Part shown: one piece after another, positions 1 through 64,000 of the stretch
How the letters are laid out: each line of letters opens with the position of its first letter
How positions within the stretch are numbered: the first letter of the stretch is position 1
Sequence record: PP438435.1
DNA: 64,000 bases
Strand: one strand, 5' to 3'
Notes under the pieces: generated by a model
The model's database searches: none
Told to the model about the DNA's origin: nothing
The model's input: only the letters and a program-made list of their open reading frames with translations
Program-made: the position numbers and the translations under genes

Positions 1-16
1 CTTTCGCAATGGTCAT
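1..16 (-). CDS. 5' end of a gene running off the window (MTIAK...)
   Basis: ATG at 16-14 preceded by AAGGAAGGA RBS; same orientation as the adjacent operon. Confidence 0.35.
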
Positions 17-31
17 GGTGTCCTTCCTTGA

Positions 32-52
32 TATTGATTTCGCACGTCAATA
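32..52. promoter_or_regulatory. Inverted repeat TATTGA-N9-TCAATA, possible operator
   Basis: AT-rich dyad in a short intergenic gap just upstream of the truncated gene. Confidence 0.25.
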
Positions 53-88
53 GCCACGCTTCGAGCCCGTAATGCCGCTCCTGCGTCC

Positions 89-682
89 TCAAGGCCCGCC
101 GTTCGGCGCGGCGGGCCTTGAGGCTACTCGCTGCTCCAGCCCCCCAGCCGCAATCCGCTGCGCGATCCCCACGCCCCACAATTGGTCTCGCAACGCCTCG
201 ATGATCACTGAAAGCACATCTGAGCTCGCGAGGTCTTTGCCACTTTGGCGGACAATGTCGTCATAGGCGAACCTGCCCACCTTGATGACAACCCCGTCAC
301 TCTCGATGACCGCGGCTGGGCACTCGGCGGCCTCCGCGAAGGTGTCCGAGCTTCGCCATTCGTATCCTCCCTTCACCACGAACAACACATCGAAGGCAAC
401 GCCCTCCCGGGTGGACGAGCCGCGGATCTCGATCCGCTCCACTTTGGGCAGTCGCCTTTCTCGAAGCGATGCTGTCACCGCCATAAAGCTCCCAGCGGCC
501 GCGCGCACCTCCGAGAACCCGTTGTCGCTGATCGCCGAGGCGATCCGTCCCTTCTGCTTCGCGAAGTCAGCAGAACCTGCATCCACGAGAAGATAGCCGG
601 GCACAGGGCCCATGGTGTTGTGTCTCGTAAATCTCCCAAGCACCAGCAGTTGTGCGGGCGCGTCCGAATCTGCAATGGTCAT
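89..682 (-). CDS. Hypothetical protein
   Basis: Start trimmed to MTIADS (AAGGA RBS); a 12-bp GC hairpin (90-120) overlaps the 3' end. Confidence 0.7.
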   Translation of the reverse strand: MTIADSDAPAQLLVLGRFTRHNTMGPVPGYLLVDAGSADFAKQKGRIASAISDNGFSEVRAAAGSFMAVTASLRERRLPKVERIEIRGSSTREGVAFDVLFVVKGGYEWRSSDTFAEAAECPAAVIESDGVVIKVGRFAYDDIVRQSGKDLASSDVLSVIIEALRDQLWGVGIAQRIAAGGLEQRVASRPAAPNGGP

Positions 683-698
683 GGCGGTTTCCTTTGGT

Positions 699-1334
699 CT
701 ACGGGCTAGCCACCCAGCTGGGTCGAAACAGGGTGGACGCATTTTCTGTGTGACGCGATTCATCAAGCAATTCACGGACGCGATCCAGCTCGGACGCCGA
801 GTGCGGCGTGCCGCCGGCGTTGATCGCCAGGTAGTACCCCAGCAGGTCCTCCCGCCAGGCGAACGTGTGGACCTGGATCTTGATCATCCATGTGTTCACA
901 CGCCGCAGGTCGTATCGCGTCCCCGCGAACACCTCCGGCGGCTGTCCGAAGAGCTGCAGCTCGCCGGCAAGTGCGCGCTCGATCGCCGTCAGGCGCTGCA
1001 GACCGTCGACGAGCTCGATGCGCCGCGGGAGATCTCCGCCCGGCTCGTCCACTTCCCAGTGGGGGATGTTGATCTGGAGCCGCTGCAGATCTCGTGTGAC
1101 CGTGCCGCGGAGCATGCCCTCGACAAAGGCGACCTGCTGCCCTTCTGTCCACACGCGACCGCGCTGGTAGTCCGGCTCTCGCACGAAGCCGCCCCAGTCG
1201 TTCCCGAACTTCTCGATCCAGCCGCCGAGATGCTTGAGGTCGATGTCGAAGGACGCCTTCGACTGCGGAAGCGGCCGCACGATGGCTTCTGCGCGCGCTG
1301 CGCGCTCAGCGAAAGTGTTCGTGGCATCGGGCAT
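699..1334 (-). CDS. Stand-alone DUF262 (ParB/GmrS-like) domain protein
   Basis: PDYQRGRVW and LVDGLQRLTAI motifs; GGGAGG RBS before MPDAT. Confidence 0.8.
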   Translation of the reverse strand: MPDATNTFAERAARAEAIVRPLPQSKASFDIDLKHLGGWIEKFGNDWGGFVREPDYQRGRVWTEGQQVAFVEGMLRGTVTRDLQRLQINIPHWEVDEPGGDLPRRIELVDGLQRLTAIERALAGELQLFGQPPEVFAGTRYDLRRVNTWMIKIQVHTFAWREDLLGYYLAINAGGTPHSASELDRVRELLDESRHTENASTLFRPSWVASP

Positions 1335-1336
1335 CG

Positions 1337-1762
1337 TCAACCTCCCATCGCGGCGCCGGCAGCGCGCGCCACCGGCGCGCAATCCGTGCTCCGGACGATT
1401 CGATGCGCCTGCTCAGGGGCGATGTCGATCATTGCCTGCAGGGCCTCCGCGGTTCGCAGATGGGGCGCCAGGGCCTGGCTGATCGCCACGACCACCTCAT
1501 CCTGCCCGGCGTCATAGAGCGGCAGGAGCGCTCGCCAGAACAGCCCCTCCGACTGGACGGCAAAGGGCACGTGCACGAACGCACCCGGCCAGCTGTCAAC
1601 CGCTCGCTGGCACAGCGCGGCGTCGCGCAGGCTCACGGGCACGTACAGCAATCCACCGCCGTCGACGCCGACAGCGTCCCAACAGCGGGCGTACGTGCGG
1701 TCGGGCTCACGCAGTCCTTGCAAAGCTGCGGCGCCAAACGCTGGCGCGCGGTCGCTGTTCAC
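1337..1762 (-). CDS. Hypothetical protein, possible DUF4116-like helical repeat
   Basis: Coupled ORF; ALCQRAVDSWPGAFVHVP resembles DUF4116 repeats. Confidence 0.55.
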   Translation of the reverse strand: MNSDRAPAFGAAALQGLREPDRTYARCWDAVGVDGGGLLYVPVSLRDAALCQRAVDSWPGAFVHVPFAVQSEGLFWRALLPLYDAGQDEVVVAISQALAPHLRTAEALQAMIDIAPEQAHRIVRSTDCAPVARAAGAAMGG

Positions 1763-2424
1763 GGCCCGCCCATGCCCGGAAGCGGCTTCGCGGGCTCATT
1801 CGCATAGGTGGGCATGTCCGGGAGCACTGGCCCTTCTGCATCGAAGCGCACACTGCGCAGCCCGAACGAGAGCGCTTTGCGAAGCACCGCCTGGGCGCCC
1901 TCCGACAGGCCGCCCAACAGCGCGTCGTGATCGGCATCTTCGTGGAAAAGCGCGTCGCTGAGCTCGACGAGCGCGCCGTGCTCGCAGGTCGCACTTACGA
2001 TCAACTCCTTGCAGGGGCTGGAGCCGCGCACGAACTCCCCCAGCTCGCGACGCGTGATGTGCGCCGTCGACGCGAGCACATAGCCCTGCACGACGAACCC
2101 ATCGCGGCACGCGATCTCGGCGCCGCGAAGCCCATCGAACGTCGCCGGCGTTGGATTCATCTCGAAGCCTTCGGAAATTGAACGGCTCGGCCAGCCATCG
2201 TCATCGAGCTCATCCACTGTAACGACCCGCTCGCTGGACTCGTCAGCGCCATCCCACTCAGGCTCAAAGACGTAACCACCGGCACCCACTGCCCGGTCCG
2301 CGAACACCTGCTCCGCGAACTCCCGCAGCTCGGCTTCCGACTCACCCACCCCGTCCGGGATCTCGACTTTGCAGTACGCCGGGACGTTGATGGCCAATCG
2401 CATCACGCGTGTGTTGTCGCTCAT
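1759..2424 (-). CDS. Hypothetical protein with C-terminal DUF5983-like domain
   Basis: STAHIT ... VLRKALSFGLRSVRFDAEGP pattern; AAGGAG RBS. Confidence 0.6.
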   Translation of the reverse strand: MSDNTRVMRLAINVPAYCKVEIPDGVGESEAELREFAEQVFADRAVGAGGYVFEPEWDGADESSERVVTVDELDDDGWPSRSISEGFEMNPTPATFDGLRGAEIACRDGFVVQGYVLASTAHITRRELGEFVRGSSPCKELIVSATCEHGALVELSDALFHEDADHDALLGGLSEGAQAVLRKALSFGLRSVRFDAEGPVLPDMPTYANEPAKPLPGMGGP

Positions 2425-2466
2425 CTCGCACTCCTTTGCGCCAGTCGCATGGTTCTATTCTCGATC

Positions 2467-3045
2467 TCAAGGCCCCGTCATTGCGGAGGCGCGCTGCAGG
2501 AGACCGGCCGCGCTTTCCACAGCTGCCACCAGGCGCTCGAGCTCAATCAGTTGCTCGATCTGCTCGATCGCTTGAGGTAGTTCAATTCCGCTCGACTCGA
2601 GCCACGCATCCGCCTCGTCCCCAACCAGCACGCCGTCACCGCCGGGAGGCCGCACGAGCACATCCTCGAGACCGTCATCCGCGCGCCAAGCGACAGCGTT
2701 CACGGTCGCATCGGCGATGGGGGCCGCTAGAACGATGCTGTCGCGCTTGACGGTGCAGACCGTGGGCGATTCCGGCTCCGCGCGCCTGAGGCGCGCCACT
2801 GTCGCGCCCTCGACCTCATCGGGAGTGAGCCAGACCACAATGCCGGGGCACGCTATTTCAAGACTCCGAACATGCTCAGGCATGGACGCGAGATGCCGCC
2901 TGGCGGCATCCAGCTGCGCCCACCCTTCGGGATCGAGATGCAGCGCAACGATGATGGGGTCATCTTCGGAAAGCGGGCGATCGTTCGTCGCTGCGCGGAG
3001 GATGCACAGCACGTGCACCCCGTCATCTTCGCCGCCGGCGCTCAT
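2467..3045 (-). CDS. Hypothetical protein
   Basis: ATGA-coupled ORF with protein-like composition. Confidence 0.65.
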   Translation of the reverse strand: MSAGGEDDGVHVLCILRAATNDRPLSEDDPIIVALHLDPEGWAQLDAARRHLASMPEHVRSLEIACPGIVVWLTPDEVEGATVARLRRAEPESPTVCTVKRDSIVLAAPIADATVNAVAWRADDGLEDVLVRPPGGDGVLVGDEADAWLESSGIELPQAIEQIEQLIELERLVAAVESAAGLLQRASAMTGP

Positions 3046-4043
3046 ACTGCAGGCCCGCGATCGCGCGTGGAGCCCGGACCACGGGGTATGTGCGCCTCGA
3101 TCCAGTCCTCCAGCTCGCCGCGGTTGGCGATCTCGATGCGGAAGGGGCCGCTCCGCTTGGCCTGCTCTGCCATGGCCTCAGCGTCCAGTGACAGCAGCTC
3201 GTCGGCCTCGTAGGAATCGTCCTCCGGTAGCTCTAACTGGCCGGAATGCCAGAGGGCGGCGGCCGTTTCGGTACTTTCCGCCGTCAGAGCGAACACTTCG
3301 GCCAGTGTCGCGTCGATGCCCATGGCCTCGTCGCGCAAGGCGACGAGGCCATCATTTGAGGACTCGCGCTCCGGGATGTACTGGAGCTCAACCATCGGTG
3401 CGTCCGCGAAGATCTCCGCCAGCGGGCCCAGATCCAGCGCCTCCGCGGCGTTGATCGCAACGCCGGAAGCAGCGACCAGCGCCCCAACGCGCTCTGCCAA
3501 CACCGTGCTGGCGTCCTGCTCATCGGCGCTTGCAGCCTCCCTCAGCGTGGCCCACGCGGTCGGGCCAAAGAGCACGCCCCCAAGACTGATGCCCTCTCGG
3601 AGCGTCTCTTCCAGAGTTTCGAGCGACGCCCAGGTCACAGGGCGCTCGGTCGAGTCGCGTCCTGTCGATGCCGTCACGCTGGTGACGCGCTCCCTCATGG
3701 GCGCGATCGATGCAGAAGGGTGCTGCGTCGTCGTCTGGACAAACACGCAGTCGCGGCGCGCGACTTCCGGCGCATCCAGCGTGCCGCCATAGCCTCCGGG
3801 GCCGATGCGCACCCAGCTCGCCGACGCGCCTTCCAGCGTGAAGCTCACCTCGTCGAGGGTGACGCCCTCGATCCACCCGAAGCGGGCCTTGACGGCCTCG
3901 ATACGTCGCGCGACTCCGGCATCGATCGCGACCAGGACAAGATCTGCGCCCGGCGCATGCGAGTTATCGCAGTGGACCTGCAGCGCAAGCACTGCAGGTG
4001 CTTGCCTGCCCTCGGCCACGCATTTCAGTGAAGGGTGCTGCAT
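3042..4043 (-). CDS. Hypothetical acidic protein
   Basis: Long ORF, GGAGG RBS. Confidence 0.7.
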   Translation of the reverse strand: MQHPSLKCVAEGRQAPAVLALQVHCDNSHAPGADLVLVAIDAGVARRIEAVKARFGWIEGVTLDEVSFTLEGASASWVRIGPGGYGGTLDAPEVARRDCVFVQTTTQHPSASIAPMRERVTSVTASTGRDSTERPVTWASLETLEETLREGISLGGVLFGPTAWATLREAASADEQDASTVLAERVGALVAASGVAINAAEALDLGPLAEIFADAPMVELQYIPERESSNDGLVALRDEAMGIDATLAEVFALTAESTETAAALWHSGQLELPEDDSYEADELLSLDAEAMAEQAKRSGPFRIEIANRGELEDWIEAHIPRGPGSTRDRGPAV

Positions 4044-4082
4044 GGATTCGACCTCCGTGTCGAAAGGATGTTGCGTGGCGTG

Positions 4083-4340
4083 CTACATCGAGGGGTGTGG
4101 CGGCGAAGCTGCCACTGAATCAACCGGCGGGACGTCCTGACACGGTGTGCGCGCTTGCATGTGCCGAGCGATCCACATGAGCTGCTCCGGACTAAACCAA
4201 GCATCTAGCCGCACATGGGAGTCGCCTGGCAGCCAATACACGTAATTGCTTGGGTCATAGAGAGACCCATCCTCACCGATCGTCAGGCGCGCGAAGCCCT
4301 GAGGGCCGGGGCCTGCTTCCTTCTCATCGTTCGTGCTCAT
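4083..4340 (-). CDS. Hypothetical protein
   Basis: AGGAG RBS before MSTND; ends HPSM. Confidence 0.6.
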   Translation of the reverse strand: MSTNDEKEAGPGPQGFARLTIGEDGSLYDPSNYVYWLPGDSHVRLDAWFSPEQLMWIARHMQARTPCQDVPPVDSVAASPPHPSM

Positions 4341-4382
4341 ACCTGCACTCACTCCTAGCCTCATTGTGTGGCACGTCAGGCG

Positions 4383-5132
4383 CTACATGGATGGACTTGG
4401 GGCGACGTCACGCTGATTCGGGGCCTCGTCCTCTCCGTAGGCCCATGGGTCGCGGACGAACCCTTTCTGAGTTCGCGCAGCGCTTGCAGCGATCGCTGCA
4501 TCCATGCCCACGGCATCGGCGTGGTTGACCGCATGCCCATCGATCCGCAGCTCCCCGGCGCCCGTCACCTCGACAGTCACAGGCTCGTCCGTGTGGCGAC
4601 CGTCTGCCGACGGCCTCACCACGCCGGCGAGCGCCCCATCCGCAGTTGCGTGCAGGCCCTTCAGCATTCGTCCGCCCGCACGCTCCAGCGCGCCGTACAG
4701 CGCTTCCACGGCGGCGCGGCGACCCGTCTGAAAGTCCTCGGCTACGGCAGCCACCAACGTCTCGGCAGCGAAGTGATTCACGAAGAGCCAGTTGCTCTCC
4801 GGGCCCGGCCCGATCGCCAGCGGCACTGTGCCCTGACGCGTTTCGACCCGTCCGAGATCCGCGGCGAACCCGACACCAAAGGTCGGCGCTGGATCCGGGT
4901 AAGTGCGCGGTAGCACGAGAGCAAGGCTGAACTCGCCCGTGCTCTGGTAGCTGCAGACCGGCAGGTCGCGGCCATGCAGGGCAGCCAACGCCACCAGCCC
5001 ATCGCTCAGCGCCGACTCGCGCCGCTGCGCCGAATCCCAGCCCCCCTTGCCGCGCTCTGCCTGAAGGCGCTCGTAGGCGTTGAGCAAAGCTGCGCGCGCC
5101 TCAGCCACGAACGGAAGCTGCTTTTGGTTCAC
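4383..5132 (-). CDS. Hypothetical protein
   Basis: AGGAG RBS, GTG start; ends SPSM. Confidence 0.7.
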   Translation of the reverse strand: MNQKQLPFVAEARAALLNAYERLQAERGKGGWDSAQRRESALSDGLVALAALHGRDLPVCSYQSTGEFSLALVLPRTYPDPAPTFGVGFAADLGRVETRQGTVPLAIGPGPESNWLFVNHFAAETLVAAVAEDFQTGRRAAVEALYGALERAGGRMLKGLHATADGALAGVVRPSADGRHTDEPVTVEVTGAGELRIDGHAVNHADAVGMDAAIAASAARTQKGFVRDPWAYGEDEAPNQRDVAPSPSM

Positions 5133-6156
5133 GGTGTTCTCCTGAATGGGTTGCTGTCGTGTGCGTTGCGGGTGCCGAAGTATCGTTGTTTGCGCGCGCG
5201 GCGGCGTCTACTGCCTCGCGGAGCACGTCGCCATGACACGCCTCCGGCGCGCACCAGCAGACCAGCGCTTTGCCGACGAGATCGCGCTGCGCCTGCGCGA
5301 TCAGCGCTGGGCGATCTGCCAGCCACTCGCGGTACTTCGAGATCACAGCGGCTCGATCACCGTCCCGGCCGATTGCGAAGGGATTGCCGTAGGGCGATGG
5401 CCGTCCGATGTACACCGCCCCATCGGGAAGGCCATGGGTCTTCTTGTTCAAGACGGCGCCGATGGCGTGCGGATTGGCGGCCGCCGTGGCGACCGCCAGC
5501 TTGCCCTCAGCCCTCGCGATGCGCCGCTCGATGTCGGTCGCTCCGGCGCGTAGCGCGTCCTCGGATCGGTCGCCCCCTGCCGCGGAGACACGCTGGCGCA
5601 CCTCCGCGTCAATCCATCGCTCCAGGAGACATCGCAGACGCTCGGGCGTCAGGCCCTGCGGGCACTTCACCATGATCTCTGGGTGGTCTGGCAAGCGTGC
5701 CCAGCCATCTTCGCTCACGACGCGAGGCATCGCCGGCCGCGGCAGCGCCGCCACCTCAGCCTTGGCCTGATCCAGCGCCTCGATCCCAAGCCTCAGCGAG
5801 GCTCGCATCAGGTGCAGCTTCGCGAGCGTCTGCGCGGCCGCCAGCGCCCCACGTACCGGACTGCCCTGCTCTGCCAAGAGCCCCGTGTCGCGCAGCGCGC
5901 TCTCAAGGCTCAGGACGCGCTCGTGACCGAGCGGGCAGCGCACCACGAATTGGTGAACGATGTCGCGCCCGGTGCTCTCGGACGGCACCGCGCGCTCCCA
6001 GTCGGACACGCGGCGAACAACGTCCTCGCCACGCGCATCGACGACTTCGATAGCCTTCCAGGCCCAAGTGTAGGCGACGATCTGCGCGCCTGTCGGCCCC
6101 GTGATGACAGGCGCGAAGTCGATCGTGTTGCGCGCTCGGCTACGTGAGGCGTTCAT
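5101..6156 (-). CDS. Protein with C-terminal DUF4326 domain
   Basis: VYIGRPSPYGNPF ... LVGKALVCWCAPEACHGDVL signature. Confidence 0.8.
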   Translation of the reverse strand: MNASRSRARNTIDFAPVITGPTGAQIVAYTWAWKAIEVVDARGEDVVRRVSDWERAVPSESTGRDIVHQFVVRCPLGHERVLSLESALRDTGLLAEQGSPVRGALAAAQTLAKLHLMRASLRLGIEALDQAKAEVAALPRPAMPRVVSEDGWARLPDHPEIMVKCPQGLTPERLRCLLERWIDAEVRQRVSAAGGDRSEDALRAGATDIERRIARAEGKLAVATAAANPHAIGAVLNKKTHGLPDGAVYIGRPSPYGNPFAIGRDGDRAAVISKYREWLADRPALIAQAQRDLVGKALVCWCAPEACHGDVLREAVDAAARANNDTSAPATHTTATHSGEHREPKAASVRG

Positions 6157-6161
6157 AGCGC

Positions 6162-6833
6162 TCAGACCATCGCCGGCGGACGCGGCGCCCGCAGAGGAGG
6201 GGCCACAGCGACCTCGGAGCCCTCAGGCTGCCACACAAGCCGCGTGTCGTCTCCGGACCAGATCTTGCCGTTGAACTTGACGAAACCGATCAGCCGCCGC
6301 TTCGGCTCGTTGTGCTTCCAGACCTCGCCGCCGGCGAAGTCACCGGGCGCGAGCCCGTTACGCTCGATGTAGTCGCGGACCAGGCGGGACGCAACCTCCA
6401 GGTGATGCGCGCCTTCCCACTTCAAGCGGCCGCCCTCCAGGCAATCGCGCCGCGTGTGCGCCAGCGCTACGCGGTACGGCATGAGAGCGTTTCGACGGTC
6501 CAACGCCTGGCGCAAAGCCTCCTGGACCACCTCGAAGGTAACGCAGAGCTGCGCGCAGTTGAGGAAGGGCACGCCATTGATGGCGACGACGCCACCGGTG
6601 CTGGCACCGATCGAGACGCTGTCACCGGTATAGGGCAACGGCACGTTGCACCTGCGCCACTCTTGCGCAACCGACTGCTGCCACGGCGTGCGCTTCAGTC
6701 CTGCATCGGCGAGCACGGCATCCGCGAGCATCTCGGCTTCATCGCGTGTCCTTGCTGCCGCGCCGAAGAGCACGAAGCCGGGAGCGCCCCAGCGATTGAC
6801 ATCGAAACGTGGATCTTCGAGCACCCCTTCCAT
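6162..6833 (-). CDS. Hypothetical protein
   Basis: Start trimmed to MEGVLE (GGAAGGGAG RBS); C-terminal ASRLVRDYIERNGL...VKFNGKIW module of a kind seen in mobile-element proteins. Confidence 0.65.
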   Translation of the reverse strand: MEGVLEDPRFDVNRWGAPGFVLFGAAARTRDEAEMLADAVLADAGLKRTPWQQSVAQEWRRCNVPLPYTGDSVSIGASTGGVVAINGVPFLNCAQLCVTFEVVQEALRQALDRRNALMPYRVALAHTRRDCLEGGRLKWEGAHHLEVASRLVRDYIERNGLAPGDFAGGEVWKHNEPKRRLIGFVKFNGKIWSGDDTRLVWQPEGSEVAVAPPLRAPRPPAMV

Positions 6834-6865
6834 GGTCGGTATCTCCCTTCCTGCGCTACGCGCAG

Positions 6866-8131
6866 CTACATGCTTGGCGATTGCAACGCGACGACGTCTC
6901 CCGCGCCGCACCCGTATGCGGCCCAGCAGGCTTCCTTGGCGGCGGGATGCAGCGGCTTTCCGTTCTCGAACAGCGCATCTGCCAACGCATCTGCGCTGAG
7001 CCCAGACTTCAGCACCTGCTCCGTCGACAGCTGCGCGCCCAGACGCAGGAGCGGCCCCAAGATCCCTGGCTTCGCTGCCAGTGCGTTGTCGACTTCGCCC
7101 AGGTCTACACCGGCGGCGAGTCCCTGCTCGATCGCCGCCCGCAGCCCATCCGGCGAGACCTTTGCGGCGACGCGGCTCAGGAGTTCGATCGCCTCGCTCT
7201 CTGCCAGCGTTCGCCAGAGCAGCGGCGCGGCATTTGCGTCGGAGAACATCGACCGGCAATTCAGGCAGATGTTGGTCAACAGCGCCTCGCGCTCCTCTGG
7301 AGATAATTGCCTCACAGCCATTGCTCCTTGGATCGCACTCGCCGCCAACGCGGCCACGGGCTGCACAGGTGCGCTAGTCCGATTGCTGACAGGATGCCGT
7401 CCGTCGAAAAGCTCCGGCGCCAGATAGAACACGCGCTCAAGCAATGCCTGCGACTCGTCATCCAGTCGCACCACGCCTCGGATGGCACTCAGCACGCCGA
7501 AATACTCGCCCAGCATCTCCGGGTCGAGCTGTTCCTTACCCGTGCCAGCGCATTCGCCTACGCACACGAACTCATGAATGCGTTCGACGGCTGCGGTAAG
7601 CGCCTCCAGATCCACCGTGTTCAACTGGTCCGCAGATGTCAGCCACGTCTCCAGCCAAATCGGGTCTGTGCGCGCCAAGGCCCACGCGACATCCGCGTCC
7701 AAGGCGCCGTTCGCGATCGCGGCGCGGGCTACAGGCGACGCAAGCTCCGAGTTGAAGCACCCCGACTCCTGAACCGCCGTGTACACCAGCTCCGGCGTCC
7801 AGAGGTGATGCGGCACCTTCAGGAGCTCATCGGGCGCGTCACGAAGTCGCGCGACAGTCGCCTGCCAGCGGGGATCTGCGTGATAGCCCGTCGATGGCCG
7901 CAGCGCCGCCGCTGAGATGACGCCCCCCTCACCGCCATACGTAATTCTGTACCGGTCGTTCTTTACATGACCTACGATCTCGCCGATCGTCGGCGACTCA
8001 TGGGGCCCGAGCAGAACGCTCTCGCCAGGGGCATAGACAGCAACAAGAGCATTCCCATGCGCCTGGGCCTTGACCCAGCCACGCTCGCAGCTGTAGGCCT
8101 GGCCGAATCTGTGAGCACGCATCATCCTCAT
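6866..8131 (-). CDS. Hypothetical helical protein
   Basis: 421 aa ORF, ATGA coupling; ends SPSM. Confidence 0.7.
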   Translation of the reverse strand: MRMMRAHRFGQAYSCERGWVKAQAHGNALVAVYAPGESVLLGPHESPTIGEIVGHVKNDRYRITYGGEGGVISAAALRPSTGYHADPRWQATVARLRDAPDELLKVPHHLWTPELVYTAVQESGCFNSELASPVARAAIANGALDADVAWALARTDPIWLETWLTSADQLNTVDLEALTAAVERIHEFVCVGECAGTGKEQLDPEMLGEYFGVLSAIRGVVRLDDESQALLERVFYLAPELFDGRHPVSNRTSAPVQPVAALAASAIQGAMAVRQLSPEEREALLTNICLNCRSMFSDANAAPLLWRTLAESEAIELLSRVAAKVSPDGLRAAIEQGLAAGVDLGEVDNALAAKPGILGPLLRLGAQLSTEQVLKSGLSADALADALFENGKPLHPAAKEACWAAYGCGAGDVVALQSPSM

Positions 8132-8418
8132 GGCGCCACCTCGGAGGACTCGGCGGCAGACACCCGGGAGGCTTGCGTCCAGGCGTTGTCCGCCTGCGAC
8201 GGAAGCGAATCGTTCGCCAGCACGCGCACCTGAATGTCATTGCCTACCACGACCAACTCAGGCCTTCCGCCGCAGAAGTCGGCGACCACCTGCGCCACCG
8301 CAAGCACGAAATCATCGTGCGATGGCATGTCCTCTCCCAGCGATTCCGGACTCTCCACGAGATCCTTGACCAGCTGGCCGAGTTGGGTTCTGTTCAGTTG
8401 AGCGATTCCGTTCGCCAT
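8128..8418 (-). CDS. Hypothetical protein
   Basis: AAGGAG RBS before MANGI. Confidence 0.6.
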   Translation of the reverse strand: MANGIAQLNRTQLGQLVKDLVESPESLGEDMPSHDDFVLAVAQVVADFCGGRPELVVVGNDIQVRVLANDSLPSQADNAWTQASRVSAAESSEVAP

Positions 8419-8434
8419 AGTGTTCTCCTTGGGT

Positions 8435-9313
8435 TCAAAGTGCCGGCGCAGACGCCGGTGCCGTCTCGCCGGTAAGGACCGCGCGCAGCAACGGCGGGAG
8501 ACGTTCGATCTGTGCCCACCGGGCAGAGGAGACGCTGGCGCCGAACTCGACGCGCACGTCCGGGTGCTCGAGCTCCAGCGCACGCTCGCGCACAGCGTCG
8601 GGCAAGTGTTCGATGCCCATCCAAAGCAACTGCGTCGGGCAATACTCCGCCGCTTCCGCCAGGTACGTCGCAGGGAGACGCGGGATGATCGACGGCTGCA
8701 GGGCCACGCGGTAGCGACTAGACGGGCCGCCAAAGCGACTCCCTTGCCGACTCTCCCCATTCAGGAAGGCGATGAGAACCTGGTCCGTCACCACGTGGGG
8801 CGCTCGCGCGAAGACCGCCTCCAAGGTCTGAGGCGGCACACCAGGCATGTTCCATGCCCGCCTCGCCAAGTCATCGACAGCCGCACCACCGAGCGCACAA
8901 CAGCACGCATCCGACAGCAAAGCATCACCTGGCCTGCGACCCGCCACCCATGCAAGAGTCTCGCGTGACAGCTGGGCAGAGAGCTGGATACCCAAGGCCG
9001 GGTGCGCTGCCGCGATCTTCTCGGCCTGTGGCCGTGTCACGCGCCCCGCTGCGTATCGCACCACCGCCTCGGGAGCAATGTCGACGAGCTCATCGAACAC
9101 GCTCGGCGAGATCGAGCCCGCCGCCTTATTGAGCGCGTGCGCCGGCGCACGCAGAGCGCACCAGTCGAGACGGGCCTGCGACAGTCGGCAGGCAGCGAAG
9201 TCGAGCGCATTCTCAGGGTCGAGACGCGCGCACGCATCGACGGCCGCGTCGTCTTTCAGGGACGCCCAGAACACCGGGTCGCGGGCATTCTCAGCCTCAT
9301 AGTAGCGACTCAT
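8435..9313 (-). CDS. Tandem ~23-aa helical repeat protein
   Basis: Repeats such as ACARLDPENALDFAACRL / WCALRAPAHALNKAAGSI / LVDIAPEAVVRYAAGRV; ATGA coupling. Confidence 0.65.
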   Translation of the reverse strand: MSRYYEAENARDPVFWASLKDDAAVDACARLDPENALDFAACRLSQARLDWCALRAPAHALNKAAGSISPSVFDELVDIAPEAVVRYAAGRVTRPQAEKIAAAHPALGIQLSAQLSRETLAWVAGRRPGDALLSDACCCALGGAAVDDLARRAWNMPGVPPQTLEAVFARAPHVVTDQVLIAFLNGESRQGSRFGGPSSRYRVALQPSIIPRLPATYLAEAAEYCPTQLLWMGIEHLPDAVRERALELEHPDVRVEFGASVSSARWAQIERLPPLLRAVLTGETAPASAPAL

Positions 9314-9714
9314 GGCGTCAGCGCCTGTGATCGGTTCGCGCTCAGCGCCGGGAAGGGCGAGGTGAGGCTGTAGCCCGTACGGCGCTCGACGCACTCGACG
9401 AGCATGTCGCTGTAGATGTCATCCACGCTGTCGACGAGACGCAGACCGGCCTCAGGCCCCTCGAATACGTCCACATCGTAGGTGTCCGAGGGCGCGAGCA
9501 GGACGCGGAAGGCGGTGACGCGGCCTCCGCACTCTGTCATGTCGATACCGCTCACGAGCAGACCGGCGCCGCGCTCAGGATCATGTTGCACGCAGAAGCG
9601 CGTGGCCGGACCCAGCATCAAGCGGAGGCAGCGCTCACCCCCAAGCTGCTCCAGGATCGTGCTCGCGACCCGGTGTGCCCACGGGGGCGAGAGGGACGGC
9701 TGCGATGATGACAT
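9310..9714 (-). CDS. Conserved phage/plasmid hypothetical protein
   Basis: TILEQLGG ... LAPSDTYDV ... IYSDML ... TGY pattern. Confidence 0.7.
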   Translation of the reverse strand: MSSSQPSLSPPWAHRVASTILEQLGGERCLRLMLGPATRFCVQHDPERGAGLLVSGIDMTECGGRVTAFRVLLAPSDTYDVDVFEGPEAGLRLVDSVDDIYSDMLVECVERRTGYSLTSPFPALSANRSQALTP

Positions 9715-9782
9715 CGCTCAACTCCACTGCGGCCATTGTTTGCGCAGTGTGCACGCATTGCGCTAACCGATCAACGCCCGAT

Positions 9783-10289
9783 TCACCACGGCAGCCACAG
9801 GTTCGGCGTCTTCAGCACCTCAAGGTTGCTGGTGCCCGGCTGCCCCTGCAGGACCGCGGCGTCGCGCGCGGCCACCATCGCGAGCCACAGCCCGAAGAGC
9901 CCCAGCAGGACCGCCGAGAGCACGAAGTTCACCACGGCGAGGACGCCGGCAGGCGTAAAGATGGCTCCGCCAAGCTGATAGACGCCCGCGAGCATGGCCA
10001 GCACGCCAGCGGACCAGCGCACCCGAGCAAGGCGGAGTGCGAGCACCACCCGAGCGCTGTCGCGCGCCAGGCCCTCATCCACCACCGTCGGCTGGGGCTC
10101 TTCCTCCTTGCGGAGAACAGCGCGCACTCGCGACGCCACCGCACCGACCGCGCCACTGATCGACGCCCCCATGCTGCGGGCGCTGCGTGCCGCAGAGGCC
10201 ACCTCGGTGACGGGCAGGAAGATGTTGGCGAAACGCGCCGTACGCCCACGCGGCTTCGGGGGCGTAGGGGTGTTCTCAGGTGTAGCCAT
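9783..10289 (-). CDS. Membrane protein, TraX/IcmV-like
   Basis: Two C-terminal TM segments, WLPW end, size; family similarity from recall only. Confidence 0.45.
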   Translation of the reverse strand: MATPENTPTPPKPRGRTARFANIFLPVTEVASAARSARSMGASISGAVGAVASRVRAVLRKEEEPQPTVVDEGLARDSARVVLALRLARVRWSAGVLAMLAGVYQLGGAIFTPAGVLAVVNFVLSAVLLGLFGLWLAMVAARDAAVLQGQPGTSNLEVLKTPNLWLPW

Positions 10290-10309
10290 GCGTGGAACTC
10301 CAGTGATGG

Positions 10310-10335
10310 ACCTGGGCGGCTCGCGCCGCCCAGGT
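10310..10335. terminator. Perfect 11-bp GC hairpin, no U-tract
   Basis: ACCTGGGCGGC-TCGC-GCCGCCCAGGT right after the LPD7 gene stop. Confidence 0.45.
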
Positions 10336-10342
10336 GGTGCCG

Positions 10343-11017
10343 TCAGCCCATGCCCATGCCGGGGCTTTGGCGTCGCGGCGCCTGCAGGCCGCCCTGCGGC
10401 CCTGCGCTGCCGACCTTGACGACGCTCATGCCCATGCGCTCGAGATGCTGCCGCACCTCGGCCGCCAGCGGACCGTGGCTTTCGATGTTGATGGAAGGCC
10501 AGTTCTTCAGGCGCGCCATCTCCGCGAGCGCCAGAGCCAGCATCTCGGCCGACGGCGGCTTCTGTTTCACCTGCACATTGGTGCCGGCGTCATGCACCGA
10601 CACCGGACTGCCGTGAATGTCCGGACGCCCCTGGGCATCCCGCCCCACCAGATCGAACATGAAGGACAGGCCTTGCTCGCGCGTACGCGTCACGGTGAGG
10701 CCGGAGCGCTGCATGAGCTCTTCCATGGCACCAGGGCCATAGTGCTTGTCGAACAGGCCTCGCCCGATGGCCGCCTGCGGCGGGCCCTCGGCGCGACTCG
10801 CCACGATCTCGCCTGCCTCCTCGCGCGCAACGTCCGGATCCGCGAGATCCAGCGCGCCGTTGCTGGCGCGCACGATCGCGGCATCCTCCGCGTCCTGCCG
10901 CTCGCGCAAGGCATCTTCATGGCGCTGAGCATCGACGCGCTGGGCGTCCGCCGCAGGGCCCTCTTCCTTCGGCTCGCCCGCAAGGGGCGACCGGTCCAGT
11001 TGTGCGAGAAATGACAT
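10343..11017 (-). CDS. LPD7-like domain protein
   Basis: ALAEMARLKNWPSINIESHG resembles LPD7; start overlaps topB stop. Confidence 0.55.
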   Translation of the reverse strand: MSFLAQLDRSPLAGEPKEEGPAADAQRVDAQRHEDALRERQDAEDAAIVRASNGALDLADPDVAREEAGEIVASRAEGPPQAAIGRGLFDKHYGPGAMEELMQRSGLTVTRTREQGLSFMFDLVGRDAQGRPDIHGSPVSVHDAGTNVQVKQKPPSAEMLALALAEMARLKNWPSINIESHGPLAAEVRQHLERMGMSVVKVGSAGPQGGLQAPRRQSPGMGMG

Positions 11018-13164
11018 CAGGCGATTCCTTTCTGGGCTTTCATTTGTTCGATGAACGCCGACATGGCGCTGCGATCCTGCAACGCCTTCTCCGGCACCAC
11101 GCACCTACACTCAACCGCGAGTCGCTGTGCGTACGCGACTTGCGGGTCCGACGGACGATTCGTAGATGCGCGATCGCGCACATCCTGGATCGACACATCC
11201 AGATACGCCTTGCAGGCATTGAAGTCGCTCAGCACGTTGGGTGGCAACTCCTTGTGCCCGCGCTGTTTGGCCGCGAACTTGGCCGCTTGGACCATCTTCG
11301 CCGTCGGCGGCCGCGCCTCCTGCTCCAGCGGAGGGAGCGTCGCCGCATGCGCACGCATGGCAGCGCAGATCTTCCGGACCTGCTCGCCCACCTGGGTCAC
11401 AAAGTCGTCCCGCGCGGCCTCGGGCAGCTGGCCCGACGCGATCGCCTCAAGGCGATCCTCCCACAGGCCGGTCACCGCGGGATCGCACAGGACCTTCGGC
11501 AGCAGCTCCACCAGTTGGCAGCCGGCATCGGAAATCCAAAGACTGCGCCCTTTCGCGACGATGAAGCCGCGTTTCCGCAGCTCCTTGATAATGCCCGCCC
11601 GCGTCGCTTCGGTCCCCAGGCCCGCGGTCGCTTTCAGGACCTCGCGGATGCGCGGATCGGTCGCGAACTTAGCTACGCTCGCCATGTCCTCCAACAGCGT
11701 TCCTTCGGTGTAGGGCTTGGGTGGCTGCGTCTGCCGATTTTCGATGTCCACCGCTTCGACAGTGCCGGGCGTGCCATCCGGCACCACCGGCAAGGGCGGG
11801 ACCTCGTCATCGCCATCCTCCTCGCCGGAGTCGTCGGACCCGAAAGCCGCCTTCCACCCCTCCACTTTCGGGGTCCGCCCCACAGCAGTGAACAGAACAC
11901 CGTTCGCGTCCAGCACGATGCGGGCCTCGTCGAACTCGAAATCCGGCAGGAGACACGCGATGTAGCGGCGCGCGACGAGCAGATACGCTTTGCGCTCATC
12001 CGGCGACATCTGATCCAGCGCGCCCGCCGCCATCGTAGGGATGATGGCGTGGTGAGCTGTCACCTTGGAGCTGTCCCACACCGACTTACGCACCAAGGGG
12101 TTCGCCACTTTCGAGGCCAGGCTGCCGAGGCTCGGCGCCGTTCCGAAGATGGCATCCAGAACCCGGGGGATCTCCGACGCCTGCTCGGTCGGCAGCAGCG
12201 CGCAGTCGGTGCGCGGGTACGTCAGCACCTTGTGGACGTCATAGAGCGACTGCGCAACCTGCAGAGTTTTGTCGGCCGACCAGCCGAACGCTGCGCTGCA
12301 GGCCTTCTGCAGGCCTCGCAGGCTGAACAACGGCGGCGGACCTTGCCGCCTGCGCTCCACCGTCACCCTGAGTGGCCTGTGGGCGCCGGTGGCCCGGGCG
12401 GCAAGCTCTTCCGCGACGCGCCGCTCATAGATGCGGCGATCCTCGGGCGTCGCCGGCGGCGCATGACGGAGAATCAGCGTGTGCTGTCCTGCACGGACCC
12501 GGGCGGCGAGCTCGAAGTACCCGCGCGACACGAAGGCCTCGATCGCCTTGCACCGCAGGTAGACCAGATACAGCGTCGGGGACTGCACACGTCCGACGGG
12601 CTTCAGGCCGCGAGCCCCTCGCGCCTGTGCCAACAACGAAGCCACCCGCGTCAGCGAGAGGCCCCAGATCCAGTCGGCACGCGAACGGGCGACAGCGGCC
12701 CAGTACAGGGGCCGGGTCTCGTGGTCAGTGCGAAGCGCCCCCAGCCCCTTTCGGATCGACGCGTCGTCGAGACCCTTGAGCCATAGGCGTTGAACAGGCC
12801 CCTTGTATCGGCACGCGTCAAGAAGCTCCCGTGCGATGGACTCCCCAGCCCGATCGGGGTCGGTCGCGATGACCACACCCGAGGCTTTGGACAGGGCTTC
12901 GCGGATGACGCCCAGCAGCTTCTTGGACTTTGCATCGCGAGGGCGATAGTCCCACCGCGGCGGGATCATGGGCAACGTGTCGAGCGACCAGGAATGCCAC
13001 TCGGGGTTGTAATGGTGGGGTTCCTCCTCCTCGAGCAGGTGTCCAGACGCATAGACGACCCGGCCCTGCGCGGTATCAATGAAGCCGTCACCCCGCCGCG
13101 GATTCCCCAGCACCCTGGCGAGATCGCTTGCCTGATTGGCCTTTTCCGCGATCCAGACCTTCAT
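11017..13164 (-). CDS. topB: DNA topoisomerase III (type IA)
   Basis: IAEK, GHL, ATDPDRAGE, GRVQSPTL, LTYPRTD (catalytic Tyr), HHAIIPT, GLGTEATR. Confidence 0.95.
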   Translation of the reverse strand: MKVWIAEKANQASDLARVLGNPRRGDGFIDTAQGRVVYASGHLLEEEEPHHYNPEWHSWSLDTLPMIPPRWDYRPRDAKSKKLLGVIREALSKASGVVIATDPDRAGESIARELLDACRYKGPVQRLWLKGLDDASIRKGLGALRTDHETRPLYWAAVARSRADWIWGLSLTRVASLLAQARGARGLKPVGRVQSPTLYLVYLRCKAIEAFVSRGYFELAARVRAGQHTLILRHAPPATPEDRRIYERRVAEELAARATGAHRPLRVTVERRRQGPPPLFSLRGLQKACSAAFGWSADKTLQVAQSLYDVHKVLTYPRTDCALLPTEQASEIPRVLDAIFGTAPSLGSLASKVANPLVRKSVWDSSKVTAHHAIIPTMAAGALDQMSPDERKAYLLVARRYIACLLPDFEFDEARIVLDANGVLFTAVGRTPKVEGWKAAFGSDDSGEEDGDDEVPPLPVVPDGTPGTVEAVDIENRQTQPPKPYTEGTLLEDMASVAKFATDPRIREVLKATAGLGTEATRAGIIKELRKRGFIVAKGRSLWISDAGCQLVELLPKVLCDPAVTGLWEDRLEAIASGQLPEAARDDFVTQVGEQVRKICAAMRAHAATLPPLEQEARPPTAKMVQAAKFAAKQRGHKELPPNVLSDFNACKAYLDVSIQDVRDRASTNRPSDPQVAYAQRLAVECRCVVPEKALQDRSAMSAFIEQMKAQKGIA

Positions 13165-13310
13165 TGCGTGCGCCTACTGCATTTAGAGTACGCAAACGAT
13201 AACACCGCGTAAACGTGCGCCTCAAGGGGCGGCTTCCTTGCCATGGCTACTATTTGCTCACTGCCTGCAACACCCACCGTCGGAACGCCTGAGGGGCGTT
13301 CTCCCGCGCG

Positions 13311-13333
13311 TTTTCCACAGCGTCTGTGGATAA
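13311..13333. promoter_or_regulatory. Pair of inverted DnaA boxes
   Basis: TTTTCCACA-gcgtc-TGTGGATAA; both fit TTWTNCACA. Confidence 0.6.
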
Positions 13334-13342
13334 CTTCCACGC

Positions 13343-14395
13343 TCAAAGCCCTGGCGCCGGGGGCGCGCTGACACTTTCGGCGCACAACCGCTCCATCACG
13401 TGTTGATGGCCATGGAGCTCCGCCGCCTCGGCGGCGATGCCCCCGCACCAGGCGGGATCCGCCCCCTGCGCCAGCAGCGCATCAACCGCCGACTCCGCGC
13501 CGGCCCGTGCGGCCAGCCACAGGACACCATTCCGGATCGCCTCCGATTCCGCCGGTGCGCAGCGTGCCAGCAGCGCCACAGCGACATCGAATGCCCCCTC
13601 CTTGGCATGGATCAGCGCCGCTGTCGCCGGTCGCCACCAGGCCAGCGCTTCGAGCGCCTGCGCGTCGCTGTGCCGCGGTAGACGGACCTGCACCAGCGCT
13701 CTCGAAGGCGCATACGGGATCCCGCCGCCAGCGGCGTTGAAGCACACGTCGTCCACCGCCGGCGCTTCGGGGAAGCGTTCCCAGCGCTCACCCGGCGCGA
13801 GGCGCCCATGGGTCTCGCTCGTCGCGCGGTGCTGCTCGACGGTCAGAAGAACGTGTAGCGAAGGCGATCGCGCGCTGTAGTCACCGCTCGCCCTGGCCAG
13901 CGCACCTCGACTGTCCGTCTCGGCCTCAACCGCAACGTACCCCTTGGGCACCAGCCCGAACGCATCGCCTTGCGCCGCGCGACACCAGAGCCCGTCTGGG
14001 TGCTCGGTGATGAACCGCACCGCGTCCCGCCCGGGGGACTGGCCCGGCGTCACTGCACGGCCGGTCACCGCTTCATACGCATCCGGCTTCCACGCCCGCG
14101 CGATCGCGTGCGCATGCTCCACAGCCTCTGCCGCCGCTGCCGCAAACGCCTCCGGGAAGGTCAAGGCGACGATGGCCCATTCGTCGTCTTCGTTGAACCA
14201 CGGTCCCGATACGCCCCAGCGCGGGTCGATCGCGGAGACCCGCCCCGGCGACAGGCGATAGCCCCCGTGCGTCGACGTCGTGACGAACACGATCCCCGGC
14301 GCGACGTCCGTAACCTCCTCGATGACTCCCCAGGGACACCGCTCCCCCGTCTGAGGGGAACGCTCTGCTGCAACGATTCCGTTCATGGGCGTCAA
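13343..14395 (-). CDS. DUF7007 domain protein with C-terminal ankyrin-like repeats
   Basis: PWG...VAPGIVFVTTSTHGGYRLS...WFNEDDEWAIV; LAARAGAESAVDALLAQGADP and AAELHGHQHVMERL. Confidence 0.7.
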   Translation of the reverse strand: MTPMNGIVAAERSPQTGERCPWGVIEEVTDVAPGIVFVTTSTHGGYRLSPGRVSAIDPRWGVSGPWFNEDDEWAIVALTFPEAFAAAAAEAVEHAHAIARAWKPDAYEAVTGRAVTPGQSPGRDAVRFITEHPDGLWCRAAQGDAFGLVPKGYVAVEAETDSRGALARASGDYSARSPSLHVLLTVEQHRATSETHGRLAPGERWERFPEAPAVDDVCFNAAGGGIPYAPSRALVQVRLPRHSDAQALEALAWWRPATAALIHAKEGAFDVAVALLARCAPAESEAIRNGVLWLAARAGAESAVDALLAQGADPAWCGGIAAEAAELHGHQHVMERLCAESVSAPPAPGL

Positions 14396-14502
14396 GGCCT
14401 CCTTGCCTTCGGCTACATCACGAGCCGGATCCTAGCACTCGGTTTGCCTACTGCGCATCTATTGCGCTAACGTTCCCCCATCTCGGACACGGATGTCTGG
14501 CC

Positions 14503-14856
14503 ATGCAAACCGCCCTCGCTCTACCTGTGGAAGCACCGTCGCCAGAAGCGCATCGGCTGGCCTGCGAGGCGCGCGATTGGGTTCGCCGCGGAGTCGTGCC
14601 GGGATCGGTCAAATGGGGCGCCACCATGAAGCTGGTCCGGGACAAGCGCGGTGATCGCAGTGCCCGCGAACTGGAAGACGCCATCTGCGCATGGCATGCG
14701 ACCCGTGATGCCTGGCTTCCAGACCTTGAGCGCCGGTTGGCACCGTATCTGGAACGGGCGCCTGACGCGACAGAGTCGCCCGCAGCCGCGAGCGATCGCC
14801 CCTCCTCATCCCGCCCCGGCAGCTTCCTGTCGCGCATTCGCCACAGCCCTGCCTGA
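14503..14856 (+). CDS. Hypothetical protein
   Basis: First ORF of the divergent operon; HRLACEARDW motif (possibly DUF7696-like). Confidence 0.5.
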   Translation: MQTALALPVEAPSPEAHRLACEARDWVRRGVVPGSVKWGATMKLVRDKRGDRSARELEDAICAWHATRDAWLPDLERRLAPYLERAPDATESPAAASDRPSSSRPGSFLSRIRHSPA

Positions 14857-14870
14857 CTTCGGAGTTCATC

Positions 14871-16226
14871 ATGCGCATTCCCATCGGTCTCGACGACTAC
14901 GCCCTCCGCCAACAGCAGCAGCAGAAGACGGTGGAGTGGAACAGCAGCGCGGTCATCAATCCGCACATGCTGATCTGCGGCGGCTCCGGCACCGGCAAGA
15001 CCTACACGGTGAACCGGCTCATCGACGTGGGCGTGGCCTCAGCGCGTCGCGACAATCAGCCCATCCGGTTTCACGTGTTCGATGTCCACGGGGACCTCAA
15101 GAATCCGAACGCGAGCAGCGTCCGTTTCTCCGAAGCGAGTCCGCACGGCTTCAACCCCCTGATCATCAACCCCGATCCGCACTTCGGTGGCGTGCGCCGC
15201 AAGGTGCAGGGGCTGATCACCGCACTCGATCGCACCGCTCGCGCGCTCGGCCCCAAGCAAGAGGCCGCGTTGCGCAACCTGCTGATCGATGTCTATGCCG
15301 CGAACGGCTTCTATGCCGACCGCCCCGACTCCTGGCGCATGACCGACGGCCGCAAGATGCCGGCCATCTCGGACGTCCTGCGCTTCGCCCGCGCAAAGCT
15401 GAAATCGCTCTACCTGGGCGCCGACACCGCAACCGTGGCGGCGCTGGAGGAGGTCAACCGCACCATGCGCCAACACCTGGCCGCTGCCAGGCGTGCCGCC
15501 AACGCGGCACGCACGGGCGATACCGAGGGGGCGGACAAAGCGAACAGCCAGATCGAAACGCTCACCGCGAAAGCGATCGATGCCTTCACCAAGCACCTCG
15601 CCACCCTCAAGACCGGACGCGAGTTCGACGATGTCCTGAAGTACGACAGCGCGGACGTCCTGAAAGGCGTGGTCGATCGCTTGGAGAACCTCGACAGTCT
15701 CGGGATCTTCAAGGCTGCGGTGCCGCCGTTCGATCCGCATGCACCGATCTGGCACTACGACATCACGGCGCTGCCGAGCGAAGAATCCAAGCTCTTCGTC
15801 TGGTTCCGCCTCGAATCGATCTTCAACATGGCCGTGCAACGCGGCGAGCAGCCGGGCGTCCGCGACATCATCATCGTGGACGAGGCGCACCGCTACGCCA
15901 GCGCCACCAACGACGACACCACCAACCCCCTCGACACCTTGGCGCGCGAGGCGCGAAAGTTCGGCGTCGGCCTGTGGGGTGTCAGCCAGAGCCCGCACCA
16001 CTTCTCCGAAGACTTCCTCGGTAACGTGGCCACGAAACTCTTGCTCGGTCTCGATGAGATGTACTGGGACCAGTCGGTGCGGAAGCTCAAGATCCCACCC
16101 GAGACCCTGAAGTTCATCAAGCCGCGGCAGACGCTGGCCGCGCAGATCAAGGGCTCGGGAAACACCCGCAACACTTTCCAGCAGGTGGTCGTGGGAGGCC
16201 CGCAATACCGCACAGCGGCGGCTTGA
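14871..16226 (+). CDS. HerA/DUF87-like (FtsK-HerA superfamily) ATPase
   Basis: HMLICGGSGTGKT Walker A, IIIVDEAH Walker B, REARKFGV, SQ motif; no TM segment. Confidence 0.85.
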   Translation: MRIPIGLDDYALRQQQQQKTVEWNSSAVINPHMLICGGSGTGKTYTVNRLIDVGVASARRDNQPIRFHVFDVHGDLKNPNASSVRFSEASPHGFNPLIINPDPHFGGVRRKVQGLITALDRTARALGPKQEAALRNLLIDVYAANGFYADRPDSWRMTDGRKMPAISDVLRFARAKLKSLYLGADTATVAALEEVNRTMRQHLAAARRAANAARTGDTEGADKANSQIETLTAKAIDAFTKHLATLKTGREFDDVLKYDSADVLKGVVDRLENLDSLGIFKAAVPPFDPHAPIWHYDITALPSEESKLFVWFRLESIFNMAVQRGEQPGVRDIIIVDEAHRYASATNDDTTNPLDTLAREARKFGVGLWGVSQSPHHFSEDFLGNVATKLLLGLDEMYWDQSVRKLKIPPETLKFIKPRQTLAAQIKGSGNTRNTFQQVVVGGPQYRTAAA

Positions 16227-16272
16227 AACAACGCCAGCTGCACCGACTCCTCCTCTACCCAAGGACGAACCC

Positions 16273-16875
16273 ATGCCCGGCATCTTAGGCCCCGGCCGCA
16301 CCCCCTCCATCGCTGACACTCCTCCCTTGTTCGTTGCGTTCCGGTTTCATCCGAGCGAGCTGGAACACCGCATGGCCAGGGCTGTGGGGATTGAGGGCGT
16401 CGGCCCGCTGTTCGCGGTAATGCCGTGGCGCGACGCCGCGAGTCATCACGTTCGCAGCGCGCGCCTGCTTCGCGACGGCATCGCTTCCGAGATGCGCCTG
16501 CCGGTCTCGGGCTACGTTGACGCCGATGCGGAAGACACCACGGGACACCTGCACATGACCCTGCGCGCGGTCGCGCCGGGCGCCGTCGACGTGAGCCTGA
16601 CCGCACCCACCTCCGAACGGGACTTTGCGGGAGCCACCGGCACGATCAGTTATGAAAGCGATCGCCACGATGGAGACGCTTTGCTGAAGGCACTTCAGGC
16701 GATTCAAGCATCCGCCCGCCATACGACTGCTCCCCTCCTGATACTGACAGGAACGCCGTGGCCGCACGACCTGGCCCAGGACGTGCTCGCACGCGCGCAG
16801 GAGACGCACCCATCGATCGTGCTGATCAGCGAGACACAGGCAGAGCGAAGGGCAAGCCCAGGAATGCAGCCATGA
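16273..16875 (+). CDS. Hypothetical protein
   Basis: AAGGA RBS; ends SPGMQP. Confidence 0.65.
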   Translation: MPGILGPGRTPSIADTPPLFVAFRFHPSELEHRMARAVGIEGVGPLFAVMPWRDAASHHVRSARLLRDGIASEMRLPVSGYVDADAEDTTGHLHMTLRAVAPGAVDVSLTAPTSERDFAGATGTISYESDRHDGDALLKALQAIQASARHTTAPLLILTGTPWPHDLAQDVLARAQETHPSIVLISETQAERRASPGMQP

Positions 16876-17351
16876 TCGGCGCACCGGCACCGCCATTCCG
16901 CCACTTTCTGGTGACCTTCGAGGTCCAGATCCCGTCGCACCGCCGCCACCACAGCGCGGACACGTACCAATGCGTGCTTGCCGCGGCAACCGCGACAGCG
17001 CAGACCCTCCTCGCGGATGAGGACGCTTCGGGAGACGCCGCGTGCTGTCCCTGTGCCGTCCGGGTCAGTGCTCCGTCCGAACGCGGCGATGCCGACTGGA
17101 GCGATTGGCCACGGCCTTTGCATGACCACGGTCTGATCTGGACGATCGTGCAGACCACCGGCATCCCTGGCGCCCTGCAGGAAGCCGCCAAGGACATCGT
17201 CGATCCGCACACTCGGGTTTGGGAGGTGCTCCTGTCCGAGGATACGATCGTGGCCGACGGTTCGGGGCCTGAAATGCTTCTGCGCGAGCGCGAAGCACAC
17301 GCGAGCACCCTTTCGGCGCAGCCGGCGTCGTGCGCTGGCCCGACCCTGTAA
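16872..17351 (+). CDS. Hypothetical protein
   Basis: ATGA coupling to the upstream gene. Confidence 0.55.
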   Translation: MIGAPAPPFRHFLVTFEVQIPSHRRHHSADTYQCVLAAATATAQTLLADEDASGDAACCPCAVRVSAPSERGDADWSDWPRPLHDHGLIWTIVQTTGIPGALQEAAKDIVDPHTRVWEVLLSEDTIVADGSGPEMLLREREAHASTLSAQPASCAGPTL

Positions 17352-17377
17352 CCCCTGCCCTACCGAGGCCAGACGCA

Positions 17378-18409
17378 ATGCAAAGTCTCGTACTGATGAC
17401 GCACATTTCCGCCACAGACGCAGCGACGCCGCAGGACGCGGCCAACCGCGCAATGGCCCGGCTTTTCCACACCACGTTCTTAGCATCGCCGTTCGCGATC
17501 GAGCCCCTCCTGGAGGCTGTCTACGGCGCGCTGACCAGCGCTGACGGCTTTGCCTGGGTCACAGGGGTCATTCACGAGCCGTGGGAGGCGCCGCGCATCG
17601 CTCCTTGGGCCTTGACATCGGAGCGCTCGCGACCGGGGTTGCCTACGCTCCCCTCGGGGATCATGCCGTCGAATGCCTGGCGCATCGAGGCGCGCGTCCA
17701 CCTGCCGAAGCAAACATTCGAGACCGTGGACGCTCACCGCGACGCATTGGCCGAAGCCTTCGCCAACTGGCGGTCGAGCCCAACGCGGCCCATCTCCGTA
17801 CACACCCAGAATGCACGGTGGGATTGTGTCGGCCGGCTGAACAACGACCACATGGTGGACGAAATGCTGGCATGCCGCACGCACGCTGGTCCTTGTGCGT
17901 CTGCGCTGCGAGGGAGCCTGCTCTCTGGCCTTTGCCGTCGCTACGACACGCCCAACGTCTTCGGTTGGGAACAGATCGCACGCATCTGCGCAGCGCTCAA
18001 GCACTGCGAAGACCGCATTTTGCGGACGCGCGATCTGGAGCTCGTTCTCTGGAATGCGCTTCCCCGTCCACTGACGGACGCCGTGCTAACCGCCTTCGCT
18101 CTACCCCTCGACACGCCGCTGCGCGTCGACGACCGCTCCGTACACCCCAGCGGCTACGCGGTCCCGAGTGTCCTGACAAGCTGCTTCTCAGCTCTCTCTT
18201 TTGCCCTAACGAACGCCTACGTACCGCATTGCGGGATGTTCGGCAGCGCCACATTTGCTCAGGCTGAGGCCGACAACTACTTTCGCCTTGCTGAGGGTCT
18301 TGCAACACATCCGAACCAGTTTGTTAAGGCTGTCTGTGAAGCATGGGAGTCCCTTGGCATCGACCTCAATCCGCCGTCTACCCATCGCATGGAAGGGCTG
18401 ATGCCATGA
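17378..18409 (+). CDS. Hypothetical protein
   Basis: Long ORF, GAGG RBS. Confidence 0.6.
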   Translation: MQSLVLMTHISATDAATPQDAANRAMARLFHTTFLASPFAIEPLLEAVYGALTSADGFAWVTGVIHEPWEAPRIAPWALTSERSRPGLPTLPSGIMPSNAWRIEARVHLPKQTFETVDAHRDALAEAFANWRSSPTRPISVHTQNARWDCVGRLNNDHMVDEMLACRTHAGPCASALRGSLLSGLCRRYDTPNVFGWEQIARICAALKHCEDRILRTRDLELVLWNALPRPLTDAVLTAFALPLDTPLRVDDRSVHPSGYAVPSVLTSCFSALSFALTNAYVPHCGMFGSATFAQAEADNYFRLAEGLATHPNQFVKAVCEAWESLGIDLNPPSTHRMEGLMP

Positions 18410-19521
18410 TCCTCCCCAAACTCCACGACTCGCTGATCGAGCGTCGCGAACGCGTCGAGCAACTCGCAGAAACGCTGCAGCCATTCTTGCGCACCGGGCA
18501 CGCTGGCCTCTTGCTTGCGCGCATCACACCGAAGTGCGTGGGCATCTACATAGCGCCACGCGACGAAATCATCGAGCACGCTTCGCTGCACGACAACAGT
18601 CCCGTCTACGACACGGATGCGGAGTTCGCAGAAGCCATTGTCGATCGAATCGAACGGCTGGCCGCACCCGGCGTCGACGGCCTGGCTTCGATCGACTCTC
18701 GCGCGTGGGCACTGGTCGAAGTCCTGCGCGAACACCGGGCGCGGCTGGACCTGGTGGTGCTCTACCCGGACAGCTCCGCCTGCGAGATCCTGCCCAGCAG
18801 CAACCCCGCCGACCGAGCGGACTTCCTCGCGAACCGACCGGGTGCGATCGACCTCACTGCGATGCCGCTGAAGGACGCGGTCGCGCGCATCCAGCAGCAC
18901 CGAGCTGCGTTTGGCGACGGCTTGGGCGGTGCGGCCCCTCGCACGCTCTCCGGCGCGCTGCCGCGCGACACCTACAGGGTGCTGGCCACGCGCGCAGACG
19001 GCACCGATGGCGACCAAGACCTGACCTGCGGCGTCAGTACCGTGGAGCTCGACTGCCGCGCACCCCTGGAGGATCGCTACAGCGCCGTGCTCGACGTCTT
19101 CCACAGCAAGGTGGCGATCGCTGAGCTCGATGACTGGCAGTTCGCCGTTCTGGCGCCTGATGGCGGGAACGCACCCCAAGGCACTGCCTACGAGCCGGAG
19201 CACGGCGCCTACGAGGGCGCTGGAATCCTGGAGCTCGGCGGCGACCCCTACGCCCTCGGAAATGCTGGCCGAGTCGAAGTGACGACCAGCAGCGCGATGC
19301 TGACGATAAGCAGTGCCCGTACTGCTGGCGTCGCGCTCATCCGGATCAGCGCGAGCGAGATCATCGAAGCCCGCGGCGACGGCATCGCCGCCACCCTCAC
19401 GCGCCATCCCGGCAGCGTGCGTCTCGATGACGCTTATCCCTACGCAGCAGCGGAAGCGCTAGCTGACGCGAGAGAGGTTTACGACCGCTCGCAATCGCGC
19501 TTCAGCACACCCACGCCCTGA
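18406..19521 (+). CDS. Hypothetical protein
   Basis: ATGA coupling, long ORF. Confidence 0.7.
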   Translation: MILPKLHDSLIERRERVEQLAETLQPFLRTGHAGLLLARITPKCVGIYIAPRDEIIEHASLHDNSPVYDTDAEFAEAIVDRIERLAAPGVDGLASIDSRAWALVEVLREHRARLDLVVLYPDSSACEILPSSNPADRADFLANRPGAIDLTAMPLKDAVARIQQHRAAFGDGLGGAAPRTLSGALPRDTYRVLATRADGTDGDQDLTCGVSTVELDCRAPLEDRYSAVLDVFHSKVAIAELDDWQFAVLAPDGGNAPQGTAYEPEHGAYEGAGILELGGDPYALGNAGRVEVTTSSAMLTISSARTAGVALIRISASEIIEARGDGIAATLTRHPGSVRLDDAYPYAAAEALADAREVYDRSQSRFSTPTP

Positions 19522-19552
19522 CACCCAAACCCACATCGCTCAAGGATGAGCC

Positions 19553-19933
19553 ATGAACAGCACAACCCGCCCCGCCAAGCCTGAAGCGCACCTGCTGACC
19601 TTCGAGGCCTGGGTCGATGCCAAATGGGACGCGCTCTCGAACCACTACCGACAGCGCTACACAGAGACGTTTGGCGAAGCCGAAGCGCGGTTCGCAGCCG
19701 CCTCGAATGGCGGCGACCAGCGGTTCGCCGTGATCGTCTACCACCACCGCGTGCTGACCGCCCCGCGCGAAGCCAGCGTGCCGCTGGAGGTCTACGACAG
19801 CTGGCCCGAAGCGGTCGCGCACGATGCCGAGCGGCACTTCTTCGATCTCCGCGATCGCCTGGACGAGCGCCTGTATGCGCACGCCCAGCGCTCCACCCAG
19901 GCACGCAACGCTGAAGCGACGCCCGGGTTCTGA
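19553..19933 (+). CDS. Hypothetical protein, paralog of the N-terminus of 19964-20968
   Basis: Shared LTFEAWVDA and VYD segments; AAGGA RBS. Confidence 0.75.
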   Translation: MNSTTRPAKPEAHLLTFEAWVDAKWDALSNHYRQRYTETFGEAEARFAAASNGGDQRFAVIVYHHRVLTAPREASVPLEVYDSWPEAVAHDAERHFFDLRDRLDERLYAHAQRSTQARNAEATPGF

Positions 19934-19963
19934 TTCACCCTGCCCTTCGCTCAAGGACGAGCC

Positions 19964-20968
19964 ATGGACATCCCCCTGCTGACCCCTGATGCGCCGCCTG
20001 ATCAGCCCATCCATCGCCTCACTTTCGAGGCATGGGTAGATGCCTGTTGGACGGCAAACCGATACCGAGACGCCTACATCGAAGACTTCGGTCTCGAAGA
20101 TGCGCGCTACGCGGCCGTCAGCGCCGGCGGCACGCTCCAAGACGCTCGCGATCGCTATCACCGGCAGCTCTTCCAGCAGCCGCATGACACGCGCCTCGCG
20201 CTCTCGGTCTACGACGAACTGGCGCCTGACCTTCAGACTCTGGCACTGGAGCACTTCGCGCCGCTCGTGGACGATCTGCGATGGCGCGATGCTGTGGAGC
20301 AAGCGATCGCAGACGGCTGCAAGCTGTGGACGCGCCGCGCGACGCTACGCTCGATCGCACGCCCTCAGCCGGTCATCCTCTACCGCTCAGCGTCCGAGGC
20401 CGACTTCCCGCCCGGCAGCAGCGCCTCGCTGCCCTTTCGGCGCGAGGGTGGCGCGCACAATGCCCGCGCCAGCGGCCGCGTCATCGGGCGCGATGGTCAG
20501 ACCTGGCTGGAAGCGCGGTATCCCGGCAGTGCCTGCACCGACACCGATCGCTTCCTCATCGCTGCGCCCTACGCCGTGCTCGCGCCCGGCGGCCGCCCCG
20601 AGCGACCTGCACACAGCGCCGTCGAAGCGCTCTGCGTCCACGATTTCTTCGAGGTCGATGAGCGGCCGCACAGCGTCTACTACGTCACGGCGCGCCAGCA
20701 GGCAGGCGGCAGCGCGCTCCTGCTGGGCCCATTCGCCACGCATCTGGAGGCGCTCGCGCAGACAGCGGTAGCCAGCGCCTACGTCGAGCAGAAAGCTCGC
20801 ACTTCACCGCACATCGCTGTCTCGATCGGCACCGGCCGCCTCGATTGCGACCTGGCGCCTGCGCCGCAAGGGCGCCTCAATGCGGCACTACTGGAAGGCG
20901 AACAGCTCGCCCGTATGGCGCTGCTGCTCGGCACTCAGTCACTGGGGCCCAGCGCGGCGAGCGCTTAA
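19964..20968 (+). CDS. Hypothetical multidomain protein
   Basis: AAGGA RBS; N-terminal domain shared with the upstream gene. Confidence 0.75.
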   Translation: MDIPLLTPDAPPDQPIHRLTFEAWVDACWTANRYRDAYIEDFGLEDARYAAVSAGGTLQDARDRYHRQLFQQPHDTRLALSVYDELAPDLQTLALEHFAPLVDDLRWRDAVEQAIADGCKLWTRRATLRSIARPQPVILYRSASEADFPPGSSASLPFRREGGAHNARASGRVIGRDGQTWLEARYPGSACTDTDRFLIAAPYAVLAPGGRPERPAHSAVEALCVHDFFEVDERPHSVYYVTARQQAGGSALLLGPFATHLEALAQTAVASAYVEQKARTSPHIAVSIGTGRLDCDLAPAPQGRLNAALLEGEQLARMALLLGTQSLGPSAASA

Positions 20969-20984
20969 CACGGCGTTCGGTGCG

Positions 20985-21569
20985 CTACGAGCTTCGAGAG
21001 CAGCTCGCATAGAAGCCCAGGCCGCTTTGTGGCCCGGGGGCGTCCATGGCGCGTAGGGCATGGCTCACCTGTGCGTAACACTGCTGCATCCGCGTCTCCA
21101 GCAGCGCGCGCTCGACCGCTACACGCGCCCGCTCCAGCTCCAGCTCGCGACCCATCAGCTGCGCGGCAGGCCACGGTAGCACCGCCGATTCGCGGCGCGC
21201 GGCCGCGGCCAGAGCCGCGTCTACACGCTCACGCAACGTCGGCAGTGCTTCGGGAGGCACGCACCCATCGGCAACGTCGGCTGCAATGGCGGTCGCCGAC
21301 CAGGCGACGCCTCGCAAGCTCTGTGCGAGATCGAGATAGAGGCGCGTTTGCTGGGAGCGGAACTCACATGGCGCGAACAACGCGCCTTCGGCAGCTCTCG
21401 CATTGACAGAGGCAGCAGTGGCTTGCCACAGCTGCACATCCTGGGCCCACTGCACTCGCAGCGACCGCGATCCCATCGCGAACGTCAGACCCCAGACGCT
21501 CAGTGCGAACGCCAGCCCCAACAGCAGCCAGCCTGCCCGCCGTGAGCGCTGCGCATTCGGGTCGTTCAC
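20985..21569 (-). CDS. Hypothetical bitopic membrane protein
   Basis: N-terminal hydrophobic segment; GTGA coupling. Confidence 0.6.
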   Translation of the reverse strand: MNDPNAQRSRRAGWLLLGLAFALSVWGLTFAMGSRSLRVQWAQDVQLWQATAASVNARAAEGALFAPCEFRSQQTRLYLDLAQSLRGVAWSATAIAADVADGCVPPEALPTLRERVDAALAAAARRESAVLPWPAAQLMGRELELERARVAVERALLETRMQQCYAQVSHALRAMDAPGPQSGLGFYASCSRSS

Positions 21570-21937
21570 CGGACCTTCCGCGCCTTGGGGCCGAGGCGGG
21601 TGTCGCGCAGCAGGACGACGCCTTCGCTCAGCGCTTGCAGCCGATTCTCGACCACCCCCGCCTCCTTCAGTTCACGCCAGGCTTCGCACGCCTCGGGCGG
21701 AAGCATCCCGTTCAGGCGCTCATAGCCCTGGTCAACCAGCAAGGCGCGACGCGCCTCGACGGCGGCGCTCATCTTGGTCAAGCCGGTCTTGGGGTCGATC
21801 TCGGATCGTTCCGAGTCCTTGGGCCACAGCGGAACCTTCTTCTTCGGCGCAGGCTTCCTCGGCGCTCCCGCAGCCTTCTCGGCTATGGGAGATTCCTTTC
21901 GCCGCACCTTGCTTGCGCTCTTCTTTGCCGTGGCCAT
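21566..21937 (-). CDS. Hypothetical protein with basic N-terminus
   Basis: GAGG RBS before MATAKK. Confidence 0.6.
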   Translation of the reverse strand: MATAKKSASKVRRKESPIAEKAAGAPRKPAPKKKVPLWPKDSERSEIDPKTGLTKMSAAVEARRALLVDQGYERLNGMLPPEACEAWRELKEAGVVENRLQALSEGVVLLRDTRLGPKARKVR

Positions 21938-22005
21938 CCGCGCCTCAGGGAAACCGGGTCGCTCTATCATCGCACCTAGCCGCCTAGGGCTGCAAGCCGG
22001 CGCAC

Positions 22006-22602
22006 CTAGCGGCTGAACGGGGTCGGGAAGTGTCCCGCGGCCTCGACGGCTCGCACACAGGCAACAGCAGATTCCAGATTCCCGTGCGCGGCCTGTGTAT
22101 TCCCAATGTAGGCGACGAGAGCTTCCTCGCCCCGTCTCGACAAAGCCTCGGATGAGACCAGCCCCGCAGCAGCGAGTGCAGCGATGTCCTGCCGATCATT
22201 CTCGGCGTAGCGCGCCACCTTACTGAGCGCAAGATCAACCGGCGCAAGCACCCGTACCCGGAAGTAACGCAGCCCTAGCGGAACCTCCACAGCATCCCGC
22301 TGATAGTCCTCGTGCAATAGCGAGAACATCGGATTGTAATTGGTGTCGAAATACATCCCGAGCGGTAGATCAGAACCGTCGTCGACGCTCACCGAAAGCC
22401 CGGCAGGCAACAGCACCCGGCATCCGAACTCTGCGTCCACATCCGCGGTGACGCGGACACCGGTGTAGAGGTGCACGGCCATACCGCCGGCCACATACAC
22501 ATCCACAGGTTGTGACAGCCCCAAGGCGCGCTCTGCTTGCCTGAAAAGCTCATCGAGACCCCGGCCAAACGGAGTCTGCAGGTAGAACTCGAACGTGTTC
22601 AT
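22006..22602 (-). CDS. DUF6036-family nucleotidyltransferase (putative toxin)
   Basis: AGGMAVHLY...RVTADVD NTase motif; DLALSKVARY...DRQDI. Confidence 0.8.
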   Translation of the reverse strand: MNTFEFYLQTPFGRGLDELFRQAERALGLSQPVDVYVAGGMAVHLYTGVRVTADVDAEFGCRVLLPAGLSVSVDDGSDLPLGMYFDTNYNPMFSLLHEDYQRDAVEVPLGLRYFRVRVLAPVDLALSKVARYAENDRQDIAALAAAGLVSSEALSRRGEEALVAYIGNTQAAHGNLESAVACVRAVEAAGHFPTPFSR

Positions 22603-22892
22603 GCAACCTCCAGGGCGCGCTCCAGAGCCGCCCGAAAACGGGCCAGGCCCAAGATCCATCCACGTCGCTCCACATCCGCGCCGCTCATCCCATCGAGAGC
22701 GTGCTCACGCAGATACCGCGCCGCCGTCTGCCGCAACGCAGCGGCTTCGCGGGCATGGGATCGCCCCACCAAGTCCGCGGCCACCCGAAACACCTGCGCA
22801 TGGCGCTCGTCTGGCGCCGCCACCAGTGCGCCACGCGCTGCCAGCACGCAGCGTGCAATCAGGTCGGCCTCGATCCCGCGAGCATCCACCAT
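22599..22892 (-). CDS. Small partner of the DUF6036 NTase (putative antitoxin)
   Basis: Overlaps both neighbours; RCVLAAR...VFRVAA...GW pattern recalled upstream of plasmid DUF6036 genes. Confidence 0.55.
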   Translation of the reverse strand: MVDARGIEADLIARCVLAARGALVAAPDERHAQVFRVAADLVGRSHAREAAALRQTAARYLREHALDGMSGADVERRGWILGLARFRAALERALEVA

Positions 22893-23503
22893 CACCCGAA
22901 CCCCAGGACCGGCGGGGGCGGCACCGTGGGCACGCGTGTCCGCAGCTGCTCGCAGCCCAGCGCATCGATGACGGCCTCGCACGCCTCAACGACCTCGACC
23001 AGGAACTCGCGCGGGGCGTCGACAGGCGTGGGACCGGCGTCTTCACACGCCTCCGGCGCCCCCACAGCCTCCGCGATGATGGCCTCAAGCGGGTGTGCGG
23101 CGGGATCGCCCAGAAGGTGCTCGAACGGCGCCAGCGCCAATTGAAATGCGCGCGGGGCAGCAGGGCCGAACTGCGTAATGAGGCGCGCTTCGAGCCACGG
23201 CATTAAGCGCGACAGAGGCGCCATCGGCGCGTCGCCCTGTGCCATGGCCAGAACACGATCCATGCGCGCCTGCGGCGACGCCAGATAGCGCACGGCTTCG
23301 TCGGGGAGGGCCTGCAAGGCCCGCCGCGCCAGCTCTTGCCGGGCAATCAGCGCCCAATCGGTCTCCACGGCGAACGCTGGATCGAATCCGTCCATGCCTG
23401 CTGTGCGTGCATGGCGCTCGAAGAACGCCTTCAGTGCATGTGCGACCGTCACCTCGATCGCATGCGTCGACGGCGGGGGACTGTTGGGCTTGAAGATGTG
23501 CAT
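22892..23503 (-). CDS. Hypothetical protein
   Basis: AAGGA RBS; coupled to the downstream gene. Confidence 0.65.
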   Translation of the reverse strand: MHIFKPNSPPPSTHAIEVTVAHALKAFFERHARTAGMDGFDPAFAVETDWALIARQELARRALQALPDEAVRYLASPQARMDRVLAMAQGDAPMAPLSRLMPWLEARLITQFGPAAPRAFQLALAPFEHLLGDPAAHPLEAIIAEAVGAPEACEDAGPTPVDAPREFLVEVVEACEAVIDALGCEQLRTRVPTVPPPPVLGFG

Positions 23504-23517
23504 GGTCGGTCCTTGAC

Positions 23518-24156
23518 TCAGGGGAAGGCGAACCCTGCCAAGCGCGCAGCCAAGGGGCGCGGCTGAGGCTCCGGCTCGACGGTTTGCGGCTCCACAACGA
23601 GTATGGGCTTGCCCAGCAGCCGCGCATCTGGAATGGGTGGCGGCAGCACCGGTCTGGCGTGACCGTGTGCATGGATCTCGGCCCGCACCTGCATCAGCAG
23701 GCGACCCAAGACGTTGCGTCCGACGAGGGTGTTACCGGGGCCAGGACCCGCCCCCCAGAAATCGTCGCGCATCGAAAACTCCACGATGGGCCGATCACTC
23801 GATTCGAGCAGCGCAGCCACGAACGTATCCGGATGCTGCTGCGCCTTCAGGCGCAGCAGCCAGCGCATGCAGTGCACACGCGCGGTCTCCCAGTCAGCAC
23901 GCGTCAGCGCAAGCGCTGAATGCGCGACCTCCTTCGCGGCCATGCCGTTCAGCGCCATCGCGATCCGCGACTGCAAGGCAGGATGCGTTGGCAAACGGCA
24001 TGCCTGATAGAGCGCTTCCGACGATCGCCAAGGCGTGCCGTCGACGACCAGGGGCATGCCGGCTGCCATGTTGCTGAACACCCCGAACGCCTCGCGCGTC
24101 TTGCAGAACACCGCGCAGGCATCCCGTTCATAGCGGCGCATCTCGGGGATCTTCAT
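23518..24156 (-). CDS. NADAR (YbiA-like) family protein
   Basis: FSNM, WRSSEALYQA, LRLKAQQH, IVE...DDFWG, GRNVLGRLLMQVR. Confidence 0.9.
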   Translation of the reverse strand: MKIPEMRRYERDACAVFCKTREAFGVFSNMAAGMPLVVDGTPWRSSEALYQACRLPTHPALQSRIAMALNGMAAKEVAHSALALTRADWETARVHCMRWLLRLKAQQHPDTFVAALLESSDRPIVEFSMRDDFWGAGPGPGNTLVGRNVLGRLLMQVRAEIHAHGHARPVLPPPIPDARLLGKPILVVEPQTVEPEPQPRPLAARLAGFAFP

Positions 24157-24163
24157 TGCCGTG

Positions 24164-24601
24164 CTACATCCCCATCGAGGGCCTTGATGCCGGCGCCCGC
24201 TCCAGCACCCACTCCGAATCCTCTCCGCTGGGCAGATCGACTTCCCGAGCGACTACAGCCTTGCCCACATAGGTCGGCGCGGCCGCGGGGAACAACTCGA
24301 TCAGCCGATCTGCTGCGCGCACATCCCATCGGTCGATCCGCCGGAGGCCTTCGGCCAGCGCCCGCTCGCAGAAATCAACCAACACGGCCTCGCCGACGCT
24401 CCAGCCCCGGCCAGCGTGCGCTCGCGCCTCCACAGCGATGTCCGGGGTCACACGCGACAGCGCCTCCAGAATCCCCGCGGCAGCGTCGGATGCGTTGATC
24501 GTTCCTAACGCCGGCCCGCCGAAGCGCGGATCCAAGGTCCTGATGGCCTCCGTGAACTCTGCCGCTGCTCGCTCCTTGATACGCTCCCACTTGATGGACA
24601 T
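24164..24601 (-). CDS. Hypothetical protein
   Basis: GGAGAGG RBS; ends RPSMGM. Confidence 0.65.
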   Translation of the reverse strand: MSIKWERIKERAAAEFTEAIRTLDPRFGGPALGTINASDAAAGILEALSRVTPDIAVEARAHAGRGWSVGEAVLVDFCERALAEGLRRIDRWDVRAADRLIELFPAAAPTYVGKAVVAREVDLPSGEDSEWVLERAPASRPSMGM

Positions 24602-24618
24602 CTCGCCTCTCCTCGTGG

Positions 24619-24852
24619 TCAGTTGACGTCGCTCGTCTCGGCGACACCGCTGCGCGCGGCAGAGGCTTCCTCAGCGATGCGCATCTCGATGACCTTCGTC
24701 AAGCGGTCACAGCGCGACATGCTGTTCTCGTAGGCATCCGTCGGAATGGCCTCATGTAGAAACGCCGAGTGCATCCTTGCCATCTCCGCGAAGACGCGGA
24801 GCATCGGCGTCGTGTAGCGCTGAACCAATGGATAGCTGCGCGAAGATTGCAT
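24619..24852 (-). CDS. Small hypothetical protein
   Basis: Fills an operon gap. Confidence 0.5.
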   Translation of the reverse strand: MQSSRSYPLVQRYTTPMLRVFAEMARMHSAFLHEAIPTDAYENSMSRCDRLTKVIEMRIAEEASAARSGVAETSDVN

Positions 24853-24858
24853 GGTTGA

Positions 24859-25182
24859 TCACCGAAAGCCGAAAGATGGACACGCTGCGGTTGGCGGGCT
24901 CGGATCAACCCGCTCAACCGGTGGTGCGTGGGTGGGAATGGCGACGCGCTCTCCGCTCCGCAACCGCAAGCACGGCACCGCCGCCATGGCGTCGTAAGCA
25001 AGCTCGATGCCATCGACGTCCTCGCAGGCGCGCGCAGCGCGCGCCAAAGCGCTCTCGACCCGCACGATCCATGCGTCTTCAACAGCGCACGCGCCGCCTT
25101 CGAGTTGTCGCCTCAGCAACAGCACGTGCTCAGTTGCGAGGCTGTGCAGCTCGGGCCGGGCCAAGAGCTCATGGCATCGCAT
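24859..25182 (-). CDS. Small hypothetical protein
   Basis: Starts 4 nt after the hipA stop. Confidence 0.5.
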   Translation of the reverse strand: MRCHELLARPELHSLATEHVLLLRRQLEGGACAVEDAWIVRVESALARAARACEDVDGIELAYDAMAAVPCLRLRSGERVAIPTHAPPVERVDPSPPTAACPSFGFR

Positions 25183-25185
25183 GGC

Positions 25186-26502
25186 TCACGCGCCGGGTGC
25201 AGCGCTGCGCGCCGCTTCCGCCTCACGCAGAGCGCGGAGTGCTCGCTCCGCCGCAGCCAGCGCCATGGCGGGTTCCAGGGACTCCGCGAGGCTCTGAGGA
25301 TCGACCCCGTTCTCGCGAGCAATCTGCGGAAACTCGAGCACCGCTGACAGCACACGCTGCGCGATCTCTGACGCACGCGACTGCTCGATGCCGAAGCTCG
25401 ATGCAGAGCGCACGATCCACGAGGCCGTGAGCGGCGGTTCGTGATCGCCGAGCATCGCGAGCTTGTGGGGTGACGGGCGACCACTGAGATCGAGGTCGGT
25501 CACCATGATGTCGATGTTGGGCGAGAGGGACCAATCGCCGCGCTCATCCTGGATAAACACCCACTGGCCCAGGTGGTCATCGGTGTTGTTGACAGCGCGG
25601 TTCAGAACCATGCGCCCGAAGATCTCCTCGACATCGCGCTCGGGATCCGCCGAATACTGGCGCGCAAACCCCACGAGGTCGGAGTAATCGTTCTTGGGGT
25701 TCTCGATCGCGGCAGCTGCGCTGACGGTGTGCAGGATCGTCGCGCGATCGTCGACATCGAAGCGGCGGCTCAGCAGGATCGAACTGTTGTCCGCGTTGCT
25801 GATCAGCGTCGTGTCCGCCGTGTTCAGTCCTGCGCGTTTGGACACCTCGCAGAGCGACGCTTCGACGCGCGCTTCAGGATAGGTGCCGAGGATGTCGCGC
25901 GGGAACTTCGCGACATAGCACTCGCCCATGTCATCCACATAGGCCGCCTTCGGTTGCGCTCCCCCGTGGGTGGCCAGCGCCCAGCGGTACTTGTCGCGAC
26001 CGAGCGCGAACGGGCAGACCTTCTCGCTGGCGTAGCGACTGATGAACTCGTCGACGCGTCGCTGCAGTGTGCGAAGCGCCTCGAAGGTCTCGACATAGTG
26101 ATCGATGTCAATGTCAGAAGCGTTGAAGCGCAAGCCACCCGACTGCCAGTCGCCCAGCATGAAGAGCTTCTCCGCCGGCGTGGAACGCGCATAGATCGCG
26201 CTATGCGACGCCAGCACGAGCTCACCCCACTGCCCCGGTAGTGCCTGGGCGAATACGGGATGGAGGTCGTCGGCCTGCGGGCCGCGCAGGTTCGGGTTTC
26301 CCTGGGGAAGGTGGACGAACTCGCGCTGCCCCATGCGGTAGTCCAGCGAGGGCGCGAGCGGCGGGCCGTCATAGTCTTCGTGGTAGACGAACACACCCGG
26401 CTTCTGCGGCCGCGGCAGCAGGTACAGGCCGACGGCAACCCAGCGGTTGTCGCCGCCCGGAATCTGACGAAAGACTTCGATGGTGCGTGGGGCGGTGCTC
26501 AT
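25186..26502 (-). CDS. hipA: HipA-family Ser/Thr kinase toxin
   Basis: LPGQWG, GGAQPKA, YVAKFP, LLSRRFD, NTDDH, LSPNID; GGAGG RBS. Confidence 0.88.
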   Translation of the reverse strand: MSTAPRTIEVFRQIPGGDNRWVAVGLYLLPRPQKPGVFVYHEDYDGPPLAPSLDYRMGQREFVHLPQGNPNLRGPQADDLHPVFAQALPGQWGELVLASHSAIYARSTPAEKLFMLGDWQSGGLRFNASDIDIDHYVETFEALRTLQRRVDEFISRYASEKVCPFALGRDKYRWALATHGGAQPKAAYVDDMGECYVAKFPRDILGTYPEARVEASLCEVSKRAGLNTADTTLISNADNSSILLSRRFDVDDRATILHTVSAAAAIENPKNDYSDLVGFARQYSADPERDVEEIFGRMVLNRAVNNTDDHLGQWVFIQDERGDWSLSPNIDIMVTDLDLSGRPSPHKLAMLGDHEPPLTASWIVRSASSFGIEQSRASEIAQRVLSAVLEFPQIARENGVDPQSLAESLEPAMALAAAERALRALREAEAARSAAPGA

Positions 26503-26538
26503 GGATCCCTCCGTGGACGATAAGCAGCGGGTGCGTGA

Positions 26539-26892
26539 TCAGGACGAGGGCGGCGCGCCCGTGCGCTCTTGAACAGCTTGGCGGGACAGGGTGCGGGCGG
26601 TCTCTATGACCAGCACCTCCTGATCCGCCATCAGCTTCAGCGCGTTCGGCAGCACTCCCAAGGCCTGCCAGATCTTGAGGAGCACTTCGAGGTTGACACT
26701 GTTGCCAGCCTCAAGGCGCGCAACAGTGTCGCGATGCACGCCAGCCGCTTCCGCCAACTCCTGCTGGGTCAGCCCCCGCCCCTGCTCCCGAAACTCACGG
26801 ACGTAGCGCCCCAGGTGCTCCAGAGCGGCATTGATCTGGAGCTCAACGGAACGAGCGGCCGTGGTCTTCGTGAGCGGGGGTATGACGGACAT
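26539..26892 (-). CDS. hipB: XRE-family HTH antitoxin (HipB-like)
   Basis: GLTQQELAEAAGVHRDTVARLEAG; directly upstream of hipA. Confidence 0.85.
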   Translation of the reverse strand: MSVIPPLTKTTAARSVELQINAALEHLGRYVREFREQGRGLTQQELAEAAGVHRDTVARLEAGNSVNLEVLLKIWQALGVLPNALKLMADQEVLVIETARTLSRQAVQERTGAPPSS

Positions 26893-27114
26893 GACGTTCT
26901 CCTACGTGGGCGAGTCTACGCGTGCTTGGTTCTTTCCGCAATTAGCCTAGAACCAGGCCTCCATGCGGAACTTTTGCCGCATTAAGCCGCTTCCCAGCAG
27001 GCCCTGCAAGCACGCCTAGGCGCCTAGGGTCATGGACAGTTCAGGAACCCGGGCGCACTCTGTCAGCACGGGAAAAGCCCGTCACTGTCCAGGCGCTGAT
27101 CAAGGGAACCTGCC

Positions 27115-27678
27115 ATGGAAACCATACGCTCGATACCGGCCGCTGCTCCGACCCGTACCCGCCCTGCGTCGCACCTCGATCGCTCTCTGCTGGCGCTGGT
27201 TTTCGCGCCGCGGATGACGCAGACGGAGGCTGCTGAGTATGCGCAGGGCCGAAAGTCCGCTGTCGCCAGCGCTGTCGCTGCATGGACGCTGGCGGCGGGC
27301 GCCCTGTTCTTGGTGCTGATCGCGGCAGAGGCCTACGCGAGCACCGTCCATGCAAAGGTGATTGCGATTGGCTCGTGGCGCAGCGCCGAACACGCCGATG
27401 CCATCACGCTCATGTGCGTCGCTTTCGGCGTGACGCTCTTCCTGCTGGCCTCGATGCTTCGCCCTTCGCTGATTCTCGGACGGGCATCGTCGGTCCTCGC
27501 CGCGATTCAGCCGCAGGCCGCTCAGCGCGCCACTTCGCAGGTGCGTGCCTTTGCCGACCTCTCGCCGATCACCCGCCTCGTTGCTTTCGGCCTCGTAGCC
27601 GCAGTGATCGCGCTGCTCTACAACGTCTTGGTTCTGGGGCCCGCTCACGCGATTCTCGCTCTCGCCACTGGGCTCTGA
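27115..27678 (+). CDS. Multi-pass membrane protein
   Basis: 3-4 hydrophobic segments; convergent with dotA. Confidence 0.7.
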   Translation: METIRSIPAAAPTRTRPASHLDRSLLALVFAPRMTQTEAAEYAQGRKSAVASAVAAWTLAAGALFLVLIAAEAYASTVHAKVIAIGSWRSAEHADAITLMCVAFGVTLFLLASMLRPSLILGRASSVLAAIQPQAAQRATSQVRAFADLSPITRLVAFGLVAAVIALLYNVLVLGPAHAILALATGL

Positions 27679-27708
27679 TCCTCCACGCAGCACAAGCAGC
27701 AACACACC

Positions 27709-27736
27709 AGAAGGGACGGGGAAACCCGTCCCTTCT
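27709..27736. terminator. Hairpin terminator between convergent genes
   Basis: AGAAGGGACGGG-GAAA-CCCGTCCCTTCT, perfect 12-bp stem. Confidence 0.8.
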
Positions 27737-27757
27737 CTTTGGGTCGGGCGCGGCGAC

Positions 27758-29992
27758 TTACCGGCCACCGCTCGCCGAAACGCCACCCGACGAGCCCACG
27801 CTTCCCACCGCGCCAGTGGCCTTCCTCGCGGCCCCGCCCACCTGCCCGACACCGCGCTGTGTGGCAGCCCACCAGGCAATTGCCATCGTGCGCGCCTGCT
27901 CGCCCATGTTGCTCTCGCCGAAGGCCTCCATGCGCGCGCCGATGAAGCGCAGAACGCTGTCAGGCACCAGATGGATCAGACTGAAGCTCCAACGCGCCAG
28001 CACCGCGAGAATGGCGCCCGTCAGGAAGATCCACACGACCATGCCAACGATGCCTGGTGCGGTCACGCCCGGGCCTGCCGACGCGCCCGAAAAAATGTGG
28101 AACGCCTTCAGGACAAAGCCGCCCATGAAGTCGAGCACCAGCATGCCGGCCACGAAGCCCGCGATCATCAGCACGGGGCGAGCGACGAGGCTCACCAGCA
28201 GCATGTAGCCGTCCATGGCGCGCTGGCCCGCAAACCCCTCGCCATCGGGTGCGGCGTGCGCCGCGGCCCAGAGAGGCGCCGCCACAACTGCCTGGACCAA
28301 CATCATCAACCACCCTGCCACACCCGCAATCCAGATCAGCAGCGGCAGCGCTGGCACGATGTACGCCATCGTGGCGCCGACAACAAAAATGGGAACGAGC
28401 GCGGAGAACCCCGCCGACAGCAGTGCAAAGCCGCCGACACCCGACAACGCAGACGCGACTACGGACGCAGCTACGACGACCGCCAGCAACCCTGCACTCA
28501 CGACGAGCAGAATGTGACCCCACCGCACAACCCGCGGAATGAGCCCACTGCCGTCATCGAGCGCCGCCTGCATGATCCAGTCGTAGCCCTCACGTGCCGT
28601 TGCCGCCATACGCCGGCCGAGAGCATCAAAAGCGTCCGTCATCGAAGGGCCTGCCATCAGCGCTCCGGTCATTGAGGGCGCTGCCCACATGGCGATCGCC
28701 GAAGTGTCGCCTTCGACGTCCGGGTGCACGTAGGTCGCGGCCGCATCCTCATTGCGCGGAATGATCTGCCTGGCAGCGACGATGTGCGGCACGACGTCCT
28801 GAGCAACAGCAGGAGGCAACTGCCCCGGTGCTGGCTCATCGAACAGCGGCTCCGCATTGATGCTTTCGTTCATCCGCGCATCAAAAGCGGCGAAGGTCAT
28901 ATAGTACGCGCCTGCGACAAGCCAGCCGTTGGCTTCTGCCGTCGCCATCTGTGCCTGTCGAAGCAGGACCTCAGCCCCATTCTTCGCCTGGTTCGCGAGC
29001 AGCGTGCTTCGGCGCATACGCACCAGGTACTCGCCCTCCAAGCTGACCAGTTCACTCCGCACCTGTTCTGCTGACAAGCCGCCCTCCGTACGGGCGGCGA
29101 CGAGATCCCTGACGCGATCCTGTAGATACAGGATCGCTCGACCCTGCTCGCGCAGCGTGAGCTCAGCCGCCTCCCGCTGGAGGACCGACGATGGCTCGAT
29201 GCCCAGGGGCATCTCACGCTGAAGCGTCACGGCGCCACAGAGCGGAACCGCGGATGCGAGATCGCCTTCTCCCGAATACTTCAGAACCCACTTCGCAGTC
29301 CGGGTGCCCTCCCCGCTCCACGGGAACGCACCCGAGCTATCTTCGACGGTCTCGGTGAACCCGGCCGGCGTGGACACTCCAAAGCTCGAAGCAGCCGCGC
29401 CTGACCCGTCGCCCTCAGCACTCTTGCGAACGGCCGCTGCACACGCCTCCAGCTCGTACAGCTTGCTCGCAACGCTAGCGCTGAAGCGTGGCGGCACGGC
29501 AGGCGCGAGCTCCATGCGCTCACTGAGGTAGTTGTTGCTTCGGCTCCACGCCTGATCAGCGAAGCCGCTGCCCTGCATGCCCACCCACAGCACCATGGCC
29601 TGGATGACCGAGTAGCCGCCCAGACTGAGCGGCGTCAGCATGCCCGCCGCAATCGCCACACGCAGCGGCACCCACACCATGGAGTAACGGCCACCCACCT
29701 TGCCATGCTCGCCGGTCTGCATCAGCGCGCTGATGAAGGTCATCAGCACCAGCAGCACGGCAGCAAGGAGCGCTGCCATGTTCACGACGCCGGCAATCGG
29801 CGCCAGGATCGAATCCGAGTTGCGCGCGGTCTCGATGGCGCGGGCCAAGGTCTCCGCATCGACACCGAAGATCCCCTGCACGGCATCACCGCCGCGAACA
29901 CCCTCCATCTGCTGCTGGGCGAGTGCGGCGCCGCTTGCCAGCAGTGCCGAGAGCGACAGCGCGCTGATTCCCCACTTGCGAGTCCAATTCAT
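27758..29992 (-). CDS. dotA: DotA/TraY type IVB secretion membrane protein
   Basis: WVPLRVAIAAGMLTP, YSVIQAMVLWVGMQG, GW..AGAYY, AYIVPALP..IW, APLWAAAH..PDG..RPVLM. Confidence 0.92.
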   Translation of the reverse strand: MNWTRKWGISALSLSALLASGAALAQQQMEGVRGGDAVQGIFGVDAETLARAIETARNSDSILAPIAGVVNMAALLAAVLLVLMTFISALMQTGEHGKVGGRYSMVWVPLRVAIAAGMLTPLSLGGYSVIQAMVLWVGMQGSGFADQAWSRSNNYLSERMELAPAVPPRFSASVASKLYELEACAAAVRKSAEGDGSGAAASSFGVSTPAGFTETVEDSSGAFPWSGEGTRTAKWVLKYSGEGDLASAVPLCGAVTLQREMPLGIEPSSVLQREAAELTLREQGRAILYLQDRVRDLVAARTEGGLSAEQVRSELVSLEGEYLVRMRRSTLLANQAKNGAEVLLRQAQMATAEANGWLVAGAYYMTFAAFDARMNESINAEPLFDEPAPGQLPPAVAQDVVPHIVAARQIIPRNEDAAATYVHPDVEGDTSAIAMWAAPSMTGALMAGPSMTDAFDALGRRMAATAREGYDWIMQAALDDGSGLIPRVVRWGHILLVVSAGLLAVVVAASVVASALSGVGGFALLSAGFSALVPIFVVGATMAYIVPALPLLIWIAGVAGWLMMLVQAVVAAPLWAAAHAAPDGEGFAGQRAMDGYMLLVSLVARPVLMIAGFVAGMLVLDFMGGFVLKAFHIFSGASAGPGVTAPGIVGMVVWIFLTGAILAVLARWSFSLIHLVPDSVLRFIGARMEAFGESNMGEQARTMAIAWWAATQRGVGQVGGAARKATGAVGSVGSSGGVSASGGR

Positions 29993-30004
29993 CGTGAGTC
30001 TCCT

Positions 30005-30445
30005 CTAGCCCAGCATCAGCACACCGCGCGACGGCGGGTTACGTTTCGCAAACTCCAGCAGCGCATCCGTGACGCACAGAGCTGCGATCTCAAAAGCAAC
30101 GCCCTTCGGGGCGGCGACAACGCGCTGGCGCATCAGCCCTCCCATGTCGGGCACATTCTCGAAGGTGAAAGGACGGCTCCCGCCGCGGTCGAGCCACGCC
30201 TCCGCATAGACCATCCGCGCCTGCTGCACCAGGATGGGCAACAGTTGGTTCGGAATCAGTGCGAAATCAATCGGCATGTCGAAATCACCGTCTTCGTCGA
30301 GCACGCCATTCGGCGGCGCAATATGTTTCACACCCATGTCGATCAAGAGCCCGCGCAGAAGCGCGATCAACTGATCCACCAGGGCGCCTTCGCGAGGCTC
30401 ACCACGGCTGGGGGCCGCGGGGGGCGTACGAGGTGCGCTCGTCAT
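30005..30445 (-). CDS. IcmS-like small protein
   Basis: LLPILVQQA, GGLMRQRVV and LCVTDALLEF..NPPSR align with recalled IcmS blocks; directly upstream of dotA. Confidence 0.5.
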   Translation of the reverse strand: MTSAPRTPPAAPSRGEPREGALVDQLIALLRGLLIDMGVKHIAPPNGVLDEDGDFDMPIDFALIPNQLLPILVQQARMVYAEAWLDRGGSRPFTFENVPDMGGLMRQRVVAAPKGVAFEIAALCVTDALLEFAKRNPPSRGVLMLG

Positions 30446-31616
30446 CTTCAAACTCCAGTTCGTCGCTGTCCTCGTGCGGCACAGAGACCGCCTCCGGAGA
30501 CAGCCAGGTCCAGTCAGCGTCCGGTTCCAAAACCGTCGCGGGCAGCTCTTCCACGGCCAGCCCGCCCGCATCGTTCGGCGCCGCGCCAGATTCGTCAGAG
30601 GACGCGTGCGCGACCGCCGCCAGGCCCGCCCCATCATCCGTCTCCACCGGCTCTTGGAGCGCATCACGCCGCTCCGCGGGAGCCACCAGCGGCTCGCGCT
30701 CACGCGCTACCGCATCCTCAATCACTTCGGGAACCACGCCTTCAGCGCGACGACGCTCCCAGTAGGCGCGATCCGACGCTGACAGGCCGCAGTCGCTGTC
30801 CGCCTTGGACACCTCAGCCGCAGGTGCCATCTTGGAATCCCCATCGCCCTCGCCGCGCTTGAGCGCCGCACGAAGCCGTGGGGCAAGCTCTGGCATGACC
30901 GCGAAACAGCGCTCGATCAGATCGCCAGGCGGTCCTGCCTCTCCGGCTTCGCCGGCATCGTCCTCGATCACCGCCTCGACCGCGTGCGCGATGCCGGGAA
31001 GCGTCAACGACGGCGGCACATCCGCAAGTGCAGCCTCCCCCAGGGTGGTGAGGCCGCCCGCATCCACAAAGCCGCGCTCAACAGCGCGGATCGCATGATC
31101 GGCGATCGACGACGGACGCCCCAAAGACTCGCGAGCGAGTGCCTCGAAAGCCACCTCTTCAGCATCGAAGTCGAAGAGCTCGGCCTGAACGACACGATCG
31201 CATCCGTCAGCGCCTGAGCGTGCCTCGACGGGGAACTCAGGCCCTGGGCGCCACCACGGCAGATCCCGCGCCCACGCGGGCAGCGCACTGGTGTCAGGCC
31301 GTTCGATCTGCACGGGCACCGCAGCGCGCACATTGGATCGCGCCACGCGATCCAGGAAACGCAGCTCCTCAGACAGCAGATGCTGGGGCACACCCGCGAA
31401 CCCCGGCAGCTCACCCCGCAACACATGCACTGCCTCGTGCGGCTTGCGCGGGCCGATTACGACCGGCTCTGCCACGCTGCCAAGCGCGCCGCGATACAAC
31501 CCCGCGACGCGCGCCACGCCTGCGGCGCCCAGAATCCGGGATGACGTCCGCGGATAGCTGATGTCACCGGCCTCATAGCGGTGCTGGATCGTGGCGGCGG
31601 CGGCAGCTACGCGCAC
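30399..31616 (-). CDS. C-terminal half of a split type IA topoisomerase
   Basis: YEAGDISYPRT catalytic motif, PHEAVH, GRPSS..AVERGFV..LTTLG; GGAGG before GTG. Confidence 0.7.
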   Translation of the reverse strand: MRVAAAAATIQHRYEAGDISYPRTSSRILGAAGVARVAGLYRGALGSVAEPVVIGPRKPHEAVHVLRGELPGFAGVPQHLLSEELRFLDRVARSNVRAAVPVQIERPDTSALPAWARDLPWWRPGPEFPVEARSGADGCDRVVQAELFDFDAEEVAFEALARESLGRPSSIADHAIRAVERGFVDAGGLTTLGEAALADVPPSLTLPGIAHAVEAVIEDDAGEAGEAGPPGDLIERCFAVMPELAPRLRAALKRGEGDGDSKMAPAAEVSKADSDCGLSASDRAYWERRRAEGVVPEVIEDAVAREREPLVAPAERRDALQEPVETDDGAGLAAVAHASSDESGAAPNDAGGLAVEELPATVLEPDADWTWLSPEAVSVPHEDSDELEFEDDERTSYAPRGPQPW

Positions 31617-32395
31617 AGGGCCTCCGCACGTGTTTCAACGCCATCTCCGATGCGCAGCGGAACGGGCCGCCCACACAGCGCCCGCACGAGATCGTTGTAG
31701 TCCCAAGCGGCCTGCGGCCGCAGCCACTCACAGCGGACCGCGGCCAAACCGTGCGCGTTTGCGAGTTCGGACACCCGCTGCTTCCACAGCTCGCGCTCCG
31801 CGGCGGTGTACGCCACTTCCGTGCGCCACGCGGGGCCACCATCCACACTCGCGACCACAAGACGCACCACGCCGACGATCGGCGCCCGCCGGCGAAGACT
31901 CGCCAGCAGCGGCGTCAGAATCCGCCCCGCCGGCGCACCGCGACGGCTGAACGTGTGCCCGATGAGGCGATCCAGGATTCGACGCGCGTCGCCTTGACGA
32001 GCAAGACGCGGGTCCATGGCTTCAGGGGCATCGAGCGCCGCGCGAACGCCCTCGATCGTGATGGATCGAATACGAATGCGCACTACGCTGACGGCCAGGC
32101 CTTGGACAACGCCAGCCACATCCCGGGCGATCACATCTCCTTCGGCGTCGTCGTCCGTCGCCAGCAGCACAGCACGGTCTTTGGCTGCCTCGCGCAGTGC
32201 GCGCTCCGTGCGCGCATCCGCTCGCCGCGACGGCTCCTCGTAACGCGGCGTAATCGCAAGCGGCCACAAGCTCGCCGGCGAACGAAAGAAGTGTCCGCGC
32301 GTGGCCACCACACGCCAACCGTAACCCAGACGACGAAGGATGGCCGTGAGCGTGCTCACCTTGCCAGGCGCCTCGATCACGACCACGCCCTGCAT
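31607..32395 (-). CDS. N-terminal (Toprim) half of a split type IA topoisomerase
   Basis: VIEAPGK, ATRGH, LATDDDAEGDVIA, ARRILDRLIG. Confidence 0.8.
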   Translation of the reverse strand: MQGVVVIEAPGKVSTLTAILRRLGYGWRVVATRGHFFRSPASLWPLAITPRYEEPSRRADARTERALREAAKDRAVLLATDDDAEGDVIARDVAGVVQGLAVSVVRIRIRSITIEGVRAALDAPEAMDPRLARQGDARRILDRLIGHTFSRRGAPAGRILTPLLASLRRRAPIVGVVRLVVASVDGGPAWRTEVAYTAAERELWKQRVSELANAHGLAAVRCEWLRPQAAWDYNDLVRALCGRPVPLRIGDGVETRAEALCA

Positions 32396-32396
32396 G

Positions 32397-32987
32397 TCAG
32401 GCGCCCAGCTGAGGCGCCGCAGCGGCGCGGTGCTTGGGAGGATCCAGGTTATCGATCGCGGCGTCGAGCTTGGCCAACACGTCCGTCAGCCCGGGCACAT
32501 CCCTCGGCAGTACGCCGAGCTGCTTCTTGGCGCGCTCCAGTTCGGCCGCGCCCTCGAGCGCCGCCTCAGCGGCGCGTCCCTGGGCCACGCCGTGCTCGTA
32601 GTTGGCGCCCACTGCAGTCAGCATGCGCTCCGCATGCTGACTTACCGCCTCGCCCAGCGCCTTGCGCTGATCCGGCAGTGCCCACATCTCGCCCATCGAC
32701 TTCGCTGCCGCCACACGAACAGGCTCGGGTAGCAGCTCGTTCTTGCGAACCGCCTCAAGCTCGGCCACGGTGCCGGCAGCGTACGGCTGAAGCAGGCCCT
32801 TCAGGTGATCGAAGGCCTGCCGCAGAAGGAACATCGGATTGCCGTCTTCCTCAGCAATCTCCCGCAGCATTCGCTCGCGGCTGCTCTGCGAGACCAAGCC
32901 TCGCAGAGCGACTGCGCGCTGCTCATCCCTGGATCGGCCGAGGCTACGTGCCAACGGCATCTCCGGCGTCAGGTTCATTCCATTCAT
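32397..32987 (-). CDS. Hypothetical helical protein
   Basis: GGAG RBS; in the tra operon; ends APQLGA. Confidence 0.7.
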   Translation of the reverse strand: MNGMNLTPEMPLARSLGRSRDEQRAVALRGLVSQSSRERMLREIAEEDGNPMFLLRQAFDHLKGLLQPYAAGTVAELEAVRKNELLPEPVRVAAAKSMGEMWALPDQRKALGEAVSQHAERMLTAVGANYEHGVAQGRAAEAALEGAAELERAKKQLGVLPRDVPGLTDVLAKLDAAIDNLDPPKHRAAAAPQLGA

Positions 32988-33009
32988 ACGTCCACTCCCT
33001 TCCTTGGGA

Positions 33010-34098
33010 TCAGTCCTGCCGTATCACGCGCGCATGTTCGGCCTGAAGCTGCCGACTGCGCTCATTGAGGCCCTGGTTGGCGATCATTGCCAACAGCAGC
33101 GTCTGTTCCTGCTCGATCTGAAGGCGTTCGGTATCCACCCAGAGCTGGGCCGACATCGTCAGCTGCATCTCGCGCAGCAGACCCGCCTCCGTCTTGGCCG
33201 CCAGCTCGATCGGGCGCTCACTCGACTCGATGCCGTCGATTGCCCACTGTTTGACGGTTGCCAGATAGCTACGTTCGCCCTCGCCTTGCGCGACACGCAT
33301 GGCCGCATGGCGCGCCACGATCTCAGCAGGCAAGGCCGCCGACGCGCGGTAGAGCTCCGCCTTCGCCTCGTACTCGGTGAGCGCCGCCGTGCTGCCACCG
33401 CTGGACGGGGCGCGAGGAACGGGCTCGGGCGTCAGAGCCAGCGAGATCGCGTCGCGGACGCGCTCGGCCTCTTCCACCGGGATTGTGTCTCGCATCAAGT
33501 AGTCCGGCTTCAGTGCGTCCTGCGTGCCGTTGTACTTGGCCAGCGTGGCGCGGAGATTGGCCATCGATCCGGCATAGCTGCCATAGCCCGCAGCATTGGT
33601 CGCGATCGCACGCTGTGATTCCTGGAAGCTGCGATCGCGCACGCGGCTCTGAGCCTGCAGCCGACGCGCATCTGACGTCCGGCGGCACGCGGACGGGGCG
33701 TTCGCTCCCACGGTCACCGTCTGCCCGTTGACCTGCATGGTCATCAAGGTGCCGAAGGTGCGGTTGTAGATAGCCTCTTCCGCAGCCGCGGTCTGCTGGG
33801 CGATGGTCTCGACCATCACGCCGGCATGCTGCTGCAGCGCCTGCTGGGTGCCCAGGGTATTTGCCGCCACCTGCTCGACCACGGCGCCATCGCCCTTCTC
33901 GACGACGATCGACTGCATGACTTGCTCTGCAAGCCACTGCTGCATGATCGGCCAGAATCCCGTGAACCAAGCAATCCACGCAGCAGCATCGCCGCCCGTC
34001 GCTCGCGCCACCGGCGCGGCGGCAACGCCTACACCGAGCACGACTCCCAGAAGGATGCTGGACGCTTTGCCTGCAAAGGTGTTCCGAATCGACATCAC
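33010..34098 (-). CDS. TraW/IcmX-like exported conjugation protein
   Basis: Signal peptide; C-terminal LLREMQLTMSAQLW..E..EQTLLLA pattern; tra context. Confidence 0.55.
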   Translation of the reverse strand: MMSIRNTFAGKASSILLGVVLGVGVAAAPVARATGGDAAAWIAWFTGFWPIMQQWLAEQVMQSIVVEKGDGAVVEQVAANTLGTQQALQQHAGVMVETIAQQTAAAEEAIYNRTFGTLMTMQVNGQTVTVGANAPSACRRTSDARRLQAQSRVRDRSFQESQRAIATNAAGYGSYAGSMANLRATLAKYNGTQDALKPDYLMRDTIPVEEAERVRDAISLALTPEPVPRAPSSGGSTAALTEYEAKAELYRASAALPAEIVARHAAMRVAQGEGERSYLATVKQWAIDGIESSERPIELAAKTEAGLLREMQLTMSAQLWVDTERLQIEQEQTLLLAMIANQGLNERSRQLQAEHARVIRQD

Positions 34099-34532
34099 AC
34101 GCCCTCCGTACTCGGCCGCGCACCCTGCCGCGACTCAAGCGCAAATCGATCAGAGGCCTCGCGCGCCAGCTGGTGGACGTCCTCGGGCGTGTGCGCATCC
34201 GTGATCGCGTCGAGCACGACTTGACAGAGCGCATCGCCGCTGATCGACCCGATGATGCGGCGGATCGCGCTGCCAATGCCGGCACCGATGCGCCCGAATC
34301 CGCCCATGTTGATGGTTCGCGCCAGGCAGCCCAGGTTGTACTTGCGCAGCGCCGGCGTGATCGCGCGACGCACATTCTGCGTACTGAGGGCCCCCATCCG
34401 ATCAGCGATGGAGTTGCCCGCCTGACTGACGACGCAGTCCTCCTGGGAGGCCTGAGCCAGGGCACCGGTGCTGAAGACGAGCGCGGCACAGGCGAGTGCA
34501 ATGGCGAGAAACTGTTTGATCCGATCGAACAT
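34095..34532 (-). CDS. Small exported protein with three mature-region Cys
   Basis: Signal peptide ending ALA-Q; coupled to the traW-like gene. Confidence 0.65.
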   Translation of the reverse strand: MFDRIKQFLAIALACAALVFSTGALAQASQEDCVVSQAGNSIADRMGALSTQNVRRAITPALRKYNLGCLARTINMGGFGRIGAGIGSAIRRIIGSISGDALCQVVLDAITDAHTPEDVHQLAREASDRFALESRQGARPSTEGV

Positions 34533-34543
34533 GGCTTCCTTCC

Positions 34544-34972
34544 TTACATCGACGGGGACACACGGACGACTTCACGCGTCCGGTAGATGATGCGCGTCAG
34601 CGCGAACACGGCACGCAGAAACCCCGCCCGCCCTGCGACCAGCGCGGCCAGAACGGAGCCCGGCCGAACCGCAGCCTCGACGTCCGCCAACCAGTTCTCG
34701 TCGTAGCGCTCGACGGCGCCAAAGAGGCGCAGCGACTCCGGTGCAGGAAGCAGAGCGAACACGCGCGCCGTCAGCCTCGGGTTGCGACGCAAACGCTGCA
34801 TGATCTCCCCGTCGTGCCGCTCGACAGAGGCCAGCAGACGCGCGTACAGACGCTGACCATTCACTGACAGCGGCGGGATCCAGCCCTCGGCTTCCTGGAG
34901 CGCGTTCGCGACCAGGCCCACCTCGATGGAGCCGTCAAAGATCGATCTCTGGAGAGCCAGGGCGTGCCGCAT
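34544..34972 (-). CDS. IcmW-like protein
   Basis: LQEAEGW, ESLRLFGAVER and FLRAVFALTRII resemble recalled IcmW blocks; divergent from dotL. Confidence 0.55.
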   Translation of the reverse strand: MRHALALQRSIFDGSIEVGLVANALQEAEGWIPPLSVNGQRLYARLLASVERHDGEIMQRLRRNPRLTARVFALLPAPESLRLFGAVERYDENWLADVEAAVRPGSVLAALVAGRAGFLRAVFALTRIIYRTREVVRVSPSM

Positions 34973-35115
34973 GCGACGATGCCTTCAATTTTTAGCGGAA
35001 TGCGTCCAGAATACGCCAACGCCGACGCGCTCTGCAATGCGTGATCGAAGGCTCCCGATCGGGCCCGAATCTTGCCTCTCAGCCCCTTCGCCCCATCCCA
35101 AGGACACGACACACG

Positions 35116-37680
35116 ATGGCAAACCGGCCCAAGGGTGTACGTCAGCGCGACGAAGCGCTGCTTCGCAACGTCCGGCGAGATCCCCGACGCTTCTCGCAGC
35201 AGATTGCTGACATCTGGCGCACGCCGGAGGGCGCCGCGATCACGCTCTTTCTGGTCGCAGCCCTGCTCTTCCTCCAGCCGGCTGCGGTCTATCTGCTGCC
35301 GCTGTTCCTGCTGTTCCTGCTTCCGCTGCACTTCAGCGAACGCAGGCACCGCCACTTGCCGATGCGATTGCCGATCGAAGCCGGGATCGTTGACTACAAC
35401 GATCCAAAGCCGCAGCACGCGGGCTTTGCCAAGGCGCGCGGCATGGTGCTCATCGGCAACAGCACAGACGACAACGGCGAAGAGCTCTGGAGCTCGCGCT
35501 CGGACGAGCTCACCCACTCGCTCACCATCGGCGCTACCGGCGCGGGCAAGTCCGTCATGCTGGTCGGCAACAGCGCCAACTACCTCGCCTTCGGTGGCGG
35601 CCTGATCTACTCGGATGCGAAGGCGTCGCCGAGTCTCTATTGGGACATCGCCACCATCGCGTTCCGCATGGGGCGCGAAGACGACCTGCAGACCATCAAC
35701 TACATGACCGGCAACCGGACGATCTCCGGCATCAGTGCCTCCCGGTCGTCGAACACGACCAACCCCTTCGTCGGCGGGAGCGCCGACAGCTGGATCCAGA
35801 CGCTGTCCTCGCTGATCAAAGAGCCCGACGGCCAGAACGCTGTGTTCGGCGAGCGGGCGCTCGCCATGGTCTCCGCGCTGCTCTACGGCATGCACGCGCT
35901 CAATTCCGAAGGCCATTGCGACATCGGAGTCGGCACCATCCGCGATCACCTGCCCATCGAAGCCTTCGAGCAGCTCGCCTACGACCCTCGCATCGAAGGA
36001 CGGCCGTCGGCGGTTCTCGCCATGCGCAGCTACCTGAAGTCACTGCCGGGGTATAAGCCCCCGGCGGAGCGGATCAAGAAAGACCGCAGCGGCGTTGTCA
36101 TCACAGGCCCAGACGGCAAGCCAGTCCTCGAAGGCCATGCCGAACAGGTCTACAACCAACATGGCTTCGCGCAGATGTACTTCACGCGCGCAATGTCATC
36201 GCTCACCGATACCTACGGCCACATCTACGCGGGCAATCTCCCAGAGGTCGACTACGTCGATACCGTGCGCCGCCGGCGCATCCTCGTGATCATGCTGCCG
36301 GCGCTTGAGAAGTCCCTCGCCGAGATCTCGAACCTCGGCAAGATCAACCTCGCAGCGCTGCGCGACGCGGTGAGCACAGGCCTCGGCAGCGGACTGGAAG
36401 GCCACAAAGCGGGTGTGCTGGACAATCTGCCCACCGACAGTCCGATCGCTACGCGAATCATCCTCGACGAAGCGGGCTACCAGATGGTGGAAGGCTTCGC
36501 CATCCTCGCAGCCCAGGCCCGCGGTCTGGGCTTCTCCGTCGAATGGGCCGGACAGGACTGGGCTGGCATCAAGCGCGGCTCCGAGAAAGAAGCGGAGCAA
36601 ATCTGGTCGAACACGACCATGAAGCGCTTCGGCAGGCTGGAGGATGCAGAGACCTTCCAGAAGCTGCAGACGCAGACGGGCGAAGCGCTGATCGCCCAGG
36701 CCCGAGGCTACGCCTACGATGCCGATGGCATCTCGAGCTACAGGGACACTGGCGATGTCGGCTTGGAGAAGCGTCAGCGTGTGGATTTCAACGACCTCCA
36801 GCAGCAGGTCGAGGGTGAGTTCCACATCGCCTGGCGCGGCCGCTTGATCCGTGGTGTGGCGTTTGCGGCACTGCTGCCATCGATCAAGACCCTGCAGATC
36901 AACCGCTACCTGCGCGTCGGTGAGCGCAATCTCAAGCTGTTGGATGACACCCCACCGTCAGACGCAGCATCCGACCGCGGCGGCAAGAGCGGTGGCGGCA
37001 TGGCGGCGACCCCCACCCGCCCCGCTGCCGGTGCAATGCCGGCCCGGTCCACACCGCCAACCGATGAGGGCTCTGGCGACGCCCCGACGGAACCACGCGC
37101 CCCAATGCGCCCGCGGCCCGGCCGTACTTCACAGGCTGCTGCTGCGGCCGCGCTTACGCCGCGCCTCGACACGCCGCCCGCAGCCCGTCCCGACACCGCT
37201 TCTGCTACCGCACGCACCGGTGAGCGCATCGACGACCTGGAAGCACTGCTGGCCATGGACGCCAACGCGGACTTCAGCGGCGACTCGGCGCCTGGCGATC
37301 GCCTTGCCGGCAATGCGCCCGGCGCGGCGTCCGACCACGGACTGGACGACCTGCTGGGTCTCCCGAGCTGGAGCACGGCCCCCACCACGCCGGCGGACGT
37401 CCTCGAATCGGACAGTGGCGCACCGGCAGAGCTCCAGATCGAGGACATGCCCGACGTGATCGATCTGCGCACCCTGCTCGGCGAAGGCAGCGCTGGCGAG
37501 GCGTTGGTCCACGACCACGTCCAAGCGGCCCTCGACAGCTACCCCGATCGCGAGACCCTGGCTGCCGCCAACGAGCTCGACCCGAACGAGATCGTGGCCG
37601 ACCTCGAGGCCGCGATGAAATATCTGCTCGACGGCGATCCGCCCCACGACGACGAGTCCATCGGAGGACCCTTCGGATGA
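35116..37680 (+). CDS. dotL: Type IV coupling protein DotL/IcmO/TrbC
   Basis: N-terminal TM, HSLTIGATGAGKS, YSDAKA, ILDEAGY, LPALEKS, QARGLGF; long C-terminal extension. Confidence 0.92.
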   Translation: MANRPKGVRQRDEALLRNVRRDPRRFSQQIADIWRTPEGAAITLFLVAALLFLQPAAVYLLPLFLLFLLPLHFSERRHRHLPMRLPIEAGIVDYNDPKPQHAGFAKARGMVLIGNSTDDNGEELWSSRSDELTHSLTIGATGAGKSVMLVGNSANYLAFGGGLIYSDAKASPSLYWDIATIAFRMGREDDLQTINYMTGNRTISGISASRSSNTTNPFVGGSADSWIQTLSSLIKEPDGQNAVFGERALAMVSALLYGMHALNSEGHCDIGVGTIRDHLPIEAFEQLAYDPRIEGRPSAVLAMRSYLKSLPGYKPPAERIKKDRSGVVITGPDGKPVLEGHAEQVYNQHGFAQMYFTRAMSSLTDTYGHIYAGNLPEVDYVDTVRRRRILVIMLPALEKSLAEISNLGKINLAALRDAVSTGLGSGLEGHKAGVLDNLPTDSPIATRIILDEAGYQMVEGFAILAAQARGLGFSVEWAGQDWAGIKRGSEKEAEQIWSNTTMKRFGRLEDAETFQKLQTQTGEALIAQARGYAYDADGISSYRDTGDVGLEKRQRVDFNDLQQQVEGEFHIAWRGRLIRGVAFAALLPSIKTLQINRYLRVGERNLKLLDDTPPSDAASDRGGKSGGGMAATPTRPAAGAMPARSTPPTDEGSGDAPTEPRAPMRPRPGRTSQAAAAAALTPRLDTPPAARPDTASATARTGERIDDLEALLAMDANADFSGDSAPGDRLAGNAPGAASDHGLDDLLGLPSWSTAPTTPADVLESDSGAPAELQIEDMPDVIDLRTLLGEGSAGEALVHDHVQAALDSYPDRETLAAANELDPNEIVADLEAAMKYLLDGDPPHDDESIGGPFG

Positions 37681-38240
37681 ACAACGTTCGCTTTCTCTGC
37701 ACGCTGCTGGCGCTCAGCGCACTGGCCCCAGCACTCGCGGCCGCGACCGCGACGGCGCCCAAACGCCTTGCCGGCCTCGACAACCCAGAGCACATCCAGT
37801 GCGCGCGGACGGCAGCACGCACCTTCCGCGTGCCGTTCGCGGCCGTACTGATCCTGCTCGATGTCGAACGCGGCTGGGCCGGCGCCGAGCAGCCGAACCG
37901 GAATGATGACGGCGAAGTTGTGAGCTACGACTTGGGCCCGATGCAGATCAACGACCGGGCCTGGCTCAGCACGTTCGAGTCCGCCGGCATCACCCGTGAT
38001 CAGCTGAGGGACGACGCCTGCATCAACATCCACGCCGGCGTCTGGATCTTCGGCCGCCACCTGCATGACATCCGAGCAGAGCACGCCGCGCTCGCCCCGG
38101 AGGAGCGCGCCACGCGCAACCCTGCTGAGGTGGAAGCGGTGCTTCGTTACCACTCACGCACGCCCAAGTACCAAGAGCGCTACCTGGAGCATGTGCGCAA
38201 AGCCGTCGACCGCGGCCTGCGCGCAGTAGCGCAGCAGTGA
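37677..38240 (+). CDS. Lytic transglycosylase (SLT family)
   Basis: ILLDVERG (catalytic Glu), LGPMQIN, CINIHAG, YHS; signal peptide. Confidence 0.88.
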   Translation: MNNVRFLCTLLALSALAPALAAATATAPKRLAGLDNPEHIQCARTAARTFRVPFAAVLILLDVERGWAGAEQPNRNDDGEVVSYDLGPMQINDRAWLSTFESAGITRDQLRDDACINIHAGVWIFGRHLHDIRAEHAALAPEERATRNPAEVEAVLRYHSRTPKYQERYLEHVRKAVDRGLRAVAQQ

Positions 38241-38275
38241 TCGACCCGCCCACCCCCATCGACAAGGACCGTCCC

Positions 38276-39358
38276 ATGCCTCTTCGACGCACCTACTCAC
38301 TGGCGCCGCTGTGTGCGACCCTGGCGCTCGCTTGGGGCGCCCCTGCGGGCGCCCAGAGCGCAACGCTGCGCTTCGCCAACAGCTCGCATCCCGACATCCC
38401 GCTGCTCAGCAGCGCGGATCTCGTGCTGCGCAGCAGCGGCAACTACGAAGGCCGCTGCGTGCTGGCCAGCGGCACCACGCGCTGCCAGGGCACCACAGGT
38501 GGAGGGTCGACCGGCCCGCTGCCGACCGCTAGCCTCAGCGCGCCGAGTAGCGCGACGACCGGCACAGCGATCAACATCACCCGCTCCACCGGCAATAGCC
38601 CCGAGCTCTGTGTCGCCTCCAGCTCGCCCGCCTCTGGCGTGAGTGGCTGGAGCGGCGCCGTCGGCCCGGGTGCCGGCACCACCCCCGTCACCTTCAACAG
38701 CACCGGCACCGGCACCTACAGCCTCAGCATGCGCTGCTACAACGCCAACGGTGGCACCACCAGCAACAGCCTCAGCATCACCGTCACCCAAGGTGGCGGC
38801 ACGCCCGGAAACTGCTCGATCAGTCATCCGCAGATCAGGCCGCAGGGCCTGGTCGAGTATGCGATGACCTGGAACCAGGTCTTCGAGCGCGCCTACCCCA
38901 ACGCTCCGGGGTATCTCATCCCGCTGGGCAGCTTCACACCCGAGCGATCCATGAATGGGCCGCTCTCCGCGAAGATGTACCTTTCGATCTCGTTCGTGGC
39001 CCAGGCCGGCGTGCGGGGCAACATCGCGTTTGCAGGATCCCAACCTATTGCCGCCGTGGGATACACCGAGTACCGCCCCGGTGATGCGTTCGTAACCATC
39101 TCCCCGTGCGCAGGCGACTTCCGGCCGCCCGATCTTCAGTCCTCGGATATGTTCGTGCGGAACTGCCGCAGAACAGTTGAAGAAGGCACCCTGTTCTTCG
39201 GGAACTCGCCAACGCCCAGCTCGTCGTACTGCCAGCTAACGCCCGGCCAGACCTACTACCTCAACGTCGTCATGGCGCCGCCGGGATCCGTCAACGGCTT
39301 CACCAACAGTTGTCGCAACGGCATACCGCGCTGCGAGGTCAACGCGCAGCCGCGCTGA
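38276..39358 (+). CDS. Exported Cys-rich protein with Ig-like Ser/Thr/Gly-rich domain
   Basis: Signal peptide; ASLSAPS...WSG...YSLSMRCYN...SLSITV; paired cysteines. Confidence 0.7.
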   Translation: MPLRRTYSLAPLCATLALAWGAPAGAQSATLRFANSSHPDIPLLSSADLVLRSSGNYEGRCVLASGTTRCQGTTGGGSTGPLPTASLSAPSSATTGTAINITRSTGNSPELCVASSSPASGVSGWSGAVGPGAGTTPVTFNSTGTGTYSLSMRCYNANGGTTSNSLSITVTQGGGTPGNCSISHPQIRPQGLVEYAMTWNQVFERAYPNAPGYLIPLGSFTPERSMNGPLSAKMYLSISFVAQAGVRGNIAFAGSQPIAAVGYTEYRPGDAFVTISPCAGDFRPPDLQSSDMFVRNCRRTVEEGTLFFGNSPTPSSSYCQLTPGQTYYLNVVMAPPGSVNGFTNSCRNGIPRCEVNAQPR

Positions 39359-39370
39359 TGGCACGAATCG

Positions 39371-39413
39371 AACCCAAAGAAAAAGCCCGCAAAGCGGGCT
39401 TTTTCTTTGGGTT
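39371..39413. terminator. Bidirectional intrinsic terminator
   Basis: 20-bp perfect inverted repeat with A and T tracts, loop AAA. Confidence 0.88.
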
Positions 39414-39457
39414 TTGCAACCGCTACACGCTACGAGCGCCGCCGGCAGGAAGGCCGC

Positions 39458-39760
39458 TCAGAAATCAATCAGCTCGCGCGTCGGGTTGGGCCAGTTGTCG
39501 TACAGATCCTTGAAGACCTGGTCAACCCACTGCTCGTCCTTCGCCGCCACAGCGCCCACATACCCATTGTTGGCGCACCACGTTTCGAGCCGGAAAGCGA
39601 GCGATGTCGTGTCCTGGCCACCCACGACCTCGGACAGATACGCGATACCTGCCTTTGTTACGCGAAGTTGCCAGTTCTGCGTGTCTTCGACGGACGCCAG
39701 AAGCTCCGCGACGCTCTCGCGCGTGAAGTCCTTCGGATCATTGAGATCAATCTTCTTCAT
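39458..39760 (-). CDS. Conserved small hypothetical protein
   Basis: GAGG RBS, globular composition, visibly lower GC. Confidence 0.7.
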   Translation of the reverse strand: MKKIDLNDPKDFTRESVAELLASVEDTQNWQLRVTKAGIAYLSEVVGGQDTTSLAFRLETWCANNGYVGAVAAKDEQWVDQVFKDLYDNWPNPTRELIDF

Positions 39761-39953
39761 CGCCTCGTCCTGTTATGGGATCGAATCACGTTGGCCCTGA
39801 TGCTACACGAGGCGCCTCTCCTGCCAGCCGTGCAAGCGTCCACTGAAGCGCCAGAATCGACCTCGCCGACGCACGAGACGACGCCCGCGCTTCGATTGGC
39901 GGTGTCGACAAAACAGAAATAGGACAAGCGCGTGTGCCCCTACTGAAGCCTGA

Positions 39954-40220
39954 TTATGGCCGCTGCTGAAGCTGGCGCGCCTCGTCCACGATCGCCCTGA
40001 ACTGCCGCGGATCCGCTTGGGCCAGGGCGAGATGCGCTTTGATGCTGCGCTCCACGTACAAGGGCATGACGCGAGCCCCGGTGGCGTACCCCTTCCAAGA
40101 CGCCTCCGCGACTCCGATGTAGCGCGCAGACGCATACAAACCCACTCCGCAAGCAGCCGCAAACGCCTCGATCAAATCGCGCGCTTCGCTGGCCTGCTGC
40201 GGAGTGGGTTCCTTGAACAC
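39954..40220 (-). CDS. Small HTH (XRE-like) protein
   Basis: ASARYIGVAEASWKGYATGAR.MP. Confidence 0.55.
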   Translation of the reverse strand: MFKEPTPQQASEARDLIEAFAAACGVGLYASARYIGVAEASWKGYATGARVMPLYVERSIKAHLALAQADPRQFRAIVDEARQLQQRP

Positions 40221-40229
40221 TTCGGGCGC

Positions 40230-41294
40230 TCACTGCATCGCAGTGGCGCTGAGCACCTGCTCGACAATCGCGGTGTCGTGATTCATCGCATGATAGGCCG
40301 CATACCCATTCGCACCTGCGGCAACCCAGCGGCCAGTGATCGTGCTGCGGAACATCTGATACCCCTCGATCTGCGCCACTGCGTTGCGGATCGGTGACAG
40401 CGGCAGCCCGAACGTCTGAGGACCCAGGCGAACCGATATGGCGACATCCCATTCTGCGGCCGCGGGCGGCACCGCAATGCGCTCGGGAGTCTGCACGAAC
40501 GACTGCGTCGCCGCGTCCGCATAGCTGACCCCCGAACACCGCTGATTCACTGCCAACCAGCGCGCGTCCGGGTGCGGCAAGCTCTGATCGGGCACCCCGC
40601 TCTCCTTCTGCCAGATGTTGGCCAGTGCGGGGTTCTCCACCGGCCGATGCTCGAACTCGCAAAAGAGCGGAGGCAGGCTTCCGTAGGTGGCGATGCGGCC
40701 GCGCGACCGCCGCTGCAGGCGCTCGTACAGCGAGTCGCCCACAACAACAGAACCAGCGCGAATCGTAGCCGCAGCCGCACCATTCATCCTGACAGCCATC
40801 TGGGAAGGCGAGCGAATCTCCAATGTCACCGACCGGTACTGGCTGTCGCTCACCGTGGGGCGCTGGTACGTACACGTGGGGCAGGAGCCACCGGCACCCT
40901 CGAAGAGCGGCGCGGTCCACGTCGCCAGCGGACGCCCGTTGAACAACTGCACAGGAATGATCGGGAGCCCCGGGTAAGGCTCACCGCCGGTGACGATCCA
41001 CGCAGGACGACCGCCCGCGTCATAACCGAAATACGCTGCAGTCATCAAGCGCGTCGACGGATTCAGAGACAGGTCGCTGAAGTACCAGCCACTACCGCTC
41101 TGTGCGGGGCTGTACCAGGCGCCGTCGCCCAGCAGCTCGATCTGCACGATGTCGCGGACCTTCGCCACCGACAGCGCACGGATGCTGGAATTGGGTGCAG
41201 ACGCGTCCTGCGCCTGAGCGCCCCAGGGGGTGAGGCTCGCAGCGACCATGAACGCAAGGCAGCTGTTACGGATGATCTGACGGGCGTAAGACAT
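40230..41294 (-). CDS. Exported protein with G.WY.P..SG.G beta-domain
   Basis: Signal peptide; DGAWYSPAQSGSGWYF, YFGYDAGGRPAWI; GGAGG RBS. Confidence 0.7.
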   Translation of the reverse strand: MSYARQIIRNSCLAFMVAASLTPWGAQAQDASAPNSSIRALSVAKVRDIVQIELLGDGAWYSPAQSGSGWYFSDLSLNPSTRLMTAAYFGYDAGGRPAWIVTGGEPYPGLPIIPVQLFNGRPLATWTAPLFEGAGGSCPTCTYQRPTVSDSQYRSVTLEIRSPSQMAVRMNGAAAATIRAGSVVVGDSLYERLQRRSRGRIATYGSLPPLFCEFEHRPVENPALANIWQKESGVPDQSLPHPDARWLAVNQRCSGVSYADAATQSFVQTPERIAVPPAAAEWDVAISVRLGPQTFGLPLSPIRNAVAQIEGYQMFRSTITGRWVAAGANGYAAYHAMNHDTAIVEQVLSATAMQ

Positions 41295-41372
41295 ACAACC
41301 TCCGATGCAGCGCGGGGGATCCGGGCTTGGGTGCAAAGGTATCTTTTAGATCCTTAACGCGCTGTGAACCCA

Positions 41373-42635
41373 TCACATGCAGTAAAACGTGTGGGCCCGC
41401 TGCCCAACCGGCAGCCCCTGCAGGGGCTGTAGCGTCGTCCATGCGTTATAGGGCACGGGCGTGGTCTGCTGCACACGGAACAGTCCTGGCGGCTTGCGCA
41501 TCTCCCTGAACCAATAGCACGACTGGGTTTGACTGTTGAAGCGCCCCTCCACCCACTCCGTCTGACACGTCTCCGAATGCACCGTGGATGAGTTGATCAC
41601 GATGTTCTGCCCATCCGTACGTTTCTGCACTTGCTGGGGAAAGAAGTTGGATGCGGCGTGTCCGTTCTGCCGATCGCACTGCCAGTCCATGAGATCGTAG
41701 TTGCCCATCTCATAGTTCGTGAAAGGAACATACGAAAGCGCTACGCCCTCGACCCCTGTGGAGATGACGCCAATGTCCGTGGCGCAGATGGGGATGGGAA
41801 CCTTGAGAGAAGGCACATCCAGGCCGAAATCATGGCCAAGGTAGTGCGTGATGTCTGGCGTCGTGTTGCACTGAGAGCGACCCAGGGGATTCGGGCCCAT
41901 GCCACACACCAAGCCAGTGCCACTGACGATGCCGCAGCTCCTGTTGGTGCCTCCGCCCCCGGGGCCTGGTCCACTGCTCCCGGGCCGGACGTACTCGGGC
42001 CACCCCACGAGCTCCACGGCGACGGGCATCGTGGGCGCCACATTGCCGAAGTACACGTTCAGCACCTGCGTAAAGGCGCCGGCCACACCGCGAACGGTCA
42101 TCGTGGAGGCCTGAACATAGCCAGCAAAGCCCTTCGTGGACTTCAGGATCTCATCCGCTACGCGAGCCTTGTAGCCTTGCAAGCTCGTTGCATTCACCTG
42201 ATAGCCGGCACGCCGCACCAGCGCATCAGTCGGTGCGCGGCCGAAGTCCGCGACGACCAACCGCGCAACATTCGTGGCATCTTTGATCGCGAACGCGCGA
42301 TAGGTCTCTCCGATCGGCGAAGCACCCGCAGTGCCACCGCGCACCGCGAAGGTGTTGGGCAGATGCCCCGCCGTGACCAGCTGCGCCGTGGTGATCTCCT
42401 GGCGGGCCCCGACGGTCCACGACGCCTTGTTCGCTTCCGCGAACTTCTGCGCCGCCTCACCGAAGATCGCCATCTCGCGCGCCTGCAGCGTCACGTAAGT
42501 GTTGGCCGCTTCGTTCGCTTGCCGCTGCCGCACCTGCGAGAACGTGATCGCGGCCACAACACCGGCGATCACAAGGACGACCAGCATCTCCAGCAGGGTA
42601 AAGCCCCGCGACGTATTCCAATTGCGTCCGTTCAT
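41373..42635 (-). CDS. pilV: PilV-like type IV pilus tip adhesin
   Basis: Prepilin motif RG/FTLLEML, shufflon-N-like constant region, Cys-rich C-terminus. Confidence 0.75.
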   Translation of the reverse strand: MNGRNWNTSRGFTLLEMLVVLVIAGVVAAITFSQVRQRQANEAANTYVTLQAREMAIFGEAAQKFAEANKASWTVGARQEITTAQLVTAGHLPNTFAVRGGTAGASPIGETYRAFAIKDATNVARLVVADFGRAPTDALVRRAGYQVNATSLQGYKARVADEILKSTKGFAGYVQASTMTVRGVAGAFTQVLNVYFGNVAPTMPVAVELVGWPEYVRPGSSGPGPGGGGTNRSCGIVSGTGLVCGMGPNPLGRSQCNTTPDITHYLGHDFGLDVPSLKVPIPICATDIGVISTGVEGVALSYVPFTNYEMGNYDLMDWQCDRQNGHAASNFFPQQVQKRTDGQNIVINSSTVHSETCQTEWVEGRFNSQTQSCYWFREMRKPPGLFRVQQTTPVPYNAWTTLQPLQGLPVGQRAHTFYCM

Positions 42636-42660
42636 GGTTCTCTCCAGAGTTGCCCGGCGC

Positions 42661-43911
42661 TCACTGCACCTTGTCTTTCGCCGCGTCCTTCTCATTCGGC
42701 GACAGCTCGTTGAGGAAGGTGTCGACATCCCTCTGTGCTTTCGCCGCCTGCTCGATCTTCCGCTGCTGCTCATTGATGGCGCCGGTGAGCTGCTCGAAAT
42801 TGCCGGAGCGGATGATGCTCGCAACGCTGCTGTAGCCGCCTCGCGAAAACAGCATCTCGCCCTCAGCGACTCGCTTGCCGCCAACGCGCACCAGCCTCTG
42901 ATTGGCAACTACGCGGATCGCACCGCTGACCATCTCGCGCGCCACCTCCGACCCGAAAACCTGCCCCGCCCAGCCGCACAGACGACGGATCGTCGTTTCG
43001 ATGTCGATCGCGTGCATCGTCGTGATCACGAGGTGACCGACCGACGCGTTGATGACCTCCGCGGCGGTCTCCTGATCCCGGATCTCACCGACCATCAGAA
43101 TCGAAGGCACGCCCGTGGGGTAAGCGCGCATCTGTGCGCGCAACGGCAGCAGGAACTGCTGATCACGCGGCAGCGACTCGTCCACGGGGATCTGGAAGCA
43201 CACGCCCCGGTTCCAGCTGTTCTGCAGGGGGAACTCGAGCGGCGCTTCGATCGTACGAGCCACGCCACCAAAGCGCTCCAGGCGCTCGCGGATCATGCCG
43301 GCAATCGTCGTGCTCTTGCCCGACCCAGGCTTGGCCGCAAGGATGACCAGGCCACCCTCGACGCCCAAGGTGCGAGAGAGCAGGATGTCTTTCCACATCA
43401 GCGGCAGCGTCAGATCGGACAGCCGCGGCACCTGGGTCGACACACGACGCAGGCAGAGCTGTTTGCGAGTTGCCGTCAGGTCGCGGTGCACACGATAGAC
43501 GTAGTGCCGACCCTCGAACTCGAAGTCGACATTGAAGTCGTGGTGCTTGCGCGCTTCCTCCATTGAGCCATCGGTACGAATGAACTTGCGCAACTGAAAC
43601 ACGAAGTCCTCGAGGCCGCTTCCCGCCACCGGCAGAGCGTAGTCCCTGCCCGCGAACGCCATGGCATGGTCGAGATCTTCCGCGTCATCGGTGTCCCAGA
43701 GGTAGAAGTCGGTGACGCTGTCGATGTTGTCCATGCTGAGCACATCCACGCCCACCGCGGTGACGATTCCTGCCCCCGAGGGCGCCGTCGCCACAGGCGC
43801 GGGCATCGGCGTTGGAACGGCCCCCTGAGCTGCGGGCGTGGGCGCTGCGAACGCAGGCGCCGGGCGCGGAACACCGGGAGCTGGCGTGGGCGTGGGCGTG
43901 GGCGTGCTCAT
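42661..43911 (-). CDS. PilT/PilU-like secretion ATPase
   Basis: AKPGSGKSTT, TIEAPLEF, ILMVGEIRD, GHLVITTMH. Confidence 0.8.
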   Translation of the reverse strand: MSTPTPTPTPAPGVPRPAPAFAAPTPAAQGAVPTPMPAPVATAPSGAGIVTAVGVDVLSMDNIDSVTDFYLWDTDDAEDLDHAMAFAGRDYALPVAGSGLEDFVFQLRKFIRTDGSMEEARKHHDFNVDFEFEGRHYVYRVHRDLTATRKQLCLRRVSTQVPRLSDLTLPLMWKDILLSRTLGVEGGLVILAAKPGSGKSTTIAGMIRERLERFGGVARTIEAPLEFPLQNSWNRGVCFQIPVDESLPRDQQFLLPLRAQMRAYPTGVPSILMVGEIRDQETAAEVINASVGHLVITTMHAIDIETTIRRLCGWAGQVFGSEVAREMVSGAIRVVANQRLVRVGGKRVAEGEMLFSRGGYSSVASIIRSGNFEQLTGAINEQQRKIEQAAKAQRDVDTFLNELSPNEKDAAKDKVQ

Positions 43912-44483
43912 GTGAAAAACACCTCGATCGTCAAAGTCGGTGCCGCAGCGCACCAGGCCAGGATCTGCGTTTGCGCGACGGGGTTCAGCCCCGCATCTCG
44001 CGCGACATTGCTGTTGATCAGGACGCGGTCGAAGCCGCGGATCAATCCGGTGGCTACCGAGGGGCACATGCTCGATGGCACACCCGTCAGCTGGATCCAG
44101 CCCACGTCGAGCGTGAGCGGAGGAGAAGCGCCCCATGGCGATCGCACTCCGGAGACGTTGAAACCCACTCCGGGGACAGGCACCTGGACTGCGCCATTGC
44201 GAAGCCAGCGCGAATCCAGGTGCGAGGCCAGCCATTCGGTGCTGAACTCTGAGTACGATCCCGCCGGGTTGGAGGCGAGCGACGCGGTGGCTGTGGACAC
44301 GCTCGCCATCGCGACGGATCTCGCCGACGACGCGAGATCCACGAGCTGCTGCGCGCGCCGGGCTTCCGTCGAGGCGCTGTAAGCCCAGAGCGCGCCGCCG
44401 GCCACGCCCAGCACCACAAGCACGAGGACAAGCAGCATCTCGATCAAAGAGAAGCCTTGCATGGCGCGCGGGTGCCTCATCAC
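43908..44483 (-). CDS. Minor pilin (PilS-like fold)
   Basis: QG/FSLIEML; GVPSSMCPSV. Confidence 0.8.
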   Translation of the reverse strand: MMRHPRAMQGFSLIEMLLVLVLVVLGVAGGALWAYSASTEARRAQQLVDLASSARSVAMASVSTATASLASNPAGSYSEFSTEWLASHLDSRWLRNGAVQVPVPGVGFNVSGVRSPWGASPPLTLDVGWIQLTGVPSSMCPSVATGLIRGFDRVLINSNVARDAGLNPVAQTQILAWCAAAPTLTIEVFFT

Positions 44484-45139
44484 TTCTTGCCCGTATCCGG
44501 GGGCGGCACCGGATCGATGATGACGGGGTCAATGACTACGGGATCGCCAGGCTTCACTGTGTCATCAGCGCCAGCCGATACGACACCGGGAAAACCATTC
44601 ACCATGGCAATCACCATATCTCGCTCGGCTGCGCCCTGCACGCACCCACGACGCAATGCCGCCGCGGGCGGACTCGGCTGATCGTTGCCCAAGGCCGGCT
44701 GCTTCAGCGCCTCAAGCCCGCCCTTCGAGCCGTCCCAGCCCGCGGAGATTCCATCAACCATAGGCCAGAGGCGCGAAACGATCTCCCCGCACGCCGCAGG
44801 GTCGACGCCGGACAATCGAACCTCGATACCTCCCGCTGCCCGCGCGAGAACCGACGCGCGGCCGCCGCGGAAACCTGTCAGGTTCGACGGATCGTCCTTG
44901 CTGCCCGGAGCGCGGAAGCGCACGTCGAGCGCACCGGTCAACTGATCCACGTTGACGGGCAGCGAGGGATCCAGCTGCTCTGCTGCGCGCTGCACGGCGC
45001 CGACCAGTTCCACCGCGTCAGCGACCGCTGCTTGGCGGCGATACTCGACAAAGCCGAAGCTGACGGCGGCCACGGTCACGGATGCGACCGCAAGCACCAT
45101 CATCGTCTCGAATAGCGTGAATCCCTTCTGCCTGTTCAT
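44480..45139 (-). CDS. Minor pilin
   Basis: KG/FTLFETM; GVDPAACGEI; AAGGG RBS. Confidence 0.8.
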   Translation of the reverse strand: MNRQKGFTLFETMMVLAVASVTVAAVSFGFVEYRRQAAVADAVELVGAVQRAAEQLDPSLPVNVDQLTGALDVRFRAPGSKDDPSNLTGFRGGRASVLARAAGGIEVRLSGVDPAACGEIVSRLWPMVDGISAGWDGSKGGLEALKQPALGNDQPSPPAAALRRGCVQGAAERDMVIAMVNGFPGVVSAGADDTVKPGDPVVIDPVIIDPVPPPDTGKK

Positions 45140-45171
45140 CGTCAGTTCCCTTGCTGGGTTGCGGTCTTGTA

Positions 45172-45756
45172 TCAATCGAAAACAACACGCCAGCTGCCGG
45201 TGCCTACGGACGTGTTGCCGAGGCACGCGGTCTGGGCCATGCCAGCTATCGCGGTCGTTGTTGGGCGTGCGGCTGCGGAAGCGACCGACACGACACTCGG
45301 CGCGGTGACGGTGAACTCGGCCGGCTCCATGCGGAGCAATGCCAAGGCCAGAGGCACACACGCATCGTCCACGGGACGGAAGACGGTCAGCGCGAACTGC
45401 GTGTTCAGCGCCTGTGCCGCGCCCGACGTCGGCCAGGGGGAGAGCCCCAGTGCGCGCCCCCACGGGTCGCGAGCACTGAAAGCGTTGAAAACCATATGCG
45501 GCGGAAAGAGGCCGCGAGAGATCGCAACCGGCAGCCCGAGAGCGCCCGCCGCGGGCGCGTAGTTCTCTTCGGTCGCATAGGTGCGACGGATGTTCTCGAC
45601 CAGACTTTCGACGTCGCGAGCGAACGCCAGGGCACGCGCGTTCTCGCGATTGGGCGCCATCATCGACAGGATGGCAGCTGTTGCAACAGCCACGACCACG
45701 AGAACCATCAGGATCTCGAGCAGACTGAAACCGTGGGCGTGGGGGTGACTCTTCAT
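45172..45756 (-). CDS. Minor pilin
   Basis: HG/FSLLEIL; DPWG; DDACVPL. Confidence 0.8.
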   Translation of the reverse strand: MKSHPHAHGFSLLEILMVLVVVAVATAAILSMMAPNRENARALAFARDVESLVENIRRTYATEENYAPAAGALGLPVAISRGLFPPHMVFNAFSARDPWGRALGLSPWPTSGAAQALNTQFALTVFRPVDDACVPLALALLRMEPAEFTVTAPSVVSVASAAARPTTTAIAGMAQTACLGNTSVGTGSWRVVFD

Positions 45757-45766
45757 GGTGACTCCA

Positions 45767-45801
45767 GACCACGCCGCCCGCTGACGGCGAGCGGCGTGGT
45801 C
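45767..45801. terminator. Long GC hairpin after the major pilin gene
   Basis: GACCACGCCGC...GCGGCGTGGTC; no U-tract. Confidence 0.55.
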
Positions 45802-45821
45802 ATTCGAGGTCAGATCCAGGA

Positions 45822-46382
45822 TCAGGCGCCGGTCAGAGCAACCGCGACCGTGCCGCTTGCAGCGTTACAGGCGGTATCCAGCGTGGCGGTGTTGAGCGCG
45901 GCGCCAGCCGCCTTCACCTCGGTGGCGCCCACGGACACAGCGCGGAAGTTGTCCGCCACAGCGCGTACGAACGGGTTGCACTCTTCGGCAGGAACGCCGG
46001 CGAAGGTGATCAGGTAGTTGGCACCACTGTTGGAGGCAACAACCGTAATCGCATTGCCCCACGGATCACGCAGCGTGTTGGGCGTGGTCGCGGTGTTCAC
46101 GAGGTTCTTCGGCGCCTGCTTCACGATGGTCTGGACCAGGTCGGCGTTATTCGCGCCGTAGCTGGGGTTCGGGAAATTGCGCGAGATCGCAGATACGATG
46201 CCCAGGGCACCCTGGGTGGCCTGCTGGGTCAGCGCGCCCGAGCGAGCGGTGCCGAAGTTGGCGTAGATGGCCACGCCCAGAATGACGATGATGACCAGGA
46301 CGACGATCAGCTCCAGCAGCGAGAAGCCCTTCTGCTTCTGCTTGCCCTGGATGCGGTTGCGGAGATTGCGAACGTTCTGCAT
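45822..46382 (-). CDS. pilS: Major type IV pilin, PilS-like
   Basis: 19-aa basic leader, KG/FSLLEL, DPWGNAITV, GVPAEEC. Confidence 0.85.
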   Translation of the reverse strand: MQNVRNLRNRIQGKQKQKGFSLLELIVVLVIIVILGVAIYANFGTARSGALTQQATQGALGIVSAISRNFPNPSYGANNADLVQTIVKQAPKNLVNTATTPNTLRDPWGNAITVVASNSGANYLITFAGVPAEECNPFVRAVADNFRAVSVGATEVKAAGAALNTATLDTACNAASGTVAVALTGA

Positions 46383-46444
46383 GGTTGAAGCTCCCTGTTT
46401 TGGGTTTGGAAAAGGGGATCTAGAAACGTCTCCGGTTTGGAGAA

Positions 46445-47764
46445 CTACCGAGCCACCCCCCCCTGCTGCGACTCGGTGTAAAGCATGTAGCCGGGCTCGG
46501 TGACACCGGCATAGACCAGCATCATCGTCAGCATGACCAGCACGACCATGGCGAAGCGCAGCGCGCCCGCCTGGATCGAAACGCGCTTCACGGCGCGATC
46601 GACGCCACGGACGCCCACTGCGTCCAAGCTGTTGCGAAACGAACCCATCCGATCGAAGTCGCGGATGTAGCGCGCGACCTCTTTGCCGAGCAGGCCCGTG
46701 TTCATGGCCTCGCCCGAGCGCTCCGCAGCCCTCGCGCGGTCTAGCATCGTGTCGAGATGGGCGCGCAGCCACGGCGAGGCGATACGCGCGACGTCACGAA
46801 TCGCGGCATCGAACGGGCGCCCTGAACGCACAAGCGCGGCCATTCCGATCAGGAAGCTCGCTGCCTGATACTCGCGGAAGATGCTCCACGGCGGAACGGA
46901 TTGGTCGAGCCCGGCACGCACATGTGCCCGGAACCGCGGATGCGTCATCGCGCCGATGATCAATCCGCCGACGATGTAGGCACCGAGGACGCCGAACGCC
47001 CAAGTGGCGCCCGCCGTCGCGGCCAACGCAGCAAGCGCATAGAACAAGGGCTTTCGCCCATACGTCTCATCGGGGCGCGTGAAGGTGTGCGGCACCCAGG
47101 AGCCCAGCGTGGCCATGACAGCCCAGAGCACAGCACCCGCACCGGCAGCGGCATAGAGCCCCTGCGAAATCAGTCCGTCACCAATCGTCTTGAGCAGGTA
47201 GCTGCTCATCGGCCACTCGTCGACCGGTCGGTCCAGCATCATCTCAAGCTGGGGCGCGACCTCGCTGGCAATCACGACCAGCATGCCGATCAGGGCCAAC
47301 AGCAGGATCACGGGATACATCAGCTGCTTGCGCAGCTCATCACGAATGCGGCCGTTCGCTTCGCACACAAAGCGAGCTTCATGGAACGCGCTCGTCCACT
47401 TGCCGGAGGACTCGCCGACGCTGAGCATCACGCGCTCGACGGACGGAATGTACCGCCCAAGCGCCTCACTGAAGGGGCGCACATCATTGATGTAGCGACG
47501 CGCAACATCACGCCACATCACGGCCCACGGCGACTTCTCTTCGTCGGCGTTGGACAGGAGCGTCCGGATGATTGCGTCGAGCGACTTGTCTTCACCGGTG
47601 AAGGTCTCGAAGCGCTCGTAGATCTCAATCCGCGTCTGAGGGCGCGACATCGCAAAGCGCACCTGCAGCATGTGCAGGCGTTCTTCCAGGGACGGCGCCG
47701 GCGTTGCGGATTCCGACGATGCCGGCGCTCGTGGCGCATCCCGGCGCAGAAGGCGCGCTATCAC
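46445..47764 (-). CDS. pilR: Pilus platform protein PilR (GspF family)
   Basis: ERVML..GE.SG, LMYP, TM helices. Confidence 0.85.
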   Translation of the reverse strand: MIARLLRRDAPRAPASSESATPAPSLEERLHMLQVRFAMSRPQTRIEIYERFETFTGEDKSLDAIIRTLLSNADEEKSPWAVMWRDVARRYINDVRPFSEALGRYIPSVERVMLSVGESSGKWTSAFHEARFVCEANGRIRDELRKQLMYPVILLLALIGMLVVIASEVAPQLEMMLDRPVDEWPMSSYLLKTIGDGLISQGLYAAAGAGAVLWAVMATLGSWVPHTFTRPDETYGRKPLFYALAALAATAGATWAFGVLGAYIVGGLIIGAMTHPRFRAHVRAGLDQSVPPWSIFREYQAASFLIGMAALVRSGRPFDAAIRDVARIASPWLRAHLDTMLDRARAAERSGEAMNTGLLGKEVARYIRDFDRMGSFRNSLDAVGVRGVDRAVKRVSIQAGALRFAMVVLVMLTMMLVYAGVTEPGYMLYTESQQGGVAR

Positions 47765-49785
47765 GAGTGACCTCGCGCGAAGGGCCCGCCCAGCCCCGGG
47801 TAATGCGGCTCACGCTCATAGCGCGCCAAGGCGTCGTTCATCTCGGCCTGGTCGATCACGCCCAGCCGCTGCAGCTCCTTGACGCGATCGCGCAGGGACG
47901 TCTCCTCACCAATGCGTCCAATCCCATGACGGTCGAGCATCAGCGGACACACCTTCCCCTGCCCCACCAGGTACAGCCCGTGCTCGAGCATCGTGAGCCC
48001 GGCGGCGACCTGCGCGGTGTCAGGCTGCAGAAGTCGCGCAGCGGCCCAGTAATGGCCAAGCGCCAACCAGTTGCCTTCGGAGATCAGCCCCTGCATTCGC
48101 AGGTTGGGCACAAGCATCTCCACCAGCGCCGACCGGCCCTTGGTGCCGTTCTGGCCGCACTCCTTGCAGCCAGGCCCCTTGATCCGAACCTTGGTCACGT
48201 CCACGTACCGCGAGAGCCTCTCGCGCACTCGCGCGAACTCTGCGGCCAGATTCGGCTTGACCTGGGTCTGCCCCGTCAACGGCTGGCTGCAGTGCGGGCA
48301 CAAGAGCGGGATAAGGCTCTGCGAGATGATCGACCGCAGAAAGCCTTCGCTCCCGAGCACATCCAGGCTGACACCGTTAGTCATCAGACGCTGCAGGCAG
48401 TGGACCAGCGACGAAGCGTGGAAGGTCGTCAGGACACGATGCCCCGTGAGCGCCGCGTTCATGGCCATCTGCGCGCTGGCCGGGTCGCGGATTTCCCCGA
48501 TCAGAATGGAATCGGGGTCCATACGCATCGCGGCGCGCAGAGCGCGCAGAAAGCTCGTCGAGATGCGAGACGTTTCGGTTTCAGCGGAGCCTTCCTGGAT
48601 GTTTACCGGGATCTGTCGCGCCGCCAGCGGGTACTCGGGTGGGTCCTCGACCGCGAGGATCTTCTGCCCGGGAAAATTCGCTGCCAGGTGGGCAACCATG
48701 CTCTGTAGCGTGGTCGACTTGCCACTTCCAGTGGCGCCAATCAGGACCGTGAGCCCGGTCGCGTGCTCCAGCTGCCCCAGCGCACCGCGTTTCTGCGGCG
48801 CGAGGAAGCCCAAAGCATCCATCGTCAGCGCAGCGCCACCGCGCCCGATCGCGATCACCCGCATGACGGCATCGAAGGAATCGAAGCCGGGCGCGGACGG
48901 ATACGCAGGTGAGCTCTGGAAGCGCAGGCGCAGATCGATAGGATCCGGAACGCCCTGTATGCGCACGCGGCGACTCACTGTCATCGCCTGCGGGACTTTA
49001 GGATTGAAGTCGATCTGCTTCGTATCTGTGTCGCCGGCGACGAAGAGACCTCGTGCCAAGAGAAGACCCCAGTCTGGCGACTCAACCAGCTCGCGAACCA
49101 TCTCGCCGTCAATTCGGAAGTAGACCTCCGTGCCACCCATCTTGCGGTAGACATGGATGTCGGAAGCACGCTTCTGATGGGCCGACATCAACAGCGCGTC
49201 GATGACGCCTGCCATGGCGCTGGCGTCACGACTCAAGGCCTGCACGCCTATCCCAGCGCCCTCGTACACGGTGCGTATCAAGTCGACACTTGCCGTATAG
49301 CGGCTGCTGATCGTGTACTTCTCGCGCTCCAGCTGCGTCAGCAAGTCGGAGTAGGTGCGGCGGTCTTCCTGGAGACCTGACCAGATCACGATGACGCGCC
49401 CGGTAACCTCCAGAGGCACCGCCACCCGTTGCTGTTGCGGGCTCAGCTGGATGTTCGGTCGCGAGGTCAAGACGACCGCGGTCTCGGGCTGGTAGCCGAC
49501 GATCTCACTCAGCGCATTGAGGGGCTTGCTCTGGTCCAGCGGCCGGCGCCCCACAACGGGCCCAGGACCGCCCACAGGAGCCGCCTGAGGGCTCGATGCC
49601 GACGACGGGACTGAACCGGCCCCGCTCAGACCACCCTCATGCAGCGCATTGTTCGCCACCATCTCACCCTCCCTGCGACCGGGAGCGGGCCGCGCACCGG
49701 CTTGCCCGAGAATCCCGCCGGTCGCGGCTTGCGTCAGCTGTCTAGCCCGAGCGCCGATGCTGCCGAAGTTGTTGATAAGCCCCAT
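47761..49785 (-). CDS. pilQ: Pilus assembly ATPase PilQ (GspE/PilB family)
   Basis: ASDIH, GATGSGKSTT, VEDPPEY, MRMDPD.ILIGEIRD, TGH, CPHC...CKEC. Confidence 0.92.
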   Translation of the reverse strand: MGLINNFGSIGARARQLTQAATGGILGQAGARPAPGRREGEMVANNALHEGGLSGAGSVPSSASSPQAAPVGGPGPVVGRRPLDQSKPLNALSEIVGYQPETAVVLTSRPNIQLSPQQQRVAVPLEVTGRVIVIWSGLQEDRRTYSDLLTQLEREKYTISSRYTASVDLIRTVYEGAGIGVQALSRDASAMAGVIDALLMSAHQKRASDIHVYRKMGGTEVYFRIDGEMVRELVESPDWGLLLARGLFVAGDTDTKQIDFNPKVPQAMTVSRRVRIQGVPDPIDLRLRFQSSPAYPSAPGFDSFDAVMRVIAIGRGGAALTMDALGFLAPQKRGALGQLEHATGLTVLIGATGSGKSTTLQSMVAHLAANFPGQKILAVEDPPEYPLAARQIPVNIQEGSAETETSRISTSFLRALRAAMRMDPDSILIGEIRDPASAQMAMNAALTGHRVLTTFHASSLVHCLQRLMTNGVSLDVLGSEGFLRSIISQSLIPLLCPHCSQPLTGQTQVKPNLAAEFARVRERLSRYVDVTKVRIKGPGCKECGQNGTKGRSALVEMLVPNLRMQGLISEGNWLALGHYWAAARLLQPDTAQVAAGLTMLEHGLYLVGQGKVCPLMLDRHGIGRIGEETSLRDRVKELQRLGVIDQAEMNDALARYEREPHYPGLGGPFARGHS

Positions 49786-49899
49786 CGGTCCTCTCCGCCC
49801 GCCGCCTGCGCAGCTAGGCCATCGTATCAGTTTTCGTGCGGAAAACGAGTTGTCGTTACGCGAATATCGTCGTCACACATCGAGCCCCGAGAACGCGCT

Positions 49900-50481
49900 C
49901 TAGAACTGCGACCTGGACGGCGGCTGTGCCACGCCGGGGATCCCAGCGGTCATCCCCGGCGTGGCACCCGGCGGCGCTTGTTGGATACTCGATGCGCTCA
50001 CGGGCTCTGGCGCTGCCCGCTTGTTCAGGAACAAGCGACTGCGCGCACCGGACCGATCCGCCAGAACGACGCTGCCTTGCTCGATCTGCACAAGGCGCCA
50101 GTCGTCGGAAACGAAATCGCCGACACGCAACCGACGCGCGGTGGAGCCCACAGCGATCTCAGCAAGGCGAACGTCACCAGCCCCGAAGATTCCAATCAGC
50201 AGTGGAGCGGCCTGAGCGCCAACGCCCCCGGACAGCCGAGCGCGCGCCTCTTCCGCGGCACGCTGGGCTTCCAGCAGCGCCGTCTCCGCGCGATAGAGGT
50301 CTGTCTGAGCCGCAATGCGCCCATACTCGTCGCCCGCGCCTTCCAGGGCGCGATCAAGTTGGACTGCGGGCGGCGGCGACGTGGAAGCAGCAGGCGCCTC
50401 CTGCGCACTAGCGCACAGCGAAACCGCAAGAAGCAGCACGCTCATAGCCACTGAAACACTGCGCCGACTACTGCACGACAT
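49900..50481 (-). CDS. pilP: PilP-like accessory protein
   Basis: Signal peptide, coiled coil, then LIGIFG...AEI beta-domain; gene order. Confidence 0.65.
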   Translation of the reverse strand: MSCSSRRSVSVAMSVLLLAVSLCASAQEAPAASTSPPPAVQLDRALEGAGDEYGRIAAQTDLYRAETALLEAQRAAEEARARLSGGVGAQAAPLLIGIFGAGDVRLAEIAVGSTARRLRVGDFVSDDWRLVQIEQGSVVLADRSGARSRLFLNKRAAPEPVSASSIQQAPPGATPGMTAGIPGVAQPPSRSQF

Positions 50482-51961
50482 ACTCTGCCTCCACACTCCA
50501 GGGGGTTTGATCCAAGCCGGTTGATGCCTGGCTCGGCCTGAACACGATCTTGCGAACCGAAATCGCTCGCAGATCCAGGGGTAGCGACTCCAAGCGCCAT
50601 GCGCCGGTGCCGCTGACCGTGATCGCCGCCACCCTGAAGCCTTCCGGGGGCAGCACTTGCACGAAACGTGCCGGGTTATTGACCTCGTTCTCCAAAGCGG
50701 GATCGAGGTAGCTGATGTCCGCCGGCGTCGCCGACGCCATACCCCAAGGCGAAACGGCAGCGCGAGAGCTGGCCGCGCCCAGCTGGCTTCGGGTCAACAG
50801 CAGTCGCCTCAGCGACGCGTCCTCCGGCATCTCGGCGATCGACCAGCTTCCTCGTGTTGGGGGCGCCTCCACCTTCCAGTTCGCTGTGACCTGGCGCCCG
50901 GAGGGATCAATCGCAAACGCCTCCGGTTGCGCTGCTTCGATCTGCCGCACGACCCGTTCGGTCAGCGTCAACGCCGACAACGAAGGCGGCGACGACCACG
51001 TCCCGGCGACCCCGGACCCATCGCACGTGAGCTCGGTCAGCGTCCACCCTTGCAGGGAAACGCCAAGGCCCTTGAACGAAGCCAGGCAGCGCTGGATCGC
51101 GTCCATGGGGGAAGCGGTGTCGGTATGGCGCTGCAAGGCCGCGGCGATCGCTCGCGCCTTGCGTCGCTGGCGCTCGGCCTCGATCTCATCCGCCGACGGC
51201 GCGGCTGGCGCCTGCTGCGCCGCAAGCAGGGCCTGCTCCGCTTCGATGCGAATGCGCTCACGTTCCTGGTGCTGAGACCACAGGGTGTGCCCGAGGTATG
51301 CCACAGCGGCCACGCCGGCCAAACCGATGAAAAGCCAGCTCGTGCGCGCGTCGACGCCCGACATCTGACCGATGAGCGCATCTCGCGACGGCACATCTGA
51401 AAAGACGGTCTCCCACGACAAGAACTGTGGATCCTTGAGTCCCAGGTGCGCCATGACCTCGGTCAAGCGTCCCGTCGCCGGGTACTGAGCCATCATGGTT
51501 CCGTCGGGCCGTGTCGGCACCACGACGATCTCGGGGGCCTGGCCGATCCGATCGAAATGCTCGAGCGCGGCATCGATCGCTTCGCCACTCTCCGAGCGCG
51601 TGCCCACGCAGTCGCCCGCGAGCCACACGTTGGGATCAGCGACGCCCACCCAGAACACATCCGCACCCAGTTCAGCGATGACGAGGCACGGGCGCTTTCG
51701 CGACTCTGACAGCCACGCCGCCGCGCTGTACGTTTTCGGGAGCCGTTGCGTCGGCGCCGTCAGGCACAGTCCGCCGACGAACCGACGATCGTCGGTCTCG
51801 TTGAGTACCGCGTACTTGACCCGCGCCGCCTTCATGCTTTTCAGCAGCGACGTTTGCGCCGCTTTGCTTGACTGCGCGGCGATGCTCTCCCATCGCAGTC
51901 CGAACGCAGTCTGCTTGCCCTTCACCGAAAGGATCGTGGGCGTAGTGAGCGACGCGCTCAT
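50468..51961 (-). CDS. pilO: PilO-like accessory protein
   Basis: AFGLRW, central TM, GWTLTELTC; gene order. Confidence 0.75.
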   Translation of the reverse strand: MSASLTTPTILSVKGKQTAFGLRWESIAAQSSKAAQTSLLKSMKAARVKYAVLNETDDRRFVGGLCLTAPTQRLPKTYSAAAWLSESRKRPCLVIAELGADVFWVGVADPNVWLAGDCVGTRSESGEAIDAALEHFDRIGQAPEIVVVPTRPDGTMMAQYPATGRLTEVMAHLGLKDPQFLSWETVFSDVPSRDALIGQMSGVDARTSWLFIGLAGVAAVAYLGHTLWSQHQERERIRIEAEQALLAAQQAPAAPSADEIEAERQRRKARAIAAALQRHTDTASPMDAIQRCLASFKGLGVSLQGWTLTELTCDGSGVAGTWSSPPSLSALTLTERVVRQIEAAQPEAFAIDPSGRQVTANWKVEAPPTRGSWSIAEMPEDASLRRLLLTRSQLGAASSRAAVSPWGMASATPADISYLDPALENEVNNPARFVQVLPPEGFRVAAITVSGTGAWRLESLPLDLRAISVRKIVFRPSQASTGLDQTPWSVEAEYVVQ

Positions 51962-51962
51962 C

Positions 51963-53630
51963 TCAAGCCATCCGGCGCGGCGTAACGAGGATCACGAGAA
52001 CCGTCCGCGTGCTCTGACTGTTCCGGCTGCCGCCCCCCAACATGAAGCTGGCCACCCCATTGCCACGCGCTTCGCTTCGGGCGCGCTCCTGCTCGAAGCC
52101 CCACAGGGCGAGCGTCTGCCCGGAGCGCAGCTTGACGCGCTGCATGGTGTCTCGCTTCGACACAGTGGGGACCTCGATGCGCCCAGCATTCGCGCCACCG
52201 CCACCGCTCACGGTGCGCAGCTCGCGCAGCGAGGAAATCGTCGATGAGAACTGCAGCAGCACATCATCGTTGTCGAGAATGACCGGGAGCATCTGCATGC
52301 TGAAGCCGACGCTCAGCACACCCGGGGTCAGACGCACTTGGATGCCGCCCGACTCCGGCAACACAGTCGTCTCCTGTTCGGCGAGATAACTGACCTCATC
52401 CACGATGTTGATCGGGGTCGGTGCATTACTCAGCACCGGCACGGCCTGGTTCGTGGTGACGCGGACGTTGCCTTGCGTCTCAAGTGCCTGCAGAAGCAGA
52501 TTCGAGCCCGCGAAATTGTAGGTCGGATCAATCACGGCGAAACTCGCAGTATTGACATTGGTCGGGACGTCCGCTGTGCTCAGGAGCGACAGCTGCGTGC
52601 GCCCGTTCAGCGCTTGCCTGACGATGTCCCAGTTGATGCCATAGGCCTCGGCATCGTTCAGATCGACCGACACCACTTGCACATCAACGAACGCCTGACG
52701 CGTGGCCATTTCGTTGATGTTCTCGACCAGTGCAGAAACGCGGTCGTGGACGATAGGCGTATCGGTCACCGTGATCAGGCCCATGCCCTGCATCAGCACA
52801 GCCTCACCGCCATCGCTCAGCATGCTCCGAATGGCTTCGGCCGCTGGCGCGACAATGTCGACCTCGACCTCCATGGTGGCCTGCTGGTCTGACGTGGTCG
52901 TGGTGCTGGCGCTGCTGCCGCCGGAGCCACCACCGCCCGACGAACTACCGCCAGACGCCGAGCTGCTGCCCAAGCGACCGCTCAGCCCGCTCACACCCGG
53001 GATCGCCGTGATGCGGTAGGTGCGGGTAACGAAGCGACTGATCACGATGCCGCTGCCGCCGAACTCCCAGAACGTGCCGGTGCGGGTTGTGATGTAGTCA
53101 AGCAACCCTCGCAACGAGCCCTGATAGTCGATGCGCACAGCACCGCCTTGGGTCGATGCACCCGACGCTCCCTGCTGCTGACTGGAGAGCGCAAGCCCTA
53201 ATGCCAGGGGGCCGGTGGGCTGGGCGGCGACATCGGCCTCGAACGGATCGGGCGCCATTTGTCCAGCTGCCTGGATCGCGTCCTGTGCCACGCTGACGCG
53301 CACACCCAGCGTGGTCTGTACGAGCTCAGCCACTTGCGGCAGCGTCATCAGATGGCCGCGCGTGAACTCGACGCTCTGATCCAGGACGCGCTCGCGCTCG
53401 GAGTTGATCGGCAACGGAATCGCCTCGCCGCTGCCCAAGTACACGCCGTCCGACACCGACCAGTCATGGCCCGGCTGCGAACGAAGATTGTTGCGTGCCT
53501 CATCGACGAGCTTGACCTCTTCACGCGCCAGCGTTCCCTGCTGCGTATGCAGAGAGGTGGCGCAGCCGGAAAGGAAGACCAGCGAAGCGAGCGCAAGGGA
53601 GACAATGCCCGCGCGGAGGGTTGGGGTCAT
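51963..53630 (-). CDS. pilN: PilN secretin (type IVb, lipoprotein)
   Basis: Lipobox LSGC, Ser/Gly linker, secretin domain, VILVTP. Confidence 0.9.
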   Translation of the reverse strand: MTPTLRAGIVSLALASLVFLSGCATSLHTQQGTLAREEVKLVDEARNNLRSQPGHDWSVSDGVYLGSGEAIPLPINSERERVLDQSVEFTRGHLMTLPQVAELVQTTLGVRVSVAQDAIQAAGQMAPDPFEADVAAQPTGPLALGLALSSQQQGASGASTQGGAVRIDYQGSLRGLLDYITTRTGTFWEFGGSGIVISRFVTRTYRITAIPGVSGLSGRLGSSSASGGSSSGGGGSGGSSASTTTTSDQQATMEVEVDIVAPAAEAIRSMLSDGGEAVLMQGMGLITVTDTPIVHDRVSALVENINEMATRQAFVDVQVVSVDLNDAEAYGINWDIVRQALNGRTQLSLLSTADVPTNVNTASFAVIDPTYNFAGSNLLLQALETQGNVRVTTNQAVPVLSNAPTPINIVDEVSYLAEQETTVLPESGGIQVRLTPGVLSVGFSMQMLPVILDNDDVLLQFSSTISSLRELRTVSGGGGANAGRIEVPTVSKRDTMQRVKLRSGQTLALWGFEQERARSEARGNGVASFMLGGGSRNSQSTRTVLVILVTPRRMA

Positions 53631-54358
53631 GGCTGCACCTTGCCTTCGATCAAGAGGACGCGATTGCCGCGATACGCCGTTGCAGTGAGGCGCTTCTGGC
53701 CAGGTGGCGTACGGAATGCGGAGAGCACCAGCGGCACGACATCCGTCAGCTGGTCCTCGGTAAAAAGGTTGTCTGCTTCGATCCTGAGATCGAAATCCGC
53801 TTGCCAACGCAGGGTCCAGCCCTGTGCGTCGACCCATCGTTGGAACGCGGTGCGTACGGTCTCACCCGCGCGAACATCGAACGTGGCCTGATGCGTCGGC
53901 ACGGTTGTCACCACCGTGGTGACAACCGGGTCCACCGCCGCGACGGCGCCAACGGCCGTACCGGTGGACAGCGTGATTTCCTCGACCGGAGTCGCTTCAG
54001 CAACAGCCGCTGGAATGGACGGTGGAGGAATCGACGCCGGCGCCGGATAAGAGGGGGCAGCCGCCGCGGGTTCCTGCGCCACAGGAACAGGGGGGAGAGC
54101 CGACGACGCAGGAGTGGTCGCGGCGGCTGGTTCTGGTGGAGCACTTGCGGGGGGTGCGCTCACGATCGCAGGCGCCTGAGGGGCGGACCGCGGCGGCTCT
54201 GGCGCAAGAAACGGGTCCGCCTGAGGCGGGGCCGCTCCTGCGTCGTCGGCCTGCTCCAGTGGGGGCAGTGCCTCGACCTCCTCTTCGATGAAGACGAAGT
54301 CGGCGCGCGCAGAGGCTGCGACCACCAGCCAGAGCAAAATCGGGAGCATGTACCGCAT
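53627..54358 (-). CDS. pilL: PilL-like protein with TcpQ domain
   Basis: Signal peptide, Pro/Ala linker, VRAGETVRTAFQRW...GWTLRW. Confidence 0.75.
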   Translation of the reverse strand: MRYMLPILLWLVVAASARADFVFIEEEVEALPPLEQADDAGAAPPQADPFLAPEPPRSAPQAPAIVSAPPASAPPEPAAATTPASSALPPVPVAQEPAAAAPSYPAPASIPPPSIPAAVAEATPVEEITLSTGTAVGAVAAVDPVVTTVVTTVPTHQATFDVRAGETVRTAFQRWVDAQGWTLRWQADFDLRIEADNLFTEDQLTDVVPLVLSAFRTPPGQKRLTATAYRGNRVLLIEGKVQP

Positions 54359-54392
54359 AGAAACTCCAACGTGAATGCAACGATTGAACGGA

Positions 54393-54725
54393 CTAGCGCG
54401 TCGTGAATGGCTGCAGCGGCGGGCGCACTGGCGGAACATCGGAGGGCGAAGAGGTTGCGGCCCCTGGCTCCGCAATACCTCGCGGTTTCTTGGGCCGGGA
54501 CTTAGTAGAGGAACGCTCACGCCTCGCTGTGATGCCTAACTGGAGCCGCTCCACCTGTTTCGTCGCCGCACGCAGAACTCTCTCGACATCAGCGACTGCA
54601 CGGAAGAGATGGAGCCGAAGGAACTCACTTCGCGCCAACCCAGACATCCCCTGAATGCGTTCCAAGATGGCTCGATGTTCAGGGATCTCATCGTCGAGCT
54701 CCAAACGCACCGTATGCCTGGCCAT
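54393..54725 (-). CDS. ParR/StbB-like partition adaptor
   Basis: Small basic protein directly after parM; RSEFLRLHL. Confidence 0.55.
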   Translation of the reverse strand: MARHTVRLELDDEIPEHRAILERIQGMSGLARSEFLRLHLFRAVADVERVLRAATKQVERLQLGITARRERSSTKSRPKKPRGIAEPGAATSSPSDVPPVRPPLQPFTTR

Positions 54726-54727
54726 GC

Positions 54728-55870
54728 TCAGGCCCCGCTGCCACGCCGCTGCGACAGCGACACGACGCCATCGCCGCCGGGCGACGCATCGCCCGCGCCG
54801 AGCGCCTGGGCTTCCGCCATCGCCGTGGGATCGATGAAGCTCATGTACTTGAGCATGCCGCGGGCGTTTGCGAGATCAGCTTGCTCGGCGACGTACACAT
54901 GGGGGTACTCACGCGTGAGCGCTTCGCGGAGCACGACGCTTCCGCCACCCACGAACAGCAGCCGATCCAGGTTGGCGCCAGAACCAATACGCCGCTGAAC
55001 TTCCGTCACCAGACGGCGCGCCGTCTCCGTGGCTGCCGCGGCGATCTCCTGCGAAACGTCGTGGGGCTTTCCCCAGAGCTTCAGCGTGCCACCACGAACC
55101 GCAGCCTCGAGCTGGACCGGGTTGATGTCCTTGATGTTGAAGCGCTGCTGCAGCATCGGCAGCAACGCGTCAATCACATCCAACATGCCGAGGTCCACGC
55201 TGCCACTGCGCCCGCGGGCGAGCACCGGCGTAGAACCTTCGACCCACACGACCGCGAAATCGGTGGTTCGGCCGCCGACATCGATGATTCCAATCACGAG
55301 GTCGCGCCGGTCGACGGGCTCGCCATCGTCGTGGGTATCGCTGATCGGTTGCCCGTTCTCGTCGATCACATGGTCCACCCACGCACTGAGCGCCTGCGCA
55401 TACACATGCTGGTGAACGGGGGCAGCGATGGGCTCACCGCCGAGCGACACCACGGGTCGGGCGAGAGAACCCTTCTTCGCATCCTGGGCGCCGTCCTCGA
55501 AGTAGCCGCGCATCGGAAGAGCGGTCCCAAGAACAATCTTGCGACCGCCGAAACCGGCACGAATCAGGGTGTGGTGCACAAGCGCCCGATTGAGGTCCGA
55601 GACCGCGTAATCCGGGACACGGGTCTGCTCGATGTCACCACCGATGCCACGGGACGCGATCGTGAACTCGATTGCGCGCCCAGCCGCATCCGTGCCGACG
55701 TTGTACGCGCCTGCGGAACGGTCGTCGGCATCGCTCATCACGCGCCCGCGCACGGCAGCGCTCGGCACGGACACAGAATCGATCTTGCCATCACGCCAGA
55801 AGGCGCACTTGTTTACTGCGTAGCCGTCATCCAGAGCGACGATGCAGTTCAGCTTCAACGGGTTCGTCAT
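54728..55870 (-). CDS. parM: Actin-like plasmid segregation ATPase ParM/StbA
   Basis: LDDGYAVNK, IDVGGRTTD, FVGGGS, ANARG. Confidence 0.92.
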   Translation of the reverse strand: MTNPLKLNCIVALDDGYAVNKCAFWRDGKIDSVSVPSAAVRGRVMSDADDRSAGAYNVGTDAAGRAIEFTIASRGIGGDIEQTRVPDYAVSDLNRALVHHTLIRAGFGGRKIVLGTALPMRGYFEDGAQDAKKGSLARPVVSLGGEPIAAPVHQHVYAQALSAWVDHVIDENGQPISDTHDDGEPVDRRDLVIGIIDVGGRTTDFAVVWVEGSTPVLARGRSGSVDLGMLDVIDALLPMLQQRFNIKDINPVQLEAAVRGGTLKLWGKPHDVSQEIAAAATETARRLVTEVQRRIGSGANLDRLLFVGGGSVVLREALTREYPHVYVAEQADLANARGMLKYMSFIDPTAMAEAQALGAGDASPGGDGVVSLSQRRGSGA

Positions 55871-55886
55871 CTTGTACTCCCCACTA

Positions 55887-56189
55887 TCAATCGAAGGTTG
55901 CACTCACCGACGGTCGTAGGCGCCGGTGAGTGAGGTGGCTACGTCTGTAGCCGAGCGTCACGATCCACAGTGCTGCAGAGCGCACACCGGCTACCGGTGA
56001 CACGCGGAACAGCCCTAGGATCATGAAGATGGTGGTCGAGCCCAGGGCCAGGTAGAAGGTCCAAGGGCGCGCCCAGAAAAGCAGAATGAGGAACGGGAAG
56101 AGCGCTCGCGCATCGATCACCCCCAGAATCTTTGGGGTCTCTGCGGTGAAGCGCCACATGCAGCTCTTGCCGATCAAAGACTCAGACAT
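55887..56189 (-). CDS. icmT: IcmT/TraK
   Basis: MWRFTA..PKI...DARA.FP. Confidence 0.85.
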   Translation of the reverse strand: MSESLIGKSCMWRFTAETPKILGVIDARALFPFLILLFWARPWTFYLALGSTTIFMILGLFRVSPVAGVRSAALWIVTLGYRRSHLTHRRLRPSVSATFD

Positions 56190-57333
56190 GACCTGCACCT
56201 TCCTTCCATTCCGCTTCGATCAACTCGAACTCGCCAGCAGCGAGTTCGTCGTAGTGCCGCTCAGCGGCACACAGCAGGGATTGGTGGCGCTCACGCACCC
56301 ACCTGTGGACGAGGGGCTGAAGCGCATCCGGATCCGTCTTCGCCAGCACGTGGCGCATGTCCTGATCGACAACCAACCACTCACGCAACGCCACGCGCCC
56401 GCCCGACTTCGCACGTACGAGCCGCTGCGTCATCATCAAACGAATCACGTCGACCAAGCGCGCCTGGATGCCGCGCATCTCGTCGCGCGGGTACTCGGCC
56501 ACCATGCGCGGCAGCGCAGCCGCGACAGAGTGCGCGTGCAGAGTGGTGTACACCGCATGGCCGGTGAGGGCGGCCGTGACCGTTGCACCGATAGTGGGTC
56601 GATCACGAGCCTCACCGACCAGGATGACGTTCGGCGCGCGACGCAGCGCGTTGGAAACGCCTTCAGAGAAGGTCTGCACGTGCCGAGGGACTTCTGTCTG
56701 CGTCACCAGCCCCTTCGATCCGGGCTTCACGCCCAAGTTGAACTCGATAGGGCTTTCGTACGTGATGATGTTGAGCGGGTAATTCGTGGCGATGTCGTCG
56801 ACCATGGCCGCGAGCGTGGTCGACTTACCGGTGCCGGTGGCGCCAATCACCAGGACGAGTCCTTGCGACAGCGCAACATCGCGATGCGCATCGACGATGG
56901 CCTGCTCCAACCGCACATCGTCCAGAGTTGGCGTGTGCTCCGGGATCACGCGCAGAACGACGTCGATTCCGTTCACCGTATCGGAAGTCGCTCCGGCAGT
57001 AGCGTTGACGCGAAAGCGCAGGCGGCGCGTCCGGGCAGAGCCGATCTGGTAGGCGAAATCGATGGGCGAGCCGCCAGACAGCAATGCGGGTGCGTTGGCT
57101 GCGTACATGACGGACAAGAGCTCTTCCAGCTCCTGGCGCACCAGACGACGATTGGCAATGCGTCGCCAACTGCCAGCGAAACGCGCAGCGGGGCGCTCAT
57201 CCGACTGCAGCTTGATGTCTGAGACCTTCTGGTTGACAGCCCATTCAAGCAGCGCAGCCAGCTCCGCCACGCCAAGACGCGGCGGATCCTGATCGCCCCA
57301 CGGCGACGGGCTGGAGCCCCCGGCATTGCTCAC
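56182..57333 (-). CDS. dotB: DotB/TraJ ATPase
   Basis: SDIKLQS, GATGTGKSTT, ITYESPIEF, LRRAP..ILVGEARD, TGH..Y.TLH, ALREW. Confidence 0.92.
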   Translation of the reverse strand: MSNAGGSSPSPWGDQDPPRLGVAELAALLEWAVNQKVSDIKLQSDERPAARFAGSWRRIANRRLVRQELEELLSVMYAANAPALLSGGSPIDFAYQIGSARTRRLRFRVNATAGATSDTVNGIDVVLRVIPEHTPTLDDVRLEQAIVDAHRDVALSQGLVLVIGATGTGKSTTLAAMVDDIATNYPLNIITYESPIEFNLGVKPGSKGLVTQTEVPRHVQTFSEGVSNALRRAPNVILVGEARDRPTIGATVTAALTGHAVYTTLHAHSVAAALPRMVAEYPRDEMRGIQARLVDVIRLMMTQRLVRAKSGGRVALREWLVVDQDMRHVLAKTDPDALQPLVHRWVRERHQSLLCAAERHYDELAAGEFELIEAEWKEGAGHV

Positions 57334-58178
57334 TGCAGCACCTCTTCCTGCAGCACGCGCACACGCGGAGACGAGGGCACGGCAGCGCGCGGCATGGCGC
57401 GCCACTCGCGCGGACTGGCGAAAGCCGCTGCCTGGCGCACAGTGAACAGTGCGTCCTCGATCCGAACGACCTCATCTTCGGTCACGATGCCGAAATCAGT
57501 CTGCCCGATGGCGGCCGGCTGGATGATCTTCTGATCGACCAGCATCCGATAGCGCACGCGACCGAGGTAGGCCTCGCTCAGCACAGCCAGCTCCCCGCGA
57601 AAAACTGCGTCAGCCTGCCGGCGCCCCACGCTCCATGCCTCTTCGAGCGCCGCGCGCCACACCTCGCGCTCTGCGGCGTTGGTGGGGAGCAAGTCGTCGG
57701 ACGGACGCTCCGCAGCCACGGTCGAGGAAGCCCCCCAGGCGGACAGGTAGTCGCGCCACGTTGGCGCTGCGGTCACGAGCTTGGCCGCCTCGACGATGCG
57801 GAGCACTCGGCCCGTTTCGCGAAGCTGCGTGCCGTCAGCCTCAATGGCACTCACTTCACGCACCAGCTCGACAGCCGGCACGAGGAGGCGTCCTTGATCC
57901 AGGAGCACGTTGAAGTTGTAGATCCGATCGAGCTCAGGCGCCATGGCCTGCAGCCGCTCGCGGATCTCGGCGGCGCGTTCCTTGTAAGCAATGCTGACGC
58001 CGGTGGCGAGCGCAGCTTCTCGCACGGCAGCTTCTCGCACTGCGCGAGCAGCATCGCCCTCGATAGCCCGCGCAGTGCGAGGCTTCATCGCCTCAACCTC
58101 AGCGCGAACCGAGACTTGCGCGGACGCCGAAGTCAACGTCAACGCGGAAAGCAGCAGAGCCAGCCCGACCCGCACCAT
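57330..58178 (-). CDS. dotC: DotC/TraI
   Basis: VREAAL..G, LDRIYNF..L, APTWRDYL, G.RQAD..F. Confidence 0.88.
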   Translation of the reverse strand: MVRVGLALLLSALTLTSASAQVSVRAEVEAMKPRTARAIEGDAARAVREAAVREAALATGVSIAYKERAAEIRERLQAMAPELDRIYNFNVLLDQGRLLVPAVELVREVSAIEADGTQLRETGRVLRIVEAAKLVTAAPTWRDYLSAWGASSTVAAERPSDDLLPTNAAEREVWRAALEEAWSVGRRQADAVFRGELAVLSEAYLGRVRYRMLVDQKIIQPAAIGQTDFGIVTEDEVVRIEDALFTVRQAAAFASPREWRAMPRAAVPSSPRVRVLQEEVLQ

Positions 58179-58179
58179 G

Positions 58180-58665
58180 TCAGCGGTACACCACTTCGAT
58201 GGTGCGCGACGGCGAACGCACGATGACGTTGGCTCGGCTACCGGCCTGCTGGCCAAGCGATCGGAGCAGGTGACCCGCCGAATCGCCGGCAGAGCTCACC
58301 AGAACAACGATCGGTTGCGAGGGGCGCGCGCCAACCACCATGAACTCCCAGCCGACGAACGCGGCAACCGCTTCGACGGCCTGCTCGAGCTCACCGTGCC
58401 AGTCCATCTCCACGCTCACCTGAAGGTCGGCGGGCAAGCGCTCCAGCGGGAAAGTCGCGGGAGGCACCTGCTGGCTCAAGCCGCCGTTCATCGCCGACTG
58501 CCCCATGAGACCGTTCAACGCAATGCTGACGTGCTCTGCGTGTGACGAGATCTCAGCCATCAGCGGGTCCGGCTGAGCGGGGATGGCCTTGGGCGCAGAT
58601 GCGCAAGCAGACAGTGACAACAGCGCAAGAGCAGCAACGCACGCTTGGTTTCGGATCCGCTTCAT
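58180..58665 (-). CDS. dotD: DotD/TraH lipoprotein
   Basis: Lipobox LSAC, DWHGELE, LLRSLGQQAG. Confidence 0.88.
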   Translation of the reverse strand: MKRIRNQACVAALALLSLSACASAPKAIPAQPDPLMAEISSHAEHVSIALNGLMGQSAMNGGLSQQVPPATFPLERLPADLQVSVEMDWHGELEQAVEAVAAFVGWEFMVVGARPSQPIVVLVSSAGDSAGHLLRSLGQQAGSRANVIVRSPSRTIEVVYR

Positions 58666-58818
58666 GCAAGCACCTTCTAGGTTCGGGTCGCGGGCCTGAC
58701 GCCCGTGTTTGTGCGCGTAGTGTATGCAGATTAGGCGAACTCTCGCCGGCGCGCAAGTAGCTCACGGGCGCCAATTCGGCACCACCCCCGCGGCCCCGCC
58801 CGTCAACCTCGGCGGCAC

Positions 58819-58907
58819 ATTATGCCGCACGCTTGCCCACCCTATGCCGCACGCCTGCGCCCCCTTGCGCTTTTTCTGCGGCATTCGCATGCCATCGCCA
58901 CGGCATA
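58819..58907. promoter_or_regulatory. Repeated ATGCCG(CA) boxes upstream of the tra/pil operon
   Basis: TATGCCGCACGC at 58821 and 58843; inverted TGCGGCAT at 58877 and CGGCATA at 58901; minus-strand CATAAT at 58824-58819. Confidence 0.5.
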
Positions 58908-59400
58908 CATTCCTCGTATCTACCTGTTTCCTTGATATTTCATAGCAATTTTCGCGCGCCGCTTACTCTTCCGCGCCGCATCTCCGACCATCCAGCACGC
59001 TACGGGTTAACGCATGGCGCCCGGCAAGCACGCCTACAGCGTGCTCATCATGAGCTCAATGCGCACTTGTGCAGGCGCTAAGCGCGCCGCGAAGCCTGCC
59101 CACAGCGCGCAAAACAACCACCGCCACCCAGGCGCGACAGCCGCACCCGAGCCAGCGGCCACGATCACGCATCGCCCGCCGCAGTGGCGCTGGCGAGCAT
59201 ACCCATCCTGCGGCACACAGCGACGTCAGGCCGATACCGACACGCCATCTCGCCGACGCACATTGCCGCACCGCCACGGCCTATTTGCCGCCCCGAACAC
59301 CCTTCCATGCCGCCGTGATGCTCTTTCTGTGTCGCCTTGGCGTCGTGCATACACGTTTTCTGCGGCATCTTGGTGTTCTAGGCTCTTGTTTTTCCTGCTT

Positions 59401-60669
59401 TTATGGCCCTGCACGCTTTATCGGCGTCAATATAGCTTCCGCGCGCACCATAGCCTGCCTCCATTCGGCACAACGCGCCAACAGCTTGCGCGCTTCAGCT
59501 GCAAGCGCCACCCGCGCCGAAACCCATCGATCCAGTCGAGACCTCACGCGGTCAAGCCACGATCGCAATCGCGCCTGTGCGTCCCCCGTCGACACACCGA
59601 GCGATGGGCTACCGAGGCGCGCAAACTCCTCTGCAGCGAACAGCCGCAGGGACTCCGCGGCCTTGCGGCGCGCCTCGAGCTCCACACGCTCCGCCTCAGC
59701 GGCACGACGCAGCCTCTCGAACTTGCGCGACCTCGCGATCCAGGCCTCGACATCGGGCGGCTCAAACGCGGCGCGCCGCTGCGCGAGCGCGAGATCTACC
59801 GCGCTTTCCACGTGATGCAACCGCCGACGCAAGTGCCGGGCGATGACTGGGGCAAGTACCGGTGAGGGCGACCGCCATGCGTCGCCCTCGGTGCAGGCTG
59901 ACCGCAGCGAAGCATTGATCCGAGTCCTGCGATCGCGACTGTCAAGCGGCGTGCCCGACCACGGCACCGCGCGCGGCGGAAGGCCGGGGCGTGGTGAGGG
60001 GGACCGAGCATTGCGATTGATCGCGTGCCAGCGGCCCAGGTGCACTGTAGGGGGGCGGTCGATGCCCTGCTCTGCCAGCGTCCGGTGATCAATACGCTCG
60101 CTGCGCCCTGCCCGCTCGAGCGATGCGTTGGCAGCGAGCATCCAGGATTGTCGCCACCGGTCAACGAGCGAGCCATTGGGCGCAGATCGGCGCCCCCAAC
60201 CGTCCCAGCTCCGGACCTTGGCGCCGAATCCGTGCGCGTTGACCTCGCGCGTCGTCAGCAACACGTGGAAATGCGGGTTGTCGCCATCAAGGTCGTGGAA
60301 GCACACATCTCCGACCATGCCTAGAGACACGGCCTCGGCACGAACCCACCCGAGCCCCAGCTCAAGCATCACCGCCCGGGGCAACTCGCGCGGCAGCGCG
60401 ACGTCCAACTCTCGTGCCACCCGCGCGTCAGATCGGCCCTCACTCAACTCGACCGCATTCCACAGCTGGCTGCGGCCCAACATCCAAACGGGAGCGCCCC
60501 CTGGCAGCAAGATCTCCCGATGGAAGACGCCGCCCTTCCGCGTGTAGTCGTGAACCTCTCCAGTCCTGACATCCACGATGCGCTCGCCCGCACGGTACGC
60601 AGCAGCGGCCGTGGCAGATCTGCCGTTGCCCCGGCTAAGCGTCTGGACGTGGAGGTGATAGATCGCCAT
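59401..60669 (-). CDS. mobA: MobA/MobL (MOBQ) relaxase
   Basis: MAIYHL, SATAAAAYRAG, DYTRKGGV, ARELDVALP.EL, HD...NPHFH, RIDHRTL..QG..R.PTVHLG. Confidence 0.95.
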   Translation of the reverse strand: MAIYHLHVQTLSRGNGRSATAAAAYRAGERIVDVRTGEVHDYTRKGGVFHREILLPGGAPVWMLGRSQLWNAVELSEGRSDARVARELDVALPRELPRAVMLELGLGWVRAEAVSLGMVGDVCFHDLDGDNPHFHVLLTTREVNAHGFGAKVRSWDGWGRRSAPNGSLVDRWRQSWMLAANASLERAGRSERIDHRTLAEQGIDRPPTVHLGRWHAINRNARSPSPRPGLPPRAVPWSGTPLDSRDRRTRINASLRSACTEGDAWRSPSPVLAPVIARHLRRRLHHVESAVDLALAQRRAAFEPPDVEAWIARSRKFERLRRAAEAERVELEARRKAAESLRLFAAEEFARLGSPSLGVSTGDAQARLRSWLDRVRSRLDRWVSARVALAAEARKLLARCAEWRQAMVRAEAILTPIKRAGP

Positions 60670-60763
60670 CAGCGCCTCCCTGGCGCAGTCAGGACAGCAC
60701 TCGCCGACCCCCTAACGACCACCCCGTGGGTGCATCGCTGCGCGGGCGACAGAGGGGCGTAGA

Positions 60764-60785
60764 CCGGTTTCCACGTGGAAACCGG
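60764..60785. promoter_or_regulatory. parS-like perfect palindrome
   Basis: CCGGTTTCCACGTGGAAACCGG; core resembles chromosomal parS TGTTNCACGTGAAACA; upstream of parB. Confidence 0.7.
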
Positions 60786-60828
60786 GGCGCCATTTCGACG
60801 GAACGTACCACACGAGGGCGCCGATGTG

Positions 60829-60840
60829 TAAGTGCGCACT
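60829..60840 (+). other. Putative oriT nic site (MOBQ type)
   Basis: TAAGTGCGCACT versus the MOBQ consensus TAAGTGCG^CCCT, about 160 bp upstream of the relaxase. Confidence 0.65.
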
Positions 60841-60919
60841 TGCTTCACCGAGAGCGCAATGCGATAGTCAGGCATCGAGCGCAAGACGCTCGGCGACGCA
60901 ACAACGAGATCGATCACGA

Positions 60920-61894
60920 ATGGCCAGCGCAAACGACCCCCGCGACACGTCAACGGACGACGAGCGCGGCATCGCACCGCACGGATCGCCAACGAAACCC
61001 GGCACGGTCACGCCGCTGAACCGCCTGGCGGCCGCAGCACCCGTCGACCTCGACGCTCAGGTCGAGCGGTCAGCGCTGCGGCCGCTCGGTGACGTCTCGC
61101 TCGACGAGATCGCCCCAGACCCGACGCAGCCACGCAAGACTTTCGAGCGCGAGGCCCTCGCCGACCTCGCAGCGACGATCGCAAGCCATGGCGTCATCCA
61201 GCCCATCACCGTGCGCCGACGCGACCCTGCGCGCGACGCCGGCGTACCTCCAGGCTGCAAGTGGATCCTGATTAGTGGCGAACGCCGCTGGCGGGCATCC
61301 GCAATCGCACAGCGCCGCGTGATTCCGGCCTGCGAGCGCGTCGACACAGACCCAACGAGCGTTGCCGAAGCGGCATTGATCGAGAACGTACAAAGGGCCG
61401 ATCTCAATCCGATCGAGCTCGCCGACCACCTCGCCGAGCTGGAGCTTCGCGGCCGGACTCGGGATCAACTCGCCGCGCTCTTGGGCGGCAAGTCGAAGGG
61501 ATCGATCAGCAAACTACTGTCGCTCCGCGATCTCCCGAATGAAGCCAAGCGCGCGTTGCGCGAGGGGCGCATCCAAGCTGGACATGGCTTCCTCCTGGTC
61601 CAATTCCCGGCGGTATCCATCAACGGCCTGATCGAGCAGATCGAGGCCCGGTCGCTCAGCGTGCGACAGCTGGAGGGCTTGCTCCAACAGCACAAGACCG
61701 CACAACCCCCCCAGAAGAAAGCGCCGAAGCAAGACGCTGACATCAAGCGCTTGGAGACGCGCCTAGGCGAGCTGCTGGGCACCCGAATCAGCGTGCAGCG
61801 CACGCCGAAAGGCACCGGCGAGCTGCGAATCAGTTTCACCAGCAACGACGTGCTCAGCGGGATCCTCGAGCGCATCGGCTACACGGAGGAATGA
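60920..61894 (+). CDS. parB: ParB/Spo0J CTPase, chromosomal-type architecture
   Basis: QPRKTF, GVIQPITVR, SGERRWRA, ENVQRADL, HTH, C-terminal dimerisation domain. Confidence 0.92.
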   Translation: MASANDPRDTSTDDERGIAPHGSPTKPGTVTPLNRLAAAAPVDLDAQVERSALRPLGDVSLDEIAPDPTQPRKTFEREALADLAATIASHGVIQPITVRRRDPARDAGVPPGCKWILISGERRWRASAIAQRRVIPACERVDTDPTSVAEAALIENVQRADLNPIELADHLAELELRGRTRDQLAALLGGKSKGSISKLLSLRDLPNEAKRALREGRIQAGHGFLLVQFPAVSINGLIEQIEARSLSVRQLEGLLQQHKTAQPPQKKAPKQDADIKRLETRLGELLGTRISVQRTPKGTGELRISFTSNDVLSGILERIGYTEE

Positions 61895-62160
61895 CCATGC
61901 GCAGCATCCAAGCCATCGTTCGCATCCGCACACCACACTGGGCCAATCCCTTCGCTCGGCGCCGCGTCGAAGAGCGTCTCGTCGGCGATTCGCCCCTCAC
62001 GGGAACAAACTGGCTGATCGAATACTCGCCTTCAGCCAACGGCCACGAGATCAGCGTCGAGGGAGCGACCATCAGCTCCAGCGACCGGTTGGCCATCACC
62101 CAAGCGGCTTTCTCAGCGCTTGCGTCCGCGTTGGACGAGGTGACCGATGCAAGCCGCTGA
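61891..62160 (+). CDS. Small hypothetical protein
   Basis: ATGA coupling to parB. Confidence 0.55.
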   Translation: MTMRSIQAIVRIRTPHWANPFARRRVEERLVGDSPLTGTNWLIEYSPSANGHEISVEGATISSSDRLAITQAAFSALASALDEVTDASR

Positions 62161-62959
62161 CGCCCTGGTAAAAGCCCAGCTGGACCGTCTGCCAGTATTG
62201 CCGGCGATCGCGCACCAGCTCATCAGGAGCTTCGACGATCCCGACATCCGAACCGATGCCATCGCGACATCCATCGCCTCGGATCCGGTGCTTGCAGGCC
62301 GCATCCTGCGGGCCGCGAACAGCGCCTATTTCAGCCCGCCCCGCCCGCTGGACACGATCGAGCAGGCGCTGCGCTACCTGGGATTCGGACAGATCCGGTC
62401 GATCATCTTGACGAGTGTCCTGCAGACGTCGATCCCTGCCGGTTTCGGCGACCTGACCGCGTACTGGCGGCGATCTTTGCGAACAGCGGCGTACGCCAAG
62501 ACACTTGCGGGCTGGCTCAATGCGCCAGGCGAGTCGTCGTACCTGCTCGGGCTCGTCCATGACCTGGGCTATCTGATCCTCCGGCTCGCGGCACCCAGCG
62601 AGATCGCCGACATCGAGCGGCAGTGCAAGGGCAGGGCGATGCAGCTGGCCGCAGAGCACAGCACCTTGGGCTGCTCCTCACTTGCCGTGACCGCCGCGCT
62701 GCTTCGCATCTGGAGCTTCCCGGAGCAGCACTGGTTCGCCGTCGACGCCGACAACTGCCATACGCATCACGTCCGATCGGACTGCCCACCGCTAGGCCCC
62801 CTCGGGGCCACGCTGCATATCGCCCGGCATCTCGCAGCCGGTGATAGCCCCACGCTAGGAGCCCACGAACTCGCCCTCGAAGGACTGACGATCGACACCA
62901 CCTCAGAAGCACTCGCTGAGGTTGACGTCAGCGGCATCGAGGCCTTGGTCGGCCACTAG
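62147..62959 (+). CDS. HDOD domain protein
   Basis: LPVLPAIA, IASDPVLAGRILRAANSAYF, GLVHDLG. Confidence 0.9.
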   Translation: MQAADALVKAQLDRLPVLPAIAHQLIRSFDDPDIRTDAIATSIASDPVLAGRILRAANSAYFSPPRPLDTIEQALRYLGFGQIRSIILTSVLQTSIPAGFGDLTAYWRRSLRTAAYAKTLAGWLNAPGESSYLLGLVHDLGYLILRLAAPSEIADIERQCKGRAMQLAAEHSTLGCSSLAVTAALLRIWSFPEQHWFAVDADNCHTHHVRSDCPPLGPLGATLHIARHLAAGDSPTLGAHELALEGLTIDTTSEALAEVDVSGIEALVGH

Positions 62960-62969
62960 ACCACAGACA

Positions 62970-63213
62970 CCATACGGATTTCGGCGCATCCGTATGGATA
63001 GAATATTTCAGAAGATTCAACCGGTTACAAACCCGCAAGGGGGCTTCAACCACAGGTATGACCTTCTGCCAGCTTTGGATGCCTGAAGCCGGCGAACAAC
63101 CTTCCTTAAAACAGGACCTTAGGCGATCCCCGGGCCCTCGCCATACGTAGCGAACACCAAGCGTATGGTTTTGAAGAATCGCGGAAACTCTCCATACGCC
63201 ATCGCGCGTATGG
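62970..63213. repeat. Three CCATACG...CGTATGG inverted repeats
   Basis: 62970-62997, 63141-63168 and 63192-63213. Confidence 0.85.
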
Positions 63214-63323
63214 GCAGGCTCATAAGCCTCTAACATCAAAGGCTTAGGTTCTGCTGAAGCCCCCTCCACCCATATCCTTATCCTGATTCCTTCTCTCCTT
63301 CGGAGAGAGAAAAAAAGGGGAGC

Positions 63324-63339
63324 GCTCCCGCCAGGGAGC
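63324..63339 (-). terminator. Possible minus-strand terminator
   Basis: GCTCCC-GCCA-GGGAGC followed on the minus strand by GCTCCCCTTTTTTT. Confidence 0.4.
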
Positions 63340-63944
63340 AACATGAGCGTGCAGACAATCCGCACCAGCGCGCGGGCACGCGCAAGATGCCCGGGATCAA
63401 AGGCGGCAGTCTCTGGGGACAGGGTGGGGCTTGAAGATGCTGTCAGGTGCGTGCTAACTTGCTTCCGCCCTGAAATCGAGGGCCCGGGGTGTACCAGACC
63501 CCGGGCCCATCAAATCGATCAAGGGAACAACCGGAAAGTTCCGCGACCGAGCGCGTTGCGCGTCTCGGCTGATCGACTTCCGGTGATTTTACCTTCAAGC
63601 GCCTCGCGCTTGCAACCGGAAAGTGCGGATGAATCCGTCAAAACCCTCGGTAGCACCCGGCTTTTTTCGGCGCCGTTCATCCGCGCCTGATGCCGCTGCG
63701 CGCCTAGAGATTTCCCCTTTCTGGCCTCGTCAGCCTCTAGCCCCCAGGTGCGCGGGGCACCCCTGGACACTGCGTCCGCGGACTTGGGCCGGCGGGCAGG
63801 CGTTGCCTGCTCGCCGCGGCGGTGGTAGTTTGCGAACTGGCTATGCGCTGCGCAAACGAGCGCTCAACAATTCTGTGACACCCGTGATGCCTGCTGCACC
63901 ACCAGCGCTCCTGCGCCACCCCCCGCCGAAACGCGGGCAATAAA

Positions 63945-63976
63945 AAACCCGAGGGCCCTGGCAGGCCCTCGGGTTT
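63945..63976 (-). terminator. Intrinsic terminator of a minus-strand transcript from beyond the window
   Basis: AAACCCGAGGGCC-CTGGCA-GGCCCTCGGGTTT with a T6 tract on the minus strand. Confidence 0.75.
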
Positions 63977-64000
63977 GAAAAACAACTGTCTGAGGTCAAG

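Follow-up and report, generated by a model that had tools for sequence, protein, structure and literature searches.

Introduction

Conjugative type IV secretion systems (T4SSs) move plasmid proteins into recipients (PMC8406263), polyvalent proteins are predicted to travel alongside the DNA (PMC5512222, Iyer et al. 2017), and a 2025 review notes that some plasmids secrete accessory proteins, giving no rule for which (PMC12624023). Substrate choice by conjugative systems is an open question. An important feature of Dot/Icm signals is a hydrophobic residue close to their end (PMC3814349, PMC5802825), at position -3 or -4 (PMC3814349); DotM binds C-terminal signal peptides, and transport is lost when the last Leu of a consensus signal is altered (PMC5802825).

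Here we describe a compact C-terminal tail, consisting of Pro, then a small residue, then Met or Leu, that recurs on unrelated proteins encoded by the 209-kb GenBank record PP438435.1, and which we read as a probable type IVB (T4BSS) translocation signal. The window, the whole stretch of DNA that was analysed, is the final 64 kb of this record (64,000 nucleotides), and comparisons were extended to the complete record, to related metagenomic loci and to other plasmids. Genes are named by their first coordinate in the window.

The transfer apparatus and identity of PP438435.1

The record is labelled in GenBank as Dolichospermum phage Dfl-JY45, a cyanophage, but it is very probably an I-type (T4BSS) conjugative megaplasmid, and the entry is flagged here as such. 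It encodes DotL, DotM, DotA/TraY, DotB/TraJ, DotC/TraI, DotD/TraH, DotH, DotG-like and DotO-like proteins, a type IVb pilus and a MobA/MobL relaxase, the composition by which MPF_I systems are recognized, as well as ParM, ParB and DnaB. Capsid, portal, terminase and tail families gave no matches among the ~100 of 226 proteins scanned against Pfam or PHROGs (ten large ORFs against PHROGs), no type IVA secretion genes were seen, and no homologs of IcmS, IcmW or DotN were recognized in the record. The GC content is 65%, and that of the stated cyanobacterial host is far lower. Megablast of a plasmid library yielded no close DNA relative, pattern-seeded protein scans of 185,579 species genomes likewise gave none, and the family is known from metagenomes only; the closest annotated relatives by architecture are conjugative plasmids. 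The transfer genes in the window are as follows.

27758..29992, minus strand: DotA/TraY-like, no tail (BLASTP to the annotated DotA/TraY of Marinobacter plasmid pMAQU01, E = 4e-14)
35116..37680, plus strand: DotL/IcmO homolog, type IV coupling protein (Pfam TraG-D_C; PDB 6sz9_A, E = 3e-109, residues 7-601)
41373..54358, minus strand: type IVb pilus operon encoding pilin-like proteins, two ATPases, PilO, a secretin and a TcpQ-like protein, no tails
56182..57333, minus strand: DotB/TraJ-like ATPase, no tail (Pfam T2SSE; 36% identity to the pMAQU01 homolog)
57330..58178, minus strand: DotC/TraI-like lipoprotein, no tail (Pfam T4SS_TraI, E = 3.5e-47)
58180..58620, minus strand: DotD/TraH-like lipoprotein, no tail (BLASTP to pMAQU01 DotD/TraH, E = 4e-12)
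59401..60669, minus strand: MobA/MobL (MOBQ) relaxase, no P-x-M/L tail (Pfam, E = 8e-62)

A preliminary description of the window had proposed delivery by a T4BSS. Two proteins of a Dot/Icm-type coupling apparatus match solved structures, DotL as listed and DotM with PDB 6sz9_B (E = 5e-18). The coupling-complex genes thus lie on the same replicon as the tail carriers. The C-terminal 254 aa of the DotL homolog are clade-specific and acidic, with a net charge of -28, and this protein is a candidate reader of the tail.

A short C-terminal motif and its enrichment

We define the strict core as P-[SGA]-M within the final 8 aa; nine genes in the window carry it (1759, 4083, 4383, 6162, 6866, 10343, 16273, 24164 and 34544). 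These and the looser ends are listed below.

1337..1762, minus strand: 141-aa protein, Met-containing end without Pro, AMGG
1759..2424, minus strand: DUF5983-family protein (Pfam), strict tail, PGMGGP end
2467..3045, minus strand: 192-aa protein, Met-containing end, AMTGP
3042..4019, minus strand: 325-aa protein, loose tail, GPAV end (L001 ortholog: GGMTP)
4083..4352, minus strand: small protein, strict tail, PSM end, stop TAG (weak coding score; gene call also in the public record)
4383..5132, minus strand: 249-aa protein, strict tail, PSM end, stop TAG
6162..6833, minus strand: 223-aa protein, strict tail, PAMV end (L001 ortholog: PAMG)
6866..8131, minus strand: 421-aa protein, strict tail, SPSM end, stop TAG
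8435..9394, minus strand: 319-aa protein, loose tail, APAL end (orthologs: APAM in L001, APAP in L014)
10343..11017, minus strand: 224-aa protein, strict tail, PGMGMG end (L001 ortholog: GLGMS)
13343..14395, minus strand: DUF7007/ankyrin-like protein, loose tail, APGL end
16273..16875, plus strand: 200-aa protein, strict tail, PGMQP end
16872..17351, plus strand: 159-aa protein, loose tail, GPTL end (L001 ortholog: GFSP)
19553..19933, plus strand: 126-aa protein, loose tail, TPGF end
24164..24601, minus strand: 145-aa protein, strict tail, PSMGM end, stop TAG
32397..32987, minus strand: 196-aa protein in the conserved DotA-to-DotL block, drifted tail, PQLGA end (orthologs: TPGM in L022, MPSLGG in L027)
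34544..34972, minus strand: 142-aa backbone protein adjoining the coupling-protein gene, C-terminal TM-like helix, strict tail, SPSM end

The C-termini quoted in the preliminary description are all present, although the positions given there for three plus-strand genes (16273, 16872 and 19553) are gene starts, the tails ending at 16875, 17351 and 19933. Its count of at least 15 tailed proteins stands for the nine strict ends and, as a class enriched across the record, for P-x-L/F/V, whereas the six such ends in the window are weak when taken one by one; two of the loose ends, 8435 and 32397 (P-G-M in L022), are backed by Met-bearing orthologs at the same place. The ends it had called related fare less well, since NGGP (gene 89) and the relaxase RAGP have no hydrophobic residue and fall outside the motif, and AMGG of 1337 is ambiguous because its last codons also contain the ribosome-binding site of the next gene.

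Within the window, the strict core ends 9/43 genes left of 35 kb, where ~0.1 would be expected from the tripeptide frequency within the same proteins, and 0/27 in the right-hand transfer and pilus half. It is likewise missing from 304 GC-matched spurious ORF ends taken from the left-hand part, occurs at one of 254 from the right-hand half, and is found in none of 88 genuine genes sampled from GC-rich loci without relation to this one (58-68% GC). These comparisons bear out the proposed enrichment over structural genes and GC-matched ends, and the observation that TopB, ParM, the DotB-like and DotA-like proteins and PilN/O/Q lack the tail is correct. Across the whole of PP438435.1, P-x-M ends 14 of 215 genes versus 0.30 expected (P = 3e-19), and P-x-L/F/I/V ends are about four-fold enriched (17 versus 4.1 expected, P = 2e-6), giving 31 proteins with the motif in their final eight residues. 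The Met or Leu sits at -1 to -5, with Met enriched at -1, -2 and -3.

Conservation of the tail and selection at the protein level

Orthologs in seven related metagenomic loci keep this kind of tail, as the preliminary description would predict, and in those from L001, L014, L022/L023, L025 and L027 the P-small-M/L core is preserved while its flanks change. The PGM tail of 1759 is kept in a 68% relative, and the SPSM of 6866 is retained in a 67% ortholog even though the preceding eight residues have changed; a 47% ortholog ends in SLSP. Orthologs of 34544, down to 30% identity, end in PPAM, TPSL, QPSM and SMQMRG. The carrier of this strict and deeply conserved tail belongs to the backbone and is anchored in the membrane; it is no cargo protein, and this counts against the export reading.

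Taken over all relatives, the tail is encoded with all four Pro codons and ten middle-residue codons, including the TCG, TCC and AGC codons for Ser already reported for the PSM ends. The distance from the end of the tail to the next gene start varies from -4 to +63 nt, and among the 22 gene ends compared, the nucleotides are not conserved apart from what the amino acids of the tail require. As judged from these gene ends, the tail is under selection at the protein level. BLASTP among the 31 tail proteins reveals no mutual similarity, the common part being shorter than ten residues, and we suggest that the tails were acquired independently on unrelated proteins. The 1759 tail is an extension past the usual domain end, the DUF5983 domain stopping 13 aa short of the C-terminus and most family members terminating with the domain.

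Proteins carrying the tail

The tail set spans the entire 209-kb record, beyond the window, and includes DNA methylases, a nucleotidyltransferase toxin, giant polyvalent proteins and many proteins without assigned function; AbiEii and ART domains are among the toxin-like carriers. Tail proteins account for 1/48 genes in backbone blocks versus 30/167 elsewhere (p = 0.004), and a TM-like segment is present in 1/31 of them versus 55/184 others (p = 7e-4). Giant multidomain proteins with LPD or ART-PolyVal domains, the hallmark of polyvalent proteins, lie outside the window: an LPD1 giant (E = 2e-19) with the loose variant VRSPSL, and an ART-PolyVal giant (E = 8e-80, four copies) with the loose variant SAGMGMSA, which has no Pro. 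In each tail protein a short flexible linker rich in Ala, Pro, Ser and Arg leads to Pro, a small residue and Met/Leu in the last one to six residues. Over their final 15 residues the mean net charge is +0.4, with Arg often 2-5 residues upstream.

Tails in other plasmids

In the Marinobacter plasmid pMAQU01, 14 proteins versus 0.22 expected combine an acidic block with P-x-hydrophobic within their final 8 aa, and their net charge over the final 15 aa is -3.8. It encodes DotL, DotM and IcmW, its tail set contains a homolog of the LPD1 giant, and its housekeeping cargo (phn operon, transposases) is tail-free. The motif in this independent T4BSS plasmid, with its acidic block, resembles Dot/Icm signals. 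An IncI-gamma/K1 plasmid has 0/92 proteins with the tail and enrichment in the Pseudomonas plasmid pPYO_TB is not significant; the motif is therefore not general to I-type systems.

Proposed function and alternatives

We propose that the tail is a C-terminal recognition peptide on soluble non-backbone proteins of the 209-kb element, that the coupling complex of the DotL and DotM homologs would read it, and that tail proteins would be fed via the channel into the recipient during mating, where they could act ahead of expression of the incoming DNA. Both the binding of the tail to the coupling complex and the export of its carriers are what we infer from sequence comparison, and we give this best reading, a T4BSS translocation signal, a probability of roughly 0.6. 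More tentatively, at slightly less than an even chance, a compact C-terminal tag may define the exported proteome of a T4BSS megaplasmid family, with more than 30 proteins, DNA methylases and giant polyvalent enzymes among them, injected before genes are expressed in the recipient, and with lineage-specific flavours (basic or neutral here, acidic in Marinobacter) that co-evolved with DotL and DotM; tail flavour did not co-vary in charge with the DotL or DotM homologs.

Pro, Ser and Gly are enriched in the last ten positions across all genes of PP438435.1, Pro is the most frequent last residue (37 versus 12 expected, in part because of CCATGA and CCGTGA start/stop overlaps), and the loose P-x-L class should contain about four chance members, all of which would suit tails that are functionless Pro/Ala/Gly/Ser-rich extensions of a GC-rich genome and a chance or post-hoc pattern. 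The Met codon is AT-rich and rare, however, and P-[SGA]-M is ~45-fold above expectation; together with the spurious ends (1/558 overall), the unrelated GC-rich loci and orthologs that hold the motif as neighbouring residues drift, this largely refutes an absence of function, which we regard as very improbable. Marginally less probable still is a signal in the nucleic acid, a ribosome-binding, translational-coupling, RNA-processing or recombination site translated incidentally. ATG TAG C is present at four of the five PSM ends of the window, TGA is under-used as the stop directly after a terminal Met (3/14 versus 203/299), and in a few genes (such as 1337) the Shine-Dalgarno sequence of the next gene lies within the last codons; but beyond the ATG and stop there is no DNA conservation, and the varied Pro, middle and Ser codons and the variable spacing to the next start argue for the protein. 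Because the stop follows in the reading frame of the tail Met codon, that codon provides no start for a downstream gene.

A short linear motif acting inside the donor, either a degron or a docking peptide for a protease adaptor, chaperone or regulator that keeps harmful enzymes short-lived or silent with no export, would fit most of the sequence evidence, since protein-level selection, conservation and unrelated soluble carriers are common to both; it would also suit the tail of backbone membrane protein 34544 and the several toxin-like carriers. We nonetheless consider it unlikely, as no protease or adaptor gene was recognized among the ~100 proteins scanned, and the motif recurs on distant pMAQU01, where the T4BSS is the common denominator and the acidic block is typical of Dot/Icm signals. 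The motif may also be host-wide and occur on host chromosomal proteins; the tail-free housekeeping cargo of pMAQU01 speaks against such a tag. Least probable of all is that the phage label is correct and the tail targets proteins into the capsid of a large phage for injection, given the complete conjugation set with relaxase, ParM, ParB and DnaB, the lack of virion families among the scanned proteins, a GC content far from that of the stated host and an architecture closest to conjugative plasmids. Batteries of proteins are indeed packaged and injected by known phages, and phages also encode polyvalent proteins (PMC5512222).

If the tail is indeed a translocation signal, the proteins sent into new hosts would be predictable from genomes alone by a short tag, the escort function predicted for polyvalent and anti-restriction enzymes would gain a concrete signal, and Dot/Icm signal logic would reach from pathogen effectors to ordinary plasmid biology.

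Comparison with known signal systems

The MOBQ/MPF_I megaplasmids pMAQU01 and pPYO_TB share their gene kit with PP438435.1 (DotL, DotM, DotA, type IVb pilus, ParM, TopB, RdgC, HU, DNA methylases and giant helicase-related proteins), but their coupling proteins are at most 40% identical to that of PP438435.1, in the ATPase part only. The Dot/Icm signal of Legionella and Coxiella effectors falls within the C-terminal 20-30 residues, and small and polar residues abound in it, as they do in the tails here; it has a hydrophobic residue close to the terminus, where these tails have Met/Leu, and it is read by the DotL/DotM coupling complex, both homologs of which are encoded here. The carriers differ, being pathogen effectors in one case and conjugative-element proteins presumably acting in bacterial recipients in the other, and the core here is a tighter tripeptide, often terminal, with its frequent upstream Arg. 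The acidic block is present in the pMAQU01 version, but no Glu-rich E-block precedes the tails of PP438435.1 (E 8.8% versus 6.2% at -30 to -9), which therefore do not match the sole Dot/Icm signal class of known receptor.

Accessory proteins delivered with DNA include ParA, ParB, SSB and PsiB of the F-like pED208 and the RP4 and IncI primases (PMC8406263, PMC5512222, PMC12624023); these systems are type IVA or enterobacterial IncI, no short common motif has been described for them, and the IncI-gamma/K1 plasmid, unlike PP438435.1, is without such tails. Polyvalent proteins bear tail variants here, on the LPD1 and ART-PolyVal giants, and in pMAQU01 on the LPD1 homolog, but the tail extends beyond this class, the majority of carriers being small and single-domain, and Iyer et al. 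2017 do not describe a C-terminal signal. The ~120-aa conserved C-terminal domain of XVIPCD type, found on bacteria-killing T4ASS effectors, is absent from the tail proteins, which share no BLASTP similarity. The Arg-rich signal of VirB/VirD4 (type IVA) systems likewise lies in an unstructured C-terminus, and the tails described here are often positively charged close to their end, but that signal is defined by spaced arginines and this one by Pro-small-Met/Leu.

Enrichment of the C-terminal tail

The C-termini quoted in the preliminary description are all present in the window, and a strict core of Pro-Ser/Gly/Ala-Met (P-[SGA]-M) within the last eight residues is found in nine of the 43 genes left of 35 kb and in none of the 27 genes to the right. 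Inside those proteins P-[SGA]-M occurs at four of 10,447 internal positions, which predicts 0.1 terminal hits. The enrichment also holds against a GC-matched background, with P-[SGA]-M at none of 304 ends of spurious ORFs in the same DNA, and the motif is absent from the ends of 88 real genes in unrelated loci of 58-68% GC; base composition is an unlikely origin of the tails. The motif extends beyond the window, ending 14 of 215 genes in the record versus 0.30 expected (P = 3e-19); among these strict-tail carriers, a 579-aa DNA methylase and an AbiEii-type nucleotidyltransferase are encoded just left of the window. In the whole record 17 ends have the looser form Pro-small-Leu/Phe/Ile/Val versus 4.1 expected, and thus most of them, not all, are real. 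Together with the 14 Met forms these give 31 carriers.

The DNA encoding the tails has only the ATG and the stop codon as common nucleotides, Pro is encoded by all four of its codons and the middle residue by ten different ones, and the spacing from a tail gene to the next start varies from a 4-nt overlap up to 63 nt; a nucleic-acid signal is likewise unlikely to be their source. Pairwise BLASTP comparisons among the 31 carriers reveal no similarity. Most members of the DUF5983 family end with the domain, and the window protein and a 68% relative add 13 residues ending in the motif. Given the lack of common DNA, the lack of carrier similarity and the DUF5983 extension, the tail is an appended peptide, independently acquired or maintained.

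Met-final ends avoid TGA (3/14 versus 203/299, p = 7e-4, the cases being partly non-independent) and have TAG or TAA as their stop far more often than the ends of other genes. Such ends are found on the genes at window positions 4083, 4383, 6866 and 24164 and on their relatives; of the five in the window, four have the sequence ATG TAG C. TAG readthrough was considered and rejected, as in-frame continuation is seen in two of four cases, within chance. Three consecutive leftwards-transcribed genes (window 3042-5132, minus strand) lie in one frame, with gaps of TAG plus 6 and TAG plus 13 sense codons, an arrangement compatible with chance (1/9).

Nature of the record

The window has a GC content of 65% and contains 70 genes as called by codon usage. 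By megablast it corresponds to PP438435.1 144986-208985, which GenBank labels as Dolichospermum phage Dfl-JY45, the record being linear, 208,985 bp long, with 226 CDS, nearly all of them hypothetical. The principal features are:

Right half of window: MobA/MobL relaxase, ParB and ParM
Right half of window: DotB/TraJ-, DotC/TraI- and DotD/TraH-like genes
Right half of window: type IVb pilus operon
Right half of window: coupling protein, matching solved DotL (IcmO), E = 3e-109
Window 27758-29992: DotA/TraY-like 744-aa protein
Record, outside window: DotH/IcmK, TrbI/DotG-like protein and DotO-like 1024-aa protein
Record 10603-11961, outside window: DotM (IcmP) homolog, E = 5e-18
Record 50977-78123 (L020), outside window: giant-protein cluster with LPD1 (1832 aa), helicase-related (2214 aa), four-fold ART-PolyVal (2387 aa) and 1185-aa proteins

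The record also encodes DnaB, and scans of ~100 of its proteins, with ten large ORFs compared with PHROGs among them, revealed no virion genes; capsid targeting is an unlikely role for the tails. Given the 65% GC, the complete I-type conjugation set, the relaxase, ParM, ParB and DnaB, and the lack of a virion gene, we treat PP438435.1 as a conjugative element, very probably an I-type megaplasmid-like one hosted by a heterotroph that was present in the cyanobacterial culture, and not a cyanophage. The two record ends share no terminal direct repeat that would signal circularity, and no mention of PP438435 or Dfl-JY45 was found in the literature searched.

A gene pair for a HipA-like kinase and an HTH regulator (window 25186-26892) adjoins the DotA block, a neighborhood retained in three related metagenomic loci (L024, L025 and L026). 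Besides the full TopB (window 11017-13164), a second topoisomerase-like pair with a small Toprim gene (window 30399-32395) is present within the conserved DotA-to-DotL block. GC-rich hairpins between convergent genes at window 27678-27758 and ~39360-39450 look like bidirectional terminators.

Proteins carrying the tail

Only one of the 31 carriers has a transmembrane-like segment, versus 55 of 184 other proteins (p = 7e-4), and tails are present on one of the 48 genes that make up the transfer, pilus and partition blocks versus 30 of 167 elsewhere (p = 0.004). The exception (34544-34972) is a small, conserved protein that has a hydrophobic helix at its C-terminus and is encoded beside the coupling-protein gene. 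All four giant proteins have Met or Leu among their last few residues, with the Pro-small-hydrophobic form only at the LPD1 end, as the loose variant VRSPSL; the four-fold ART-PolyVal protein has the variant SAGMGMSA, which is without Pro and outside the 31. The polyvalent class is predicted to enter a new host along with the DNA (PMC5512222). A HerA/FtsK-like ATPase (window 14871-16226), which is without a tail, is the most highly conserved gene of the accessory region, with 85% identity to its counterpart in the related locus L001 and 40-70% for its neighbors.

Relatives and conservation

Relatives of the element were found in metagenomes only. Megablast of 50 kb against a plasmid library gave no match, and neither TopB nor the HerA-like ATPase, each scanned against 185,579 species genomes, gave a relative. 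A metagenome scan with the HerA-like ATPase gave only 35-41% relatives in non-T4BSS contexts, whose loci serve as controls. The related loci are:

L001: syntenic 21-kb stretch, 40-85% identity
L014: 2.3-kb contig
Five further loci, detected with the coupling protein: L022/L023 and L027 (73%), L024 (60%), L025 (46%) and L026 (45%)

The kind of tail is conserved in orthologs, with drift in the neighboring residues, and it is lost in some of them. The 6866 ortholog (67% identity) retains the last four residues with the preceding eight changed, the 8435 protein ends in Leu and its ortholog in Met, the 32397 end has drifted and its L022 counterpart has a clean Pro-Gly-Met end, and the 34544 protein retains Pro-small-Met/Leu down to 30% identity. 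Short linear motifs within disordered tails behave in this way. In L001 (JGI 3300053491, a 230-kb contig) the orthologs of 3042, 5101, 6866, 8435 and 17378 are split, frameshift-like, into 2, 2, 2, 3 and 3 ORFs respectively, which could reflect assembly error or decay.

Tails in other T4BSS plasmids and candidate receptors

Within its ATPase part, the coupling protein has 35-40% identity to annotated MPF_I plasmid counterparts. Marinobacter nauticus plasmid pMAQU01 (NC_008738.1) encodes DotL, DotM (E = 5e-20) and annotated IcmW and DotA, and in 14 of its 211 proteins an Asp/Glu-rich block is followed by a Pro-small-hydrophobic end, versus 0.22 expected; for Pro-[SGA]-Met alone the numbers are 5 versus 0.47. 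An LPD1-giant homolog is among these carriers, and the phosphonate operon and transposases of the plasmid have no tails. No description of these acidic tails was found in the literature searched. In the pSMR5 orthologs the acidic block is retained, as is a hydrophobic last residue, with drift, and a Thalassospira plasmid has a few similar ends. Given the enrichment in pMAQU01 but no significant enrichment in pPYO_TB and no tails in 92 genes of an IncI-gamma/K1 E. coli plasmid, the tail is linked to some DotL/DotM-type plasmid lineages, with differing flavors, and is not universal.

No informative charge co-variation was found between tail flavor and either the DotM soluble domain (+2 versus +6) or the DotL C-terminal extension (-28 versus -17). 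For a 362-aa conserved neighbor of the coupling-protein gene (33010-34098), neither PDB nor Pfam gives a match, and its AlphaFold model (pLDDT 51) is too poor for searching. A 373-aa protein after the transglycosylase was rejected as a receptor, not being DotM-like.

Comparison with Dot/Icm signals

The signals of Dot/Icm substrates lie at the C-terminus and are enriched in small and polar residues; a hydrophobic residue stands close to the end, and a Glu-rich block is often present (PMC3814349, PMC10025392). Signal peptides of the acidic kind are bound by DotM, and transport is abolished when the terminal Leu of a consensus signal is replaced; for systems that lack acidic tails, the authors suggest that other interfaces may have co-evolved on DotM (PMC5802825). 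Plasmid proteins are delivered to recipients by conjugative T4SSs (PMC8406263, PMC12624023).

The main rival to the translocation signal proposed in the preliminary description is a motif acting on the donor side, for example a degron or docking peptide, which we consider rather improbable. The tmRNA tag, clamp-binding motif, SSB tip, encapsulin cargo peptides and PDZ/TPR ligands were also considered, but do not resemble the tails and were dropped. Recognition by the T4BSS is rated the best explanation, with a probability of roughly 60%, because the tails of pMAQU01 match Dot/Icm signals of the acidic class, and the window tails share with them the Pro-small-hydrophobic end and homologous carriers, and only these.

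Follow-up and report, generated by a model that had tools for sequence, protein, structure and literature searches.

A small acidic protein encoded on an I-type conjugative element is, at the level of its predicted fold, a remote homologue of Legionella IcmS. The stretch of DNA that we analysed, referred to here as the window, comprises 64 kb and is identical to positions 144986..208985 of GenBank record PP438435.1; coordinates are those of the window unless the record is named. The gene lies at 30005..30445 (-), immediately upstream of dotA/traY, and is annotated in GenBank as encoding a hypothetical protein. The assignment follows from the agreement of two results, a fold match of the predicted structure found with Foldseek and a sequence match of a 17-sequence family profile.

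The IcmS-like protein and its family

The open reading frame of the IcmS-like protein spans 146 codons, giving 146 aa as called, with a conserved core of about 124 aa. The three sequence blocks that a preliminary description of this DNA had likened to IcmS are all present in the translation between residues 68 and 140: LLPILVQQA at 68–76, GGLMRQRVVA at 102–111 and, for the third, LCVTDALLEF at 123–132 with NPPSR at 136–140. The GC content of the three codon positions is 0.71/0.45/0.74, as in the adjoining genes, and the frame is conserved in 16 relatives whose identity ranges from 90% down to 24%. It is therefore a real coding frame. The plus-strand ORFs that overlap the same interval have codon-position GC patterns differing from those of the neighbouring genes.

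The first 22 codons of the ORF as called overlap the upstream gene and have an atypical codon-position GC, and the corresponding residues have pLDDT values below 50 in the predicted model and are missing from several relatives. The start is uncertain, and an alternative GTG at codon 23 (30379) would give a protein of 124 aa, a core close in length to IcmS chains (110–115 residues). The isoelectric point is 5.1 for the protein as called, 4.8 for the core and 4.0–5.8 across the family. Neither a signal peptide nor a transmembrane segment was seen in the sequence, and the protein is small, acidic and predicted to be a cytoplasmic α/β protein.

We built an AlphaFold2 (AF2) model of the protein on six close homologues. 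One of the five models is confident, with a mean pLDDT of 73, a pTM of 0.67 and values of 80–90 for the core helices and strands, whereas the other four reach a pLDDT of 55–60. A structural comparison with IcmS had been set beforehand as a check on the resemblance. Searching the PDB with Foldseek yields IcmS chains for all of the top five matches (5xnb, 5x90 and 5x1e), with E values from 6.5e-5 to 5e-4. The TM-scores by target, which refer to the whole of IcmS, range from 0.73 to 0.77, with rmsd values of 2.6–2.9 over 121–129 aligned columns, and the identity of the protein to IcmS is 18–20%. Only IcmS chains appear below an E value of 0.001, and the sixth match follows at 0.17. The matched chains all come from crystal structures of DotL-IcmS-IcmW(-LvgA) complexes. 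No viral structural match to the model was found in BFVD.

The family profile, made from the IcmS-like protein and its 16 relatives, leads to the same protein. Searched against PDB sequences, it returns IcmS in the top four positions with an E value of 0.0035 (20.5 bits), a marginal but specific match: nothing other than IcmS lies below 0.01, and the next match, to an unrelated protein, has an E value of 0.49. Positions 47–125 of the profile align with IcmS residues 26–103, covering 79 of 133 profile positions. The HMMER alignment falls on the three blocks picked out earlier, which are also the most conserved blocks of the family, and the nearly invariant family residue Cys124 aligns with a cysteine of IcmS. 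The fold and profile tests share no information, and both pick IcmS from among approximately 175,000 PDB sequences. The resemblance to IcmS put forward in the preliminary description is thus borne out by the top five structural and the top four profile matches.

Searches of all PDB sequences with phmmer, starting from the single sequence, and with a 6-sequence profile found nothing. Neither the protein (at E values up to 0.1) nor any of its 16 relatives was matched in Pfam and NCBIfam, libraries that may hold no IcmS model, and no curated model would name the protein IcmS.

Searching 1.84 billion cluster representatives exhaustively with an HMM recovered 13 clusters of the family at 50% identity. 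The relatives stem from one Gemmatimonadales MAG and several metagenome contigs. When 5.8 billion proteins were searched by word index, the 17-sequence profile returned the same family alone, without any named IcmS. No relative was found among the GTDB species representatives, scanned with patterns of the close homologues, nor was one encoded on any of 72,556 PLSDB plasmids searched with tblastn, and megablast of the IcmS-like region against plasmids found nothing. Upstream of distant DotA genes (Undibacterium, Paracoccaceae and gammaproteobacterial MAGs; loci L013–L019) no IcmS-like ORF was detected. The same holds for the Pseudomonas MPF_I plasmid pLWPZF, in which the operon upstream of dotA is absent. 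No second IcmS-like gene was found in the 64-kb window or in the rest of PP438435.1. The family is small and confined to one clade of I-type conjugative elements.

The dotA operon and the conjugative element

Eight closely packed genes on the minus strand make up the operon; the IcmS-like gene is the seventh of them and dotA/traY the last. The operon opens with a gene for a 142-aa basic, predicted all-helical protein (34544..34972 (-)), followed by one for a 145-aa protein (34095..34532 (-)), which is probably exported because its translation begins with a signal-peptide-like N-terminal segment and whose position is conserved in relatives. The third gene encodes a 361-aa protein with a conserved place in the operon (33010..34098 (-)), and the fourth a poorly conserved helical protein of 196 aa (32397..32987 (-)); neither product received a family assignment. 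We considered the 196-aa protein as a candidate DotN and dropped it in view of these properties. Next comes a 262-aa Toprim-domain protein corresponding to the N-terminal part of topoisomerase IA (31607..32395 (-); PF01751, 1.9e-6; topA_bact, 1.8e-18). The sixth gene (30399..31616 (-)) encodes a 405-aa protein that, over its first ~100 residues, resembles type IA topoisomerases around their active site (profile against PDB, topoisomerase I, E 1e-7; weak Topoisom_bac match), whereas its remaining part received no assignment. At its 3' end, this gene overlaps the IcmS-like ORF at the start as called. Only 12 nt separate the stop of the IcmS-like ORF from the start of the eighth gene, which encodes a DotA/TraY family membrane protein of 744 aa (27758..29992 (-); TIGR04346, 4e-91), so that the adjacency to dotA described earlier holds; the position of this gene is kept in all relatives. 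The eleven genes around the IcmS-like ORF are all annotated as hypothetical proteins in GenBank.

The order of coupling protein, ~142-aa, ~145-aa, ~360-aa, ~200-aa, Toprim, topoisomerase-like, IcmS-like and DotA genes is maintained, together with the gene sizes, wherever a relative has sufficient flanking DNA, at identities as low as ~30%. The tight or overlapping junctions of the IcmS-like gene with the 405-aa gene and with dotA are likewise kept. The Toprim and the 405-aa topoisomerase-like genes are separate ORFs in every relative (loci L005–L011). Judging by their sequences, the two may make up a mini-topoisomerase-like enzyme that is split in a conserved manner and encoded in the transfer operon. 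The window encodes a full-length topoisomerase III as well, at 11017..13164. Downstream of dotA, genes for a HipB-like HTH protein (26539..26892) and a HipA_C kinase (25186..26502) lie within 23518..26892 (-), and this HipBA pair keeps its place after dotA in all relatives. A NADAR-family protein encoded after the pair matches the anti-phage model NF053876 (1.7e-56).

The remaining transfer genes are spread along the same molecule. A type IVB (thin) pilus cluster (41373..54520 (-)) encodes prepilin-like proteins, PilT/U- and PilQ-type ATPases, a PilR-like platform protein, PilO, the PilN secretin and a TcpQ-like protein. The two secretion ATPases of the cluster, of which one is PilT/U-like and the other PilB/GspE-like, are encoded at 42661..44532 and 47761..49785 (-). 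The three prepilin-like genes have long N-terminal extensions in their maximal ORFs, and their true starts are probably further downstream. The window further encodes an IcmT/TraK-like small membrane protein (55887..56198 (-); PF28014 IcmT_2 on the called 100-aa product), a DotB/TraJ ATPase (56182..57405 (-); TIGR02524, 3e-80), a DotC/TraI-like lipoprotein in two ORFs of 199 and 84 aa (57331..58178 (-); PF16932 on both), a DotD/TraH-like lipoprotein (58180..58665 (-); PF16816), a MobQ-family relaxase (59401..60669 (-); NF041496, 4e-69, above the cut-off) and a ParM-like protein. The DotC/TraI-like gene looks like one frameshift or a genuine two-ORF arrangement, which was seen in an independent Logan assembly; the longest ORF of the window reads differently in the 5' part. 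In the rest of PP438435.1 we found DotI, DotH, a TrbI-like protein and a 1024-aa ORF in the TraU position. Since a MobQ relaxase, a DotL-type coupling protein, I-type type IV secretion system (T4SS) genes and a type IVB pilus occur together on one molecule, the element is, by its gene content, an I-type (MPF_I) conjugative element, as had been claimed.

The record itself bears the title 'Dolichospermum phage Dfl-JY45, complete genome' (208,985 bp). Capsid, terminase, portal and tail proteins are missing from the annotation of the 226 CDS, and the record encodes ParB and ParM-like proteins. The GC content of the window is ~65%, and an independent assembly is continuous across the junction of the record's end and start. 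Given this GC content, the lack of annotated phage structural genes, the full conjugation apparatus and the junction that is read through, PP438435.1 looks like a conjugative megaplasmid or ICE, belonging to a high-GC heterotroph in the cyanobacterial culture, and not like a cyanophage. Giant ORFs of 1185–2387 aa at PP438435.1 50977..78123 and 86907..90608 contain LPD1, four ART-PolyVal domains and a DUF3584 over its full length, together with a weak match to Helicase_C. Giant polyvalent proteins are typical of large conjugative elements, and those encoded here are possible protein cargo.

The coupling protein and the proposed adaptor role

Divergent from the operon, the window encodes a DotL/TrbC-family type IV coupling protein of 854 aa (35116..37680 (+); 6sz9_A, 2.7e-109; NF041447, 8e-84; PF12696). 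In one relative (locus L010) the coupling-protein gene instead lies upstream of the operon on the same strand. The sole PDB match of this protein is IcmO(DotL), 6sz9_A, with residues 7–601 aligning to DotL residues 4–590. Residues 602–854 (253 aa; 36919..37677 (+)) form a C-terminal extension located where DotL has its own. In alignments of orthologues, a linker rich in Pro and Ala leads into a conserved acidic module of ~80 aa with a pI of 4.05. The terminal module is present in five of five orthologues examined and in every relative whose sequence reaches the coupling protein. Comparing the tail and its terminal module with PDB sequences detected no similarity to the DotL tail. The module and the IcmS-like protein are both acidic, and any contact between them would therefore be mainly hydrophobic.

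The coupling-protein gene is followed by one for a lytic transglycosylase (TrbN/SLT-like; 37677..38240 (+)). After the transglycosylase, a gene at 38237..39358 (+) encodes a 373-aa Cys-rich protein with a signal-like N-terminus, conserved in relatives, for which no family assignment was found. We considered DotM/TrbA for this product and dropped it, as the protein is Cys-rich and looks exported.

Legionella IcmS works as a heterodimer with IcmW, and the first gene of the operon (34544..34972) had been proposed to encode an IcmW-like partner. This proposal found no support in the analysis. The 142-aa product is strongly basic, with a pI of 10.9, and only its close homologues were found. Searches against the PDB with the single sequence and with 7- and 9-sequence profiles, at E values up to 10, returned no IcmW from a set that contained IcmW chains; matches of the 9-sequence profile to protein A are an artefact of summed repeats. 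The AF2 model of the product is poor (pLDDT 59.7) and all helical, and its best Foldseek match (E 1.7) is unrelated, a fold test that is weak at this model quality. Charge, profile searches and Foldseek on the poor model all argue against IcmW, and we rejected the candidate. By these sequence and fold tests of the 34544..34972 product, no IcmW-like gene was found, and a counterpart of LvgA was not detected beside the IcmS-like protein.

We lean towards a reading in which the IcmS-like protein serves the coupling complex as its adaptor or chaperone, docking on the tail of the coupling protein and presenting protein substrates. In such a scheme, the eight-gene operon would supply the IcmS-like protein as a component of the coupling-protein apparatus in this clade of I-type elements. 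The protein would bind the long C-terminal extension of the DotL-family coupling protein, as IcmS does in Legionella, and the conserved acidic ~80-aa module at the end of the tail is the candidate docking site. From there it may hand proteins over to the channel while transfer proceeds. The relaxase, the split Toprim/topoisomerase-like pair and the giant polyvalent proteins with LPD1 and four ART-PolyVal domains would be among the candidate cargo. Both the docking on the tail and the presentation of substrates are proposed by analogy with the Legionella coupling complex. With regard to the adaptor interpretation as it was originally drawn, the IcmS fold, the adjacency to dotA, the conjugative element and the DotL-type coupling protein all stood, whereas the IcmW-like gene at 34544..34972 was not supported.

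Other explanations of the same protein have to be weighed against this reading. The IcmS-like protein could be the dedicated chaperone of one neighbouring product, namely the 405-aa topoisomerase-like protein, the Toprim protein or DotA/TraY, holding its client in a soluble or unfolded state within the donor, in the manner of small acidic secretion chaperones whose genes adjoin those of their clients. Its small size and acidic character are in line with this idea, as are the tight or overlapping junctions with the 405-aa gene and dotA that are kept in relatives. Moreover, a description of IcmS itself as a chaperone exists (PMC13664640), and the basic 142-aa operon protein (pI 10.9) would be another possible client. 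However, the whole operon is tightly packed, so adjacency singles out no client. Its structural relatives are exclusively IcmS chains from structures that include the DotL tail, and the gene is invariably accompanied by a DotL-type coupling protein that has the conserved tail module. We therefore consider a purely dedicated chaperone unlikely, while noting that the roles of dedicated chaperone and coupling-protein adaptor are compatible with each other.

Somewhat less probable still is that the resemblance to IcmS reflects convergence on a simple α/β fold, or an artefact of a shallow model, and that the protein has an accessory or regulatory part in the transfer operon without being related to IcmS. 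Such an outcome would be consistent with a pLDDT of 73 and four poor models out of five, with the 18–20% identity, with a profile match that is marginal at an E value of 0.0035 (20.5 bits) and with the lack of a family-model match. It is harder to reconcile with two unconnected methods choosing the same protein from ~175,000 PDB sequences with nothing else near. The aligned blocks are the most conserved of the family, and the type IVB secretion system (T4BSS) setting, beside dotA and a DotL-type coupling protein, is the context expected of an IcmS homologue. A chance ORF in DNA of 65% GC would be no gene at all. High-GC DNA is indeed rich in spurious ORFs, and the called start overlaps the upstream gene, but the codon-position GC of a real gene, conservation down to 24% identity at a fixed syntenic place and a compact predicted fold make this explanation extremely improbable and effectively refute it.

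Comparison with known type IVB systems

If the IcmS-like protein is indeed an adaptor of the coupling complex, part of a substrate-recognition apparatus exists in DNA-transfer systems, which bears on the evolution of effector translocation. One reconstruction places the gain of IcmS and IcmW in the last common ancestor of the Legionellales and ties it to the move into eukaryotic hosts (PMC8896642), and both are reported to be absent from the plasmid-borne T4BSS of Yersinia pseudotuberculosis (PMC13664640). The preliminary description had placed the two proteins outside the canonical IncI1 Tra set. Two studies treat them as absent from T4BSSs outside the Legionellales or as gained within that order (PMC8896642, PMC13664640), and descriptions of I-type conjugative plasmids have them lacking there. 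An IcmS-fold protein in a conjugative clade of unrelated, free-living high-GC bacteria would change both the view of a gain in the Legionellales and that of an absence from plasmids. In the literature that we searched, 'IcmS-like', 'IcmS homolog' or similar terms are not applied to any bacterial protein, and PP438435.1 is not mentioned. The case described here is that of an IcmS-fold protein, apparently without IcmW, which is a constant member of the dotA operon in a conjugative clade that lies outside the Legionellales.

A more far-reaching possibility, which we put forward tentatively and hold to be somewhat doubtful, is that IcmS-type adaptors are, or derive from, a component of the I-type conjugation clade and were not invented by the host-adapted Legionellales. 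An IcmS-fold protein on the coupling-protein tail would then recruit proteins that pass into recipient bacteria with the DNA. Candidates for such recruitment would be the giant LPD1/ART-PolyVal proteins and the split Toprim/topoisomerase-IA-like enzyme, which may be covalently linked to DNA. An ancestral conjugative component fits the data equally well as the 'retained' recognition machinery of the preliminary description. Were the conjugative origin true, effector recognition would have a concrete path along which it evolved out of DNA transfer, and conjugation its first adaptor devoted to the co-transfer of proteins. An IcmS-fold protein in the transfer operon would in addition suggest a mechanism by which proteins such as primases, anti-defence and polyvalent proteins, long suspected of being co-transferred during conjugation, are passed on.

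The system described here is reminiscent of that of Legionella in several respects. The IcmS-like protein shares with IcmS its predicted fold, the three blocks in the same order including the cysteine, a similar core length and a small, acidic character; IcmS and IcmW have been described as small acidic cytoplasmic proteins (PMC8896642). Both are encoded in a T4BSS-type cluster with a DotL-family coupling protein that carries a C-terminal extension. However, the identity between the two amounts to only 18–20%, and the protein lacks a match to curated models and detected counterparts of IcmW and LvgA. Here, the gene lies directly upstream of dotA/traY, on a relaxase-bearing conjugative element outside the Legionellales. 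In Legionella, the gene order follows an icmT-S-R-Q-type arrangement.

When comparing the element with the conjugative plasmids R64 (IncI1) and pCTX-M3 (IncM), there is a broad correspondence in the transfer apparatus. It comprises TraY/DotA, TrbC/DotL, TraJ/DotB, TraH/DotD, TraI/DotC, TraK/IcmT, TraM/DotI and TraN/DotH, together with a TraO-like protein and a type IVB thin pilus. Whereas the element described here encodes an IcmS-like protein, no counterpart of IcmS or IcmW has been described in these plasmids, and its relaxase is of the MobQ family. To our knowledge, R64 has neither IcmS nor IcmW. For pCTX-M3, no IcmS or IcmW counterpart is named, and other components of the coupling subcomplex are called still uncharacterised (PMC6112013).

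Outside the Legionellales, an adaptor gene is annotated in the kib T4BSS of Pseudomonas putida IsoF, namely icmW (PMC9519443, PMC13664640). This gene is a precedent for adaptor homologues outside the host-adapted Legionellales. The two systems differ in the adaptor concerned: icmW is annotated in kib and icmS goes unmentioned there, whereas the element described here encodes a protein with a predicted IcmS fold and IcmW was not found. They also differ in their setting, as the kib system delivers a toxic effector in interbacterial killing, whereas the IcmS-like gene is accompanied by relaxase, partition and pilus genes typical of conjugation.

What the first reader, a model, noticed from the sequence alone, without database searches (positions are those of the whole stretch)
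34544..37680. IcmW-like gene divergent from a DotL that has an extended C-terminal tail
Seen: a 142-aa protein with IcmW-like blocks (itself ending VSPSM). DotL continues about 250 aa beyond the ATPase domain as a Pro/Ala linker and an acidic end, QAALDSYPDRE...ELDPNEIVADL, which recalls the C-terminal segment of Legionella DotL. Established: the DotL C-terminal extension binds IcmSW. Inference: a DotL-IcmSW-type coupling complex exists here.
Basis: partly seen in the sequence, partly recalled or inferred. Interest (0 to 1): 0.72.

Follow-up and report, generated by a model that had tools for sequence, protein, structure and literature searches.

The report
DotL-type coupling protein with IcmW/IcmS-like adaptors
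A rare environmental mobile element carries a DotL-type secretion "gatekeeper" ATPase with a long acidic tail, plus very diverged relatives of the Legionella adaptor proteins IcmW and probably IcmS, so this adaptor platform is probably not confined to Legionella-like pathogens.

Summary
ORF 34544-34972 (-) encodes a 142-aa protein ending VSPSM. Across a 143-bp gap lies a DotL/TrbC-family coupling protein (most likely 35116-37680, 854 aa; the GTG at 35041 gives 879 aa). It has a 251-aa extension beyond the ATPase: a Pro/Ala spacer and an acidic end.

The 142-aa protein has no direct family hit, but three tests tie it to IcmW:
- 7 of 18 family members weakly hit NCBIfam IcmW_IVB.
- Its profile matches plasmid proteins that include RefSeq-annotated IcmW (hhalign 96%, E 4.5e-9).
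- A confident AlphaFold model has Legionella IcmW chains as its only good PDB matches.

A candidate IcmS-like gene lies at 30005-30445 (-), just upstream of DotA/TraY in the same operon. IcmS chains are the only PDB sequence hits of its profile (E 0.017).

The tail shows no detectable sequence similarity to the Legionella DotL tail or to any of 3,935 plasmid homologues. Binding is therefore inferred, not shown.

All 12 distinct loci of this rare, metagenome-only clade (this window and 11 related ones) keep the IcmW-like gene near the coupling-protein gene; it is directly adjacent in 11.

Verdict: a DotL-IcmSW-type module in a conjugation-like I-type element, and a new, highly diverged variant of a known kind.

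The parts
35116..37680 (+). DotL/IcmO/TrbC-family type IV coupling protein, 854 aa from the ATG. The open frame begins at GTG 35041, which gives the 879 aa quoted in the finding.
   Evidence: PDB 6sz9_A IcmO(DotL): E 2.8e-109, query 32-626 aligned to DotL 4-590. NCBIfam TrbC_conju: 7.8e-84, 282 bits, below the 800-bit equivalog cut-off. Pfam TraG-D_C. Walker A and B motifs are visible in the translation. Orthologues start at the ATG.
36925..37680 (+). C-terminal extension of the coupling protein (251 aa): a variable Pro/Ala-rich spacer followed by a conserved acidic end.
   Evidence: Composition. No PDB hit for a tail profile. None of 3,935 plasmid homologues aligns beyond about residue 644. 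Pairwise identity of the spacer is 15-53% against 53-91% for the core.
37408..37677 (+). Distal 90 residues of the tail, strongly acidic (net charge about -19). This is the proposed docking segment for the adaptors.
   Evidence: Better conserved than the spacer between the closer orthologues; between the most distant ones the two are about equally diverged. It diverges at nearly the same rate as the IcmW-like protein (21-80% against 20-78%). Charge. Alignments.
34973..35115 (.). Divergent intergenic region of 143 bp. It holds a nearly invariant block of about 60 bp (about 34980-35042), presumably regulatory.
   Evidence: DNA alignment of four loci (three distinct sequences; two are identical here) whose flanking proteins are only 68-84% identical. 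The simple sigma-70 scan found no site.
34544..34972 (-). IcmW homologue, 142 aa, all-helical. It is basic here (pI 10.9) and is the first gene of the operon.
   Evidence: AlphaFold2 model with pLDDT 89.8. Foldseek top hits are 5x90_F and 5x1e_B, the IcmW chains: probability 0.99, TM 0.52-0.59; every other hit has probability 0.20 or less. hhalign against plasmid IcmW proteins: 96%, E 4.5e-9, 119 columns, with negative controls. IcmW_IVB is hit by 7 of 18 family members. The window protein itself has no direct Pfam, NCBIfam or PDB sequence hit.
34095..34532 (-). 145-aa protein with an N-terminal signal-peptide-like segment. It is conserved directly downstream of the IcmW-like gene.
   Evidence: Translation and hydrophobic segment. 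Present at the same position in every fully read locus. No family hit.
33010..34098 (-). 362-aa protein with one N-terminal hydrophobic segment. Conserved; function unassigned.
   Evidence: synteny.
32397..32987 (-). 196-aa soluble protein, conserved, function unassigned.
   Evidence: A profile of six orthologues finds no T4BSS protein in the PDB. No family hit.
31607..32395 (-). 262-aa Toprim-domain protein (N-terminal part of a type IA topoisomerase).
   Evidence: Pfam Toprim. NCBIfam topA_bact 1.8e-18 over model positions 2-157. It is a separate ORF in every related locus read that far.
30399..31616 (-). 405-aa protein with faint similarity to the type IA topoisomerase core. It is the partner ORF of the Toprim protein.
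   Evidence: Weak Topoisom_bac hits here and in relatives. Two of 35 neighbour proteins hit DNA topoisomerase 3.
30005..30445 (-). Candidate IcmS-like protein, 146 aa, soluble and acidic, encoded immediately upstream of DotA/TraY. It starts at an internal ATG of ORF 30005-30703.
   Evidence: A profile of nine orthologues against the PDB: the only four hits at E<=10 are IcmS chains, E 0.017, profile 50-130 aligned to IcmS 24-98. A narrower six-sequence profile gave E 0.45 with IcmS on top. There is no NCBIfam hit and no structure model. Conserved position in every locus that extends that far.
27758..29992 (-). DotA/TraY family inner-membrane protein, 744 aa, the last T4BSS gene of the operon.
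   Evidence: TIGR04346 DotA_TraY: 4.1e-91, 306.6 bits, above the cut-off of 100.
37677..38240 (+). TrbN/SLT-like lytic transglycosylase, 187 aa, overlapping the coupling-protein stop codon.
   Evidence: NCBIfam TrbN 3.6e-11 and Pfam SLT 0.0041. Conserved next to the coupling protein in relatives.
55887..58665 (-). A further T4BSS block in the window. It comprises IcmT/TraK (55887-56198), DotB/TraJ ATPase (56182-57405), a 308-aa protein in the DotC position (57330-58256) and the DotD lipoprotein (58180-58665).
   Evidence: IcmT_TraK 1.1e-13, above cut-off. DotB 3e-80. DotD 2.8e-15. The 308-aa protein matches the pMAQU01 gene lying between its secretion ATPase (best match of the window's DotB) and its DotD (blastp 2e-27).
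59401..60669 (-). MobQ-family relaxase, 422 aa. It indicates that the element transfers DNA.
   Evidence: NF041496 MobQ: 4.3e-69, 232 bits, above the cut-off of 200.

Best explanation
Window 27.7-38.2 kb encodes the substrate-receiving (coupling) module of a rare I-type (type IVB) secretion and conjugation system.

**Shown**
- A DotL/TrbC-family coupling ATPase carries a 251-aa C-terminal extension. The extension is a fast-evolving Pro/Ala spacer followed by a conserved, strongly acidic end of about 90 aa.
- Transcribed divergently from it is an operon that opens with a true but very diverged IcmW homologue.
- The operon runs through five conserved genes and ends with a candidate IcmS-like protein and DotA/TraY.

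**Inferred by analogy with Legionella**
- The IcmS-like and IcmW-like proteins form a heterodimer that is clamped by the distal tail of the coupling protein.
- This would give each ATPase subunit a flexible, tethered adaptor platform that captures protein substrates and hands them to the secretion channel.
- The window also carries a MobQ relaxase, ParB and an IncI-like thin-pilus cluster. The substrates are therefore most likely proteins that travel with, or alongside, the transferred DNA, rather than effectors aimed at eukaryotic hosts.
For: **Coupling protein**
- E 2.8e-109 to DotL in PDB 6sz9_A over the whole ATPase.
- TrbC_conju 7.8e-84.

**IcmW homologue**
- AlphaFold2 model, pLDDT 89.8.
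- The IcmW chains of 5x90 and 5x1e are the only Foldseek hits with high probability: 0.99, TM 0.52-0.59.
- hhalign against five plasmid proteins, two of them RefSeq-annotated icmW: 96%, E 4.5e-9, 119 columns.
- Controls with two other families from the same operon gave about 0.1%.
- The family HMM picks only the annotated icmW among all ORFs of 98 kb of pMAQU01 (E 1.9e-5).
- 7 of 18 family members hit IcmW_IVB collinearly. None of 35 neighbouring proteins does.

**IcmS-like candidate**
- The only PDB hits of the nine-orthologue profile are IcmS (E 0.017).
- The E-value was 0.45 with a narrower profile, so it improved as the profile was broadened.

**Linkage**
- All 12 distinct loci (this window and 11 related) have the IcmW-like gene close to the coupling-protein gene. 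It is directly adjacent in 11 and separated by two AbiEii-type genes in one.
- Every coupling protein read in full is 839-927 aa, so all carry a tail.

**Tail**
- The distal 90 aa and the IcmW-like protein diverge in parallel (80/78, 63/68, 37/46, 28/28% identity), while the ATPase core stays at 53-91%.
- The tail end has a charge of about -19, and the IcmW-like protein has pI 10.9 in this lineage.

**Established knowledge**
- The DotL C-terminal extension binds IcmSW, DotN and LvgA (PMC7251119, PMC3441705).
Against:
- The tail has no detectable sequence similarity to the Legionella DotL tail or to any plasmid TrbC/DotL tail.
- Parallel divergence of the tail and the IcmW-like protein could simply reflect two weakly constrained sequences on one phylogeny.
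- The IcmS assignment rests on 18 bits. No NCBIfam family supports it.
- The window protein is basic, whereas IcmW and IcmS are described as small acidic proteins (PMC8896642).
- DotM and DotN homologues were not found in the window.
- In the Marinobacter plasmids that carry annotated icmW, no IcmS-like gene was detected in the 98 kb searched.
Confidence: 0.6

Rival explanations
1. The adaptors are real, but the system is a protein-delivery weapon, not mainly a conjugation machine. On this reading the IcmSW-like pair recruits toxic or other effectors, as chaperones do in effector-translocating type IVB systems such as the bacteria-killing kib system of Pseudomonas putida IsoF. This differs from the best explanation only in the kind of substrate.
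For: - The P. putida IsoF kib cluster is a type IVB system with an annotated icmW, and it delivers a toxic effector into bacteria (PMC9519443; PMC13664640).
- Many conserved operon genes here have no assigned function.
- A HipA kinase toxin pair is conserved next to DotA/TraY.
Against: - The window carries a MobQ relaxase above its curated cut-off, ParB and an IncI-like thin-pilus cluster. This is the gene set of a DNA-transferring element.
- No effector-immunity pair was recognised.
- HipBA is more simply an addiction module.
Confidence: 0.2
2. The acidic tail end docks a relaxosome protein, not the IcmW/IcmS-like pair. The precedent is the F-plasmid coupling protein TraD, whose acidic C-terminal tail binds TraM (my own knowledge of that system). 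On this reading the IcmW-like protein acts elsewhere, for example on substrates alone or on DotA-side components.
For: - The tail shows no sequence similarity to the DotL tail.
- C-terminal extensions of coupling proteins vary greatly and serve different partners (PMC7251119).
- A MobQ relaxase is present.
- In the Marinobacter, Pseudomonas, Stutzerimonas and Teredinibacter plasmids the IcmW(-like) gene sits divergent from DotA/TraY. In pMAQU01 it is about 8 kb from the coupling-protein gene.
Against: - In this clade the IcmW-like gene is directly adjacent to the coupling-protein gene in 11 of 12 distinct loci and separated by two genes in the twelfth. This holds in both divergent and tandem orientation.
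- The tail end and the IcmW-like protein diverge at matching rates.
- Their charges are complementary in this lineage.
- No relaxosome accessory gene was identified near the coupling-protein gene.
Confidence: 0.12
3. The small helical protein only resembles IcmW and is not an adaptor. It could be, for example, a regulator acting on the invariant intergenic block. The tail would then be a disordered, low-complexity appendage without a specific partner.
For: - The window protein has no direct family hit.
- The Foldseek E-values are weak (0.2-0.4) and the TM-scores are near 0.5.
- Small helical proteins can converge in shape.
- A nearly invariant block of about 60 bp lies just upstream of the gene.
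Against: - Sequence-based profile-profile homology to annotated IcmW is strong and covers nearly the whole length: 96%, E 4.5e-9, 119 columns. The controls are clean.
- No DNA-binding domain was found.
- The distal tail is conserved well above the spacer between the closer orthologues.
Confidence: 0.06

Closest known systems
Legionella pneumophila DotL-IcmS-IcmW(-LvgA) coupling-protein adaptor subcomplex (PDB 5X1E, 5X90, 6SZ9)
   Same: - A DotL-family ATPase, collinear over about 590 residues.
- A C-terminal extension of about 200-250 aa.
- An IcmW-fold protein and an IcmS-like protein.
- All are encoded within a type IVB gene set that includes DotA, DotB, DotD and IcmT.
   Different: - The tail sequences are unrelated at detectable level.
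- No LvgA, DotN or DotM homologue was found in the window.
- The IcmW-like protein is basic here.
- The gene order differs: the IcmW-like gene is next to the coupling-protein gene, and the IcmS-like gene is next to dotA.
- The host element looks conjugative (MobQ, ParB, thin pilus), not like the virulence system of an intracellular pathogen.
icmW of the MPF_I plasmids pMAQU01 (Marinobacter nauticus VT8, NC_008738.1) and pSMR5 (M. salarius), with unannotated relatives on Pseudomonas aeruginosa, Stutzerimonas and Teredinibacter plasmids
   Same: - The small proteins are homologous (hhalign 96%, E 4.5e-9; HMM E 1.9e-5).
- They are associated with DotA/TraY.
- The pMAQU01 coupling protein is the best plasmid match (39.6% identity) and also has a long tail (950 aa).
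   Different: - On those plasmids icmW is divergent from DotA/TraY; on three of the five a membrane protein of about 175 aa precedes DotA/TraY. On pMAQU01 icmW lies about 8 kb from the coupling-protein gene.
- No IcmS-like gene was detected in the 98 kb of pMAQU01 searched.
- tblastn with the window's IcmW-like and IcmS-like proteins finds nothing real in 72,556 plasmids.
TrbC coupling proteins of IncI1 (R64, ColIb-P9) and IncM (pCTX-M3) conjugative plasmids
   Same: - The same coupling-protein family (TrbC_conju 7.8e-84; about 26-30% identity).
- The same kind of element, with an I-type mating apparatus and, on IncI1 plasmids, a thin type IVb pilus.
   Different: - The score is far below the TrbC equivalog cut-off (282 against 800 bits).
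- No IcmS or IcmW partner is described for those plasmids (PMC6112013).
- Their C-terminal parts do not align with this tail.
- The relaxase here is MobQ, not NikB-type.
kib type IVB secretion system of Pseudomonas putida IsoF
   Same: A type IVB system outside Legionellales, on a horizontally acquired island, with an annotated icmW and a TrbN/DotD block (PMC9519443).
   Different: - It is shown to deliver a toxic effector into bacteria.
- No icmS is reported for it.
- I could not compare sequences because its genome is not in the searchable collections.

Membership tests
IcmW (NCBIfam NF038222 IcmW_IVB; Legionella IcmW) | Scores above the curated cut-off (100 bits) of the IcmW_IVB equivalog model | tested here: not met
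   The window protein has no hit at E<=1. Seven of 18 family members hit at only 13-16 bits, E 0.012-0.06.
IcmW (NCBIfam NF038222 IcmW_IVB; Legionella IcmW) | Homology to proteins accepted as IcmW, shown by profile-profile comparison | tested here: met
   hhalign of A3 against A12 (two RefSeq-annotated icmW plus three relatives): 96%, E 4.5e-9, 119 columns. Controls gave about 0.1%. HMM against pMAQU01 ORFs: only icmW is hit, E 1.9e-5.
IcmW (NCBIfam NF038222 IcmW_IVB; Legionella IcmW) | The IcmW three-dimensional fold | tested here: met
   Model with pLDDT 89.8. The top two of 350,542 PDB chains are the 148/149-residue chains of 5x1e and 5x90, with probability 0.99 and TM 0.52-0.59; all other hits have probability 0.20 or less. 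Chain identity follows from 5x1e_A and 5x1e_D being IcmS and from the crystallised DotL fragment being residues 656-783.
IcmW (NCBIfam NF038222 IcmW_IVB; Legionella IcmW) | Small acidic cytosolic protein | tested here: inconclusive
   It is 142 aa, with no signal peptide and no convincing membrane helix. However, its pI is 10.9 here and 8.3-11.1 in its near relatives, while the distant members of the family are acidic to near-neutral, pI 4.8-6.9.
IcmW (NCBIfam NF038222 IcmW_IVB; Legionella IcmW) | Forms a heterodimer with IcmS and binds the DotL C-terminal extension | not testable with these tools
The supporting evidence is indirect: adjacency, parallel divergence and charge.
IcmS | Sequence similarity to IcmS | tested here: inconclusive
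   The nine-orthologue profile has IcmS chains as its only PDB hits at E<=10: E 0.017, 18 bits, profile 50-130 aligned to IcmS 24-98. No NCBIfam family was hit by any orthologue.
IcmS | The IcmS fold and pairing with IcmW | not tested
DotL/IcmO/TrbC type IVB coupling proteins | N-terminal membrane segment plus a DotL-type ATPase domain with Walker motifs | tested here: met
   E 2.8e-109 to 6sz9_A over DotL 4-590. The hydrophobic N-terminal segment and the Walker A and B motifs are visible in the translation.
DotL/IcmO/TrbC type IVB coupling proteins | Equivalog of IncI TrbC (NF041447, cut-off 800 bits) | tested here: not met
   282 bits. It belongs to the same family but is not an IncI TrbC equivalog.
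DotL/IcmO/TrbC type IVB coupling proteins | C-terminal extension homologous to the adaptor-binding extension of Legionella DotL | tested here: not met
   An extension of similar length is present, but the whole-protein alignment stops at DotL residue 590, and a tail profile finds no PDB sequence at E<=10.
I-type (MPF_I / type IVB) mating-pair-formation system | Presence of signature components | tested here: met
   DotA/TraY and IcmT/TraK score above their cut-offs. DotB and DotD are clear hits below the equivalog cut-offs. The core channel genes (DotG, DotH, DotF, DotO) and DotM and DotN were not found within the 64-kb window.

The most novel reading that the evidence does not exclude
The IcmS-IcmW-tail adaptor platform may not be an invention of the Legionellales made for host manipulation. 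It may instead be an older or horizontally shared accessory of I-type conjugation systems. In these elements it would recruit element-encoded proteins for transfer into recipient bacteria alongside the DNA. Candidates are the soluble proteins encoded between the two adaptor genes, including the conserved two-ORF topoisomerase-like pair.
Probability: 0.25. Interest if true: 0.75.

Novelty: new variant of a known kind. Interest (0 to 1): 0.55.

Why it matters
IcmS and IcmW are usually presented as adaptors that the Legionellales added when a conjugation machine became an effector injector. An ancestral reconstruction places their gain in the Legionellales ancestor (PMC8896642).

Here an IcmW homologue, a probable IcmS relative and a tailed DotL-type coupling protein sit together in an element with the hallmarks of DNA transfer. 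The element is found only in environmental metagenomes and two MAGs: one Dokdonella, one binned as Gemmatimonadales.

With the annotated icmW genes on Marinobacter plasmids, this indicates that the adaptor platform is more widely spread among I-type systems than the literature says. It offers a simpler, non-pathogen setting in which to study how a coupling-protein tail and its chaperones select protein substrates.

It also supplies profiles that can annotate two families now labelled hypothetical.

Tried and rejected
**Searches that found nothing**
- Direct searches with the 142-aa protein (Pfam, NCBIfam, PDB sequence) found nothing relevant.
- The first AlphaFold model, from seven close sequences, had pLDDT 59.7. 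Its Foldseek matches were meaningless.
- A word-indexed search with the 18-sequence profile gave no new relatives.
- A search with the tail region returned only the window's own cluster.
- A genome-collection scan with IcmW-like patterns found none.
- A scan with coupling-protein patterns found only two MAGs.
- Nucleotide search of plasmids gave only short ATPase-motif matches.
- tblastn of three IcmW-like proteins and two IcmS-like proteins against plasmids gave no true hit.
- The sigma-70 promoter and terminator scan of the intergenic region found nothing.
- The supplements of the IsoF paper gave no gene table I could use.

**Hits judged spurious**
- The best tblastn hit, on an Aeromonas record, spans two unrelated genes of a phage-like plasmid.
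- P0011, a 916-aa hit of the representative search, is a tandem-repeat artefact.

**Other IcmS, LvgA or DotN candidates rejected**
- The 145-aa protein has a signal peptide.
- The 196-aa family has no T4BSS match in the PDB.
- The 81-85-aa gene upstream of the coupling-protein gene in three related loci is absent from this window.
- The proteins of about 175 aa upstream of DotA/TraY on the comparison plasmids are membrane proteins unrelated to the IcmS-like family.

- While reasoning I compared the invariant intergenic block with a sigma-54 promoter consensus recalled from memory. It did not fit well, I drew no conclusion from it, and nothing in this report rests on it.

Full report
**1. What is in the sequence**

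The window has 62-68% GC throughout. Real genes stand out by a GC3 near 0.8.

The 142-aa ORF at 34544-34972 (-) and the long ORF at 35041-37680 (+) both have this pattern and read as the finding says. The long ORF opens at a GTG. Orthologues from related contigs align only from the ATG at 35116. The coupling-protein gene is therefore most likely 35116-37680 (854 aa), and the divergent intergenic region is 143 bp.

**2. The large protein**

- It matches full-length Legionella IcmO(DotL) in PDB entry 6sz9 with E 2.8e-109. The match is collinear from residue 32 to 626 of the 879-aa reading, against DotL 4-590.
- It matches the NCBIfam IncI TrbC model at 7.8e-84. The score of 282 bits is far below that model's 800-bit equivalog cut-off.
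- It is thus a DotL/TrbC-family type IVB coupling protein, but not an IncI TrbC.

After the last conserved core motif come 251 residues. They have 29% Pro+Ala and 18% Asp+Glu, and the final 90 residues carry a net charge of about -19.

Seven orthologues were aligned. Their pairwise identities were:

| Region | Pairwise identity |
|---|---|
| ATPase core | 53-91% |
| Spacer | 15-53% |
| Last 90 residues | 21-80% |

The end of the tail is clearly better kept than the spacer between the closer orthologues. Between the most distant ones the two are about equally diverged.

The tail is not detectably similar to anything else:
- A six-sequence tail profile finds no PDB sequence at E<=10, although DotL(656-783) and full-length DotL are in that library.
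- None of 3,935 plasmid TrbC/DotL homologues aligns beyond about residue 644.

**3. The 142-aa protein**

Direct searches give nothing. The family is tiny:
- six close relatives in 5.8 billion clustered proteins;
- 16 representatives at E<=0.001 in 1.84 billion. One of them is a repeat artefact;
- all unnamed or labelled 'hypothetical', and all but one from metagenome sources.

Three independent lines tie the family to IcmW.

- **(a) Weak family hits.** Each of 18 family members was scanned separately. Seven hit NCBIfam IcmW_IVB, always collinearly over most of the length (for example protein 18-133 against model 25-139 of 139). The scores were only 13-16 bits. None of 35 other proteins from the same loci hit that model, and no family was hit by more than two of them.
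- **(b) A named comparator.** The best plasmid match of the coupling protein is on Marinobacter nauticus pMAQU01. That plasmid carries a RefSeq-annotated icmW, and so does pSMR5. Three further plasmids carry unannotated relatives. A profile of those five proteins matches the family profile at 96% probability, E 4.5e-9, over 119 columns. Two other operon families gave about 0.1% as controls. The family HMM picks out only the annotated icmW among all ORFs of 98 kb of pMAQU01 (E 1.9e-5).
- **(c) Fold.** With the 18-sequence alignment, AlphaFold2 gives an all-helical model with pLDDT 89.8. Its two best matches among 350,542 PDB chains are the 148- and 149-residue chains of the DotL(656-783)-IcmS-IcmW(-LvgA) crystals. 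They score probability 0.99 and TM 0.52-0.59; every other hit has probability 0.20 or less. Chains A and D of 5x1e are named IcmS and the DotL fragment is 128 residues long. These chains are therefore IcmW.

I conclude that the protein is a very diverged IcmW homologue.

**4. The operon and an IcmS-like candidate**

The genes downstream of the IcmW-like gene, on the same strand, are:

| Coordinates | Product |
|---|---|
| 34095-34532 | 145-aa protein with a signal peptide |
| 33010-34098 | 362-aa protein with one N-terminal hydrophobic segment |
| 32397-32987 | 196-aa soluble protein |
| 31607-32395 | Toprim protein |
| 30399-31616 | 405-aa protein with faint topoisomerase-core similarity |
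| 30005-30445 | 146-aa soluble acidic protein |
| 27758-29992 | DotA/TraY (4.1e-91, above cut-off) |

The 146-aa protein has no family hit. A profile of six orthologues has IcmS chains as its top four PDB hits at E 0.45. With nine more diverse orthologues the E-value improves to 0.017. The aligned span grows to profile 50-130 against IcmS 24-98, and IcmS chains are then the only hits at E<=10 among 177,635 sequences.

The score is weak. But the hit improves as the profile broadens, and it lands on the one partner that the IcmW finding predicts. I rate the IcmS assignment at about 0.7.

**5. Conservation of the arrangement**

There are 12 distinct loci: this window and 11 related ones from metagenomes and two MAGs (one Dokdonella, one binned as Gemmatimonadales).

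- In every one the IcmW-like gene lies close to a coupling-protein gene; every coupling protein read in full is 839-927 aa. It is directly adjacent in 11 loci, usually divergent and in two loci in tandem. In one locus two AbiEii-type genes lie between them.
- Every locus that extends far enough keeps the order: signal-peptide protein, ~360-400 aa, ~200 aa, Toprim, topoisomerase-like, IcmS-like, DotA/TraY, then an HTH-HipA pair.

Identity of the IcmW-like protein tracks that of the distal tail closely: 78/80, 68/63, 46/37, 28/28 and 49/46%. This is what interacting partners would show. It could also arise from two weakly constrained sequences on one tree.

**6. What kind of element this is**

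The window also carries:
- IcmT/TraK, DotB, a protein in the DotC position, and DotD;
- a TrbN-like transglycosylase;
- an IncI-like type IVb pilus cluster at 41.4-55.9 kb;
- a MobQ relaxase above its cut-off, and ParB;
- many plasmid-style accessory genes.

This is the gene set of a DNA-transferring plasmid or integrative element. It is not that of a virulence system of an intracellular pathogen. The channel genes and DotM and DotN were not found within the 64 kb.

**7. How it most likely works**

*Shown:* homologues of DotL and IcmW, and probably of IcmS, are encoded together, and the coupling protein has a tail with a conserved acidic end.

*Established for Legionella:* the DotL extension binds IcmSW, DotN and LvgA, and forms the substrate-recognition module (PMC7251119, PMC3441705).

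*Inferred:* here the IcmS-like and IcmW-like proteins pair and are held by the distal tail at the end of a flexible Pro/Ala tether, where they recruit protein substrates. I give this 0.6.

The rivals are:
- the same platform serving a protein-delivery weapon like the P. putida kib system (0.2);
- the acidic tail docking a relaxosome protein instead (0.12);
- a mere look-alike with no adaptor role (0.06).

**8. Comparison with what is known, and novelty**

- IcmS and IcmW are reported as gained in the Legionellales ancestor (PMC8896642).
- IncI and IncM plasmids have no described IcmSW (PMC6112013).
- A Yersinia type IVB plasmid lacks both (PMC13664640).
- There are precedents outside Legionellales: the P. 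putida kib island has an annotated icmW (PMC9519443), and RefSeq annotates icmW on two Marinobacter plasmids.

An IcmW relative on a mobile I-type system is therefore not new in kind. The new points are:
- a far more diverged subfamily that escapes standard annotation;
- its tight linkage to the coupling-protein gene;
- the accompanying IcmS-like candidate, for which I found no counterpart in 72,556 plasmids;
- the conjugation-like setting.

I file it as a new variant of a known kind, with interest 0.55.

**9. Limits**

- No interaction was tested.
- The IcmS call is weak.
- The tail-to-DotL likeness is positional and compositional only.
- The host organism and the completeness of the secretion system are unknown.

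Noticed in passing
window 30399-32395 (-): A type IA topoisomerase-like protein is encoded as two adjacent ORFs (Toprim 262 aa, core-like 405 aa) inside the type IVB operon, between the IcmW-like and IcmS-like genes. It is two ORFs in every related locus read that far, so the split is conserved and is not a local break. The products could be transferred substrates.
   Followed up: partly
window 25186-26892 (-): An HTH (HipB-like) and HipA kinase toxin-antitoxin pair follows DotA/TraY. The same pairing recurs downstream of DotA/TraY in at least seven related loci; one locus (L016) has two HipA genes beside its coupling-protein gene.
   Followed up: partly
window 34980-35042: A block of about 60 bp in the divergent intergenic region is nearly invariant across loci whose flanking proteins are only 68-84% identical. 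It is probably a shared promoter or operator. The sigma-70 scan found no site.
   Followed up: partly
window 41373-55903 (-): An IncI-like type IVb (thin) pilus cluster: secretin, PilO-like protein, two T2SSE-family ATPases, T2SSF platform protein, bundlin-like pilin, a minor pilin with an N-terminal methylation motif, and an actin-like ParM/MreB-type protein.
   Followed up: partly
window 59401-61894: A MobQ-family relaxase (59401-60669, -) lies divergent from a ParB-family partition protein (60824-61894, +). The origin of transfer may lie in the 154-bp gap between them.
   Followed up: no
window 699-16226: A run of plasmid accessory genes:
- GmrSD-like nuclease N-domain
- DUF5983
- DUF4326
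- a full-length Topo III-like gene (11017-13164, -)
- DUF7007 with ankyrin-like repeats
- a HerA/DUF87-like ATPase
   Followed up: no
L019 8707-12508 (pMAQU01); L020-L023: On five gammaproteobacterial plasmids the IcmW(-like) gene is divergent from DotA/TraY; on three of them a membrane protein of about 175 aa precedes DotA/TraY. From my recollection (not checked here), this echoes the Legionella icmV-icmW-icmX/dotA neighbourhood. Only the two Marinobacter copies are annotated icmW; the other three are 'hypothetical'.
   Followed up: partly
window 34544-34560 (C-terminus of the 142-aa protein) and alignment A3: Most members of the IcmW-like family end in a short proline-containing C-terminal motif followed by Met or Leu (here VSPSM). 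Its significance is unknown.
   Followed up: no
L007 8697-8954; L009 2712-2957; L015 9643-9891: Some related loci carry an extra 81-85-aa gene directly upstream of the coupling-protein gene. This window has no counterpart.
   Followed up: partly
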